DNA of 44,890 nucleotides, taken from the IMG/VR virus record IMGVR_UViG_3300037780_000029, positions 1 through 44,890 of that record. The stretch is one strand, 5' to 3'. Under the pieces are notes generated by a model. It worked only from the letters and a program-made list of their open reading frames with translations. It was not told where the DNA came from and did no database searches. Below are positions 1 to 44,890 of the stretch, in pieces. Position 1 is the stretch's first letter; every line of letters starts with the position of its first letter. The position numbers were made by a program, and so were the translations under genes. Source of the DNA: a virus (Duplodnaviria; Caudoviricetes).

Positions 1-127
1 CATTTCAGTAAAAAAGGATAGATATGAAAATGGGATTTTTTTCACCGAGTTATAAACGTCCGGAAAAGTCATTGACTCAAAAAGCGTTTCCGTTCGTTAA
101 ATTGGTAGTGATGGAAAGTGAGGCGGA
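1..127. repeat. Terminal direct repeat, copy 1 (circular contig overlap)
   Basis: Identical to 44764-44890; 127 bp matches a common assembler k-mer size, so probably an assembly overlap. Confidence 0.95.
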
Positions 128-755
128 TGAGTACCGGAGGAATGGGAATGATATAGTAGTTTGTCCGGATGAAGCACAGGGGAATTTGTGCAGGGTAAGG
201 AACTGGATATTGGATGAAATGATGGGGGATTATGATGGGTTAGTTTTGATGGATGATGATATTTCCCGGATATTCGAATACCAGGACACAGAGAAAGTGT
301 ACATGAAGGGAGAGGATTGGATGGAGTTTTGTGAAATGATGGGGATTTTGTGCAGAGATGCGAATGTGTTTTTCTTCGGCATAAATCCGGCAAGTGATAA
401 GGGATCATACCGGGAGCATATGCCTTTTTCATTCACGGCTTATATTGGTGGGCCTATTCAGGGGTTTATGAAGGGGAACAGGTTGAGGTATGATGAGGGG
501 TTACCATTGAAAGAGGATTATGATATGAGCTTGCAGCAAGTACAGCATTATGGGTATGTGCTGAGAGCGAATTGGTGTTCGTTGGATGTAAAGCAGTCGG
601 AGCAGGAGGGCGGTTGTTCAACCTATCGGAATTTGGAAAAGGAAAAAGATCAGTTTTTTAAGTTGAGGAAAAAATGGGGATCAAAGTGGGTGAGGTATGA
701 TGGGAGCAGTAAAAGAGGATTTGATTACAATCCTATTATCAAATTTCCGTATTAA
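24..755 (+). CDS. GT-A fold glycosyltransferase, TET-associated glycosyltransferase (TAGT/GREB1-like) type
   Basis: N-terminal PSYKR, RNWILD, DxD motif in MDDDI, KEDYD and late GGC motifs typical of phage TAGT-like enzymes. Confidence 0.75.
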   Translation: MKMGFFSPSYKRPEKSLTQKAFPFVKLVVMESEADEYRRNGNDIVVCPDEAQGNLCRVRNWILDEMMGDYDGLVLMDDDISRIFEYQDTEKVYMKGEDWMEFCEMMGILCRDANVFFFGINPASDKGSYREHMPFSFTAYIGGPIQGFMKGNRLRYDEGLPLKEDYDMSLQQVQHYGYVLRANWCSLDVKQSEQEGGCSTYRNLEKEKDQFFKLRKKWGSKWVRYDGSSKRGFDYNPIIKFPY

Positions 756-767
756 AGATGAGAAGAG

Positions 768-1334
768 ATGGCAGGGAAAGAGATGAAAGAGATGAAAGAG
801 GTGATATTTAATGAGGAGACTTATTTGATACCATTGGTTAGAAAAGGAGTGATATTGAGTGATGAGGAGAAAATGAATGTTGCGGAAGTGGTTTGCATGA
901 TGTATGAAACTGATGAGTATTCGTTGGAGGAGTGTTTGCAGTATTGTGGGATCAGGAGCAAAAGTACATGGTGGAATTGGGTAAATAACGTCGAACCTAT
1001 TGAACGTCTTTATTTAAAAGCTCAAAAAATGAAGGATTTAACCTACTCCCACGGCTTAAAGAGGAGAGCCAGGACACTAGTGGAGAGGTTATTGGATGGA
1101 GGGATAATACAGGATTTGGAAGAGCAGGAGGCGGAGCCGGTGATTGGGCCGGGAAATGAGAGGAGGTTGGTGACAGTGAAGGTGAAGAGAAAGCAAGTGT
1201 TGATCAAGCCAAGTGCGGGGCTGATATTGTCAATATTGTATAACCATGATCCGGCATTGTTTGATAAGAATCCGGAGCCGATTGAGCAGATGAGTAAAGA
1301 GCTCAGCATTGAGCCAATTGAATGGGTGGAATAA
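768..1334 (+). CDS. terS: Terminase small subunit (putative)
   Basis: HTH-like segment (SLEECLQYCGIRSKSTWWNW), helical body, stop overlaps terL start (TAATG). Confidence 0.7.
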   Translation: MAGKEMKEMKEVIFNEETYLIPLVRKGVILSDEEKMNVAEVVCMMYETDEYSLEECLQYCGIRSKSTWWNWVNNVEPIERLYLKAQKMKDLTYSHGLKRRARTLVERLLDGGIIQDLEEQEAEPVIGPGNERRLVTVKVKRKQVLIKPSAGLILSILYNHDPALFDKNPEPIEQMSKELSIEPIEWVE

Positions 1335-2635
1335 TGGGAGTGAAGATCAACAAAATCTTTCAACCTTTATACACCAGCAAAAAGAGGTATTTTTTACTGA
1401 CTGGTGGGCGAGGATCGTTGAAATCATCAACGGTGCATGATTTTATAGCGAGGCTGACATATGAAAGAGGACACGGTGTTTTGTTCACGAGGTATACAAT
1501 GACATCTGCAGAGTTGTCAATCATTCCGGAATTTCAAATGACATTGGAAAGGTTGAAGATCGAGCAGGATTTTCACATTACCAGGAATGTGGTCACTAAT
1601 AAGCGGACGGGATCTTTTATTTATTTCTCCGGTATTCGGGCGCATGGTAAGGATCAGACCGGTAAATTGAAGTCTATTGCGGGGATTACGACATGGGTAG
1701 TGGAAGAGGGGGAGGATTTTAATGATGAAAATGCGTTCAATGTCATTGATGATTCAATACGGACAGCGGAAAAACAAAACAGGGTGATATGGATTCAGAA
1801 CCCTACGACTCGACAACATTTCATATACAAGAGATTCATAAAGCCGAGCAGTAGAAAGAGGATGATGATGGGGTATGATGTGACGGTGAGCAATCATCCG
1901 AAAATAGAGCACATTCACACCACGTATCATATTGCTGAAAAGTTAGGGTATCTGAGTAAGGATTGGCTGGATAAGGCAGAAGAGGCAAAGAGGCGTTTGG
2001 AGGAACAGATTGTGGAGATCAGAAATACATCAAATTCCGGAGATGTAAGATCAAAAATAAAGGAGGCTATATATGGATCGCATTATTACCTAAATTACAT
2101 CGGGGGATGGTTAGAGAGAGCCAAAGGGGCAATATTTGTGAATTGGATTGAGGGAGAGTTTGATGAGAGTGTGATTAAATGTTATGGGATGGATTATGGG
2201 TATTATCCGGACCCATTGGCTTTGATTGAGGTGGGAGTGGATAAGAAGAGGAGGAGGATTTATGTGAGGGAGAAAATTTATGCTACAGGAGTAGATGATG
2301 TGGGGGAAGCATTGGAGGGGGCGAAAGTGGGGTATTACAATATGATTGTAGCGGATACCAGTGAGCCGCGGACCACAAGACGGCTAAGAAAGAGAGGCTT
2401 TAATGTTGTCAAGGCAGTAAAGGAAAAGATTGCGGATGATATCAGGGAGATAAATACATGGGTGATTGTAGTTGATCCGGAGAGTGAGAACATAAAGATG
2501 GAGTTGAATGAGTATAAATGGAATGATAAAAAAGCATCGATTCCAATTGATGCCTTTAATCATTTGTTGGATGCAATGAGATATGCGTTTAACAGATTGG
2601 TGAAAGGGAAAAGATCAAAAGTTGTGGTATCTTAG
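1334..2635 (+). CDS. terL: Terminase large subunit, PBSX-like
   Basis: Walker A GGRGSLKS, Walker B WVVEE, QNP coupling motif, nuclease GMDYG and NHLLDAMRYA; ATG at 1334 preferred over 1322. Confidence 0.95.
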   Translation: MGVKINKIFQPLYTSKKRYFLLTGGRGSLKSSTVHDFIARLTYERGHGVLFTRYTMTSAELSIIPEFQMTLERLKIEQDFHITRNVVTNKRTGSFIYFSGIRAHGKDQTGKLKSIAGITTWVVEEGEDFNDENAFNVIDDSIRTAEKQNRVIWIQNPTTRQHFIYKRFIKPSSRKRMMMGYDVTVSNHPKIEHIHTTYHIAEKLGYLSKDWLDKAEEAKRRLEEQIVEIRNTSNSGDVRSKIKEAIYGSHYYLNYIGGWLERAKGAIFVNWIEGEFDESVIKCYGMDYGYYPDPLALIEVGVDKKRRRIYVREKIYATGVDDVGEALEGAKVGYYNMIVADTSEPRTTRRLRKRGFNVVKAVKEKIADDIREINTWVIVVDPESENIKMELNEYKWNDKKASIPIDAFNHLLDAMRYAFNRLVKGKRSKVVVS

Positions 2636-2682
2636 CGAGAGGAGTGTATGGATTTTATTCATTACTATTTGGTTTTAGTGTT

Positions 2683-2719
2683 GCCCGGATTATGAGCGTG
2701 ATCCGGGCTTTTTGTTTTT
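2683..2719 (+). terminator. Rho-independent terminator after terL
   Basis: GCCCGGATTA-tgagcg-TGATCCGGGC followed by TTTTTGTTTTT. Confidence 0.8.
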
Positions 2720-2761
2720 ATTTCCGAAAAAGGCTATATTTAAGCCGATTTTACTTACCAA

Positions 2762-2781
2762 CGCTTGAAGGAGCCAGAGCG
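2762..2781 (+). promoter_or_regulatory. 5'-leader hairpin with GAAGGAGCCA loop
   Basis: CGCTT/GAGCG stem, 10-nt loop, 16 nt before the ATG at 2798; loop matches that at 7153-7174. Confidence 0.5.
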
Positions 2782-2797
2782 AGCAAATTTATAAACC

Positions 2798-3442
2798 ATG
2801 CCAATTTGTGTATGCCCAAGGCCATCCGCTCCACCCAGCGTAACCCTTCCAGATTGTTTTGAAGACTTTGGACAGATCAATAAAATGCTGTTTCAAAGAA
2901 CCTATTCCACAGGGACCACAATGAATGTTTTTGAACTTCCTGCATCAGACCCGGCGTTGATTGCCAATTGGAGTCCGTTATTGATTGCCAATGATGGCAC
3001 GAAAGTGGTGCAGACTCCTTTCGTTGCGAGTGTTACAAACACACCGGGTGATCCGCGTACCGTTGGAGGTGGGAATGATTCAGTAGGGGGAGTGGAAGAG
3101 ATCAGGGGAGCAAACCCGGATTTGTTTGAGGGGCAGTTTTATCAAATTCCACAGGCTGTTGCTAAGGAGATATCGGGATGGATGTGTGAGGAGTTGAGTG
3201 TGTATCTGATCAATGAGAAAAACCAAATAGGTGGCATCATTGATGATCACGATTCACCTGGAGAATTCCGTGGTATACCGATTGCGCGGAAAACGTTTTT
3301 TATTGGCTCCAAAGGATTCGGCGGGTTTGATAACCGTGATGCAAATGCATTCCGGTTCCAAGTTATCCCGGAGATTATGTTTGATTTCCATGTGATATCT
3401 CCAACGGATTTCCGACCATTGGACCGCCTTCCAACATCGTAA
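2798..3442 (+). CDS. Putative major tail (tube) protein
   Basis: 214 aa, Gly/Pro/beta-rich, N-terminal CxC..C.EDFGQI.K..FQR pattern recalled from Bacteroidota siphophage structural proteins; no other tube candidate in the tail module. Confidence 0.5.
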   Translation: MPICVCPRPSAPPSVTLPDCFEDFGQINKMLFQRTYSTGTTMNVFELPASDPALIANWSPLLIANDGTKVVQTPFVASVTNTPGDPRTVGGGNDSVGGVEEIRGANPDLFEGQFYQIPQAVAKEISGWMCEELSVYLINEKNQIGGIIDDHDSPGEFRGIPIARKTFFIGSKGFGGFDNRDANAFRFQVIPEIMFDFHVISPTDFRPLDRLPTS

Positions 3443-3444
3443 TT

Positions 3445-3690
3445 ATGAGCAAGGAGAAAGTTTTTTTAATCCACCCGCACACGGGGGAGAGTGTACCATT
3501 TGATCCGGACCATGCTGATCGCCTTATGGGGATGAGGGGTAACGGAGGATGGTCATGGCCCAAAGAGGTGAAGGGTAGCCGGAAGAGGCAGAAAAAAACT
3601 ACAAAAAACCAAACGAGTGCTGAGCTTAGAACAAATAAAGCAGAGGTTGGAGACTCAACCGCAAAAGAGGAAGATTGCGGATGTGGTTAA
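3445..3690 (+). CDS. Small hypothetical protein before portal
   Basis: Tightly packed ORF with HADRLM.M..NGGW motif; last 74 nt overlap the portal start. Confidence 0.6.
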   Translation: MSKEKVFLIHPHTGESVPFDPDHADRLMGMRGNGGWSWPKEVKGSRKRQKKTTKNQTSAELRTNKAEVGDSTAKEEDCGCG

Positions 3691-5578
3691 GTATGAGGCC
3701 CGGATTCGTTTTCATTCTGATCCGAGGATAAATACCGATATCTTAGAGACTCAGGCAACCAGTTTTTTCGCCTTTGTGGAATCATTGATTTCACAGAATA
3801 AATTTGATGTATTCAGGGCGTTATATCGTCACCCATCGAAATCGGTGGAGCTGGTGGATCAGATTTATGCCTTTTGCGAAAAAGTGTTTTATGGTAAGGA
3901 TGCAGTGACACAGTATTTTTTCAAAAGTGAAAGTGCTGCGGAGCGTTGGGACCTTTACCGAGTTCAGAAACTCAAAGCTACAAGCAGATGGAAAGAGGAT
4001 GGGATTGGTAACCTAAAGAGTAGGCCCAATTCCGTCCTCATTGTGGATATGCCGGAGGATTCAGATGAGGCATATTGGTATTGGTTGGACTTCCGGCATG
4101 TGATTGATTATGAATTGGAGAGTGATGGAGTACAGTTTAAACATATCATTTTCGAACAGGAAGGTGATAAATTGGCTGTGTTTGATCAGGATTCAATAAG
4201 GATATTTAATTACAAGGATAAGAAGTTAGGAGAGCTGTTGAAGGAATTCCGGCATGATTTAGGGTATTGCCTGGCAAGGTTCAGCGTTTCAAAGAGCGTG
4301 AGTTTGTCAGAGAAGCATATCAAAGTAAACCCTATTTCGAACCAATTGGGAGAGTTGGATTGGTATTTGTTCTTTGCTGTTAGTGAGAGGCATTTGGATT
4401 TGCATGGCCCATGGCCTATTTATTGGGGGTTTATTACCGATTGTGAATATCGAACGGCTGACAACAGCAGAGAGGGCTTTGTTTATTGCCATCGTGGTTT
4501 TCTCCGGAGAGAGGAGGATAACACGTATGTGATGAGCAGAGAGGGGAGCCGGGGGCATGGTTATTCACCTAAGCCTTGCCCGGTATGTAGTCAAAAGAGA
4601 ATTAATGGCCCGGGATCATTTGTGGGCGTTTCTCCACCTGATCCGGATAATGAGGGGGCGAACCTGAGAGAGCCGGTGGGGTTTGTTGGTGTTGATCGGG
4701 CAAGTTTGGACTATGTTACAGAGAAGAGGAAAAAATATGCCTTAGACATCTATCAGAGCGCTACGGGATATGGTGGAGAGCCAATCAATGATCAGGCTGT
4801 AAATGAAAAGCAGGTAATGGCTTCATTTGAGAGCCGGGCGCAGATGTTGAGGAACCTGAAAAAAGAATTTGAGGGAGCACAAAAATGGGTAGAGGAAACC
4901 ATTTGCCGGTTGATGTTCCCGAATGATTTTGTTTCCGCTCATATTGATTATGGGACGGAATGGTATTTGGTGGATTCCGGAGAGATATTGGACCGGTATA
5001 TGGAGCTGAGAGGAGAGGCGGGAGATATCGCATTGGATCGAATATTGAAGGATTACTATGAGACTAAGAACCGGAATAATCCGGAGGAATTGGCGAGGAT
5101 TCGGGTGATGAATGATTTGGAGCCGATGAGGCATGTAAGCAAAAAAGAGGCGAGTGATCTGTATAAAGATGGGCATATAGGGGCGATTGATTATGTATTG
5201 AAATTGAGGTTTAGTGATTTGATTGCGGAGTTTGAGCGGAAGAATCAAAAGGTACATTTGTTCGGTGTGGAGCTGGATTACAATGAAAGGATAAAAAGGA
5301 TCAGAGAGGAAATGGTGAGGTATGTTGAGGAAAATATGGTGGTAAAGAGTGAGGATCAATTACAGGATAAAATGAATGTGTATGGGGTGGCAGTACGGGC
5401 AGGGGCGGTAACTCCTCAGAGCCAGGATGAGGAATATTTTAGGCAAAGGATGGGAGTACCGGGAATGAGCCAGGAAGCGCGTACAGCGTGGGATGATGGG
5501 GGGAACATCCGGAGGCCGGTTACCTTGAAAAGTGAGGTAGAAATTGAGAAAGAAATTGATGACAATAGTAATCAATAA
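3617..5578 (+). CDS. Portal protein (putative)
   Basis: 653 aa between terminase and scaffold/capsid; Cys-cluster insertion (CEY..CHRG..CPVC); GTG start with A-rich leader. Confidence 0.75.
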   Translation: MLSLEQIKQRLETQPQKRKIADVVKYEARIRFHSDPRINTDILETQATSFFAFVESLISQNKFDVFRALYRHPSKSVELVDQIYAFCEKVFYGKDAVTQYFFKSESAAERWDLYRVQKLKATSRWKEDGIGNLKSRPNSVLIVDMPEDSDEAYWYWLDFRHVIDYELESDGVQFKHIIFEQEGDKLAVFDQDSIRIFNYKDKKLGELLKEFRHDLGYCLARFSVSKSVSLSEKHIKVNPISNQLGELDWYLFFAVSERHLDLHGPWPIYWGFITDCEYRTADNSREGFVYCHRGFLRREEDNTYVMSREGSRGHGYSPKPCPVCSQKRINGPGSFVGVSPPDPDNEGANLREPVGFVGVDRASLDYVTEKRKKYALDIYQSATGYGGEPINDQAVNEKQVMASFESRAQMLRNLKKEFEGAQKWVEETICRLMFPNDFVSAHIDYGTEWYLVDSGEILDRYMELRGEAGDIALDRILKDYYETKNRNNPEELARIRVMNDLEPMRHVSKKEASDLYKDGHIGAIDYVLKLRFSDLIAEFERKNQKVHLFGVELDYNERIKRIREEMVRYVEENMVVKSEDQLQDKMNVYGVAVRAGAVTPQSQDEEYFRQRMGVPGMSQEARTAWDDGGNIRRPVTLKSEVEIEKEIDDNSNQ

Positions 5579-5592
5579 CCTTTAAATAATTT

Positions 5593-6129
5593 GTGATGTC
5601 AAAGAAGCAGAATTTGGAAGTAGTGAAGGACTTGTATGAGGCCGGACTATATACGGAGGAGGAAATTGTGGATATGTGTGTGGACCGGATGGGAGTACAG
5701 GAGAACACGGTGCGTGGGTATGTAGCGGAGTTGAAAGAATCTGGGCAGATCAAGGTTGATAAGGTGATCAAAGATGATCAGGGTGATGAAGAAAAAAAAG
5801 TGATTGCCGGAGTGAAGCCGGATGAAAAGAGCGTATTGCAGAAATTGCTGGACAATGATGTGGATGCGATGGTGAGAGGCTTCAATAAAGATGAGATTGA
5901 GTATGAAGTGCCGGAGGGAGAGGAAAAGGATGTGCATGTGCTTCAGGAGGTTGTGACATATGATCAGGAATTGCCGCCAAACAAAGTGAGCAAACCCCGG
6001 ATTCAAAAATACAATCCCAAAGCATGGCGGAATTTTGCGCGGTACGCCGGCAGTATGGGGATGATCATTCATAAAGTTCTCCATCTTCCGGAAGGGGTGC
6101 CAGATTACAATGAGATCAAAAAGCTTTAA
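5593..6129 (+). CDS. Hypothetical head-module protein
   Basis: Acidic ORF between portal and scaffold with genome-typical codon usage. Confidence 0.6.
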   Translation: MMSKKQNLEVVKDLYEAGLYTEEEIVDMCVDRMGVQENTVRGYVAELKESGQIKVDKVIKDDQGDEEKKVIAGVKPDEKSVLQKLLDNDVDAMVRGFNKDEIEYEVPEGEEKDVHVLQEVVTYDQELPPNKVSKPRIQKYNPKAWRNFARYAGSMGMIIHKVLHLPEGVPDYNEIKKL

Positions 6130-6159
6130 TTTTTTCACCACATAAAAAGATGTTAAAAG

Positions 6160-7134
6160 ATGGCATTGACAAGGGATAACATATTGGAGCAATCAGCGCT
6201 TAAAGGTCTTACTGATGATCAGATAGGGGCCATTGTTTCATTGAGTCAAAATGATGAGCGCAGTGTAGTTGAGCGGGCTGTGAAAGATAACACGGCTGAG
6301 CATTGGAACCGGCTTGATCAGGATATCAAAGAGGTATTTGGGCAAGAGAAAGACCGGACGGTGAAGTCGTGGGAAATGTTGAAACAGGTGCTAACGGAGG
6401 CTAAGAATTCCGCCGCAGGGAGCCAGGAGTTGAAAGATCAGGTCACAAGCCTGACGGAAGAGAGAGACCGTTTAAAAGCTGACCTAGAAAAAGGTGGCGG
6501 AGACCAAGTTGTGGCAGACCTGAGGAAGCAATTGAATGACAAGGAGAGTGAATTGAAAAAGGTGAGAGATCAGTTAGGAGAGGTTGAAAATGATTACCAA
6601 AAGAAGCTCACCGAAAAAGATGATGCATTAGACCGGTTCAAATTCGAACAGGAGATTTATGGTGGGCTGAATGGAATCGAGTACAATGAGAATATACCCA
6701 AAACGATCCGGGAGCGAGAGGTGCGGTTTGTGGTGGAGGATGTTATGAACAAGTACAAAAGGGATTGGATCAATGATGGGGAGAATAAAGTGCCAGTTTT
6801 CCGGGATCAGGATGGGAATATTGTGACGGACCCTAAAAACCTGAATAAGCCAATGAGCCCTTTTGAATTGGTCAAAAAGAACTTGACAGATTTGATCAAA
6901 GTGGATGGCGGTAATGGAGGGAAAGGTCAGGGAGGAGGAGGAACGGAGCCGCCTGCAGGTGGAGGCCAAAGCAGTATTGTGTTGGATCGTCAACCAAAGA
7001 CTCAGCGAGAAGCGACTGAGTTGATACATGAAGCATTGATGAGGGCAGGAATTGCCGCTGATTCGCCGGAGTATTCAAAAAAGATGCGAGAGGAGTATGA
7101 GGGGATGAATGTGAGTGATCTCCCATTGCGATAA
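6160..7134 (+). CDS. Capsid scaffolding protein (putative)
   Basis: Long coiled coil, Gly-rich linker, short helical C-terminus, directly upstream of the capsid gene. Confidence 0.7.
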   Translation: MALTRDNILEQSALKGLTDDQIGAIVSLSQNDERSVVERAVKDNTAEHWNRLDQDIKEVFGQEKDRTVKSWEMLKQVLTEAKNSAAGSQELKDQVTSLTEERDRLKADLEKGGGDQVVADLRKQLNDKESELKKVRDQLGEVENDYQKKLTEKDDALDRFKFEQEIYGGLNGIEYNENIPKTIREREVRFVVEDVMNKYKRDWINDGENKVPVFRDQDGNIVTDPKNLNKPMSPFELVKKNLTDLIKVDGGNGGKGQGGGGTEPPAGGGQSSIVLDRQPKTQREATELIHEALMRAGIAADSPEYSKKMREEYEGMNVSDLPLR

Positions 7135-7152
7135 ATGAATTTTTTTAAAATC

Positions 7153-7174
7153 AAGCGCGAAAGGGCCAGCGCTT
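7153..7174 (+). promoter_or_regulatory. 5'-leader hairpin with GAAAGGGCCA loop
   Basis: Perfect AAGCGC/GCGCTT stem, 10-nt loop, 14 nt before the capsid ATG at 7189. Confidence 0.55.
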
Positions 7175-7188
7175 AAAATCAATTGATA

Positions 7189-8232
7189 ATGAGTTTAGCG
7201 AACACGCTGGCGCTTAATTTCATAGGAGATGCGCCGGAATTTGACAAAAACGAATTCAGAGTAACGAGTGCGGGAGCATTCAATACTTTCATGCGCCAAA
7301 ATGGCTCCGGATGGATCACTGATGATCTTCGGCAGAAGGTGATGGCATCATTTGGTAACACGGTTCAGATACCCGCGATTCAGTACAAAGATGTAACGAT
7401 TCGGAGTACTCGACCTTTGGTGATTCCTGCAGATGAAAATACCAGTGTATTGTATACCATCACATACAGTACGCTTGCGTATGGATTCAAGATGTACCCG
7501 ATGCAGCACCATAACAACATGATTTCCTATCAGCAGGATTGGAATAAGAAATTCCGGGCTATGATTGTGAAGATGATGACGACTTTGGAGGGCCTGGCTG
7601 TTGCGAAGTTGGATGCGGAAAAGACTCAGGTGATCGGAGAGGTCACAGGAGGCCATACGTTTTCCGGGAATGTGGTGAGTGAGACAGGATTGAGTGAGCT
7701 TGCGAAGAGCTACATTTTGGCTGACCTTTCGCCAATGATGCAGAGCAATGACTATTATGGTCTGACCTTTGATGTGATTGGCAATCAGGGGTATCAATCC
7801 GTACTGAACCGGCTGGCGGGCTTTTCTGATGCGAACTATGAAAACCGGGCCATTCAATTTCAGAACAAGATGTTCCATTTTTCCAATGAGATCGCCAATG
7901 CTGTGGGTAAGTCTGCAACGGGCTTTGCTGTTGCTGATGGAAACCTGGGTATTGTTACCCGGGTGGAGCCGGATTCATTGTATGGAACCCGTTTGCCAAA
8001 TGGCCATGAATGGTCTACGGTAGAGGTGCCTGGAATCGGTTTGCCGTTTGGATCGTATTACTACACCAAAGAGGTGGATGCAAGTGGTTTGCATGCCGGT
8101 ACAAGCGGTTTGAGCCGTACCACAGAGGAGGCGTTTGATTGGGCGATTGACATTGCGCTTTTGACCCCTTACAATTCTGACGCGGCAACAATCCCAACTC
8201 CTATTATCAAATTTGATTTGGAGACTGCGTAA
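7189..8232 (+). CDS. Major capsid protein
   Basis: 347 aa after scaffold; GNTVQIP motif typical of HK97-fold capsids; followed by two terminators. Confidence 0.8.
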   Translation: MSLANTLALNFIGDAPEFDKNEFRVTSAGAFNTFMRQNGSGWITDDLRQKVMASFGNTVQIPAIQYKDVTIRSTRPLVIPADENTSVLYTITYSTLAYGFKMYPMQHHNNMISYQQDWNKKFRAMIVKMMTTLEGLAVAKLDAEKTQVIGEVTGGHTFSGNVVSETGLSELAKSYILADLSPMMQSNDYYGLTFDVIGNQGYQSVLNRLAGFSDANYENRAIQFQNKMFHFSNEIANAVGKSATGFAVADGNLGIVTRVEPDSLYGTRLPNGHEWSTVEVPGIGLPFGSYYYTKEVDASGLHAGTSGLSRTTEEAFDWAIDIALLTPYNSDAATIPTPIIKFDLETA

Positions 8233-8241
8233 GCTGAGATG

Positions 8242-8276
8242 AAGAGGTGGAGGCGTGATTTGTCTCCATCTCTTTT
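8242..8276 (+). terminator. Terminator after capsid gene (first)
   Basis: AAGAGGTGGAGGC...GTCTCCATCTCTT stem running into T residues. Confidence 0.65.
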
Positions 8277-8306
8277 ATACCACTAATGCCATCCTTTTTA
8301 TCCTTT

Positions 8307-8334
8307 GCAGTCACCAAGTCAGGTGGCTGCTTTT
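8307..8334 (+). terminator. Terminator after capsid gene (second)
   Basis: GCAGTCACC-aagtca-GGTGGCTGC-TTTT. Confidence 0.6.
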
Positions 8335-8347
8335 AATCGTTTGAGAG

Positions 8348-9472
8348 ATGATCAAAGAGAGTTTAATTAAGAGCGAGTTATTGAGCCTTATCGGATGGAG
8401 GCAAAATGAAGATTCGAATGGTGTACAGATCGGAGCGGAATTATTGAATAGCGATAGTGGAATGTATTACAATGATTATCATCCATTATTGACGGTTGAT
8501 AAATTGGTAAGCCTTTGCCCTGATCTGATGATTTTAGGGAGTAATGCAACAGAGAGAAATGAAGCGTTTACCAAGTGGTTAAAGGAAAAGACAGAGGGAG
8601 GGATTGTGAAAGCGTTGTATGATTGGGTTAATGAGAAGTTGGTGAAACAAAGTGCGCGGAGTGTGTTGGGGAGATCGCAGTTGTGGGCGGTTAGCGCAGG
8701 AGTGAAGGAATTGGATATCAACAGAGGTGAATGGGCTGGAATAGAATTAGTGCCGATCCGTAGCCGGGAGCTTTTGGTGTGCCTGGAAGATATTGGCATC
8801 CAGTTGAGCGAAAATCAAAATGTCACGTTACGGTTATTCAATTCATATACTGCGGAAGAGGTGGAAAATGTGGTAGTGAATTACCAGGGCAATGGAGGTA
8901 TGCAGTGGGAAAAGGTGCGGTGGGAGTTGAGTGGAGAGGGGAGTTACTATGTGGTTTATGATCAAAGTGAAATTAGTGGTATGTCAGTAAATGGCATGGG
9001 TGATCGTTTTCAGTTGACGATGCAGGGGAAAGTATTGCCTGCTCCGGATATGTTATTGGCATCGCCGTTCGTGGTGGAGAGAGAGGATGGGAATTTGTGG
9101 GATTTGACAAAAATGGAGTATCAATACAGCAGTAATATGGGGATCAATATGAGATACAGTGTAAGGTGTGATTACACGGGCTTTATTCTGGATAACCGGG
9201 AAGTGTTCACGGAGTTGATTGGATTGCATGTTGCATCGATTCTATTAAACCAGTATCTCCACAATGCGGATGGGAGGTTAAACAGAGGAGAGGCGATGAT
9301 TGACCGGGAGTTATTGATGTTTGAGCTTCATGGGAATGAGGGGGACAAGGATAAAGGAGGATTGATAAATGAGAGGATCAAGGCAAGGAATGGGATCAGG
9401 TTGGATAACAGCTCATTGGATAAGGTTTGCCTGCCATGTAAGAAACCGAGGATTGAATATGGAGTGATATGA
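8348..9472 (+). CDS. Virion structural protein (head-tail adaptor region)
   Basis: Position after capsid; C-terminal CLPC; function by synteny only. Confidence 0.55.
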   Translation: MIKESLIKSELLSLIGWRQNEDSNGVQIGAELLNSDSGMYYNDYHPLLTVDKLVSLCPDLMILGSNATERNEAFTKWLKEKTEGGIVKALYDWVNEKLVKQSARSVLGRSQLWAVSAGVKELDINRGEWAGIELVPIRSRELLVCLEDIGIQLSENQNVTLRLFNSYTAEEVENVVVNYQGNGGMQWEKVRWELSGEGSYYVVYDQSEISGMSVNGMGDRFQLTMQGKVLPAPDMLLASPFVVEREDGNLWDLTKMEYQYSSNMGINMRYSVRCDYTGFILDNREVFTELIGLHVASILLNQYLHNADGRLNRGEAMIDRELLMFELHGNEGDKDKGGLINERIKARNGIRLDNSSLDKVCLPCKKPRIEYGVI

Positions 9473-9912
9473 TTGAGAGTTTGGAAAGAGTAATGAAGGG
9501 AATGAAGGAATGGCAGGATAATGTTGAGGAGATCATAATTGATCTGGCGAAGAATGAGGAGATTTTGATTGAGGCGATGAATACGCAGGATCAAATGTAT
9601 ACTCAGGGGATTCGGGCTGATGGAAATGATATCAGACCAAAATACACGGCATTCACCAAGGTGATTAAAAGGCAGAAAGGACAGCCTACCAACCGAGTCA
9701 CATTGAGAGATACCGGGGCTTTTCATAAAAGCGTTGGAGTGAAATGGGGGAGAAAGGAGTTTAAGTTGGTGGCTGGAGATATGAAAGTGATTGATTTGGT
9801 GAGGAAGTATGGGCCGGAGATATTGGGTTTGACTCAAAAAAATGTGGGAGTGTTGGGTGGGGTGATAAAGCCGCAGGCAATAAAGAGGTTTAAAAAGATG
9901 ATCAATGGGTAA
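9469..9912 (+). CDS. Neck/tail-completion protein (putative)
   Basis: Basic 147 aa with Y...T...K..KGQP.NRVTLRDTG motif typical of phage neck/morphogenesis proteins. Confidence 0.6.
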   Translation: MIESLERVMKGMKEWQDNVEEIIIDLAKNEEILIEAMNTQDQMYTQGIRADGNDIRPKYTAFTKVIKRQKGQPTNRVTLRDTGAFHKSVGVKWGRKEFKLVAGDMKVIDLVRKYGPEILGLTQKNVGVLGGVIKPQAIKRFKKMING

Positions 9913-10477
9913 GATATCGAACAGAAGTGCTTTTATACCGGATGATCCGGAGATGCTGGATTATGTATGTGTAGAGATCAGAGAGAGATTGTTGGAGAAA
10001 TTATTGTGGATTGATGAGGGGTATTTGTTGGCGGAAATGAGAGTGAGGCAGAACAGTATTGGTGAAGTATCTTACCCGGGAGTGTTGAATGGCGGGATGG
10101 AATATTTGAGCATGTTTCCGGATACTCATTTGGGGAATTACTTTTATTTCATCAATGATGATCCGTTGGAGATCGAGTATGGTGTGACGGTGAGTAAGAT
10201 TGTGAATGAGATTGGATTGGTGGTGTTCTTTGATTACCGGAGTGTATGGAGTTCAGGATGGGAAGAGAAAAGCATCCAAAATATGATGAGAGTGTTTTTG
10301 GATTTTTTTCAAACGGAATTCTTTAGCCGGTCAAGGGTAAGGCCATTAAGGTTTAGGACATCTGCAGGAGATATTTATGAGGGTTTTGATAGCCAGGAAA
10401 TAAAGCGGCAGTTTCTGATGAAGCCGTTTGGAGCTTTGAGAATTGATTTAGAGTTATCGTATTATCCAAAATGCTGA
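9905..10477 (+). CDS. Tail terminator-like structural protein (putative)
   Basis: Size and synteny between neck gene and tail chaperone. Confidence 0.45.
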   Translation: MGKISNRSAFIPDDPEMLDYVCVEIRERLLEKLLWIDEGYLLAEMRVRQNSIGEVSYPGVLNGGMEYLSMFPDTHLGNYFYFINDDPLEIEYGVTVSKIVNEIGLVVFFDYRSVWSSGWEEKSIQNMMRVFLDFFQTEFFSRSRVRPLRFRTSAGDIYEGFDSQEIKRQFLMKPFGALRIDLELSYYPKC

Positions 10478-10480
10478 GAA

Positions 10481-10939
10481 ATGAAAGGAAAGATAGGAAG
10501 GAATGAGATTGAGGTTTATGATTCGAGTGATAAAATGCCAATGGCTGTTTTTCAACGGTTCAATCTTTATGTGGCGATAGATGCCAACATAGGAGGAGAC
10601 ATGGATGCCGTCTACCGAAGGATGAGCAGGATGAGGGGCTTTTTTGAGATCGGCAAGAATAAGGAAGGATTAGGCGAATTGGATAACATGATGCAGGCTT
10701 TGGTATTTGTGATCACCAAAAACAATCCGGAGATGATGAGTTTTGCATCATTGGTGTATAAAGTAAATGGGGTGCCAGTGAGAGTGAGGAGCGAAGAGGA
10801 AGTATTGGAAATGGTGGAGAGGTTGAAAGAAATGGGGATGACAATGGGGCAGATGCGGAAAATGTTAAAAGCTGTAAAAAAAAAATTGATGATGAATTTG
10901 CCATTTTCTTCCCTGAAAAGAGAGAGAGTGCAAGAATAA
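10481..10939 (+). CDS. Tail assembly chaperone (lambda gpG-like)
   Basis: Upstream of tape measure; contains an A10 slippery run near its 3' end. Confidence 0.7.
   Translation: MKGKIGRNEIEVYDSSDKMPMAVFQRFNLYVAIDANIGGDMDAVYRRMSRMRGFFEIGKNKEGLGELDNMMQALVFVITKNNPEMMSFASLVYKVNGVPVRVRSEEEVLEMVERLKEMGMTMGQMRKMLKAVKKKLMMNLPFSSLKRERVQE
10876..10885 (+). promoter_or_regulatory. Programmed -1 frameshift site
   Basis: GTA AAA AAA AAA TTG; the -1 frame (ATT GAT GAT GAA TTT...) is open to 11247. Confidence 0.75.
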
Positions 10940-11247
10940 AAACGGAGGTATCAACAGTAAAGGAATGGGTGCTTTTGATGATACGGAATGTAAAAGGAGA
11001 GGATGTTAAGGAAGAGTTGAAAATGGCGCATGAGAGGATGTTGATGATGGTGAAGCCGGTGAATTTTAGTGGGAGTGATGGAGAGGAGGCAAAAGCGATT
11101 TTGAATTTTGAGGATTTGTGTTTGGTGATTGGAGAACAGATGGGGAGAGATGCGAAGGAGATGACGGTGATGGAGTTTTACCGGGCGTATGATCTGATTG
11201 AGAAGAGAATGAAAAGGAATGAGAAAGGGGGAAAGGGAGTAAAATAA
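10885..11247 (+). CDS. Frameshift extension of tail chaperone (gpGT-like)
   Basis: -1 frame reads IDDEFAIFFPEKRES...EWVLLMIRN, in frame with ORF 10969-11247; MTVMEFY motif. Confidence 0.7.
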   Translation: MDDEFAIFFPEKRESARIKTEVSTVKEWVLLMIRNVKGEDVKEELKMAHERMLMMVKPVNFSGSDGEEAKAILNFEDLCLVIGEQMGRDAKEMTVMEFYRAYDLIEKRMKRNEKGGKGVK

Positions 11248-11254
11248 AGCTGTT

Positions 11255-13999
11255 ATGAATCCGATTAAGGCAAGTGATATTTACCAGGATGATGGGGCGA
11301 TCTCCAAAGGGATCGAGCAGCTTGGTTTATTGGGGAAAGAGATAAAAAAGATCCACGGTGTTTTGTCAGACCTTGAAAAGGTTGTGAGCAAGTCAAATGT
11401 GGCTCAGGAATCAGGGAGGGATGAAGTGATGAAGGCGGCAAAGGAGGTTGACCGGTTGGCGAAAGAGGAGGAGAAATTAAGAAAAGCGTATAGTGATCAG
11501 GAAAAGGAGATAGCGAAACTGAGAGAGGAGCGAAAGAAGATCAACCGGCAGACTCGGAATGAGATCAAATTGGCGAATTCCGCAAAGGGTAGTTATGATG
11601 AATTATCTGCTCAGTATTCATTGAATAAACAGAGGTTAAATGCGATGAGCCGGGAGCAGAGAAAAGCCGCGGAAGCCAGTGAGGGGCTTGTGACTCAGAC
11701 TAGGAAGATTTATGAAGAGATGAAGGAGTTACAGAAAGAGACTGGTAAGACTGCGTTGAATGTGGGGAATTACAAAGATGCTGTCAAGGAAGGAATAAGC
11801 GAGACTTTTGGTTTGGGGAATGCGATGGAGTTGATCAGCAAAACTCCTTTATTAGCGGTGTTGGGGTTGTTGTTTGTCGGATTGAGAACTTTGTATGATG
11901 CATTCCGTCAGTCGGAAGAGGGAGCGATTTTATTGGAAAGAGCGGGGAGTGTTTTAAATGGCATCTTTGGGATATTGGTGAAGAGTATGAACACGTTAGC
12001 CGGAGGGTTAAATGATTTGTTCACTGATCCAAAGCAGGCGTTAAGTGATTTCGGTGATTCATTTAAAGAATTTATTATTGACCGCTTTAATGTAGCGGTA
12101 GGGATATTTAAAGGATTCGGCACATTAGTGAGAGGAGTTTTCACGAGAGATTTGGAATTGATAAATAAGGGGGCAAGGGAGGCAGGAGATGGCATATTGG
12201 AGATGTACACGGGGTTAGATTCCGGAGAGAGAAAAGAGTTTGATGAGAACCTTCGCAGGACGAGAGAGGAGTTTGATGCGTTGGCGTTGTCTATCCGGGC
12301 GAACCGGCAGGAAAACCGGGAATTGACTAAGGCTCTTCAATCGGTTATCACGGAAGAGGAGAGGTTGAGGTTTATTGTTGAAGATTCTACGTTGTCATTT
12401 AAAGAGAGAAGAGAGGCGAGTGAAGCGGCATTTGAGGCGACTGAGCAGCGGGCAGGTTTAGAGGTTCAGATTGCGCAAAACAATCTGGATGTAATAAACC
12501 AGGAGATTCAATTGAAGAAAGCGCAGGGGCGGGAGATTGAAGATTTGAAAGACCGGCAGGTCGAGGCTTTTGTTGCGCTGGCTGAAGCGAATAGGGAATA
12601 TACTATGACGGTTCAGGAAAATAGCCGGAGCCGGCGGATGTTGATTCAAGATGAGAGAGAGATCAATTTGGACATATTGATTGATCTCTTTGACAATCAG
12701 AAAACGATCAATGAGAGATTGATTGCTGATGAAACAAAGACGGCGGAGGAGAGGAGAGCTTTATTGGATGAAACACGGCGATTGTCTGACCTTTCATTTC
12801 GGGAGCAGGTGGAGAATTTGCAAGCTCAGGCAAAGGAATATATTGACATTAATGCGCTGATCAATGAAAGCGATGCCACTAGATTGGTTCAGGAAATTGC
12901 TGCCTTGGATTTGTCGGAGATCAACAAAACTAGATTGATTGAGATCATCAAAGAGAGGAGGTTGGCAGTATTGGATTTGAATGAAGCGGAAAGGGATTTG
13001 AAAAAGACTATTGAGGAGAGCCGTGGTACTGTCTCCCAAAGCCTTGATCCGTTATTGTTGCCGATCGAACAGGCAAAGGATTCAATGAAAGATATTAGTG
13101 ATGTTGTGGGGGAAATGTCAAGCGGAGAAGGGATCAGGCAGGGAGAGGGTGGATTGTTGAGCCAATTGGGATTGGAGTTTGGTGATAAGGAAAAAGAAGC
13201 GTTGGGGAGTGCGGTGGATTTCGCAAAGCAGAAAATCAGTGAGCTTGCGGCTGCCAGAGTTCAGGCATCAGAGGAAGCTGTGAGGGCCAGTGAAAGAGAG
13301 GTGACGAGTGCGGAAAGAGCGTTACAGGCGGAGATCGCAAAGTCAGAGCAGGGATTGGCGGCAAATATCGAGGCGAGACAAGAGGATTTGAAGGATGCGG
13401 AGAGTAATCAAAAGGAAGCGTTGAAGAACCGGCAGAGGGCGCAGAGAGCGCAATTGGCCATTGATTCTGTTACTCAGGCGAGCAGTTTAATAACGGCGGC
13501 TGCAAAGATTTTCAAAGACGTTAAATTCCCTTTCAACCTTGCGGCGATTGGATTGATGTTTGGATCATTTGCGGCTGCTAAGGTGAGAGCGTTTCAGGCT
13601 ACCAAATTGTTCTCAAAGGGTGGTTTGGAGTTTTTGGATTATGGTGGTAGTCATGCATCGGGAAATGATATTTATGTGGGGCATGATGGAAGAGGTTCAG
13701 AATTGAGGGCTGAGAAAAATGAAGCGTTGGCGGTATTCAATCCGGGAGCAACCAGGAAATACCGAAGTATTCTGCCTGAGATTGTGGATAGTTTAAACAA
13801 AGGCGTGTTTGAGAATAACTTTGGGAATATGAGTGAGATGGCAATGCATTGGGGAGTTGGATCAGGTGTGAGCGTTGATACATCGAGAATGGAAAGCCAT
13901 TTGTATCATATCCGGAAGAATGGAGGGCAGAAAATGGGAGTTGATGGAAAAGGTAGGAGCTTTGAAATTAGAGGGAATAAAAAAAGAATTTACGTGTAA
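11255..13999 (+). CDS. Tape measure protein
   Basis: 914 aa, helical/coiled coil, NVGNY motif, hydrophobic segments, follows the chaperone pair. Confidence 0.85.
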   Translation: MNPIKASDIYQDDGAISKGIEQLGLLGKEIKKIHGVLSDLEKVVSKSNVAQESGRDEVMKAAKEVDRLAKEEEKLRKAYSDQEKEIAKLREERKKINRQTRNEIKLANSAKGSYDELSAQYSLNKQRLNAMSREQRKAAEASEGLVTQTRKIYEEMKELQKETGKTALNVGNYKDAVKEGISETFGLGNAMELISKTPLLAVLGLLFVGLRTLYDAFRQSEEGAILLERAGSVLNGIFGILVKSMNTLAGGLNDLFTDPKQALSDFGDSFKEFIIDRFNVAVGIFKGFGTLVRGVFTRDLELINKGAREAGDGILEMYTGLDSGERKEFDENLRRTREEFDALALSIRANRQENRELTKALQSVITEEERLRFIVEDSTLSFKERREASEAAFEATEQRAGLEVQIAQNNLDVINQEIQLKKAQGREIEDLKDRQVEAFVALAEANREYTMTVQENSRSRRMLIQDEREINLDILIDLFDNQKTINERLIADETKTAEERRALLDETRRLSDLSFREQVENLQAQAKEYIDINALINESDATRLVQEIAALDLSEINKTRLIEIIKERRLAVLDLNEAERDLKKTIEESRGTVSQSLDPLLLPIEQAKDSMKDISDVVGEMSSGEGIRQGEGGLLSQLGLEFGDKEKEALGSAVDFAKQKISELAAARVQASEEAVRASEREVTSAERALQAEIAKSEQGLAANIEARQEDLKDAESNQKEALKNRQRAQRAQLAIDSVTQASSLITAAAKIFKDVKFPFNLAAIGLMFGSFAAAKVRAFQATKLFSKGGLEFLDYGGSHASGNDIYVGHDGRGSELRAEKNEALAVFNPGATRKYRSILPEIVDSLNKGVFENNFGNMSEMAMHWGVGSGVSVDTSRMESHLYHIRKNGGQKMGVDGKGRSFEIRGNKKRIYV

Positions 14000-16194
14000 T
14001 GAGTTGCAATCCTATATACCGTTTTGAGATTATATCAGGGGACACAGTTTATGAGGTGTCACCGGATTATGATGATGAGTTGGCGAAATTATTGGAGAGA
14101 GCTGATGGAGGTGATCACTTCACAGATAGCCTTAGTGGTGCGTTGACTTTTGTTCGGGATGATTATGATTTGATTATGGGGTTTGATCCGAATGAGGTGC
14201 TGTTTTTCAATATCTATATCAAATACCCATTTGAGGAAGAGTTTGAATTGTTTTTCAAAGGGAGGTTTTCTAAATCAGATACCACGGTGGATGATGATGA
14301 GAAAAATGTGGAGGTTAAGGTGGAGAGCAATTCAGGGACTCAGCAGGTGTTGAATGGGCTGAATAGGGAGTATAATTTGGTGGACATAGCGCCGGAAACA
14401 TCTGCAATCCGGTACACGGTTCAACCTATTTTGCAGGTTTATGTAAGTGGGGCGAGCTTCATAAATAATTACATCAATGGCACCAATTCTGAGGTGCCGG
14501 TTTTGCGGCCTAGTGGATCAGGTTCGCCGTATAATGAAACGGAGTTATTGGATGATTACAAATTTAGTGTGACAACGGTTGGAACGATTGCAATCATACC
14601 TCATTATCCGGGAATGCCGGTGGATGTGTCAGGGACGTATTTATTTGATACGGCTACCAATAATGGATTTACCCGGGATGATGGAGTGTACCGGTTTGCG
14701 CGCATTAGTGGGCGGTGGAGGATTCGGAGTATATCAAATGGGGAGGATATCTATCAAACGGACCCGGTGCCATTTGGTACATCGATATTTAATGATAATG
14801 ATTTTGAGCAAGGTGTGCCGTTGTCTCCGGTAGGTTTTAATGGCCCGGACATATATGGATTCCAGCTAAAGATATACAGCCGGTTGATATCACCGGTAGA
14901 GGTATTGAATGGAGTCCAGGGTGAGGAGTTGCCAGAGGATGATATTGCACCGAGTTCTGATGTTTACCGATGGGTGATACCGGAGGCTAATGTGCCAACT
15001 ATTGTTTTGAGCTCAGAATTTAGTGATGATCCTACCAGGTGGGGGAAATATGCCAGTGATGCGGTTGGTTTATCAGGAAGGTACTTTAAAGAGCCGGTTG
15101 GTGGAGCACCTTCCGGAGCAATTGATAAACCGTTTGCAGTGAGTCCTGCGGAGTGGAAATATTATAGTGTATGGTTTTACTATCCGGAGGACCTTGCGGG
15201 AGCTTATGGAGTTGGTCAAGTTATCGGAGTGAATGATGGATATCAGTTACATGATGCGATAAGTTCTATTTTAAAGCAGTTTACGGATGAGGTTAAATTT
15301 GACAACACGCCGGAGTATTCGGATTTTTTTTATGGGGATAACAATCCAGTGAGAGGAGTGAGAAAGTACCCGGTGATTGTGCCTAAATCAAACATCTTAG
15401 AGGGAGAGTATGAAAGGGCGGCAACGAGAGCGGAAATCAGGTTGCGGGACATTATGGAGTTGATTGAAAATTTCCACAATTGCTCATGGTTTGTTGATGA
15501 GGAAAACAGATTGAGAATTGAGCATAAATCATTCTTTGAAAATGGGAGCGATTATGTGAGCGGGAATGTTGAGGTGGATTTGACGATGTTGGTTGATCCA
15601 CAGACAGGATTGCCATGGACGCATGGCACTAATGCCTGGACATATTCAAAGGAAGAGATACCGGTGAGAATGGAGTTCTCTATGATGGATAAAATGAGTA
15701 GGGCATTTGAAGGGTATGCAATTGAATCTACATCACCGTATGCTCAACAGGATCAAATTGAGCCTAAAGAGATCGGAAAGTTTACATCTGATGTGGACTA
15801 TATGTATGGGAACCCGTCAGAGATCAGCCCAAGAGGTTTTGGGTTCTTTGAGGCGGTGTTGGACCCCGGTGGATTCATTGCGCCGTTTGTTGATATCGAA
15901 TTGGATAATGGGGAGAGCTTCAGGTTGCAAAATGGATTTGCATCATTTATTTATGCGCATGAGCAATATTTTAAATCAGGTATGCCTTTTCAAAAATTGA
16001 TCATCAACAGAGTGGAGGTTGACATTGGTGGTGGTCAGAAAGCAAGGAGGCAAGAATTGGAATTTGCGTATAATAAGAAATTGACCGGTTTGGGGTTGAT
16101 CCGGAGTGGATTGGGAGATGGGATTGTGAAGAGATTAGAAATCAATTTGTCCACGTTGAATATCAAAACCACTTTAGCTCATGACATTATCTAA
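13999..16194 (+). CDS. Tail tip/hub protein (putative)
   Basis: 731 aa acidic beta-rich ORF translationally coupled to tape measure (TAATG). Confidence 0.65.
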   Translation: MSCNPIYRFEIISGDTVYEVSPDYDDELAKLLERADGGDHFTDSLSGALTFVRDDYDLIMGFDPNEVLFFNIYIKYPFEEEFELFFKGRFSKSDTTVDDDEKNVEVKVESNSGTQQVLNGLNREYNLVDIAPETSAIRYTVQPILQVYVSGASFINNYINGTNSEVPVLRPSGSGSPYNETELLDDYKFSVTTVGTIAIIPHYPGMPVDVSGTYLFDTATNNGFTRDDGVYRFARISGRWRIRSISNGEDIYQTDPVPFGTSIFNDNDFEQGVPLSPVGFNGPDIYGFQLKIYSRLISPVEVLNGVQGEELPEDDIAPSSDVYRWVIPEANVPTIVLSSEFSDDPTRWGKYASDAVGLSGRYFKEPVGGAPSGAIDKPFAVSPAEWKYYSVWFYYPEDLAGAYGVGQVIGVNDGYQLHDAISSILKQFTDEVKFDNTPEYSDFFYGDNNPVRGVRKYPVIVPKSNILEGEYERAATRAEIRLRDIMELIENFHNCSWFVDEENRLRIEHKSFFENGSDYVSGNVEVDLTMLVDPQTGLPWTHGTNAWTYSKEEIPVRMEFSMMDKMSRAFEGYAIESTSPYAQQDQIEPKEIGKFTSDVDYMYGNPSEISPRGFGFFEAVLDPGGFIAPFVDIELDNGESFRLQNGFASFIYAHEQYFKSGMPFQKLIINRVEVDIGGGQKARRQELEFAYNKKLTGLGLIRSGLGDGIVKRLEINLSTLNIKTTLAHDII

Positions 16195-17578
16195 GTATAC
16201 AGGGCTTGTTTTTCATACTTCTCTTTCTGATCAGTTGAGGAATGTTTGGTACTCGTATGGTAGAGGGTTTGATCAGCCATGCCCGCAGAGCAAGGTTCTG
16301 CCATTTCAGATTGTGAGAGAGGCGAGTGGGGCAGCAATATCTGAGCTGGTATTGGTGAGAGTGAGTGATGGTGTTGAGGCAGATGTTTTGAGTGAGATGA
16401 GTTTGAGTGGATTGGAAGTGGTGGACAATGAGGATGGAACGGAGAATATAATTTACCCGGGGACACTAGATTTATCTTATGATTCATTGGGTGGGCATTA
16501 TATTCGGATGAGTGATGGGAGCAATGTGTGGTACAGTGATGAGTTTTGTTTTTTGGACAGGTTGGTTGATTTAATCCGGATTGATTATTTCCATTTACAG
16601 GAGAAATTCTGCATACCAGGAGGAGCTTTGATTTACCGAGCGCCGTATAAAGGGCAAATTTATCTCAGGACGGACATAGCTAAGCCAGGATATGGTTATG
16701 AGGAGAAAGTGGTGGAGAGGTTGGGAAGGGTTAAAAAGTTGGTGCAGGTGAGCTTTAAACGGCATCGGTTTAATGTGGTGCTGCCGGAGCATTTGATTGA
16801 TGTGATGAGGTTGGTGCAGTTACATGATGTAGTTGAGATTTTTGTGTACCGGAATGAGAGGACATATGAAGTGGATGAGTTAGAAATGAATGATCCGGAA
16901 TGGACTGAGTTTGGAGATGTGGCAAGTGTGACGTTTGAATTTAAAACAGACACGGTGGTGGTGGTAGGTGGTCACCCGGTAGATAGTAACAGCTATGTGG
17001 TGGAGCCATCGGATTGCATCCCGGTTAACTATAAAGCGGTGGGAGATTTGGTAGCCAACACAAAACTGTACAATAATGGGCAGTATCTAGATAGTGGAAA
17101 TGTGGTGAGAAGTTTGGAGGAGGATGATTATGTGGTGGTGCAAAATCTATCATTGGATTTTGTATTGGAGCAGTGGAATGGATCAGGGTTTGACAGTGTG
17201 GCATTAGTGGATGGGGATGTGGTGTTTTCTCCGGATGATCAATATTGGATTGCGAGTGGAGGGGTGTTGGTTAAGCCTCGAATTACATCGTATGATGATT
17301 TGACAAACACGGTGGAAGGAATTGCAATACCTGGAGTATTAACCAAGCTGTGGGCGGTTACCGATTCAGGGAATGAATTCGTGGGAGCATACACGGATAG
17401 TGAATTGAGTGGTGGTGTGGTGGTGAGTTTACCAGTGGGAACGAATTATTTATTCTTAGAAGCTCAGAGCTCAGCGTGTGGGGCGTTTGCAAAAAGTAAC
17501 CTATTCCGAATAGGCGGAACGCCGGCGCAGGAGGGAATTGATTTTTGGGCAATTGGGGATGATTTTATCATTCAGTAA
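16181..17578 (+). CDS. Tail structural protein (putative)
   Basis: LPFQI motif, beta-rich, C-terminal GIDFWAIGDDFII motif; tail synteny. Confidence 0.6.
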   Translation: MTLSKYTGLVFHTSLSDQLRNVWYSYGRGFDQPCPQSKVLPFQIVREASGAAISELVLVRVSDGVEADVLSEMSLSGLEVVDNEDGTENIIYPGTLDLSYDSLGGHYIRMSDGSNVWYSDEFCFLDRLVDLIRIDYFHLQEKFCIPGGALIYRAPYKGQIYLRTDIAKPGYGYEEKVVERLGRVKKLVQVSFKRHRFNVVLPEHLIDVMRLVQLHDVVEIFVYRNERTYEVDELEMNDPEWTEFGDVASVTFEFKTDTVVVVGGHPVDSNSYVVEPSDCIPVNYKAVGDLVANTKLYNNGQYLDSGNVVRSLEEDDYVVVQNLSLDFVLEQWNGSGFDSVALVDGDVVFSPDDQYWIASGGVLVKPRITSYDDLTNTVEGIAIPGVLTKLWAVTDSGNEFVGAYTDSELSGGVVVSLPVGTNYLFLEAQSSACGAFAKSNLFRIGGTPAQEGIDFWAIGDDFIIQ

Positions 17579-17589
17579 ACAGTGAAATT

Positions 17590-18141
17590 ATGGCTCAGGT
17601 AAGCAGAACAGTAGCAAAAACTTATTTCGAAACGAATGACAAGCCGACTCAGCAACAGTTTGCAGACTTCATTGATTCGGCTGCATGGTATGATGAGATA
17701 CCATCCGGAGGAGGAGCAAGTGGTGGGCCAGCATCGGAGGCGTTTGGGTTTACTGCAGGATCGCCACAGCCCGGAGGAATTAACCCTAACGGTACTGTGA
17801 TGTATTGGGGCGATGTTCCTGTAATAACGAACCCATCAAATGGCTTGTTTGTGGTCACGTTTGGGGCAAATAGTACACCTCATTCCTTCCGGATTGCGTT
17901 GGACAGTGGAAGTATGAGCGGTGGTGCCGCTACGGTGAGATTTGTTTTACCTGGAAAGTTTATCAGCAGCGTAATTAAGGTAAAGAGAGCGGATGGGAGC
18001 AATAAAGTTCTTTTTGATTTGGAGGGGGAAAATGTGAGTGTGAATGAAGCGGTAACGGTTGGACAGACCAATATTGTTTTTAATAATCTGAACAACATTA
18101 ATAAAGTTGAAATCACAATAAATCTAACGACATGGGAATGA
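17590..18141 (+). CDS. Short tail fibre/adaptor protein (putative)
   Basis: N-terminal KTYFETNDKPTQQQFADFIDS resembles an anchor motif recalled from Bacteroidota tail fibres; Gly linker then beta domain. Confidence 0.55.
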   Translation: MAQVSRTVAKTYFETNDKPTQQQFADFIDSAAWYDEIPSGGGASGGPASEAFGFTAGSPQPGGINPNGTVMYWGDVPVITNPSNGLFVVTFGANSTPHSFRIALDSGSMSGGAATVRFVLPGKFISSVIKVKRADGSNKVLFDLEGENVSVNEAVTVGQTNIVFNNLNNINKVEITINLTTWE

Positions 18142-21100
18142 GAAATTTTTTGATATCGGTAATGGTCTTTGTACCTATTCTTTTGATAGGTCAGATAAAA
18201 AAAGAATTTGTTGGAATCTGCATTTTTGAGAATTTCACCAATACCAGCGGTGAGCAGCATCGAGGGGATTTGTTGAATTTTGTAGACAGATACAATCAAG
18301 GAATTTCGGTGAAAAACATTTTGCCGGGAGATGAGATAATGGACGGCTCCGGTGATCTGTATGAGGTGATAACCATCCACAGTACGCCGAGTAATTTTGA
18401 GGCTGATATCACGGTGGAGAGCCGTGTGGCTGGCAAGCCATCTCCTGCAGGAACTGGACAAGTACACCGGCCAACTGATCAAGGGATCATACCAGTGGGA
18501 TCAGTTGAGGACCAGGGATTGAGTAATGTGAGCAAAGGGTTGATTGATATGAACAATGTTTTGCGGCTTGATAGTCTGTTGAGAGAGATTGAGAATGGAG
18601 ATAGTATCACATTGATGGATTATGCAAATGACAGCCTATTTATCACAATGGAAAGTGGTTTGGTGCATGCGGTGAGATTGGGTATTGATAGTTTGCATGA
18701 GTACCAAGAGAGTCGAATTGATTCTTTGAAAGGTAATGAGATAGACACACTTATTGGAGGAGAACATGTGGTGATCTCAAATGTGGATGGAGTGTATACA
18801 ATTGATTTGGGAGATATTGGCCCAATGACGGATGATCAGACCGCGGGAGAGGTGTGGTATAATGATAGTTACCTGCCATTGAATGTGAATGATGTGCAGG
18901 AGGCTATTGATTCGCTAAAGAGAAAGTTTGATGAAGCTCCACCAGGAGGAGGAGGAACCGATGATCAAACAGCGTTAGAGGTGCCGTATGATAACAGCTC
19001 TTCCGGGCTTGCGGCAACAGAAGTGCAAACCGCTATTGATTTATTAGAGAATGAAATTGATGCGGTAAGCTCAGGAGCTTCGGATGGGGTGTTGACGGCG
19101 GTGAGCCTGGATGTGGCAAATAATGAATTGGATTACACGGTGGCATCTCCGGGCAGTAACTTTTCGGGATCATTGATAGGGATAGAAAATTTATCCGGAT
19201 TCAATGGATGGGACACGGATGAGAGCGATGATTTTAGTGGGAATTATGTTGATTTGAATTTCACGGGGACCACGGGGATGAGTGATGGTGTGGATAATGT
19301 GGATGATGCGGATAATGATCCGGCGAATGAGATTCAGGGGATCACCTGGAATAATGGAACGCGGGAATTGACTCTATCCGATGGAGGAGGAAGTGTAACG
19401 ATCATTGATGAGGTAGATGATGCTGATTCTGATGCTTCAAATGAATTACAGACATTGAGTTGGAGTGCCGGTGTAGGGGGAAATGATCAAATTACATTGA
19501 GTGATGGAGGTGGGACAATCACAATAACCGATAATACCGGCACTGATGATCAGGATGCGAGTGAGGTGCCATATGACAACAGCTCTTCCGGGCTTGCGGC
19601 AAGTGATGTGCAGATTGCCATTGATTTATTGGAGGATGAAATTGATGCGGTAAGTTCAGGAGCTGCGGATGGGGTTGCAACGGGAGGAACTTTGGATGTT
19701 GCAAATGAGGAGATTGATGTTGTGGTGGCATCTCCGGGCAGCAACTTTTCAATTGATTTAGGGTTATTGCCAACGTTATCCGGATTTAGTGGATGGGATA
19801 TGAATGAGGCTGATGATTTTACAGGGAATTATGTTGATTTGATCTTTGCGGGGACTACGGGGCTAAGTGATGGAGTGGATGATGTGGATGATGCGGATAG
19901 TGATCCCACAAATGAATTGCAGACAATCTTTAAAGTTGGCTCTACGGTCACGTTATCCAATGGCGGAGGGAGTTTTACGGATGCGGTAAACGATGCTGAT
20001 GCAAGTATAGCAAATGAGTTACAGGTTTTTTCGTGGACCCCGGGAACAAATGGAAATGATGAGATCACATTGAGCCTGGGAGGAGGAACGGTTACAATAA
20101 CGGATAATGTAGATGATGCTGACAATGATCCGGCGAATGAGATTCAGGGGATCACCTGGAATGATGGTACACGGGAACTGACTCTTTCCGATGGAGGAGG
20201 AACAGTGACGATCACCGGAGGAGGAAGGGATGCCGGTAATGCCATGACATTGAGTGGAAATGAGATGGATTTGGGAGGTATTATGGATGCAGATATTGAT
20301 ATTAATGATGGATCAAATGCATTCAATTTTTCCTTAACGGATATCAATGTTTTTGAAAGCATTGCTGATACCAATGTTCTGAACAGTAATACCATCTTAA
20401 TGGGAGATGTGAATGGAATTTCAGGTATTGATATATGGATGCCGAATACATTCAATGATTTTCGAGGTAGCACGAATTTGAGATTGTATGCAGATGCAAG
20501 TGTTTTTCTGAGCAGTGGTAGTTCTTTTTTGACCGTCGATGGGAACAATAGTTTGGTGTCATTGAATGGAGTTTGCACGATTGATTTATTTGGGCATGTA
20601 CGAGTTGGAAATACAAACGGGACGGGAGATTTTGGAGAAATAGCCGTTAATCAATTAGATACTACATTGATGATTTCAGATGGCACGCAATGGCTGCCAG
20701 CCAATAGAGTCGTAGGTGGAGGAGGAACATTAACGCAGGAGCAAGTACAGGATTTTGTAGGGCCTATGCTGCCGAATGGAAGCCACAGTGATGGGTTTTC
20801 ATTTAATTATGATGATCCGAATGGAGAGATTGATTTAACGGTGGACACTGATGAGATAAATGTGGGGTTTGTCCCTAATAATTATAGCCGGACTACCGGT
20901 GTCAATTACCCAAACACTGTTGATTTGGGTGCTCATTTGGATGGTATTGATAGGGAGTTTGACACGGTAACTCCAAATACGCCTTTGACAACCACGAATG
21001 GCAGTTTTTTTGCTGGAAATGAGCCACAGGCTTTTCAGAAAATAAACATGGCGGGGTTGAGCACTGTAACCGTCACGGTGATAGGTGCAGTACCAGGAGG

Positions 21101-21272
21101 AGCCTATGTTGCGCTTTTTCAAAATGCAGATGATTCGGATACTGTTGTTTGGCCTGCGGATTTTCGGTATGAAGATGGAAGCACGATACCCAACACAATA
21201 CTTTCGGATGGCAGAAGGATGGTACAATTTATTTATGATGGTACATTTTTCTATGTGCCAGGAGGATATTAA
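18138..21272 (+). CDS. Signal-peptide-bearing acidic repeat protein, fibre-like
   Basis: MRNFLISVMVFVPILLIG|Q; DDQ.A.EV.Y and DAD.DP.NE.Q repeats; C-terminal VVWPA..F.YDGT domain; ATGA coupling to upstream gene. Confidence 0.65.
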   Translation: MRNFLISVMVFVPILLIGQIKKEFVGICIFENFTNTSGEQHRGDLLNFVDRYNQGISVKNILPGDEIMDGSGDLYEVITIHSTPSNFEADITVESRVAGKPSPAGTGQVHRPTDQGIIPVGSVEDQGLSNVSKGLIDMNNVLRLDSLLREIENGDSITLMDYANDSLFITMESGLVHAVRLGIDSLHEYQESRIDSLKGNEIDTLIGGEHVVISNVDGVYTIDLGDIGPMTDDQTAGEVWYNDSYLPLNVNDVQEAIDSLKRKFDEAPPGGGGTDDQTALEVPYDNSSSGLAATEVQTAIDLLENEIDAVSSGASDGVLTAVSLDVANNELDYTVASPGSNFSGSLIGIENLSGFNGWDTDESDDFSGNYVDLNFTGTTGMSDGVDNVDDADNDPANEIQGITWNNGTRELTLSDGGGSVTIIDEVDDADSDASNELQTLSWSAGVGGNDQITLSDGGGTITITDNTGTDDQDASEVPYDNSSSGLAASDVQIAIDLLEDEIDAVSSGAADGVATGGTLDVANEEIDVVVASPGSNFSIDLGLLPTLSGFSGWDMNEADDFTGNYVDLIFAGTTGLSDGVDDVDDADSDPTNELQTIFKVGSTVTLSNGGGSFTDAVNDADASIANELQVFSWTPGTNGNDEITLSLGGGTVTITDNVDDADNDPANEIQGITWNDGTRELTLSDGGGTVTITGGGRDAGNAMTLSGNEMDLGGIMDADIDINDGSNAFNFSLTDINVFESIADTNVLNSNTILMGDVNGISGIDIWMPNTFNDFRGSTNLRLYADASVFLSSGSSFLTVDGNNSLVSLNGVCTIDLFGHVRVGNTNGTGDFGEIAVNQLDTTLMISDGTQWLPANRVVGGGGTLTQEQVQDFVGPMLPNGSHSDGFSFNYDDPNGEIDLTVDTDEINVGFVPNNYSRTTGVNYPNTVDLGAHLDGIDREFDTVTPNTPLTTTNGSFFAGNEPQAFQKINMAGLSTVTVTVIGAVPGGAYVALFQNADDSDTVVWPADFRYEDGSTIPNTILSDGRRMVQFIYDGTFFYVPGGY
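18960..20200 (+). repeat. Internal duplications in the acidic repeat gene
   Basis: About 585-bp-period duplication (starts near 18960 and 19545) and a near-identical ~90-bp block at ~19302 and ~20112. Confidence 0.85.
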
Positions 21273-21283
21273 ATCATTCAGGA

Positions 21284-22159
21284 ATGAAACATAGTTTTGT
21301 AATATTGATGATGTTGATTGGAGGAGTCTGCCAGGGGCAGTATTATGGAATGTTCGTGCCAAATGTTGGGGTTGGGCCACCATCTTATGATACAGATTTT
21401 CAAGCAGTATTAGATGAAGGCTCGTTAAATGGGTGGACGGCACCGAATACGGCCCAACAAGATCTCCTAAATGATATGGTAGTGGGGTTAAAAGCGGATG
21501 GGATTTGGTCTAAGCTTGATTATTTTGCTTTATTTGAACATACAGGTGCTCAAGATTTCAACCGCATAAATTGGCTTAACCCTACAGGATCATCTGGGAG
21601 TATAATTGGATCACCCGTTTGGTCAACGTCAGATGGATATACTTCTACTGATGCGAGCAATTATTTTGATACCAATTATGCTATGTCTGATGGGCCTAAT
21701 AACAGCCAAACAAGCGTAACCTTTGGGTTTTATGTTGACAATATCCAGTGGACAGATAATAGTTCTTTTTTGGGCGGGGCTGTAAACGGCTCGAATAATG
21801 GCTCTGCGTTTCGGATGAGATCAGGAACAAGTGAACAGTTTGGCGCAAACACAGTGGGGAATGTTTATGAAATGGGAACAAGTGCAAGAGGAGAAACCAC
21901 ATTCACTTTGACTCAAACGAGCGGAGATTTAGAGTTTTTTGTGGGGGGAAGTTTAGAGCATGATTTTTTATCAACTACAACTTTAACTCCCCTAAGCTTA
22001 GATATTTATGTGGGAATTGTCAATTTCAATGGCACGGCATTTGGTAGCAATAATTCAGGAGATTTTCACATAAAATGCATGTTTGTAGGTGAGCACCTTA
22101 CAAATGCAGAGGTGTCTGATTTGCATTCAAGACTTAACACTTATTTTCAAAACAATTAA
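21284..22159 (+). CDS. Signal-peptide-bearing lectin/LamG-like protein, possible receptor-binding
   Basis: MKHSFVILMMLIGGVCQG|Q; YDTDFQAVLD...LKADGIWSKLD helical domain then S/T/G/N-rich beta region ending LTNAEV..L. Confidence 0.55.
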   Translation: MKHSFVILMMLIGGVCQGQYYGMFVPNVGVGPPSYDTDFQAVLDEGSLNGWTAPNTAQQDLLNDMVVGLKADGIWSKLDYFALFEHTGAQDFNRINWLNPTGSSGSIIGSPVWSTSDGYTSTDASNYFDTNYAMSDGPNNSQTSVTFGFYVDNIQWTDNSSFLGGAVNGSNNGSAFRMRSGTSEQFGANTVGNVYEMGTSARGETTFTLTQTSGDLEFFVGGSLEHDFLSTTTLTPLSLDIYVGIVNFNGTAFGSNNSGDFHIKCMFVGEHLTNAEVSDLHSRLNTYFQNN

Positions 22160-22163
22160 TAAA

Positions 22164-23981
22164 ATGATTTTCGAGATGAGAAATTTGTTGATTTTGTTTG
22201 GGCTGTTGCTGACGTTCAGCATCGATGCCCAATTGATGAATTATGGTGAGCTTCCGGAGGAGATGAAAGAGGAAGTGAGCCGGAGAGAGTTGAGATCAGC
22301 GAGGAAAGAGTTTGAGGCTGAAAAAGAAAAAGGATTGGATATTGTATTGAGTCCCGTTGAGCGGATTGCATATGGTATTGAACCTTTGATTCAAAGCTAT
22401 TCCGGAGAAATTCAAGCTGTAGAAAGTTGGGGCCGTGATGTGGTCTACCCTACCTCAGTGAGAGCGCGTACAGTGAGAGAGTGTGGGAATTATAATGTAG
22501 TGATTGGAATTTGTGATTCAGGTGTGGATCAGGATCATAAAATATTGGATGATTTCAATTGGTTGCCGCGTTCTAATTATTCCGGAGATGCGGAAAAGCA
22601 TTGGCATGGTACGCATGTTGCAGGCATCACCATTCAAATGTTGGCAGAATTAGCGAAAGCTAAAGGAAATGTTCGATTTAAAGACATTCAGTTATTGAAC
22701 AGTCGAGGATCAGGATCATTCGTTGCGGCTGCGAATATGGCCCGGAGTGAGACCCAATATTTTGAAAGTGAATTGGAGAATGGAACGGGAGTGATTTTAA
22801 ATAATAGTTGGGGAGCAGTGACCAACACGGTATCTGTTTTTGAAGATGCGGTAAAAGAGTCTTTTGATAAAGGAGTTATTTGGGTAACAAGTGCAGGGAA
22901 CTCCGGAGTGGAGGGGCCAGGATACCCGGGTACATCTACTTGGACTGGATCAGTTGCGGCATTAGCACCGAATATGAGGCGGGCTAGTTTTTCGACAATG
23001 AATAATAAAGTGGATTACACGATGCCGGGACAATCAATTAATTCAACGATGCCGGATGATCGTCAAGCTCATGCATCAGGAACGTCAATGTCAGCTCCTT
23101 TTGTCACCGGGTTGATGGGGCTTGCATATGGAAAGTATGGGCCTGTATTGAGAGGAAGAAATGCCAAAAGGTATTTTGATTACATTGCCACGGATATCGC
23201 TCCGGAGGGAAAAGACATTGAGAATGGGATGGGGGTTTTGTATGTGGCGAAAATGTTAGACACGGACCCATGTGATGTACCTGGAATTGATTGTGATGGA
23301 GGGGATGAGCCGGATGAGCCGGGTGATGAGCCGAATGAGCCAGGTGATGAGCCAATATTTTCAGGGGTGAAATTTGATGGGGAAAATTATGTGATTCGTT
23401 GGAGACGGCAATCAGAGCGTGAGTTTAGAATTCTGCAGGTTCCTTCCGTCATTGTGGTAGGAAATGGAGAAGGTGACCAGGCGGCGGCGTATGATCAGAT
23501 AAAGAGGTTTGTGGACAGTTATCCGAATAACCGGGCGATTGTGTTAACTGATGAAATGGGGTTTGCAAGTGCTACACATTGGTTTGGTCAGTTCCTTATT
23601 TATGCGGCAAAAAATTCAGGTGTAGACCTGACGGTGGAGAAAGTCGTTGGAAGAGATGAGCAGGGCCGAGTATTCATAGCGAGCAATTTTGATAAGAATG
23701 CCGTGAATGAAACGATGGTGAGAATGATTGAGCTGGATTTGCCGCCGGAAGAGTATGACCAGGACAAGCCAAAGAATCGTTTTTTAGTTCGTGCAAGATG
23801 GGCGGTGGAGAATAAGATTGGAGGAGGAAGTGTGCCGGAGATCGAGTTTGATGATGAGGTAGGGGTTTATTTTACGTTCATTTATTCGGACAGATTAAGG
23901 CCATCACGGGATGAGATTGTAAAGGTGAAACCGTTCAAAGATGCTATATTAAAGCAAATTTTGACGATCGAAAAACAGTGA
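22164..23981 (+). CDS. Secreted subtilisin-like serine protease (peptidase S8) with C-terminal extension
   Basis: ICDSGVD, HGTHVAG, SAGN and SGTSMSAP catalytic motifs; MRNLLILFGLLLTFSIDA|Q signal (ATG 22164 or 22176); DEPG linker. Confidence 0.92.
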   Translation: MIFEMRNLLILFGLLLTFSIDAQLMNYGELPEEMKEEVSRRELRSARKEFEAEKEKGLDIVLSPVERIAYGIEPLIQSYSGEIQAVESWGRDVVYPTSVRARTVRECGNYNVVIGICDSGVDQDHKILDDFNWLPRSNYSGDAEKHWHGTHVAGITIQMLAELAKAKGNVRFKDIQLLNSRGSGSFVAAANMARSETQYFESELENGTGVILNNSWGAVTNTVSVFEDAVKESFDKGVIWVTSAGNSGVEGPGYPGTSTWTGSVAALAPNMRRASFSTMNNKVDYTMPGQSINSTMPDDRQAHASGTSMSAPFVTGLMGLAYGKYGPVLRGRNAKRYFDYIATDIAPEGKDIENGMGVLYVAKMLDTDPCDVPGIDCDGGDEPDEPGDEPNEPGDEPIFSGVKFDGENYVIRWRRQSEREFRILQVPSVIVVGNGEGDQAAAYDQIKRFVDSYPNNRAIVLTDEMGFASATHWFGQFLIYAAKNSGVDLTVEKVVGRDEQGRVFIASNFDKNAVNETMVRMIELDLPPEEYDQDKPKNRFLVRARWAVENKIGGGSVPEIEFDDEVGVYFTFIYSDRLRPSRDEIVKVKPFKDAILKQILTIEKQ

Positions 23982-23985
23982 TTTC

Positions 23986-24414
23986 ATGAACTTTAAGATT
24001 GACTATGCTTTTTGGTTGGGGTTGTTCTCCGGATTTATCGGATGGGTTACTTCTTTTTTTATGCCTGTCACTCCTTACATCGTATTGGTTGGAGTGTTGG
24101 TATTAATGGATGCGTATACCGGTGTTAAGGCATCAAAGAAAAAAGGAGAAGGTTTTGAGCTGAGGAGGCTTGGAGTGACTGTTGAAAAAATAATACTTTA
24201 TACCATCCTTATTTCATTAAGCAGAGGGATGGATGTGGTGTTTGTTTCTGAGTTCACACAAGTGGCTCCGGTTGCTTATAGTGTAGCCTTTGGGCTTTCA
24301 GCCAAAGAGTTTAGGTCAAATGTAAAGAATGTGGAGGTGGTTACGGGAGTTAATGTTTGGTCACGTATTGTTGATCTGTTTCAGAATGGAGTGAGGAAAA
24401 GTAGAAACCAATAA
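23986..24414 (+). CDS. Holin (Phage_holin_4-like)
   Basis: Three hydrophobic segments, D.YTG..AS.K.G...K.ILY pattern, EF.S...N, basic C-terminus. Confidence 0.8.
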   Translation: MNFKIDYAFWLGLFSGFIGWVTSFFMPVTPYIVLVGVLVLMDAYTGVKASKKKGEGFELRRLGVTVEKIILYTILISLSRGMDVVFVSEFTQVAPVAYSVAFGLSAKEFRSNVKNVEVVTGVNVWSRIVDLFQNGVRKSRNQ

Positions 24415-24439
24415 TTTTTTAAACCAAAGTAATTGCAAA

Positions 24440-24832
24440 ATGAAAGAGACTAGTGAATTTCGGAGCTTTTTTGGCGCTGCAGTAAATGGAGCGGTAGATG
24501 TTGCCGAGGATGGGAAAGTGAATGGAGATGATTTGGGGACCATCCTAAATGTAGCGTTGAAAGCTACGCCGGCATTTCGCGGCATCGGGGAGATTGATGA
24601 TGAACTGGCGAAAGCATCTATTTCTGAGCGAGATCAATCGGATGAGCTTTTTGGTGAGCAACTGAGCTCAATTAATGAAGAGAACCGGCGAGATATTGTC
24701 AAAATTGAGAATGGCGTTTTTGCCGCTGTTGCGCTGATCTCCCGGAGAGCCTACCAAAAAGGTAAGGAGGAAGGGCAGAAAGAGCTTGTTGCAAAATTGA
24801 AAGCCGGAGAGATCACGGTGGATCAGTTGTAA
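24440..24832 (+). CDS. Hypothetical helical protein, last late gene
   Basis: ORF after holin and before terminator; DGKV..DD motif. Confidence 0.6.
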   Translation: MKETSEFRSFFGAAVNGAVDVAEDGKVNGDDLGTILNVALKATPAFRGIGEIDDELAKASISERDQSDELFGEQLSSINEENRRDIVKIENGVFAAVALISRRAYQKGKEEGQKELVAKLKAGEITVDQL

Positions 24833-24865
24833 AGAATCTCTTTACAGGTGTTTGTTCTTTATTGG

Positions 24866-24899
24866 AGAGCATGGTGAAAAGTCACTGTGCTCTTTTTTT
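24866..24899 (+). terminator. Terminator ending late operon
   Basis: AGAGCATGGTGA-aaag-TCACTGTGCTCT-TTTTTT. Confidence 0.85.
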
Positions 24900-24909
24900 A
24901 TGGATGAGC

Positions 24910-24946
24910 AAAAAAAATGGCCAGCCCGGTGGGAAGGGCTGACCAT
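24910..24946 (-). terminator. Reverse-strand terminator
   Basis: A8 then TGGCCAGCCC-ggtgggaa-GGGCTGACCA; reads as hairpin plus U8 on the - strand. Confidence 0.6.
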
Positions 24947-25034
24947 GGGGTGATTGGGGAGTCAATCAAAAAAGAAATTGAGTAGCAAATATACTGTATT
25001 GATATGGCATTTTCAAGCATGGAAAAGGGAGGGT

Positions 25035-25072
25035 GTTGTGATTTATATTTTGATGGACTATATTTGTGATAA
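25035..25072 (+). promoter_or_regulatory. Bacteroidota-type promoter P1
   Basis: TATATTTG at 25059-25066 (TAnnTTTG), TTG about 20 nt upstream. Confidence 0.7.
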
Positions 25073-25087
25073 ACAAAGGGAGTTGAT

Positions 25088-25723
25088 ATGACAGTGAGAG
25101 AAATTGCAGACCAGTATGGGGTAAGTGCGCGAACGGTATACCGAGATATCGAAAAGTACAATTTTGAGAAAGGTTGTAGCCATCCGAATGGGTATAATGA
25201 CCAGGTAGAGGATGGGGAGTTATTGAAGTACATCAAAGAGAGGAGATCAGGGAAAGGGAATGGGGCGGAGAAAGCGGAGAAGCCTAAAAAGAGGAAGGGT
25301 TTGAGGAGAGAGGAGAAAAAGCCAAAAGTGATCGAGGTTGAAATAGGGCCATCTAAAGACATAAATATTGTTGGTGTGATGTTGTTAGTTCTTTTGAGTG
25401 CTGATGGGATTGCATGTGCCTGGATTGCCATGAACACGATTGCGGGAGGATTGCGGGAGATAGCCGGGGCGGGATTCTTTTGTGTGGGAGTCGCGATTGG
25501 ATATGCTGCATTTATCCACCAAAGAAAGTATGAGGGGTACAATGAAGCGTGGGCGGCAGGTTTTTTCATTTTTCAAATGTTGCTGCATTTGTCAGCATTC
25601 GAAGTCTTTGACATGGGGACATGGAATGATGTTTCGTTTGGCATTGGCAAAGTGATGGTAAGTGTGGCGATACCTTTGGCAACTATGTCAATTGGTATGA
25701 ACAGTAAAGTTGACAAAAAATGA
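25088..25723 (+). CDS. HTH DNA-binding protein fused to a multi-pass membrane domain
   Basis: MTVREIADQYGVSARTVYRDI HTH, basic linker, about four hydrophobic segments. Confidence 0.75.
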   Translation: MTVREIADQYGVSARTVYRDIEKYNFEKGCSHPNGYNDQVEDGELLKYIKERRSGKGNGAEKAEKPKKRKGLRREEKKPKVIEVEIGPSKDINIVGVMLLVLLSADGIACAWIAMNTIAGGLREIAGAGFFCVGVAIGYAAFIHQRKYEGYNEAWAAGFFIFQMLLHLSAFEVFDMGTWNDVSFGIGKVMVSVAIPLATMSIGMNSKVDKK

Positions 25724-26160
25724 AATGGCTATATGACATATTGGGAGTTGGTCAAAAGATCGAATTGCCAAAGATGAAAACAAAAAAGGTTCCTGTCATT
25801 GAAAAGGTAGAGGAAGAGGATGACAATTACCAGGATATCAAATGGGGTGCTGGCAAGATTGTCAAAGGAAAGGTTATTGAAAATGAGGAGGTGAATTTAT
25901 TTGAGTGGGAGGTTGCGCCGGATGGGAGGAACCGATTGAAGGGGATGGAGCTTGATGAGTTTGATTGGTTGGTGATCCGGGAAAAAGGGTTAAAGCCTGA
26001 TTCTTTCAAATTGGCAAAGCCTTATATCGTCTCTGGATGGGAATATAAAGAGGTGGCGAAGATTCTTGGATATAGTGTGAGCTGGGTGCAAAAGATAGGG
26101 CCAGCGGTGAAAGAAGCGGCAAAGAGGAGGAAGAGCGGAAGCCCTACCCCGGAGGATTGA
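25720..26160 (+). CDS. Protein with C-terminal HTH
   Basis: YKEVAKILGYSVSWVQK; ATGA coupling to upstream gene. Confidence 0.65.
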   Translation: MKWLYDILGVGQKIELPKMKTKKVPVIEKVEEEDDNYQDIKWGAGKIVKGKVIENEEVNLFEWEVAPDGRNRLKGMELDEFDWLVIREKGLKPDSFKLAKPYIVSGWEYKEVAKILGYSVSWVQKIGPAVKEAAKRRKSGSPTPED

Positions 26161-26230
26161 GAGGAGTAAGGTGGCAAAGAAGTTGCATTTGGATGTTTTT
26201 GAAAATGATGGCATTAAAAATCAATGATTT

Positions 26231-26698
26231 ATGAGGAGTAAAGATGAAAGAAAATACTTTCACCGGGGTATCAATAGAGTTGCAGATGGAGAGTTGGTGG
26301 ATTATGAAATATTGAATAAGGATGGGGAAAAGATCAAAGAGGTAAGTGCCTGGAAAAGGCGAGCGGTGCGGAAGGTAGCAAAGGGATCGTTGATGATTGG
26401 GGGGGTATTGGTTAAAGGATCAGTTGAGGGAGTAATGTGGGCTGTTCCTATTATTGCGAAAGGCGCAGGGGCTGTTTTAGGGTTGGTGTTGATGATCGGA
26501 TGGGAAGCGGTAAAAGGATTGCTTAGAGGGCTTGCATTAGCCTGCCAGATGAAAGACCCGGGCGGTGGGTATGATCCAGGATGGGAGCGGGAGGAGAGAG
26601 AGGCGTTGACAAGGTGTGGATGCCATAGTGGAGGAGTCAATATAAATGTAAGCGGTGACAATTCAAGGGTGACAATTAAAAATAGCCGAATAGGTTGA
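26231..26698 (+). CDS. Hypothetical membrane-associated protein
   Basis: Central Gly/Ala-rich hydrophobic stretch. Confidence 0.6.
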   Translation: MRSKDERKYFHRGINRVADGELVDYEILNKDGEKIKEVSAWKRRAVRKVAKGSLMIGGVLVKGSVEGVMWAVPIIAKGAGAVLGLVLMIGWEAVKGLLRGLALACQMKDPGGGYDPGWEREEREALTRCGCHSGGVNINVSGDNSRVTIKNSRIG

Positions 26699-26818
26699 CA
26701 GGGTTTATTGACAAAAGATTATTGACAATTATTGACAAAAAAAGAGTTATGAAAAAAGTGATTGTGATTTTTGCTGCGATTGTCAGCGGATTTGTTTTGA
26801 CAAATTTAGGAGCTGTCA
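26656..26818. repeat. TGACA motif cluster
   Basis: TGACA at 26656, 26670, 26696, 26709, 26723, 26733, 26798; TGTCA at 26781, 26814. Confidence 0.75.
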
Positions 26819-27291
26819 TTGGAGGGCTGGTGATTGCATTTGGGATCGTTGTGGGAGTTGGTGTTTGGTCTGTTTACCTGGATTGGATGAAGAGGCAGAG
26901 GTATGAGAGAATGTATGAGGATATAATGGTGGCTACCTTGAATCCCAAAACGGGAGAGCGTTACCCGTTGCCGGAAGAGATTGAGCATTTGGTGGTATGG
27001 GCGGAATATGGGGAGACAGGAAAAGTAGTGAGGGAAGAAAAGAAGATGTTGGAGAATGTTGAGAACCCATTTTTTGTTGATCCGAATTTGAGTGATTTGC
27101 AAAGGTTGAAGGTTTTCAAGTGTGTGAAAGGAGATGGTGAGTGGGTAAACGAGACATGGGAGGAGTATGGGCAAAGGTTGATCCGGGAAGTGATGGAGAG
27201 GAGAGCGGAGAGGCATAAGATGTTGAAGAGGCTGGATCAAGCATGGTATGAGGCAAACAGTAATGGAGAGAGTGTGATTGAATTAGGGTGA
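26749..27291 (+). CDS. Hypothetical membrane protein
   Basis: ATG 26749 (MKKVIVIFAAIVSG); two N-terminal hydrophobic segments. Confidence 0.65.
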   Translation: MKKVIVIFAAIVSGFVLTNLGAVIGGLVIAFGIVVGVGVWSVYLDWMKRQRYERMYEDIMVATLNPKTGERYPLPEEIEHLVVWAEYGETGKVVREEKKMLENVENPFFVDPNLSDLQRLKVFKCVKGDGEWVNETWEEYGQRLIREVMERRAERHKMLKRLDQAWYEANSNGESVIELG

Positions 27292-27295
27292 TTTT

Positions 27296-27544
27296 GTGAC
27301 ATCAAACAAATTGAAAATGTTGAATAGCAGGAATGATTTATTCGTGGAGTTAAAACGTTATCGGGATTTTAAAGGGTGGATTGAATTTGATGATGATTTA
27401 TTTGGTGGGTTTGCGGTATTGGTTGAGCAAGAGTTTTTACCAATTGCTATGATTTATACCATGAGGAGGTTTGCGATTATGCATGAGATGAGGATGGACA
27501 GAGTACAGGAGATGGTGTTTGCCTTTCTGCCGGAAGAGGAATAA
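27296..27544 (+). CDS. Hypothetical protein
   Basis: Packed ORF followed by terminator. Confidence 0.55.
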   Translation: MTSNKLKMLNSRNDLFVELKRYRDFKGWIEFDDDLFGGFAVLVEQEFLPIAMIYTMRRFAIMHEMRMDRVQEMVFAFLPEEE

Positions 27545-27575
27545 ATTTGGTAGAGTGTTTTTCATTCATAGTTGG

Positions 27576-27610
27576 AGAGGTTGGCCGGTGGTCTGGTCAG
27601 CCTCTTTTTT
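27576..27610 (+). terminator. Terminator
   Basis: AGAGGTTGGCC...GGTCAGCCTCT-TTTTT. Confidence 0.75.
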
Positions 27611-27627
27611 ATTTATTACACAAAGTG

Positions 27628-27665
27628 CTTTACTTTGTTATAGCCTTCCGTTATATTTGTGATTC
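27628..27665 (+). promoter_or_regulatory. Bacteroidota-type promoter P2
   Basis: TATATTTG at 27652-27659 just after terminator. Confidence 0.7.
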
Positions 27666-27693
27666 AATTGTTAATCAAAAAAGATTTTGAATT

Positions 27694-28251
27694 ATGGAAA
27701 AGCTAGTGTTTGATAGTAGAAATGATGCGGTTTATGTGGAGGTAATAAAAAATCTCCAAAAATATGCGGAGGCTTTTGGGGATGTTGATTACATCAATGA
27801 TGATGAGGTTTGTGTGGACATTGAGGGTGTGGATGTTGTGGAGACAGATAAAGTAGTGATTGCAAGAGTGATGGTGGATCATGGTGGGTTTTCTTTAGAG
27901 GAGAGTGTGTTTTGGTTGAAAGATAGTATGAGAGTATGGGGGAGCTGGAAAGCGATGGAGGAGCTGATTAAAAATTATCATCCGGATGCTTTTGTTTTGT
28001 TTAAAGATGGGAGAGGAATGATATTTTCTATTTCAAAAAATAGATTTCAGCTCCATGCTGGAGATGGTGTGTGCCTTATGGATCATTCGTGTGAATGGAA
28101 ATTTAAAGGGATCAAAGAATTTGGCCGGATGTTTGGGGAGTATGCAAGAGCAGGAGCGCCAATTGTTGGCTCTTTGAATGGTTTGATAGCGGGAATGTCA
28201 AATGAAGAGAGGAGAGAGTTTGATAATGGGTTAGCGGATGAGGAGGAGTAA
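27694..28251 (+). CDS. Hypothetical protein, paralog A
   Basis: Shares ES.....RVWGS and H...KFKG.KE.GR.F motifs with the next gene. Confidence 0.7.
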   Translation: MEKLVFDSRNDAVYVEVIKNLQKYAEAFGDVDYINDDEVCVDIEGVDVVETDKVVIARVMVDHGGFSLEESVFWLKDSMRVWGSWKAMEELIKNYHPDAFVLFKDGRGMIFSISKNRFQLHAGDGVCLMDHSCEWKFKGIKEFGRMFGEYARAGAPIVGSLNGLIAGMSNEERREFDNGLADEEE

Positions 28252-28271
28252 ATAATGAGAAAGTATATTAA

Positions 28272-28300
28272 AGGGAGGCATTGATTGTCTCCTATTTTTT
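28272..28300 (+). terminator. Terminator-like hairpin
   Basis: GGAGGCA-ttgat-TGTCTCC followed by TATTTTTT. Confidence 0.55.
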
Positions 28301-28323
28301 TATCAATCAAAAAAGGATTTAGA

Positions 28324-28899
28324 ATGAAAACGTTTGATCAGAAAGCGAGCAATGAATTAAAGAGAGTTTTTATGAATGTGGTGATGTATGCCAGGGCGAT
28401 TGGAGAGAGAGAGGAATTTGAGGATGGTGTGGTATATGAATTAGGGGAGATGAGAGTGAGCATTGATAGGAGTTTTGTGAGGGTGATGGTTAATGTGGAT
28501 TATGATCAGGGAGTAAAGGTTGAGAGTGTTGTGTTTGCAAAAGAACAGGGAAGAGTTTGGGGGAGCCGGTTTGGCATGAATCGGTTAAAAGAGGAGTTTG
28601 GAGATGATGTATTTTTGTTCGCGCTAGACCAGGAATTCAGAGTGTATATGGTGAAGGATGAAAGGTTTGTTATTTTGAAGAGAGACGGCAGGCAGATGGT
28701 AAGCCATCCGCATTCTTTTAAATTCAAGGGGATGAAAGAGATGGGGCGGCTCTTTCAAAGAGCAGTAAATTTTGGATATCCAGTTGAGAAAGGTTTGGCG
28801 GGTATCTTAATAGGGTTAAATAAGAGGGAGAAAAAGGAGTTTTTGGAAGGGATGGAAAGTGAAGCGGAAAAACAAGAAATAAAGGTTTATCTCAATTAA
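28324..28899 (+). CDS. Hypothetical protein, paralog B
   Basis: ATG 28324 after AATCAAAAAAG box; paralogous to 27694-28251. Confidence 0.7.
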   Translation: MKTFDQKASNELKRVFMNVVMYARAIGEREEFEDGVVYELGEMRVSIDRSFVRVMVNVDYDQGVKVESVVFAKEQGRVWGSRFGMNRLKEEFGDDVFLFALDQEFRVYMVKDERFVILKRDGRQMVSHPHSFKFKGMKEMGRLFQRAVNFGYPVEKGLAGILIGLNKREKKEFLEGMESEAEKQEIKVYLN

Positions 28900-28909
28900 A
28901 TAACAGTCA

Positions 28910-28950
28910 GCGTTTGTAGTTGTGATAAATGCCCCTTATATTTGTTATAT
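28910..28950 (+). promoter_or_regulatory. Bacteroidota-type promoter P3
   Basis: TTTG 28913-16, 20-nt spacer, TATATTTG 28937-44; near copy of P5. Confidence 0.85.
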
Positions 28951-28991
28951 CGTTTAAGGGAGTTAATTAATCATCAATCAAATTAGAAATT

Positions 28992-29357
28992 ATGGAAATC
29001 ACAGATTATTCGTTTCGCCATCGTACCATTGAAGTTGAGCGCATTGAGGATGGAAATTATGAGCTCATTGAAATATCTGCGGTAGATTTTTTCAAGCACC
29101 TATCAGTTAATACTGATGAGTATCTGTTTGACCAGCGAAAAAATCGACTGGTAAAATATGATGAGGAGGGCTGTTGTTTTGTGATGGAGTGTACCGGAAT
29201 TCCCGGAGAACTGGGAAGGGATATTGTAGAGGAATTATTGGAGATGTTTTTGGAGTCCGATGATTGTGGGGATGAGTGGTTTGTTTCCGGGCCTGTAGAG
29301 CAGGAATCAATTGAGGATGTGGCCCGAGCGGAATGGGCTGCAACTCGTGGTGTGTAG
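28992..29357 (+). CDS. Acidic hypothetical protein
   Basis: Very D/E-rich 121 aa, alone between promoter and terminator. Confidence 0.65.
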   Translation: MEITDYSFRHRTIEVERIEDGNYELIEISAVDFFKHLSVNTDEYLFDQRKNRLVKYDEEGCCFVMECTGIPGELGRDIVEELLEMFLESDDCGDEWFVSGPVEQESIEDVARAEWAATRGV

Positions 29358-29377
29358 AGTATCCATTTTTATATATG

Positions 29378-29407
29378 CCGGGGGGCGGTTGTCTCCCGGT
29401 TTTTTTT
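29378..29407 (+). terminator. Terminator
   Basis: CCGGGGGGC-ggtt-GTCTCCCGG-TTTTTTTT. Confidence 0.75.
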
Positions 29408-29431
29408 CAATCAAAAAAAAAAGGAATTGTC

Positions 29432-30652
29432 ATGTTGAACAATGTAAGTGAGAAAAGTTTGGAGTTTAAAAATGCTTCTTTAGAGGAAGCGATTCAGCGG
29501 CTTAATGATTTAAAGAGCCGGCGGAAAGATATCATCCTGCCGATTCAGGATATGAAAATGAATGATGATGGTGTGGTGGTGATCAAAGATGTGCAGAGTG
29601 ACCATGTGAAGATGTTGGAAGGATTGGGAGTTGATGTGGATGGAGAGTATGTGGAGTTGAAAACCAATGAGGTGGCTGATGAGCAAATTTCCGGCCGGTT
29701 TGATATCCCGCGTAAGTATTGGCAGAGAATGATGAGTGATCATCCGGAATTGGCTGCTCAGAATTTCAATGGGTGGATCAATAAAGAGGTGGCTGAAAAG
29801 GGTGAGTTAAAGAGCCGCCGGATGTTAGTGCGTAGTTATTTGGATGAAGAGGGAGGAGAGAAAGGAGTGATGAGAGCTTTGCTGTCTGACCGGTATTTGG
29901 TCTATGATAATTTGGATATGTTGGCGGTTGCTCTGCAGGCGGTGATGGCTGCCAAAGAGGAGACCGGTGTGAATATTCAGGTAGATACAGTGGACCTTTC
30001 AGAGCGCCGGATGTATGTGCGGTTTATTGTGCCAGAGATTGAGCATCAAGCGAGTGAAGCCCTGAAAAACTACCGTGATCCGGATGGAGGTGCAAATGGT
30101 GGTTTGGGGATATCCAATGGAATCGTTTCCGGTTTTGTCCTGAAAAATAGTGAGGTAGGGAATGGAGCGCTGGCGGTATCTCCGAGAGTTGTGATTTTGG
30201 CTTGCCGGAATGGTATGGTGTGGAAAGAGGAGAGCTTTAAGCGGACTCACTTAGGAGGAAAAATGAGTGAGGGAGAATGGAGCCAGGAAACGCACCGGGC
30301 AAATATCACGCTCATTGAGGAGCAAATGAGAGATCAGATACGGAAGTTTGTTGATCCCGATTACCTTGGTCAGAAAGTGAAAGAGATTGAGGAGATGGCT
30401 GCGCGGAAATTGCAGTACCCTATGGATGCGGTCAACAACTTTTGTGATGCGGGTGGCTTTTCCGACAAGGAGAGAGAGAATGTGTTTGATTGCTTTTTAA
30501 AGCAGGGTGATACATCGTCAGTATTTGCGGTGAGCCAGGCAATGACCAGTTATGCCCATCAAACTGCTCCGGACCGGAGGGAAGAGATTGAAACATTTGC
30601 GACCTCATTGATGGGGATTGCAAACCGGTGTGATGTTCGAAATGAAAAGTAA
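29432..30652 (+). CDS. DUF932-like phage/plasmid protein
   Basis: RALLSDRY..DN, G..LKNSEVG.GA...P....ACRNGM, H.G motifs; ATG 29432. Confidence 0.7.
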   Translation: MLNNVSEKSLEFKNASLEEAIQRLNDLKSRRKDIILPIQDMKMNDDGVVVIKDVQSDHVKMLEGLGVDVDGEYVELKTNEVADEQISGRFDIPRKYWQRMMSDHPELAAQNFNGWINKEVAEKGELKSRRMLVRSYLDEEGGEKGVMRALLSDRYLVYDNLDMLAVALQAVMAAKEETGVNIQVDTVDLSERRMYVRFIVPEIEHQASEALKNYRDPDGGANGGLGISNGIVSGFVLKNSEVGNGALAVSPRVVILACRNGMVWKEESFKRTHLGGKMSEGEWSQETHRANITLIEEQMRDQIRKFVDPDYLGQKVKEIEEMAARKLQYPMDAVNNFCDAGGFSDKERENVFDCFLKQGDTSSVFAVSQAMTSYAHQTAPDRREEIETFATSLMGIANRCDVRNEK

Positions 30653-30662
30653 TTTTTAACCG

Positions 30663-30694
30663 TGGGGGGAGTGTTATAAGCTCTCCCCTATTTT
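30663..30694 (+). terminator. Terminator-like hairpin
   Basis: TGGGGGGAG...CTCTCCCCTA-TTTT. Confidence 0.6.
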
Positions 30695-30706
30695 AATCGC
30701 AAGGAT

Positions 30707-30955
30707 ATGTCATTGAAGGAGAAATTTAAGAAGATTGAAGAGATCAAAGCAGAGGATGGCAAAGGGTGCAATTACAAAGTGCCTGGATCAATCCGGGAAG
30801 TGATCAACCGTTATCAGGAAACATACCATTTGTTGTATGGCAAGCAATTGAGCCTTCCGGATGCGTTGACAATTATGCTTCATAATGGAATGAAGGAAAC
30901 GGAACAAGACATTAAGCGGCTGAATGAGATCATTGATCTTACGAAGCTGGATTAA
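30707..30955 (+). CDS. Small putative DNA-binding protein (ribbon-helix-helix-like)
   Basis: Short strand NYKVP then two helices (SLPDALTIML); fold call is weak. Confidence 0.45.
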   Translation: MSLKEKFKKIEEIKAEDGKGCNYKVPGSIREVINRYQETYHLLYGKQLSLPDALTIMLHNGMKETEQDIKRLNEIIDLTKLD

Positions 30956-30977
30956 TATCACTATCAAAAAAAACGAG

Positions 30978-31913
30978 ATGAGCAATCAAAAGAATTTACC
31001 GGCAAGTATCTCCATTTTCAAGGATGAAAAGGTAAGGAAAAAGTTTGAGGAGATGTTGGATAACCGGGCGGGGATGTTCCTTAGCACAGTGATTCAGGTG
31101 GTCAACAGTAGTTACCGGTTGCAGAAAGCAGAGCCGGAGAGTGTATTGAGTGCGGCAGCGGAAGCGGCTGTATTGAATTTGTCATTAAACCCGAACTTAG
31201 GGCAAGCGTACATAATCCCGTATAACATCAAACGGAAGAAAAGCAATGGCAAATTTGAGGTGGTGGTGGTAGCTCAGTTTCAGATTGGTTACAAAGGCTT
31301 TATCCAATTGGCTCAGCGTTCGGGGATGTTCAAAAAGATGACCGCGATCCCGGTATTTGAGGGGCAGTTTGTGAGTTGGAACCCGTTGACGGAGGAGCTT
31401 GTGATGGATTGGACCGGAGCGAAAGACCGGATTGTTGGGTATGCGTTTTATTTCCGTTTGGTTAATCAGTTTGAGAAAACGGTTTACTGGACTAAAGAGG
31501 AAGTGAATGCCCATGCCAAAAAGTATTCGAAAAGTTATGGAGGGCAGAACTCTATTTGGGAGGATGAGATGGGAGAGATTGCCATGAGCATGAAAACGGT
31601 GATCAAAAATACCCTTTCAAAATATGGGCCGATGTCAATTGATGACACGGATTTGGCGAGAGCGTTGAAATCTGATCAGGCGCAGATTTTAGAGGGAGAG
31701 CAGGTGAGGTATGTTGACAATGAGAGAGGATCATTGGAGGCTGAAAAATATGAGAGTGAAAGGAACCGGCTGCTATCTGCCATTGATTCGGCTGAGAGTG
31801 TGAATTTTTTGGAGGAAACGTTGGCCCCTTATGTGGATCAATTTGGAGTACAGGATGAATTTGATAACAAGCTGTTAGAATTGCAGCACAAAGAGGAAGA
31901 AAATGAAGGGTAA
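30978..31913 (+). CDS. recT: RecT-family single-strand annealing recombinase
   Basis: AA.LNL.LNPNLGQAYIIPY, AQFQIGYKGFIQLAQRSG, M.MKTVIK. Confidence 0.92.
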   Translation: MSNQKNLPASISIFKDEKVRKKFEEMLDNRAGMFLSTVIQVVNSSYRLQKAEPESVLSAAAEAAVLNLSLNPNLGQAYIIPYNIKRKKSNGKFEVVVVAQFQIGYKGFIQLAQRSGMFKKMTAIPVFEGQFVSWNPLTEELVMDWTGAKDRIVGYAFYFRLVNQFEKTVYWTKEEVNAHAKKYSKSYGGQNSIWEDEMGEIAMSMKTVIKNTLSKYGPMSIDDTDLARALKSDQAQILEGEQVRYVDNERGSLEAEKYESERNRLLSAIDSAESVNFLEETLAPYVDQFGVQDEFDNKLLELQHKEEENEG

Positions 31914-32781
31914 AAAGAAATTGCCGCCACGGATTCAAAAGGATCATGTTTTATTCCGGGCATCGTCAGCGGGTGCATTGATGGTGGGAGGAAGTGGATG
32001 GAGTGAAAAGGATGAGGAGAAATTGGTGGAATTGAGGGAGAGGAAAGAGGGAGTTTATAAAGGTAAATTAGGATTCACATCAACGCTGAACCAGCGGATG
32101 TTGACCAAGATGGAGAAGCAGAAAAAAGCCATTAAAGATGCCGGAGGCTTCATCTTAGGTAAGACCGCAAAAACAATGATTGAGGATTTGTTTGTGGGGC
32201 TGAATTATCAGGCGATTGAGCCGGTGGTGACTCCTCAAATGTTGAAGGGCCATGCGGTGGAATCGGATAGCGTAAAGTTACATGATCAGGTTTTTCCGGA
32301 AAAGGGGCAGTACCGGGCATTGTACCGGGATGGGCGTAAGTTTAATGAGTGGTTTATAGGTAAGCCAGATTTGCTATTGCCGAAGATTGTGGAGGATTAC
32401 AAAAGCAGTTGGAACCTTTTGACTTTCTTCCGCATCAGGGAGGAGGGATTGAACCCGCTGTATTTTGGACAGGGGCAGGTGTATATGGACATTTTCAAAA
32501 AGGAAGTTTTTAGGCTCGTTTATTGCCTGGTAAGTACTCCGGCTTGGATTTTAGAGGGAGAGGAAAAGAGGCTGTTTGCGAAATTCGGGTATGAAGATAC
32601 AGAGGATTACCAAGAGGCTGTGGCCCAGCTTCACTCTGTGCATATTGTTGATCATATCCCGGCGGAGCATCGGGTGAAGGTCTTTGAATTTGAAAGGGAT
32701 GATGAGTATTTGAGGGAATTGAAATACCGGGTAAAATATGCCAGAGAATACTATGATACTTTGAGTTTGAATATGAAATGA
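31903..32781 (+). CDS. YqaJ/lambda-exonuclease-like PD-(D/E)xK nuclease
   Basis: ASS, M.KG...E, G.PD, DYKSSW, Q.Q.YM; adjacent to RecT. Confidence 0.8.
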   Translation: MKGKKKLPPRIQKDHVLFRASSAGALMVGGSGWSEKDEEKLVELRERKEGVYKGKLGFTSTLNQRMLTKMEKQKKAIKDAGGFILGKTAKTMIEDLFVGLNYQAIEPVVTPQMLKGHAVESDSVKLHDQVFPEKGQYRALYRDGRKFNEWFIGKPDLLLPKIVEDYKSSWNLLTFFRIREEGLNPLYFGQGQVYMDIFKKEVFRLVYCLVSTPAWILEGEEKRLFAKFGYEDTEDYQEAVAQLHSVHIVDHIPAEHRVKVFEFERDDEYLRELKYRVKYAREYYDTLSLNMK

Positions 32782-32802
32782 TTTTTTAACCAAAAAGAGT
32801 GA

Positions 32803-32997
32803 GTGATGTGGAATCAATCTGATGAAGAAAGGAAAAGGGAGCGGAGAGATGAGGAGGAGTATTATGATATGAAGCACCGGAAAAGAACAGAGGAGGCGGG
32901 ACCTGTTTTGGTTGCGTTTTTTCTGATCTGTTTTATCTTCTTTGTTTCATTGTTTGTGAAGCACTTAATGGACATCGGATGGTTAAAATTACCGTAA
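32803..32997 (+). CDS. Small membrane protein
   Basis: Charged N-terminus, one hydrophobic segment. Confidence 0.55.
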   Translation: MMWNQSDEERKRERRDEEEYYDMKHRKRTEEAGPVLVAFFLICFIFFVSLFVKHLMDIGWLKLP

Positions 32998-33200
32998 TGG
33001 ATTTACTGATGATGGGGAGAGATGAGCTGAAAAGCAATAAGCTCTTCCCTGATCAGGGAGCAATTGAGAAAATAAGCATAGCGATTCATTTGCTGGAAAT
33101 TGGCTATCATTTGGATAGCGATGTGTTGGCATTGATAAGCATGTTTGATGTTGAATCTGCGTGGGATATCCCCGCGAACAAACTACCTTTTTATGATTGA
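32997..33200 (+). CDS. Hypothetical protein
   Basis: TAATG coupling with upstream gene. Confidence 0.5.
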   Translation: MDLLMMGRDELKSNKLFPDQGAIEKISIAIHLLEIGYHLDSDVLALISMFDVESAWDIPANKLPFYD

Positions 33201-33519
33201 TGTAAAGTTTGATATTAGAGAATTAAGTGTGATCAGTAAGGCGCTTTTACAGCGAATGATCTCTTTACCGATTACTCACCCGGAGCCTGCGGTAATTAAC
33301 CAAGTGGCAAAGAAGATTGAAAAAGCTACTTTGGGAGGACAAGCAAAGGTGATGAGGTATTTGGTTGTACCAAAAGACAGAGAGGTTTTTATGTCTTTTC
33401 TTTTCGAACCGGAAAATAATTGGAGTGATGATCATTTGGTGGCAGTAATTGATCTCCATAGAATGCTGGTGATGAAAGATGGAGAGAGGTGGGAAGAGAT
33501 TGAAATGGATAACCTTTAA
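33193..33519 (+). CDS. Hypothetical protein
   Basis: ATG 33193 overlapping the upstream gene end. Confidence 0.55.
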   Translation: MIDVKFDIRELSVISKALLQRMISLPITHPEPAVINQVAKKIEKATLGGQAKVMRYLVVPKDREVFMSFLFEPENNWSDDHLVAVIDLHRMLVMKDGERWEEIEMDNL

Positions 33520-33526
33520 AATATGA

Positions 33527-33871
33527 ATGATGAAAGATGGTTGCATTGAGATACCGATCAAAAAGAAATGGTTTGATATGATCCGGGAAGGGATCAAAAA
33601 AGAGGAGTACCGGGACATCAAAAAATATTGGATATCTCGTTTGATCCGGAAGGATATGAGAGGAAAGTATTTAAAGCCTGGAGTCAATTACAAGAGAGAG
33701 GGTTTGGATGCTATTGTTTTTGTGAATGGTTATGGAGCGTTAAAGCCGAGAGTGAAAGTAAAGGTGAAGAGTGTAAAGATCAAAGAAGTAAAAAAGGAAT
33801 GGGCACCGGAAGGGATGGGAGGAATGTGGTTTGCGATTGAATTGGGAGATATTATTTGGGAGGAGTTATAA
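33527..33871 (+). CDS. ASCH-domain protein
   Basis: IKKKWFDMI.EG.K.EEYR (GxKxxExR) and F.NGY. Confidence 0.85.
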   Translation: MMKDGCIEIPIKKKWFDMIREGIKKEEYRDIKKYWISRLIRKDMRGKYLKPGVNYKREGLDAIVFVNGYGALKPRVKVKVKSVKIKEVKKEWAPEGMGGMWFAIELGDIIWEEL

Positions 33872-33877
33872 CGGGGG

Positions 33878-33915
33878 CTTTTATTTGTGATCGTTTGTGT
33901 TTATATTTGTTATTA
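33878..33915 (+). promoter_or_regulatory. Bacteroidota-type promoter P4
   Basis: TATATTTG at 33902-33909, intergenic. Confidence 0.65.
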
Positions 33916-33940
33916 TTCGTTAATCAAAAAGAAATTGAAG

Positions 33941-34123
33941 ATGAAAGACAAAGGAATTGTACCTATTGAGGGCGGTGGGAAAGCCCCTAAAGGACCAGAG
34001 TGGAAAGATGTTTTGAAGTATGAAGAGAGAAAGCAAAAGGGGAAGAGGCCGAGGGTGAGGAAAAAAAAGGCCATCAATACCAGGACGGGAAGATGGAAGG
34101 ATGTGCCAAAGAATTTATTTTAG
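33941..34123 (+). CDS. Small basic protein
   Basis: ATG 33941, 19 nt after start of the AATCAAAAAG box. Confidence 0.55.
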   Translation: MKDKGIVPIEGGGKAPKGPEWKDVLKYEERKQKGKRPRVRKKKAINTRTGRWKDVPKNLF

Positions 34124-34140
34124 GGTGATGGGGGAATTTC

Positions 34141-34174
34141 GGGAGGTGGGGTACTGCCCTGCTTCCCTTTTTTT
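34141..34174 (+). terminator. Terminator
   Basis: GGGAGGTGGGG-tactg-CCCTGCTTCCC-TTTTTTT. Confidence 0.7.
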
Positions 34175-34192
34175 AATCAAAAAAGAATTAAG

Positions 34193-34351
34193 ATGAAATT
34201 GTGGTTTTTAGTGTTCGGGATAATTTATTGCTTCCTACAGATGATATCTCCAAAGAAAAGAGGAAAGAATGGAGAGGTGGTGATTACTCATTATTTTTGG
34301 TTGATCATTGTTCAGGTGGTGATATGGGGAATGGCTAATTTTTATTGTTAA
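34193..34351 (+). CDS. 52-aa two-helix membrane peptide (absent from ORF track)
   Basis: MKLWFLVFGIIYCFLQMISPKKRGKNGEVVITHYFWLIIVQVVIWGMANFYC; AATCAAAAAAG box upstream. Confidence 0.6.
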   Translation: MKLWFLVFGIIYCFLQMISPKKRGKNGEVVITHYFWLIIVQVVIWGMANFYC

Positions 34352-34368
34352 TCAAAGAAGATTTTGAA

Positions 34369-34782
34369 ATGGAAAAGAGAGCAGTAAAGGTAAAAGGGAA
34401 AAAGTTTTTTGTAGATGAGCTGAAGTGTTGCCCGTTCTGCGGGAATGATGCCACGTTGGCGGTATCAAGCACGGAAGAGCCTACGTCACCGGTTTATGTT
34501 AATGCGATGTGCGTTGAATGTGCTGCTAATATTTGCGGTAGCGATTTTAATGGGAATGGGAAACGAATTGTTGATTCGATAGTGAAGAAATGGAATAAGC
34601 GTAATGATAAAAGCCGGGTAGTTCAAATGGAGGTGTACAATAAATTGTGGGATGTGTATTGTGATTTAAAGGAGGAAATGGAAAAGATTCAGGAGAAAGG
34701 GAAAGGGTATCAAAGGTTTTATGAAGAGATGAGAGATCAGGTGTTGAATTTTAAAATGGATGCAAATGAGCCAGGAGAGTAA
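34369..34782 (+). CDS. Lar-like (restriction alleviation) zinc-finger protein
   Basis: ELKCCPFCG...CVECAA...KWNKR. Confidence 0.65.
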   Translation: MEKRAVKVKGKKFFVDELKCCPFCGNDATLAVSSTEEPTSPVYVNAMCVECAANICGSDFNGNGKRIVDSIVKKWNKRNDKSRVVQMEVYNKLWDVYCDLKEEMEKIQEKGKGYQRFYEEMRDQVLNFKMDANEPGE

Positions 34783-35824
34783 AGAATTTGGAGCCGGAGA
34801 AAATCACAGCTATAATGTGAACGTAGCGGCACTGTTTAAGAATCCCGGAAAGGCGGTGATTTTGAAAGAGATGGCCCGTAGTTATCTATATTACCGGAGA
34901 ATGGAGGTAAATGAAAAGGATGGGTTTTATTGGTTCTTTATCCGGATGGGAAAACTTGATAAGTTGTACCCGGAGTATAGCAGGCAATCTATCTACCGAT
35001 GGGTAAAAGAGTTTGAGGAGTTGTGTTTGGTTGCTTCTCGCTCTGACATGAATCAGCATGGGTATGATCGAACAAGGTGGTTTACCGTAAACATTGAGGC
35101 ATACCGCTCATTGGAGAGAGGTGAGGATCATTGGTTGGAGTCGGATAAAGAATTGAAAACGGGGCTTTATTCAGATTGGTATAAAAGAGTGCTGAAAGCC
35201 TTGGAAAACACCAATTCTCAATCTGAGAAATGCAATTCTCAATCTGAGAACACCAATTCTCAATCTGAGAAATGCAATTCTCAAAATGGAACCACGATAC
35301 ATCCTCTAATAAATCCTCCGTTAAATCCTCCGTTAAATCCTCATAATGTTGACCAGGGTGGTCAACGGTCTTTTGATCTTCCGTTAGAGGAGAAAGTGAA
35401 AAAAGGAAAGAAGAAAGTAAAAGAGGAACTGATCAAAGATGCTCAGGAGGTGTTGCGATGTTTGAATGAAACAGCGGGAAGAGGTTTTGCTGTATCTTTG
35501 GAAGAGCTTGGAGGAGAGGGAAATGTGATGAAGGTGGTGAAGTTGATGAAGAGAGGAGCGAGCAGGGAGGTGTTGGAGCTGATGATAATGTATAAATGTT
35601 TTGAGTGGATGGGGGGAGACATGGAAAAGTATTTGCAGCCATCTACACTGTTTGGAGGTAAAGCGATGGCCTATATACAGCAAGCAAAAGAGGCGGAAGG
35701 CAATCCGAATTTTGCAAGAGCAGTAAAAAGGTTTAAGGATAAGGAGTTAAGGGCTCAGAATGGAGGCAAAAGGATGGGAGGAGATATCAGCCGTAGTGTT
35801 GCAGAACGTTTAAAATCTTGGTGA
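34760..35824 (+). CDS. Replication initiator (lambda O-like organisation)
   Basis: N-terminal winged-helix-like region (YDRTRWF), central iterons, C-terminal KYLQPSTLFG motif. Confidence 0.8.
   Translation: MQMSQESKEFGAGENHSYNVNVAALFKNPGKAVILKEMARSYLYYRRMEVNEKDGFYWFFIRMGKLDKLYPEYSRQSIYRWVKEFEELCLVASRSDMNQHGYDRTRWFTVNIEAYRSLERGEDHWLESDKELKTGLYSDWYKRVLKALENTNSQSEKCNSQSENTNSQSEKCNSQNGTTIHPLINPPLNPPLNPHNVDQGGQRSFDLPLEEKVKKGKKKVKEELIKDAQEVLRCLNETAGRGFAVSLEELGGEGNVMKVVKLMKRGASREVLELMIMYKCFEWMGGDMEKYLQPSTLFGGKAMAYIQQAKEAEGNPNFARAVKRFKDKELRAQNGGKRMGGDISRSVAERLKSW
35212..35348. repeat. Iteron array, probable replication origin
   Basis: Three full plus one partial 21-bp CAATTCTCAATCTGAGAAnnn units, then about four 12-bp AATCCTCCGTTA-like units. 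Confidence 0.8.
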
Positions 35825-36645
35825 TGAAAAATGAGATTGTAAAAAAGGGAGTGAGTGATGTTGGGCCTATTGGAAAGAATGTTCTCAATGTTCTCCGAGA
35901 GAATTGGAAAGAGATGGAGAGAGAGGTGGATAAGACTGTGTTGGATGATGATGGAGTGGCGAGGATAAAAAAGGTGGTGATAAAGGTTGCAAGCCCAAAC
36001 AAAGCCAGGAATGCCGGGAAGCCTGCGGAGCTGTTTTATCGGTTTGCTGGGTTGATCAAAGATGAGGAGGATAAGGAGCGGATAAATAAGATCATCCGGG
36101 CAGGAGTGTTTTGTGTGGATCGAGCATTGAGAGTCTTTGAGGTAGCACCAAAAATTGCAGTGGACCGGAAGATAAAGCCGACCAATTTTGATCAGGCGAA
36201 GGAATTGAATAGCCCAAGTATTGCCAGCATGGTGATGTATAAAGGTGAGCAAAAAACCATTGATCTCATTTTTTATATGTTGGAGGGATTGGTGAAAAAG
36301 TTTGGGAGCCGTAATGATCTCACAGAAGAGGATCAGTTAGAATTGGCGGAGGATATTGTTACGCAGTTTAAGATGTTGAAGATTGCGGAGATAAAAATGG
36401 CTTTTGTGTTGGGGATGAGGAAAAAGAAGGTTTTTAAATTGGATTACCCGACCGTAATATCATGGCTGGCTGAGATTGAAGAGGAGCGGCATCATTGGGC
36501 ATCAAATAAAGCGTTAAATGAGCATTTATCAGAGGTGAGCCATGAGAAGCAAAGGAGGGAGAGAGAAGTGAAAAGGATGGAGCCAGGGGATCAGGCGATA
36601 AAGGAATATTTAAAAGGGATGGGAAAAGACAGGAGCAATGGGTGA
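35818..36645 (+). CDS. Helical protein following initiator, possible helicase loader
   Basis: Position; ELAEDI......LKIAEI..AF pattern; function is inference. Confidence 0.5.
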   Translation: MVMKNEIVKKGVSDVGPIGKNVLNVLRENWKEMEREVDKTVLDDDGVARIKKVVIKVASPNKARNAGKPAELFYRFAGLIKDEEDKERINKIIRAGVFCVDRALRVFEVAPKIAVDRKIKPTNFDQAKELNSPSIASMVMYKGEQKTIDLIFYMLEGLVKKFGSRNDLTEEDQLELAEDIVTQFKMLKIAEIKMAFVLGMRKKKVFKLDYPTVISWLAEIEEERHHWASNKALNEHLSEVSHEKQRREREVKRMEPGDQAIKEYLKGMGKDRSNG

Positions 36646-37024
36646 TCTTCCGGAGTATTGGATGAGGTTTTATAGATCGAATGAGGAGGCGGAGAGAGAT
36701 GTTGAGAGGATGAATTTAAAAGCATCAATATCTCTGCCAAAGCATAGTTTGGTAAGAATGAAAAACCATTACCATACATTGCAGTATTTAGGGGATAAGA
36801 ATGGGAGTAGTTTTTTGACATGGGATTCTTATTTTGATTGTGAGGGAGAGGGGTGGGAGCACCCATTGGTATTTAGTGTACCGACAAAGATTTTCCGGAA
36901 GGAATGGAAAAGGAGTTTGAATGACACTAGATTACCGAGAGGGTATTTTGATGATGAAATGATTTGCCAGGAATCAGGGCAAATAAAGTTGTTTGAATCA
37001 TTTATTAATCAGAAAAGAGATTGA
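36638..37024 (+). CDS. Hypothetical protein
   Basis: Overlapping packed ORF. Confidence 0.55.
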   Translation: MGDLPEYWMRFYRSNEEAERDVERMNLKASISLPKHSLVRMKNHYHTLQYLGDKNGSSFLTWDSYFDCEGEGWEHPLVFSVPTKIFRKEWKRSLNDTRLPRGYFDDEMICQESGQIKLFESFINQKRD

Positions 37025-37027
37025 ATT

Positions 37028-37327
37028 ATGTTTCATTGGAATGAGAATGGAGTTTGTGTGAATGCGGAGAGAGAAGTTGTGGAGGATGGGAAAAAGTTTT
37101 ACCTAGCGTTAAAGTTCGCGGAAAAGGATGGGCGGTGGTATACTGGCTATGATTTCCGGAAACATTATGGAAATTACCATGGTGCGGGAACTTACCCGGG
37201 ATTATCCGGGAAAAGTTATGGATCAAAAAAAGAAGCGCGGGAGAGTTTGATTGAGTGGGCAAAAACATGGGAGGAGGATGCAAAGCCATATTTTGAAAGA
37301 TGTAATCAATTAACACTATTCATATGA
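37028..37327 (+). CDS. Hypothetical protein
   Basis: AATCAGAAAAG box upstream; ends in QLTLF. Confidence 0.6.
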   Translation: MFHWNENGVCVNAEREVVEDGKKFYLALKFAEKDGRWYTGYDFRKHYGNYHGAGTYPGLSGKSYGSKKEARESLIEWAKTWEEDAKPYFERCNQLTLFI

Positions 37328-37746
37328 AAATTTTGGTAGTACAGGAGAGCCAGAGGACATTCAATCTATCAGCTGATATTGATATCCCGGTAAATGGAAA
37401 AGAGAGGAGCATTGATGGCACAATGGTCTTTATGCCTAAAAGTGATGGGAATTCAAATGGCAGTATCTCCATTAAATTAAAATCCGGAGCGATCAGTTTA
37501 GACCCGGACGAGAAAGCGGAGGTTTTGAAAACTATTGCGGCTGCTTTTGAGGAGGCGTATGATGCGTATTTGGATAAGGCGGTAGCTCATCGAGAGAACC
37601 AAAGCCCCGGACAAGTGAGCCTGTTGGATGGGTATGAGGAAGAGGAGGAACAGGAGGAAGAAAAAGAGCCGGCGAAGAGAGGCCGGAAGAAAAAAGAACC
37701 GAAAGGAAGTGCCGCCGGAGATGATGGGCTAGGCATTTCTTTGTAA
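37324..37746 (+). CDS. Hypothetical protein with acidic/basic tail
   Basis: ATGA coupling; QVSLL then E-rich and K-rich tail. Confidence 0.6.
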   Translation: MKILVVQESQRTFNLSADIDIPVNGKERSIDGTMVFMPKSDGNSNGSISIKLKSGAISLDPDEKAEVLKTIAAAFEEAYDAYLDKAVAHRENQSPGQVSLLDGYEEEEEQEEEKEPAKRGRKKKEPKGSAAGDDGLGISL

Positions 37747-37769
37747 GATCAACCTACGTTTTCTTTTAT

Positions 37770-37799
37770 GGGGGCTGCCAACAAAAGGCGGCTCCTTTT
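37770..37799 (+). terminator. Terminator-like hairpin
   Basis: GGGGCTGCC-aacaaaa-GGCGGCTCC-TTTT. Confidence 0.6.
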
Positions 37800-37817
37800 A
37801 AAAAAAAAGAGGGAGTT

Positions 37818-38117
37818 ATGAAAATACATGAGATATTGAAAGTCCTGCAGAAGATGGGATTTGAGATCAATGATCCGGAAGATATCAGGAAATTGTCAAT
37901 TGCTTGCAGTGAGATTATTGAGAGAGAAATGGATCAAAGGAAAGAGAGGTTAAGGATTGGCAGCAAGATCTTTTCATCAATGATTGAAAAGCCCAAAAGT
38001 GAGGATGAGATTTATGATGCAGAGTTGATAAAAAAGGATTTGAAATTGATGCGAAAGTCCTTAGAGATGGCGGATATTATGATCCGTATTAATGACACTT
38101 TTAATCACGAAAATTGA
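37818..38117 (+). CDS. Hypothetical protein
   Basis: Helical 99 aa ORF with A-rich leader. Confidence 0.55.
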   Translation: MKIHEILKVLQKMGFEINDPEDIRKLSIACSEIIEREMDQRKERLRIGSKIFSSMIEKPKSEDEIYDAELIKKDLKLMRKSLEMADIMIRINDTFNHEN

Positions 38118-38122
38118 ATGAT

Positions 38123-38284
38123 ATGATTGATGAAAGCAAAGAGGATGCAATGGAGAAGATGTTGGAAAAATTAGACCAGATTATTGAGGAAGAGGGAGGA
38201 TTGGATCAGGTGAACCAAATGGCATATGACATGATCTCATGGCTGTTGCATGATTCTGATCCGCCAGAAATTGAATCATTATAA
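38123..38284 (+). CDS. 53-aa acidic protein (absent from ORF track)
   Basis: MIDESKEDAMEKMLEKLDQIIEEEGGLDQVNQMAYDMISWLLHDSDPPEIESL fills the gap between neighbours. Confidence 0.55.
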   Translation: MIDESKEDAMEKMLEKLDQIIEEEGGLDQVNQMAYDMISWLLHDSDPPEIESL

Positions 38285-38306
38285 TTACCAGGATGATAAA
38301 TGGGGT

Positions 38307-38744
38307 ATGAAGAGGAGAAAGAAGCCAATGACCCGGTATGTATATTTGATGGAGAGGGTAAGCCGGAGAGAGTGGATCAGTATTTTGACTTTCAAAAGAG
38401 AGATTAAAATAGGTATCTCCAAAAACCCGAGCCAAAGAGTAAAGGATGTTACTGATGGAATTCCGGGAAAGATCAAAGTGAGGGCTATTTATCGAGTGAA
38501 AGAAGCGAGCCGAGTGGAGAGCCGGTTGCACCGGAAGTTTAAAAAATGGAATTTCAAGCCAAAGGGAGCGAAGAAAGGAGCGGGAGGCAGCGAAATGTTT
38601 AGATTGTCTGCCAGCCAATTGATAGATTTAAAGAGAGAGTTGAGGAAAGAAGTTCAGGGAGGAGAGATGTGGGTTTTATTAAAGTTGGCAGGTGTGGGAT
38701 ACATTATTGTTTATTTACTTCATCATTTAAAAGATTGGATATGA
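38307..38744 (+). CDS. T5orf172/GIY-YIG-like nuclease with C-terminal hydrophobic segment
   Basis: YVYLM, KIGISKNP.QR, ESRLHRKF, GSEMF; tail WVLLKLAGVGYIIVYLL. Confidence 0.75.
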   Translation: MKRRKKPMTRYVYLMERVSRREWISILTFKREIKIGISKNPSQRVKDVTDGIPGKIKVRAIYRVKEASRVESRLHRKFKKWNFKPKGAKKGAGGSEMFRLSASQLIDLKRELRKEVQGGEMWVLLKLAGVGYIIVYLLHHLKDWI

Positions 38745-39574
38745 GTGTAAGTGTAAGAGGAAAGAGATATTTATTGGGGATTGATCCGGGATTAAACACG
38801 ATGGGTGTGGCGATCGGGAAAGATAAAAAGTTGATCATCGTAAAGGGAGGGAGTTTGTTGGAGATGTTGAAGTGGATAACCACGGAGTTCAAAAAAAGAG
38901 GGATTGATTTTGATGAGGTGGTGGCAGTGGTAGAAAACCCTGATTTGGATTCACCGAGCTTTAAGATGTGGGGAATGTTTAAATTAGCGTTGGAGGATTA
39001 TGTGAATAACCTATTGCTCCGGGCCATGAAATCAGGTGCCACAAAGACTCTGAGGAGAGTATTGATTTGGGCAGGGTTTAGTCAAAAGAAAGCCATGATA
39101 CCAATCCAAAAGCCAAAGCTGAATTATCGGGAGTCACCGCCCACGGAGGTAAATATCAAAGACCTTGAATCTTCATTCCGGATTGCAATGAATTACAGCC
39201 AGAAAGTGGGGCAAAATAAGGCGGCTGCAAAGCTGATTATTCAGGTTTTAGAGGAAAAGGGTATACCGGTGCTGGAAGTGGCACCAAGTGAAAGGCAGAA
39301 GGCGTACAGGGATGAAAAAGGAGGGAAGGTATACCATGATAAGCCGAATATGTTGAAGATGCCGACAAAGACCAATGCGGCTCAGTTTGAAGAGGTGACA
39401 GGGTATGGTGGGAGATCGAATGAGCATGGAAGAGATGCGGGAACGCTGATCTCCGGAGTGACAGTGAGGAATGTATTGATGAGGTTGGAGATTCAGGCAG
39501 CAAAGAGGGGTAAGGTGCCAGGAAGTTACCCGGGGGTATACAATGACAATGAGTTTTTAATCAAAAAAGGATAG
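38741..39574 (+). CDS. RuvC-like Holliday junction resolvase with large insertion
   Basis: LLGIDPG, VVENP, EVAP, NEHGRDAG. Confidence 0.7.
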   Translation: MSVSVRGKRYLLGIDPGLNTMGVAIGKDKKLIIVKGGSLLEMLKWITTEFKKRGIDFDEVVAVVENPDLDSPSFKMWGMFKLALEDYVNNLLLRAMKSGATKTLRRVLIWAGFSQKKAMIPIQKPKLNYRESPPTEVNIKDLESSFRIAMNYSQKVGQNKAAAKLIIQVLEEKGIPVLEVAPSERQKAYRDEKGGKVYHDKPNMLKMPTKTNAAQFEEVTGYGGRSNEHGRDAGTLISGVTVRNVLMRLEIQAAKRGKVPGSYPGVYNDNEFLIKKG

Positions 39575-39577
39575 GTT

Positions 39578-39799
39578 GTGAGGCAAAGGAAGTGTTTTAA
39601 TTGTAAGTTTAAAGGGCCTAGTTTTAGGTTAGGCAAAATCACTCACATGCATTGCGAGAATCCTGAGTATAATAAAGAATTGAAGATAGGCGGAGAGCTT
39701 TCACCGTGGGAGACTTTAAGAGAGTTTTGGCAGACATGTGAGAGGCATGAGTTTAATAATCAAAAAGGAGATGAAGATGGAAAAGAAGGAATTGAGTAA
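39578..39799 (+). CDS. Small Cys/His (zinc-binding) protein
   Basis: CFNC..C..CERH; leader box 19 nt upstream of GTG. Confidence 0.6.
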   Translation: MRQRKCFNCKFKGPSFRLGKITHMHCENPEYNKELKIGGELSPWETLREFWQTCERHEFNNQKGDEDGKEGIE

Positions 39800-39950
39800 A
39801 TTGAGGTTTAGTTGGTCAGCAGTGGTAAGATTGAGGAATGGGATCAGGATGAGATTGTGGTGGAGTTCGTGGGCAATGAGAGAGGGAAGTGTGGAGGAGG
39901 TGGAAAGTGTGGCGAGTGATTGGCCTAAAAAAGAGATTGTTAACCATTAA
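39777..39950 (+). CDS. Hypothetical small protein
   Basis: Leader box 19 nt upstream of ATG 39777. Confidence 0.45.
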   Translation: MEKKELSKLRFSWSAVVRLRNGIRMRLWWSSWAMREGSVEEVESVASDWPKKEIVNH

Positions 39951-39960
39951 TAAATCAGAG

Positions 39961-40641
39961 ATGAAATTGGTATTTGATATTGAGACAGTAAGAAGCTACA
40001 AAGAGCTGAGTGATGCGCCGGCGGATTACCAGGATGCGTGGAAGTATTTTGCAGAAAAGAAATACCCGGAGTTGGAGGTGAGTGAAGCCTATAAAAAGTG
40101 GGCGGGGCTTTATCCTGAATTCGGAAAGGTGGTTTGTTTCTCCGGGATCACAAATGTGGAAAAGAAAATGACGAGTTACACCGGGATGGATGTAAAATCA
40201 AAGACTCCGGAGTGGGCGTTGTTAAAGTTGATTGCGGACCGGATGAACCGGGGAGATTGGAAAAAGGTGATGCTGATAGGGCATAACATTAAAAATTTTG
40301 ATATCCCGTATTTAGTCACGAGGATGATAGTGAATGGGATCACTGTGCCGGAGGTGTTCAAATTCGGAAAAGTGAAGCCGTGGGAGTTGACATGGATTCG
40401 AGACACAATGGATATGTACCGCCAAAACAATCGGTATTCGGTTCAGGTTAGTAACCTGGCTGCACTGTGTTTAGTGTTGGGAGTGAAGAGCCCTAAAAAT
40501 GATCTCAAAGGATCAGAGGTGGGAGATTTGTATTGGGGAGATGAGAATGGAGATGCGGTGGAGAAAATCACTGATTATTGTGAAGAGGATGTATTGGCGA
40601 CAGGTCAAGTGTATAACCGATTAAAACAGATATTTGGATGA
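39961..40641 (+). CDS. DEDD 3'-5' exonuclease (PolB-exonuclease-related)
   Basis: FDIETV, GHNIKNFDIPYL, YCEEDV. Confidence 0.9.
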   Translation: MKLVFDIETVRSYKELSDAPADYQDAWKYFAEKKYPELEVSEAYKKWAGLYPEFGKVVCFSGITNVEKKMTSYTGMDVKSKTPEWALLKLIADRMNRGDWKKVMLIGHNIKNFDIPYLVTRMIVNGITVPEVFKFGKVKPWELTWIRDTMDMYRQNNRYSVQVSNLAALCLVLGVKSPKNDLKGSEVGDLYWGDENGDAVEKITDYCEEDVLATGQVYNRLKQIFG

Positions 40642-41297
40642 TTACCAAGATAGCTTTAATTGATCCGGGACATGGTGGGATGATTGGGGGCAAGTATGTA
40701 ACTGCTCCGGATAAGATGTTTCACCATAAAGGGCATCCATTGGAGCTACATGGTGATGGATATTTTTATGAGGGGGTATGGAATAGAGTGATGGCATTGA
40801 AGGTGGGGAGCATCCTGCAGGAAAGGAAAATACCGTATCTCTATACCATCCCTTTTCAGTATTGGAATGAGGATGTGAGTTTGAAAGCGAGGGTAAGGTT
40901 TGCGAATACGATTCATGACCCTTTTAATCGGATTTTTTGTGGCTTCTTTTCGATTCATGCGAATAGCCATGATGGTACGGCAAGAGGGTTTGAAGTTTAT
41001 ACCAGTATTGGAGAGACAGAATCAGATTACATTGCGCAGGTTCACTATAAAAATGTGGATCAAAGGTTGGGGGGAAGGATAAGGATGAGGCCCGGAGATA
41101 AGCCAGGAGAGGTGGATAAGGAGAGAAAGTTTTATGTGCTGCATAGGACTAAAATGCCGGCGGTTTTGATTGAGCATTTGTATTTTGATAATTTTGATGA
41201 TGTTTGTTTATTGGTAGACCCGGAGGTGATCAGAGAGTTTGCGGAAGCATTGGCGGATAGCATTGAGAGCTGGATGAAAGGGAGTTTTTATTTATAA
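40638..41297 (+). CDS. N-acetylmuramoyl-L-alanine amidase (Amidase_3), probable endolysin
   Basis: IDPGHGG, E...N, SIHANS, GFEVY, PAVLIE. Confidence 0.92.
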   Translation: MITKIALIDPGHGGMIGGKYVTAPDKMFHHKGHPLELHGDGYFYEGVWNRVMALKVGSILQERKIPYLYTIPFQYWNEDVSLKARVRFANTIHDPFNRIFCGFFSIHANSHDGTARGFEVYTSIGETESDYIAQVHYKNVDQRLGGRIRMRPGDKPGEVDKERKFYVLHRTKMPAVLIEHLYFDNFDDVCLLVDPEVIREFAEALADSIESWMKGSFYL

Positions 41298-41309
41298 AAT
41301 CAATCAATT

Positions 41310-41678
41310 ATGAAAAGTGTGATTTTCTTTAGCGTGTTGACCGTTTTTGTGTTGGTGATGTATTTGACGAATTATGGGCCGAGGCATCCGGCATTTATTG
41401 AGGTGCATGAGTTTTGTGGGGAAAAAGTAAAGATCATAAATGGGGGGAATGATAGTGTGTTTGTGGTAATGACTGAGGATGTGATCATGAGAGATGAAGT
41501 GTGGGACAAAGTTGAGGGATTGTGTATAAAGAGGAGGAATAGTGGTGGGCATTATTACCCATTCGAAATATCGAAAAAGGAAAATGCGCGGGATATCTTG
41601 CACCGGCTATGGTGGGAGATTGAGAAAGAAATATGCAGAGGTGATAAATTAAACTCGATGGCGAATGGGACTAATTAA
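41310..41678 (+). CDS. Hypothetical protein with N-terminal membrane anchor
   Basis: MKSVIFFSVLTVFVLVMYL. Confidence 0.55.
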   Translation: MKSVIFFSVLTVFVLVMYLTNYGPRHPAFIEVHEFCGEKVKIINGGNDSVFVVMTEDVIMRDEVWDKVEGLCIKRRNSGGHYYPFEISKKENARDILHRLWWEIEKEICRGDKLNSMANGTN

Positions 41679-42072
41679 CACAATATTCGCTTATGCGGAG
41701 GACGATTCAGAAATGGAGAGAGGGTTTGAGGTGGAAGAGATACGAGTTGTACCTTATGTTGAAAAGGGAGTTTATACGGTGAGGCATGATCTGAATGTCA
41801 AAGAAATGATGATAAAAGCATTTGGCAAGGATGAGATGTGGGGCAAGGATTTTGCAAAGAGCATGGAGGAGATGAATGGTGTGGTAAAGAAATATTTGGA
41901 AGAAAAGAGAAAAGGTGGTGCAGTCTTTATTGTTTCTGAGGTGTTTAGTAATCATACCATGACTCCAAAAAAAGATTATCAGGCGGCTTTATTTAAAGGT
42001 GTGCCTTATTGTGTCTCTTTCGATAAAGAGAATGAAGTGATTTCGGTTCAAGTCTTTTTTACATATAGTTAG
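41665..42072 (+). CDS. Hypothetical protein
   Basis: Packed ORF ending before terminator. Confidence 0.55.
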   Translation: MGLINTIFAYAEDDSEMERGFEVEEIRVVPYVEKGVYTVRHDLNVKEMMIKAFGKDEMWGKDFAKSMEEMNGVVKKYLEEKRKGGAVFIVSEVFSNHTMTPKKDYQAALFKGVPYCVSFDKENEVISVQVFFTYS

Positions 42073-42095
42073 TATTTTTTGAATGGGATTATGTG

Positions 42096-42128
42096 GCCCA
42101 CTCCTTAACGGGGGTGGGTTTTTTTTTT
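42096..42128 (+). terminator. Terminator
   Basis: GCCCACTCC-ttaacg-GGGGTGGGT followed by a long T run. Confidence 0.8.
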
Positions 42129-42144
42129 AAGAAAATAACACATT

Positions 42145-42186
42145 GCGTTTGCAGTTATCACAAATGCCCTATATATTTGTTACATC
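42145..42186 (+). promoter_or_regulatory. Bacteroidota-type promoter P5
   Basis: TTTG 42148-51, 20-nt spacer, TATATTTG 42172-79. Confidence 0.85.
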
Positions 42187-42209
42187 AATCAATCAAAAAG
42201 AAATCAATT

Positions 42210-42734
42210 ATGAAAAAGGTGGAAATTTCAAAGTCTGTATTATCCGGTTTTGTTCGTTGTATCAAACTGAATTCCGTTGGAGAGCCGAGAGAGAATGGTT
42301 TTTCAGAGTATGCGGAGGATGAGATGGTGTATCATTATGAGGGAGTGGAGATGATTGAGGATGAAGGATTGTATACTTTCATTCTCTGTGAGGAAGATGG
42401 TAAAAAGTATTTGGTGTGGGATTCAGATAAAGAGGAGGCGACAGCAAATGATTTTCGTGGGATGTATGATTGGATTTGTGAGTGGATGGAGGAAAATGAT
42501 CAGGATGGGTTTATGGTAGGAATGGGAGATAAAGTTGAGTTAAAGAATGGATTTGTGGGGAAAGTAGTTCAGGTGCATACAATGGGGCATGGAGATATCC
42601 GCCCGCCGTATCATTTGAAAGGTGGATTTTGTTTGAAAGGTACTCAGGGGCATTTGGGGTATTGCACTGTTCTTCCGGAAGGGATGGAGGTGATGTATGG
42701 AGGAGAGGTAAAATTTGATCAGATTAAATTATAA
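42210..42734 (+). CDS. Acidic hypothetical protein, possible C-terminal SH3/KOW-like domain
   Basis: ATG 42210 after leader box; GDKVELKNGFVGKVV. Confidence 0.6.
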   Translation: MKKVEISKSVLSGFVRCIKLNSVGEPRENGFSEYAEDEMVYHYEGVEMIEDEGLYTFILCEEDGKKYLVWDSDKEEATANDFRGMYDWICEWMEENDQDGFMVGMGDKVELKNGFVGKVVQVHTMGHGDIRPPYHLKGGFCLKGTQGHLGYCTVLPEGMEVMYGGEVKFDQIKL

Positions 42735-42782
42735 ATTTAGGTGCCTGGTGTGTGTGGTCATGCACCGGGCATTCTCAAAAAA

Positions 42783-43052
42783 ATGGTGATGGGGAATTTT
42801 GTGTTTTTTAAGAATGTGCGGATATGTAATGATGATTTTGATGCTAATCGAATGATTGATTTTTTGAAGACCTTGGATTTGGATATGATCCGAAATTTGG
42901 TGTATGCGTATCCGAGAGAAGGGAGTGTATTTTTTTTGTGGTTTAGTGATAGTGAGCCATATTTGGATCAGGAGGAGATTGAGATGCCAGATGGAGATTA
43001 TTGGTGGGTGACTGGAAATAGGTTTTTGAAAGAGGTGCAAAGGATTGATTGA
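42783..43052 (+). CDS. Hypothetical protein
   Basis: ATG after hairpin 42741-42772 and A-rich leader. Confidence 0.5.
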   Translation: MVMGNFVFFKNVRICNDDFDANRMIDFLKTLDLDMIRNLVYAYPREGSVFFLWFSDSEPYLDQEEIEMPDGDYWWVTGNRFLKEVQRID

Positions 43053-43172
43053 TGATATTCCATTGGTAGGAATGGGAGTGTTTTGAATTTATTTTTTAAC
43101 CATGTTTGAGACGTTTGTTGAATGTTGAAAGGGCCTGCCCCCTTTCTTTTCTCATTAAAAAATGATTAGATT

Positions 43173-43343
43173 ATGGATGAGGAATTGATCAAAAAAGGAT
43201 TGAAGAAAGAGGATTTGAAACACCGGCAGGAGAAAAGGTTGGATCACAAAAAGATGGAGGAGAAAAGAGAGAAAGGGATGAGGGAGCAAGGTGGAGTGGA
43301 TGAATTTTTAAAAAAGAGGAAGGGTAAAAAGAGGCAAGATTAA
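43173..43343 (+). CDS. 56-aa highly charged protein (absent from ORF track)
   Basis: MDEELIKKGLKKEDLKHRQEKRLDHKKMEEKREKGMREQGGVDEFLKKRKGKKRQD, between two hairpins. Confidence 0.5.
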   Translation: MDEELIKKGLKKEDLKHRQEKRLDHKKMEEKREKGMREQGGVDEFLKKRKGKKRQD

Positions 43344-43366
43344 AGTTAGGTTAATAAGTTTTTAGG

Positions 43367-43406
43367 GGCCGTTTCCTTTTGATGAGGGGAACGGTTCTTT
43401 TTTTTT
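43367..43406 (+). terminator. Terminator before modification/packaging operon
   Basis: GGCCGTTTCCTTT-tga-...GGGGAACGGTT followed by a T9 run. Confidence 0.75.
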
Positions 43407-43440
43407 GGCGGAAAAGGGTTTATTTTATGCAAAAAAAGAG

Positions 43441-44784
43441 ATGAAAAGGAAGTACAAAGAGCCGGATTACAATCCACGGACAATCAGTAAAGAGGATGCC
43501 AGTGATCTCCGGAAGTGGCTGGAAGAGTTTGGCGATCTATCAGGGAAAATTTACAATGTGGTTACGGAGCAATTTCCGGGGGGTAACCAGAGGAGTAAAC
43601 AGATCAATATTGAAGAGTGTGAGATTGAGTATGTGAAGCAGTGGAAAAAGCCCGATGAACAGGGTACGGTTGCTTATGGGTATGTAGTATGGCAGGGGAA
43701 GAGGTACAATTACCGGGAGGTAAAATGGGATTTGGAGAAAGAGAAGAGGGCGAATGTGATCGCCAATAAGGCAGGAGGAGAATGGGATTGGACGAAGATG
43801 AAAGAGAATTTTGAGGTGGATGATTTGTTGGAATCAGGATTTAAGACAACGGAGTTGAACGATTGGTTTTCTGAGGAGAAAAAGGATGAGAGGTTGGATA
43901 AGGAGGAGCCAGGACAGGTGGTATTCTCCAAAGAATTGGGGAAAAGTTCACAGTATATTGTATTGAAGTTTGAGGAGAACATTGATTTTCTGCAGGCAAA
44001 GACTTTGTTGGGGCTTGATAGCCGGTATAGCAAGCGGCAGAATGGGAAGCCGTGGAGCCGTGGTATTGGTAGAGTCTTTGATGGAGTTCAGGCGGTGACC
44101 CTTTTAAGAGAGGGTGAGAATGATTATTTAGCCGGGGGATATCGGTTTAAAGCGAGGAGAGATAAAACGGATGTATATTCGATTGATGAGGTGTTTAAGA
44201 AGGGAGCATATAAAAAGCTGTTGATTCAGAATGAGGATGTGGTTTTAGATATCGGAATGAACATAGGGAGCTTTGCGGTGTATGCGGCTGGATTGGGAGC
44301 GAAGGTTGTAGGGATCGAGCCGGAAGAGGAGAACTTTATGATTGCGGGAGAGAATGTGTTTAAAAACAAGATGGGGGAAGATGTGGTATTATTGAGAGGT
44401 GCGGTGGTAGGAAGAGAGATTGACCGTGTGGGGCTTTATCTCAATTCCGGGAAAGGGGCTGATGCACATAGGATCATTGAGACTCAAGGTAGAGACGTTG
44501 TAGAGGTAAGAGCATGGAACATTAATGATCTCATAAATGAATACCGGCCGAACAAATTAAAGATAGATTGTGAGGGAGCTGAGTATGAGATTATGATGGC
44601 GGTTAGAGATTGGGTGGGGATTGAGTTGATTAGCATGGAGTGGCACCGGAAATTATTAGGGGATGAGAGTAATGAGATGTTGAAAGAGGTTGTGAAGAGA
44701 ATGGAGGAAAATGGGTATGAGTTTGATGGGAAAATTGATGGGAAAGGATGGATGAGCGTTATTCATTTCAGTAAAAAAGGATAG
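43441..44784 (+). CDS. ParB-like N-terminal domain fused to FkbM-family SAM methyltransferase
   Basis: YNPRTI..L..FGD, GGNQR, AN..GGEWD (ParB-like); VLDIGMNIGSF, IEP...N, LKIDCEGAEY, MEWH (FkbM); ATG 43441 preferred over TTG 43405. Confidence 0.85.
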   Translation: MKRKYKEPDYNPRTISKEDASDLRKWLEEFGDLSGKIYNVVTEQFPGGNQRSKQINIEECEIEYVKQWKKPDEQGTVAYGYVVWQGKRYNYREVKWDLEKEKRANVIANKAGGEWDWTKMKENFEVDDLLESGFKTTELNDWFSEEKKDERLDKEEPGQVVFSKELGKSSQYIVLKFEENIDFLQAKTLLGLDSRYSKRQNGKPWSRGIGRVFDGVQAVTLLREGENDYLAGGYRFKARRDKTDVYSIDEVFKKGAYKKLLIQNEDVVLDIGMNIGSFAVYAAGLGAKVVGIEPEEENFMIAGENVFKNKMGEDVVLLRGAVVGREIDRVGLYLNSGKGADAHRIIETQGRDVVEVRAWNINDLINEYRPNKLKIDCEGAEYEIMMAVRDWVGIELISMEWHRKLLGDESNEMLKEVVKRMEENGYEFDGKIDGKGWMSVIHFSKKG

Positions 44785-44890
44785 ATATGAAAATGGGATT
44801 TTTTTCACCGAGTTATAAACGTCCGGAAAAGTCATTGACTCAAAAAGCGTTTCCGTTCGTTAAATTGGTAGTGATGGAAAGTGAGGCGGA
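44764..44890. repeat. Terminal direct repeat, copy 2
   Basis: Identical to 1-127. Confidence 0.95.

Follow-up and report, generated by a model that had tools for sequence, protein, structure and literature searches.

Very-short-patch repair by the Dcm/Vsr system of Escherichia coli has effects on oligonucleotide frequencies. A link between this repair and CTAG has been reported, and the same study describes over-representation of CCGG in 41 Helicobacter genomes encoding CCGG systems (Rusinov et al. 2015, PMC4687349). V.NgoAXIV, a Vsr, cleaves CTGG/CCGG mismatches (PMC6116569), and Caulobacter VsrA, a DUF559 protein, has been hypothesised to act at YGCCGGCR (PMC12907096). The excess of cyanobacterial HIP palindromes, e.g., rCCGGy, has been modelled as a by-product of methylation-directed repair (Elhai 2015, PMC4390886). 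Similar tetranucleotide usage in phages and their hosts has been reported (PMC1360066), and phage C5-MT/TET/glycosyltransferase and ParB-dependent T-dioxygenase clusters have been described, in which the reported C5-MT targets contain GpC and are not CCGG (PMC8256090, PMC13229309). Here we analyze a phage genome in which CCGG is strongly in excess.

The phage genome and its likely host

The window, i.e., the whole 44,890-nt stretch of DNA analyzed, is the complete genome of a B40-8/B124-14-like phage (Table 1). Bacteroidota genera give their names to 74 of the 75 phage records matched by the portal protein and to 75 of the 76 records matched by the major capsid protein. The host is therefore likely a Bacteroidota bacterium, placed to phylum by these relatives. 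Portal relatives on viral contigs were gathered by alignment-based scans; a scan with one portal protein gave none. The complete phage genome has no TET/JBP (PF12851) match at E≤10, no match to C5 methylase (PF00145), and no Vsr or DUF559 gene; PF01555 aligned to the SAM motif of FkbM with no more than 13 bits.

Table 1 Features of the phage genome
Feature	Position	Strand	Remarks
127-nt copy of positions 1-127	44764..44890		Terminal overlap; genome complete, closes into a circle
TAGT-family glycosyltransferase	24..755	+	PF20691; immediately follows the ParB-FkbM gene when the genome ends are joined
Probable terminase small subunit	768..1334	+	From position; homologs precede TerL in relatives; no family match
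Terminase large subunit	1322..2635	+	PF04466/PF17288
Portal protein, B40-8/B124-14/PDS1 group	3617..5578	+	phrog_7376; served to place the phage and collect relatives
Major capsid protein	7183..8232	+	phrog_7231; assigned from relatives' annotation
ParB-FkbM three-part protein	43405..44784	+	phrog_620, PF05050, TIGR01444; start codon uncertain
296 CCGG sites	1..44890		Coding and non-coding; core tetramer, mild extra preference for TCCGGA (57 of the 296 sites)

The ParB-FkbM protein comprises a ParB-like N-terminus (~1-165), a TAGT-partner segment (166-245) and an FkbM-type SAM methyltransferase (~279-440). The conserved middle segment matches a gene adjoining TAGT in 140 of 157 TAGT loci. Single-sequence fold prediction of the protein was uninformative (pLDDT 34), a PDB search with the TAGT profile found no relative, and the leads from an Atlas search with residues 1-245 were at 0.89 only; one of them had 12% ParB_N.

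The CCGG excess and its C-versus-T anatomy

The initial annotation had described CCGG as over-represented in a C-poor genome, and this holds genome-wide: with 12.8% C and 30.2% G on the + strand, CCGG occurs 296 times, against 67.3, 90.3 and 245.0 expected under zero-, first- and second-order Markov models. Its local counts (10 CCGG and 2 GGCC at positions 1-1300; 15 CCGG at 29401-30660) were exact on recount. The excess survives codon-preserving shuffling, as the 56 + strand ORFs contain 289 CCGG, compared with 139.9±7.8 in 300 synonymous-codon shuffles (maximum 161); the resulting z of 19.1 ranks first among 256 tetramers. Expressed as ratios, the phage stands at 2.07-2.16 relative to the synonymous shuffle, 2.72 in first-order O/E and 4.4-fold at zero order. 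CCGG is found in 52 of the 56 genes, with frame counts of 125/58/106 versus 94/26/21 shuffled, and non-coding DNA holds 7 sites versus ~2 expected. The sites are spaced almost at random (CV 1.10), and no clustering or helical phasing was found along the genome. In conditional-logit models, CCGG is favored 5.1-fold with codon and junction-dinucleotide terms, the top among 136 strand-merged words, and 2.3-fold (2dLL 42, rank 4) with trinucleotide terms. Thus, the CCGG excess is confirmed as real, at about twice what the phage's genes require.

A longer hidden word was considered and rejected: the only gain, 1.4-1.5-fold, comes from TCCGG/CCGGA, with none from RCCGGY or CCSGG. The best extension, TCCGGA, carries an extra 2-fold; ACCGGT and GCCGGC account for 16 and 8 sites. 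Contigs from runs X3 and X4, both 2020 pond runs and perhaps from one campaign, match positions 1-20000, and no differences are listed; this speaks against an artefact of assembly. The phage population is near-clonal, and mutations could not be polarised from it: X3 and X4 gave no differences, and runs X5 and X6 gave 17 scattered ones, most of them grouped close to the ends of contigs; base composition itself cannot give the direction of change at CCGG.

Synonymous positions carry the signal, as the initial annotation had proposed. Of 74 two-fold Y-ending codons that precede CGG, 59 end in C, versus 21% overall; of 196 Pro codons that precede G, 125 are CCG, versus 33-45% before other bases. 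Silent C[Y]GG sites have C in 70% of cases on the coding strand and 81% on the template strand; silent C is at 27% on the coding and 58% on the template strand; other coding-strand [Y]G sites have 7-22% C (D[Y]GH, 7%), and the C fractions at C[Y]GH are 0.22 and 0.61 on the coding and template strands. The CCGG excess is a DNA-level, strand-symmetric C-versus-T shift, and this symmetry of the excess at the C form is what a VSP-repair signature requires. Depletion of CTGG, TCGG and CCAG had been put forward as a check for such repair, and when words are pooled the T-neighbours are indeed depleted beyond the transversion neighbours: with the CCGG term in the model, transition neighbours stand at 0.83 and 0.67, transversion neighbours at 1.40 and 1.31. 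Word by word, however, the contrast is uneven: the dinucleotide model leaves TCGG with a residual of 1.06, and the joint fit puts CGGG as low as CTGG. Relative to the shuffle null, CTGG, CCAG, TCGG and CCGA stand at 0.62-0.85, a deficit of ~140 over the four words, none of which is purged. A degenerate CCNGG-type Vsr model was rejected: CTAG, CTTG, CTCG and CTGG are low, yet TAGG, TTGG and TGGG are undepleted and CCSGG is unenriched.

Bacteroidota chromosomes and candidate enzymes

The CCGG word bias of the phage matches that of chromosomes of its likely host phylum, with the same C[Y]GG anatomy. Among 112 Bacteroidota chromosomes (sample of 161, 36 not fetched; of 129 genomes, 14 dropped at <9 kb and 3 more at expectation <10), the CCGG synonymous-shuffle ratio exceeds 1 in 88, is ≥1.5 in 31 and ≥1.8 in 12, and reaches a maximum of 2.10; at GC 0.35-0.48, 27 of 64 have a ratio ≥1.5. 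First-order O/E is ≥2.5 in 13 of 122 host segments (maximum 3.39), a range that includes the value for the phage. Hosts whose other tetramers resemble those of the phage are CCGG-rich (Spearman 0.64). The C fraction at C[Y]GG (coding/template) is 0.76/0.77 in high hosts (n=21), 0.77/0.77 in middle (n=29) and 0.38/0.38 in low hosts (n=14), and at C[Y]GH 0.31/0.31, 0.45/0.42 and 0.45/0.42, in comparisons that ignore phylogenetic kinship and for which high hosts were picked on CCGG excess. The strand-symmetric C[C]GG shift is present in ~50 of the 112 sampled Bacteroidota genomes and in some Bacillota; a search of open-licence literature found no paper on this shift.

Cassettes of an HpaII-family endonuclease, C5 methylase and Vsr were found in 2 of 161 sampled Bacteroidota, and a full-length HpaII-like methylase match, for the query used, in 1 of 21 high hosts. 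Vsr is present in 1 of the 12 genomes with a ratio ≥1.8, and we rejected it as a predictor of the excess: a raw p of 0.02 is gone after GC matching (medians 1.41 vs 1.38, p 0.45). At least two copies of DUF559 occur in 14 of 21 high versus 1 of 21 low hosts. Over 112 genomes its copy number correlates with the CCGG ratio at rho 0.43, or 0.26 after GC and size with kinship uncorrected; the partial rho is 0.02 in 73 held-out mid-range genomes with GC and size controlled. DUF559 copy number is only a weak lead to the enzyme. It seems rather unlikely that orphan Vsr-like DUF559 nucleases, present in multiple copies in many Bacteroidota, carry out methylase-independent repair of CTGG (and TCGG) mismatches to CCGG in Bacteroidota chromosomes and phages; if they do, DUF559 patch repair would supply a cause for the Helicobacter excess as well. 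A literature search on protection by N4-methylcytosine found no paper.

Interpretation and relation to known systems

We consider it probable that the CCGG excess is a strand-symmetric T-to-C shift common to the phage and many Bacteroidota chromosomes, imprinted by the host and not selected for the cassette. A mutational or repair process shared with the host is likely to lie behind it; Vsr/DUF559-type patch repair specifically can be proposed only tentatively. Host replication and repair would imprint CCGG, probably by patch-repair-like resolution of T:G mismatches toward C. The silent C fractions suggest that the phage coding strand is under strong C-to-T pressure, and host processes may convert CTGG and, to a lesser degree, TCGG to CCGG, or keep them as CCGG, on both strands; CCGG would thereby escape this pressure and stand out more than usual. 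The host presumably has no CCGG-cutting enzyme active on the phage, because other palindromes are purged from the phage. An earlier proposal, that CCGG is shielded from C-to-T drift, fits the strand-symmetric shift and the depleted T-neighbours; the Vsr-like cause offered with it may apply, but Vsr does not track the excess in hosts.

Alternatively, CCGG could be positively selected in both host and phage and read by a host protein, e.g., as a methyl mark for repair or self-recognition. Such roles have been speculated for Helicobacter and cyanobacterial HIPs, and the over-representation in Helicobacter has no accepted explanation (PMC4687349). The effect is palindromic and strand-symmetric, extends to non-coding DNA and includes the additional preference for TCCGGA. 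However, selection should draw equally on all one-step neighbours, and the transition neighbours are more depleted; the sites show no clustering or spacing pattern, and in 20 of the 21 high hosts the query used found no matching methylase. We regard this reading as unlikely.

The initial annotation had proposed, as one of two options, that CCGG is the target of the TAGT/FkbM module, which would glycosylate it, possibly atop a host methyl mark. The cassette is intact beside the terminase, the phage ratio lies at the top of the host range, and no full-length relative of the ParB-FkbM fusion was found among 6,556 candidates, so its specificity could be private. Some TAGT loci are CCGG-rich: L171, L184 and L138 have ratios of 2.26, 1.78 and 1.68, and one low-GC clade (6 related loci, expectation <10 each) 3.1-4.3. 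Against this, TAGT loci have a median ratio of 0.85, with 23 of 60 ≤0.5 and none ≥1.8 (n=60, expectation ≥10; loci <7 kb and those with expectation <10, i.e., 58 of 118 TAGT and 17 of 128 portal loci, left out). After dereplication the median is 0.79, with 4 of 34 ≥1.5, and 23 low-expectation TAGT loci pooled contain 65 CCGG versus 108 expected. The two portal-family loci with TAGT have ratios of 0.17 and 0.53, and the same FkbM gene recurs in 2 of 157 TAGT loci, whose 16,257 bases contain 0 CCGG, an AT-rich sample of low power. The cassette-free whole genomes of B124-14 (ratio 1.69, z 8.1) and PDS1 (1.52, z 13.2) are enriched, although CTGG/CCAG is nearly purged in both (0.38 and 0.02), which may point to a different cause in these two phages. 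The nearest portal relatives (51-54% identity) have ratios of 0.96-1.35; portal loci beyond L001-L003 are partial, and absence of TAGT refers to the fetched locus and not the whole genome. Because cassette-bearing phages mostly avoid CCGG and cassette-free relatives are enriched, the ParB-FkbM/TAGT cassette does not account for the excess, and selection of CCGG as its site is very unlikely. No TET/JBP or C5 methylase was found in the phage to make an acceptor, and TET-free glycosylation of CCGG by the cassette is likewise very unlikely.

An origin as a by-product of restriction-site avoidance, in which CCGG would replace its synonymous partners because words with CTGG/CCAG or TCGG/CCGA are shunned, is just as improbable. 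Many sites are avoided in the phage (GGATCC, GGTACC, GGGCCC, GTCGAC and CTCGAG, 0 sites each), CTGGG/CCCAG stands at 0.19-0.22 (9 sites), and PDS1, with its CTGG/CCAG purge, demonstrates the route; but the four words persist in the phage, and the same C[Y]GG shift occurs in chromosomes with normal CTGG/CCAG (G062, 1.00; G093, 1.09). A translation-level codon or codon-pair preference is scarcely credible, being largely refuted by frame-independence: the coding strand, but not the template strand, shows strong avoidance of NNC-G junctions, and Pro-Gly pairs exceed expectation 1.34-fold, but the excess appears in three frames, six amino-acid contexts, both strands and non-coding DNA.

These results remove CCGG as a likely target of the TET-free ParB/TAGT cassette and show that an over-represented palindrome in a phage is no sure sign of a protective modification. 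This cassette resembles the C5-MT/TET/GT and ParB-dependent T-dioxygenase clusters in placing a ParB-like gene and a glycosyltransferase beside the terminase, and differs from the clusters described in those reports in that the phage has neither TET/JBP nor C5 methylase (PMC8256090, PMC13229309). Relative to the phage-host tetranucleotide signature as reported (PMC1360066), the bias likewise matches the likely host phylum, and is here resolved to one base choice, C versus T in CCGG, amplified by the C-poor coding strand. HIPs are recognized by extreme 5-8-mer O/E together with a cognate methylase; in the phage the excess concerns a 4-mer, is much weaker (4.4-fold at zero order), and shows neither rCCGGy preference nor a cognate methylase, unlike the HIPs described in PMC4390886. 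As in very-short-patch repair, the C form is up and the T form down on both strands; unlike in Dcm/Vsr, both cytosines are affected, the phage has no cognate C5 methylase or Vsr, and the presence of Vsr does not correlate with the excess among the sampled hosts. Should a dedicated repair activity underlie the C[C]GG shift, culturable strains would allow tests of a CCGG excess that has long lacked an explanation. Helicobacter shows the same restriction-type palindrome in excess, with the cause left unexplained by the authors of that study, and its genomes have annotated CCGG R-M systems, whereas the phage has no such gene and the matching Bacteroidota mostly have no detectable HpaII-like methylase or Vsr (PMC4687349).

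CCGG excess and its C/T context

The initial annotation had claimed an over-representation of CCGG from local counts that proved exact (10 CCGG and 2 GGCC in 1-1300; 15 CCGG in 29401-30660), and the claim holds genome-wide, where Markov models of zero, first and second order predict 67, 90 and 245 sites against the 296 present. The excess persists under a codon-preserving shuffle of 56 ORFs (289 observed versus 139.9±7.8), where CCGG is the top excess among 256 tetramers and is seen in all three frames. In a conditional-logit model its effect is 5.1-fold over codon and dinucleotide terms and 2.3-fold over trinucleotide terms. The sites are dispersed without clustering, non-coding DNA holds 7 against about 2 expected, and contigs of two other sequencing runs reproduce the first 20 kb with no differences listed. 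The excess is real, strong and present at the DNA level.

A 291-aa tail-region gene (21284-22159), possibly a recent acquisition, has no CCGG in 876 bases, where the genome-wide rate predicts about 6. One low-depth contig from a further run (X5) shows nine G-to-A changes in 35 bases (13351-13385), 31-65 letters from its end, which may reflect error or another organism.

Of silent C/T sites (bracketed Y; H, not G; D, not C), 27% carry C in the coding strand versus 58% in the template, and coding-strand C is very rare where G follows (D[Y]GH 7%, D[Y]GG 12%, C[Y]GH 22%). Within CCGG, C fills 70% of coding-strand inner positions (C[Y]GG) and 81% of template ones; outer positions ([Y]CGG) have 82% and 85% C versus 56% and 67% for [Y]CGH. 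CCGG thus keeps a nearly equal C level on both strands within strongly asymmetric surroundings. Once a CCGG term is fitted, its two pooled transition neighbours stay low in each of two models (0.83 and 0.67) and transversion neighbours do not (1.40 and 1.31), a contrast that is uneven from word to word. The sole extension of the core is TCCGG/CCGGA (1.4-1.5-fold), reaching about 2-fold for TCCGGA. Other strong strand-merged effects are AAAG/CTTT, up 1.9-2.1-fold, and CAAG/CTTG, down to 0.43-0.48; GAC/GTC (0.49), TCG/CGA, CTGGG/CCCAG (9 sites only) and GACGC/GCGTC (2 versus 14) are also low. The coding strand is extremely C-poor, with a G-C skew of 0.36.

Every called gene is on the + strand, and the record, classed as complete, closes into a circle through a 127-nt overlap of its ends. 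Portal and capsid group the phage with B40-8, B124-14, PDS1 and P2559 phages; 74 of 75 portal and 75 of 76 capsid matches are named for Bacteroidota genera, pointing to a probable Bacteroidota host. Restriction pressure on the phage shows in low counts of GGCC, CATG, CGCG and CTAG and in the absence of five of the six-base palindromes checked; a Lar-like gene is present. Searches of the window for TET/JBP, C5 methylase, Vsr and DUF559 genes came up empty.

Features of the window and of two Bacteroidota loci
Feature	Position	Strand	Remark
ParB-like + conserved segment + FkbM	43405-44784	+	leads across genome join into TAGT
TAGT	24-755	+	then probable TerS, then TerL
Two adjacent ORFs	10481-11247	+	match N- and C-terminal halves of phrog_8914; tail assembly chaperone position, before tape measure gene; possible programmed frameshift
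Subtilase (Peptidase_S8)	22089-23981	+	end of tail module, before holin
HpaII-family endonuclease + C5 methylase + Vsr	L339 1816-4633 (G046)		CCGG ratio 1.86
HpaII-family endonuclease + C5 methylase + Vsr	L340 3272-6437 (G081)		CCGG ratio 1.06

Bacterial chromosomes and candidate processes

Up to 20-40 kb was fetched from each of 129 Bacteroidota genomes, and 112 were scored by the CCGG ratio (observed over expected under the synonymous-codon shuffle). The median is 1.22; 88 exceed 1, 31 reach at least 1.5 and 12 at least 1.8, with a maximum of 2.10. The window, at 2.07-2.16 depending on gene calls, sits at the top edge, and its first-order observed/expected value of 2.72 falls within the host range (13 of 122 segments at least 2.5; maximum 3.39). 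Across hosts, CCGG excess rises with likeness to the window over the remaining 135 words (rho 0.64). In 21 high and 29 middle genomes C[Y]GG is 0.76-0.77 C on both strands against C[Y]GH values of 0.31-0.45, a shift that 14 low genomes lack. The CCGG excess is most likely a signature shared with the host, judged from Bacteroidota genomes that stand in for the host and are counted irrespective of kinship. Counting against this reading, the window lies at the extreme of the range, its outer-C effect exceeds that of the pooled hosts, and scores of just 0.96-1.35 are seen in its closest portal relatives. The pattern extends beyond Bacteroidota: by record titles of the centre genomes, three of ten 8-kb Bacillota segments reach 1.40-1.72, and by record titles none of ten Pseudomonadota segments, one nearly without coding DNA, exceeds 1.12.

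A host-side mutational or repair process probably underlies the excess. Its most likely form, put forward tentatively, is a patch-repair-like resolution of T:G. Patch repair acting on CTGG/CCGG mismatches would be expected to move the inner base from T to C alike on both strands, though composition by itself gives no direction of change. Neisseria Vsr acting on such mismatches is described in the available text of PMC6116569. Cassettes combining an HpaII-family endonuclease, C5 methylase and Vsr occur in 2 of 161 sampled Bacteroidota. Vsr does not predict the excess: only 1 of 12 top-CCGG genomes has it, and genomes with and without it score alike once GC is matched. A full HpaII-like methylase was seen in 1 of 21 high genomes. 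DUF559, a domain of the hypothesised repair protein VsrA of Caulobacter (available text of PMC12907096), is present in at least two copies in 14 of 21 high genomes versus 1 of 21 low ones. It correlates with the excess over all 112 (rho 0.43; partial 0.26), but not in 73 held-out genomes after control for GC and size (0.02). The same picture as from patch repair would result from polymerase errors that depend on context, combined with ordinary mismatch repair, or be left behind by lost R-M-Vsr systems.

The ParB-FkbM/TAGT cassette

The initial annotation had also offered CCGG as a candidate target of the TAGT/FkbM module; the check on relatives that it had proposed speaks against this explanation. 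The 60 TAGT-bearing phage loci with an expectation of at least 10 have a median ratio of 0.85; 23 lie at or below 0.5, six reach at least 1.5 and none 1.8. Low expectation excluded 58 further loci, among which six related low-GC loci (L143, L147, L150, L152, L155, L156) score 3.1-4.3 for CCGG and 0-0.56 for GGCC, and L171 scores 2.26. After dereplication, the low-expectation set of 23 loci sums to 65 CCGG where 108 are expected, and the other 34 loci have a median of 0.79. Both loci with FkbM homologs have zero CCGG, in AT-rich DNA of low power. In the portal family 18 of 111 loci reach at least 1.5, and the two with TAGT score 0.17 and 0.53. B124-14 (1.69) and PDS1 (1.52), taken as whole genomes, are enriched without a cassette match, and P2559S, with a homolog of the ParB-like part, wholly lacks CCGG. 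Modification of CCGG by the cassette, whose ParB-FkbM fusion matched no full-length relative among 6,556 candidates, is unlikely, though composition would be compatible with it.

Typically the cassette comprises ParB_N, the conserved segment, TAGT and terminase, with the segment adjoining TAGT in 140 of 157 loci. The segment (residues 166-245 of the 43405-44784 protein) is elsewhere the C-terminus of a ParB_N gene beside TAGT; in the window it sits between the ParB-like and FkbM domains. The closest relatives of this ParB-like domain are mostly fused to N6/N4 methylases. FkbM homologs, 38-40% identical, occur in only 2 of 157 TAGT loci, and L115 and L126 carry FkbM as a gene of its own. Among 49 neighbours scanned from 18 TAGT loci there was no TET or DNA methylase family. 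Avoidance of GCGC, CCGG, GGCC, CGCG and CATG is stronger in TAGT loci (L078-L234) than in portal-family phages or hosts, which suggests that the cassette gives no relief from restriction at these sites. The coding-strand skew of TAGT loci is also higher at matched GC, with lineage uncontrolled (medians 0.22 versus 0.10 at GC 0.36-0.44).

Relation to known systems

Judged by PMC8256090 and PMC13229309, the cassette falls outside the C5-MT/TET clusters, and judged by PMC4390886 the CCGG excess is not a HIP. CCG is mutagenic in laboratory B. subtilis lines yet not depleted in nature (PMC5585990, available part), which does not explain a gain of CCGG. CCGG is over-represented in 41 Helicobacter genomes, a bias whose cause the available text of PMC4687349 leaves unexplained, and phages with host-like tetranucleotide usage are established, according to the available part of PMC1360066.
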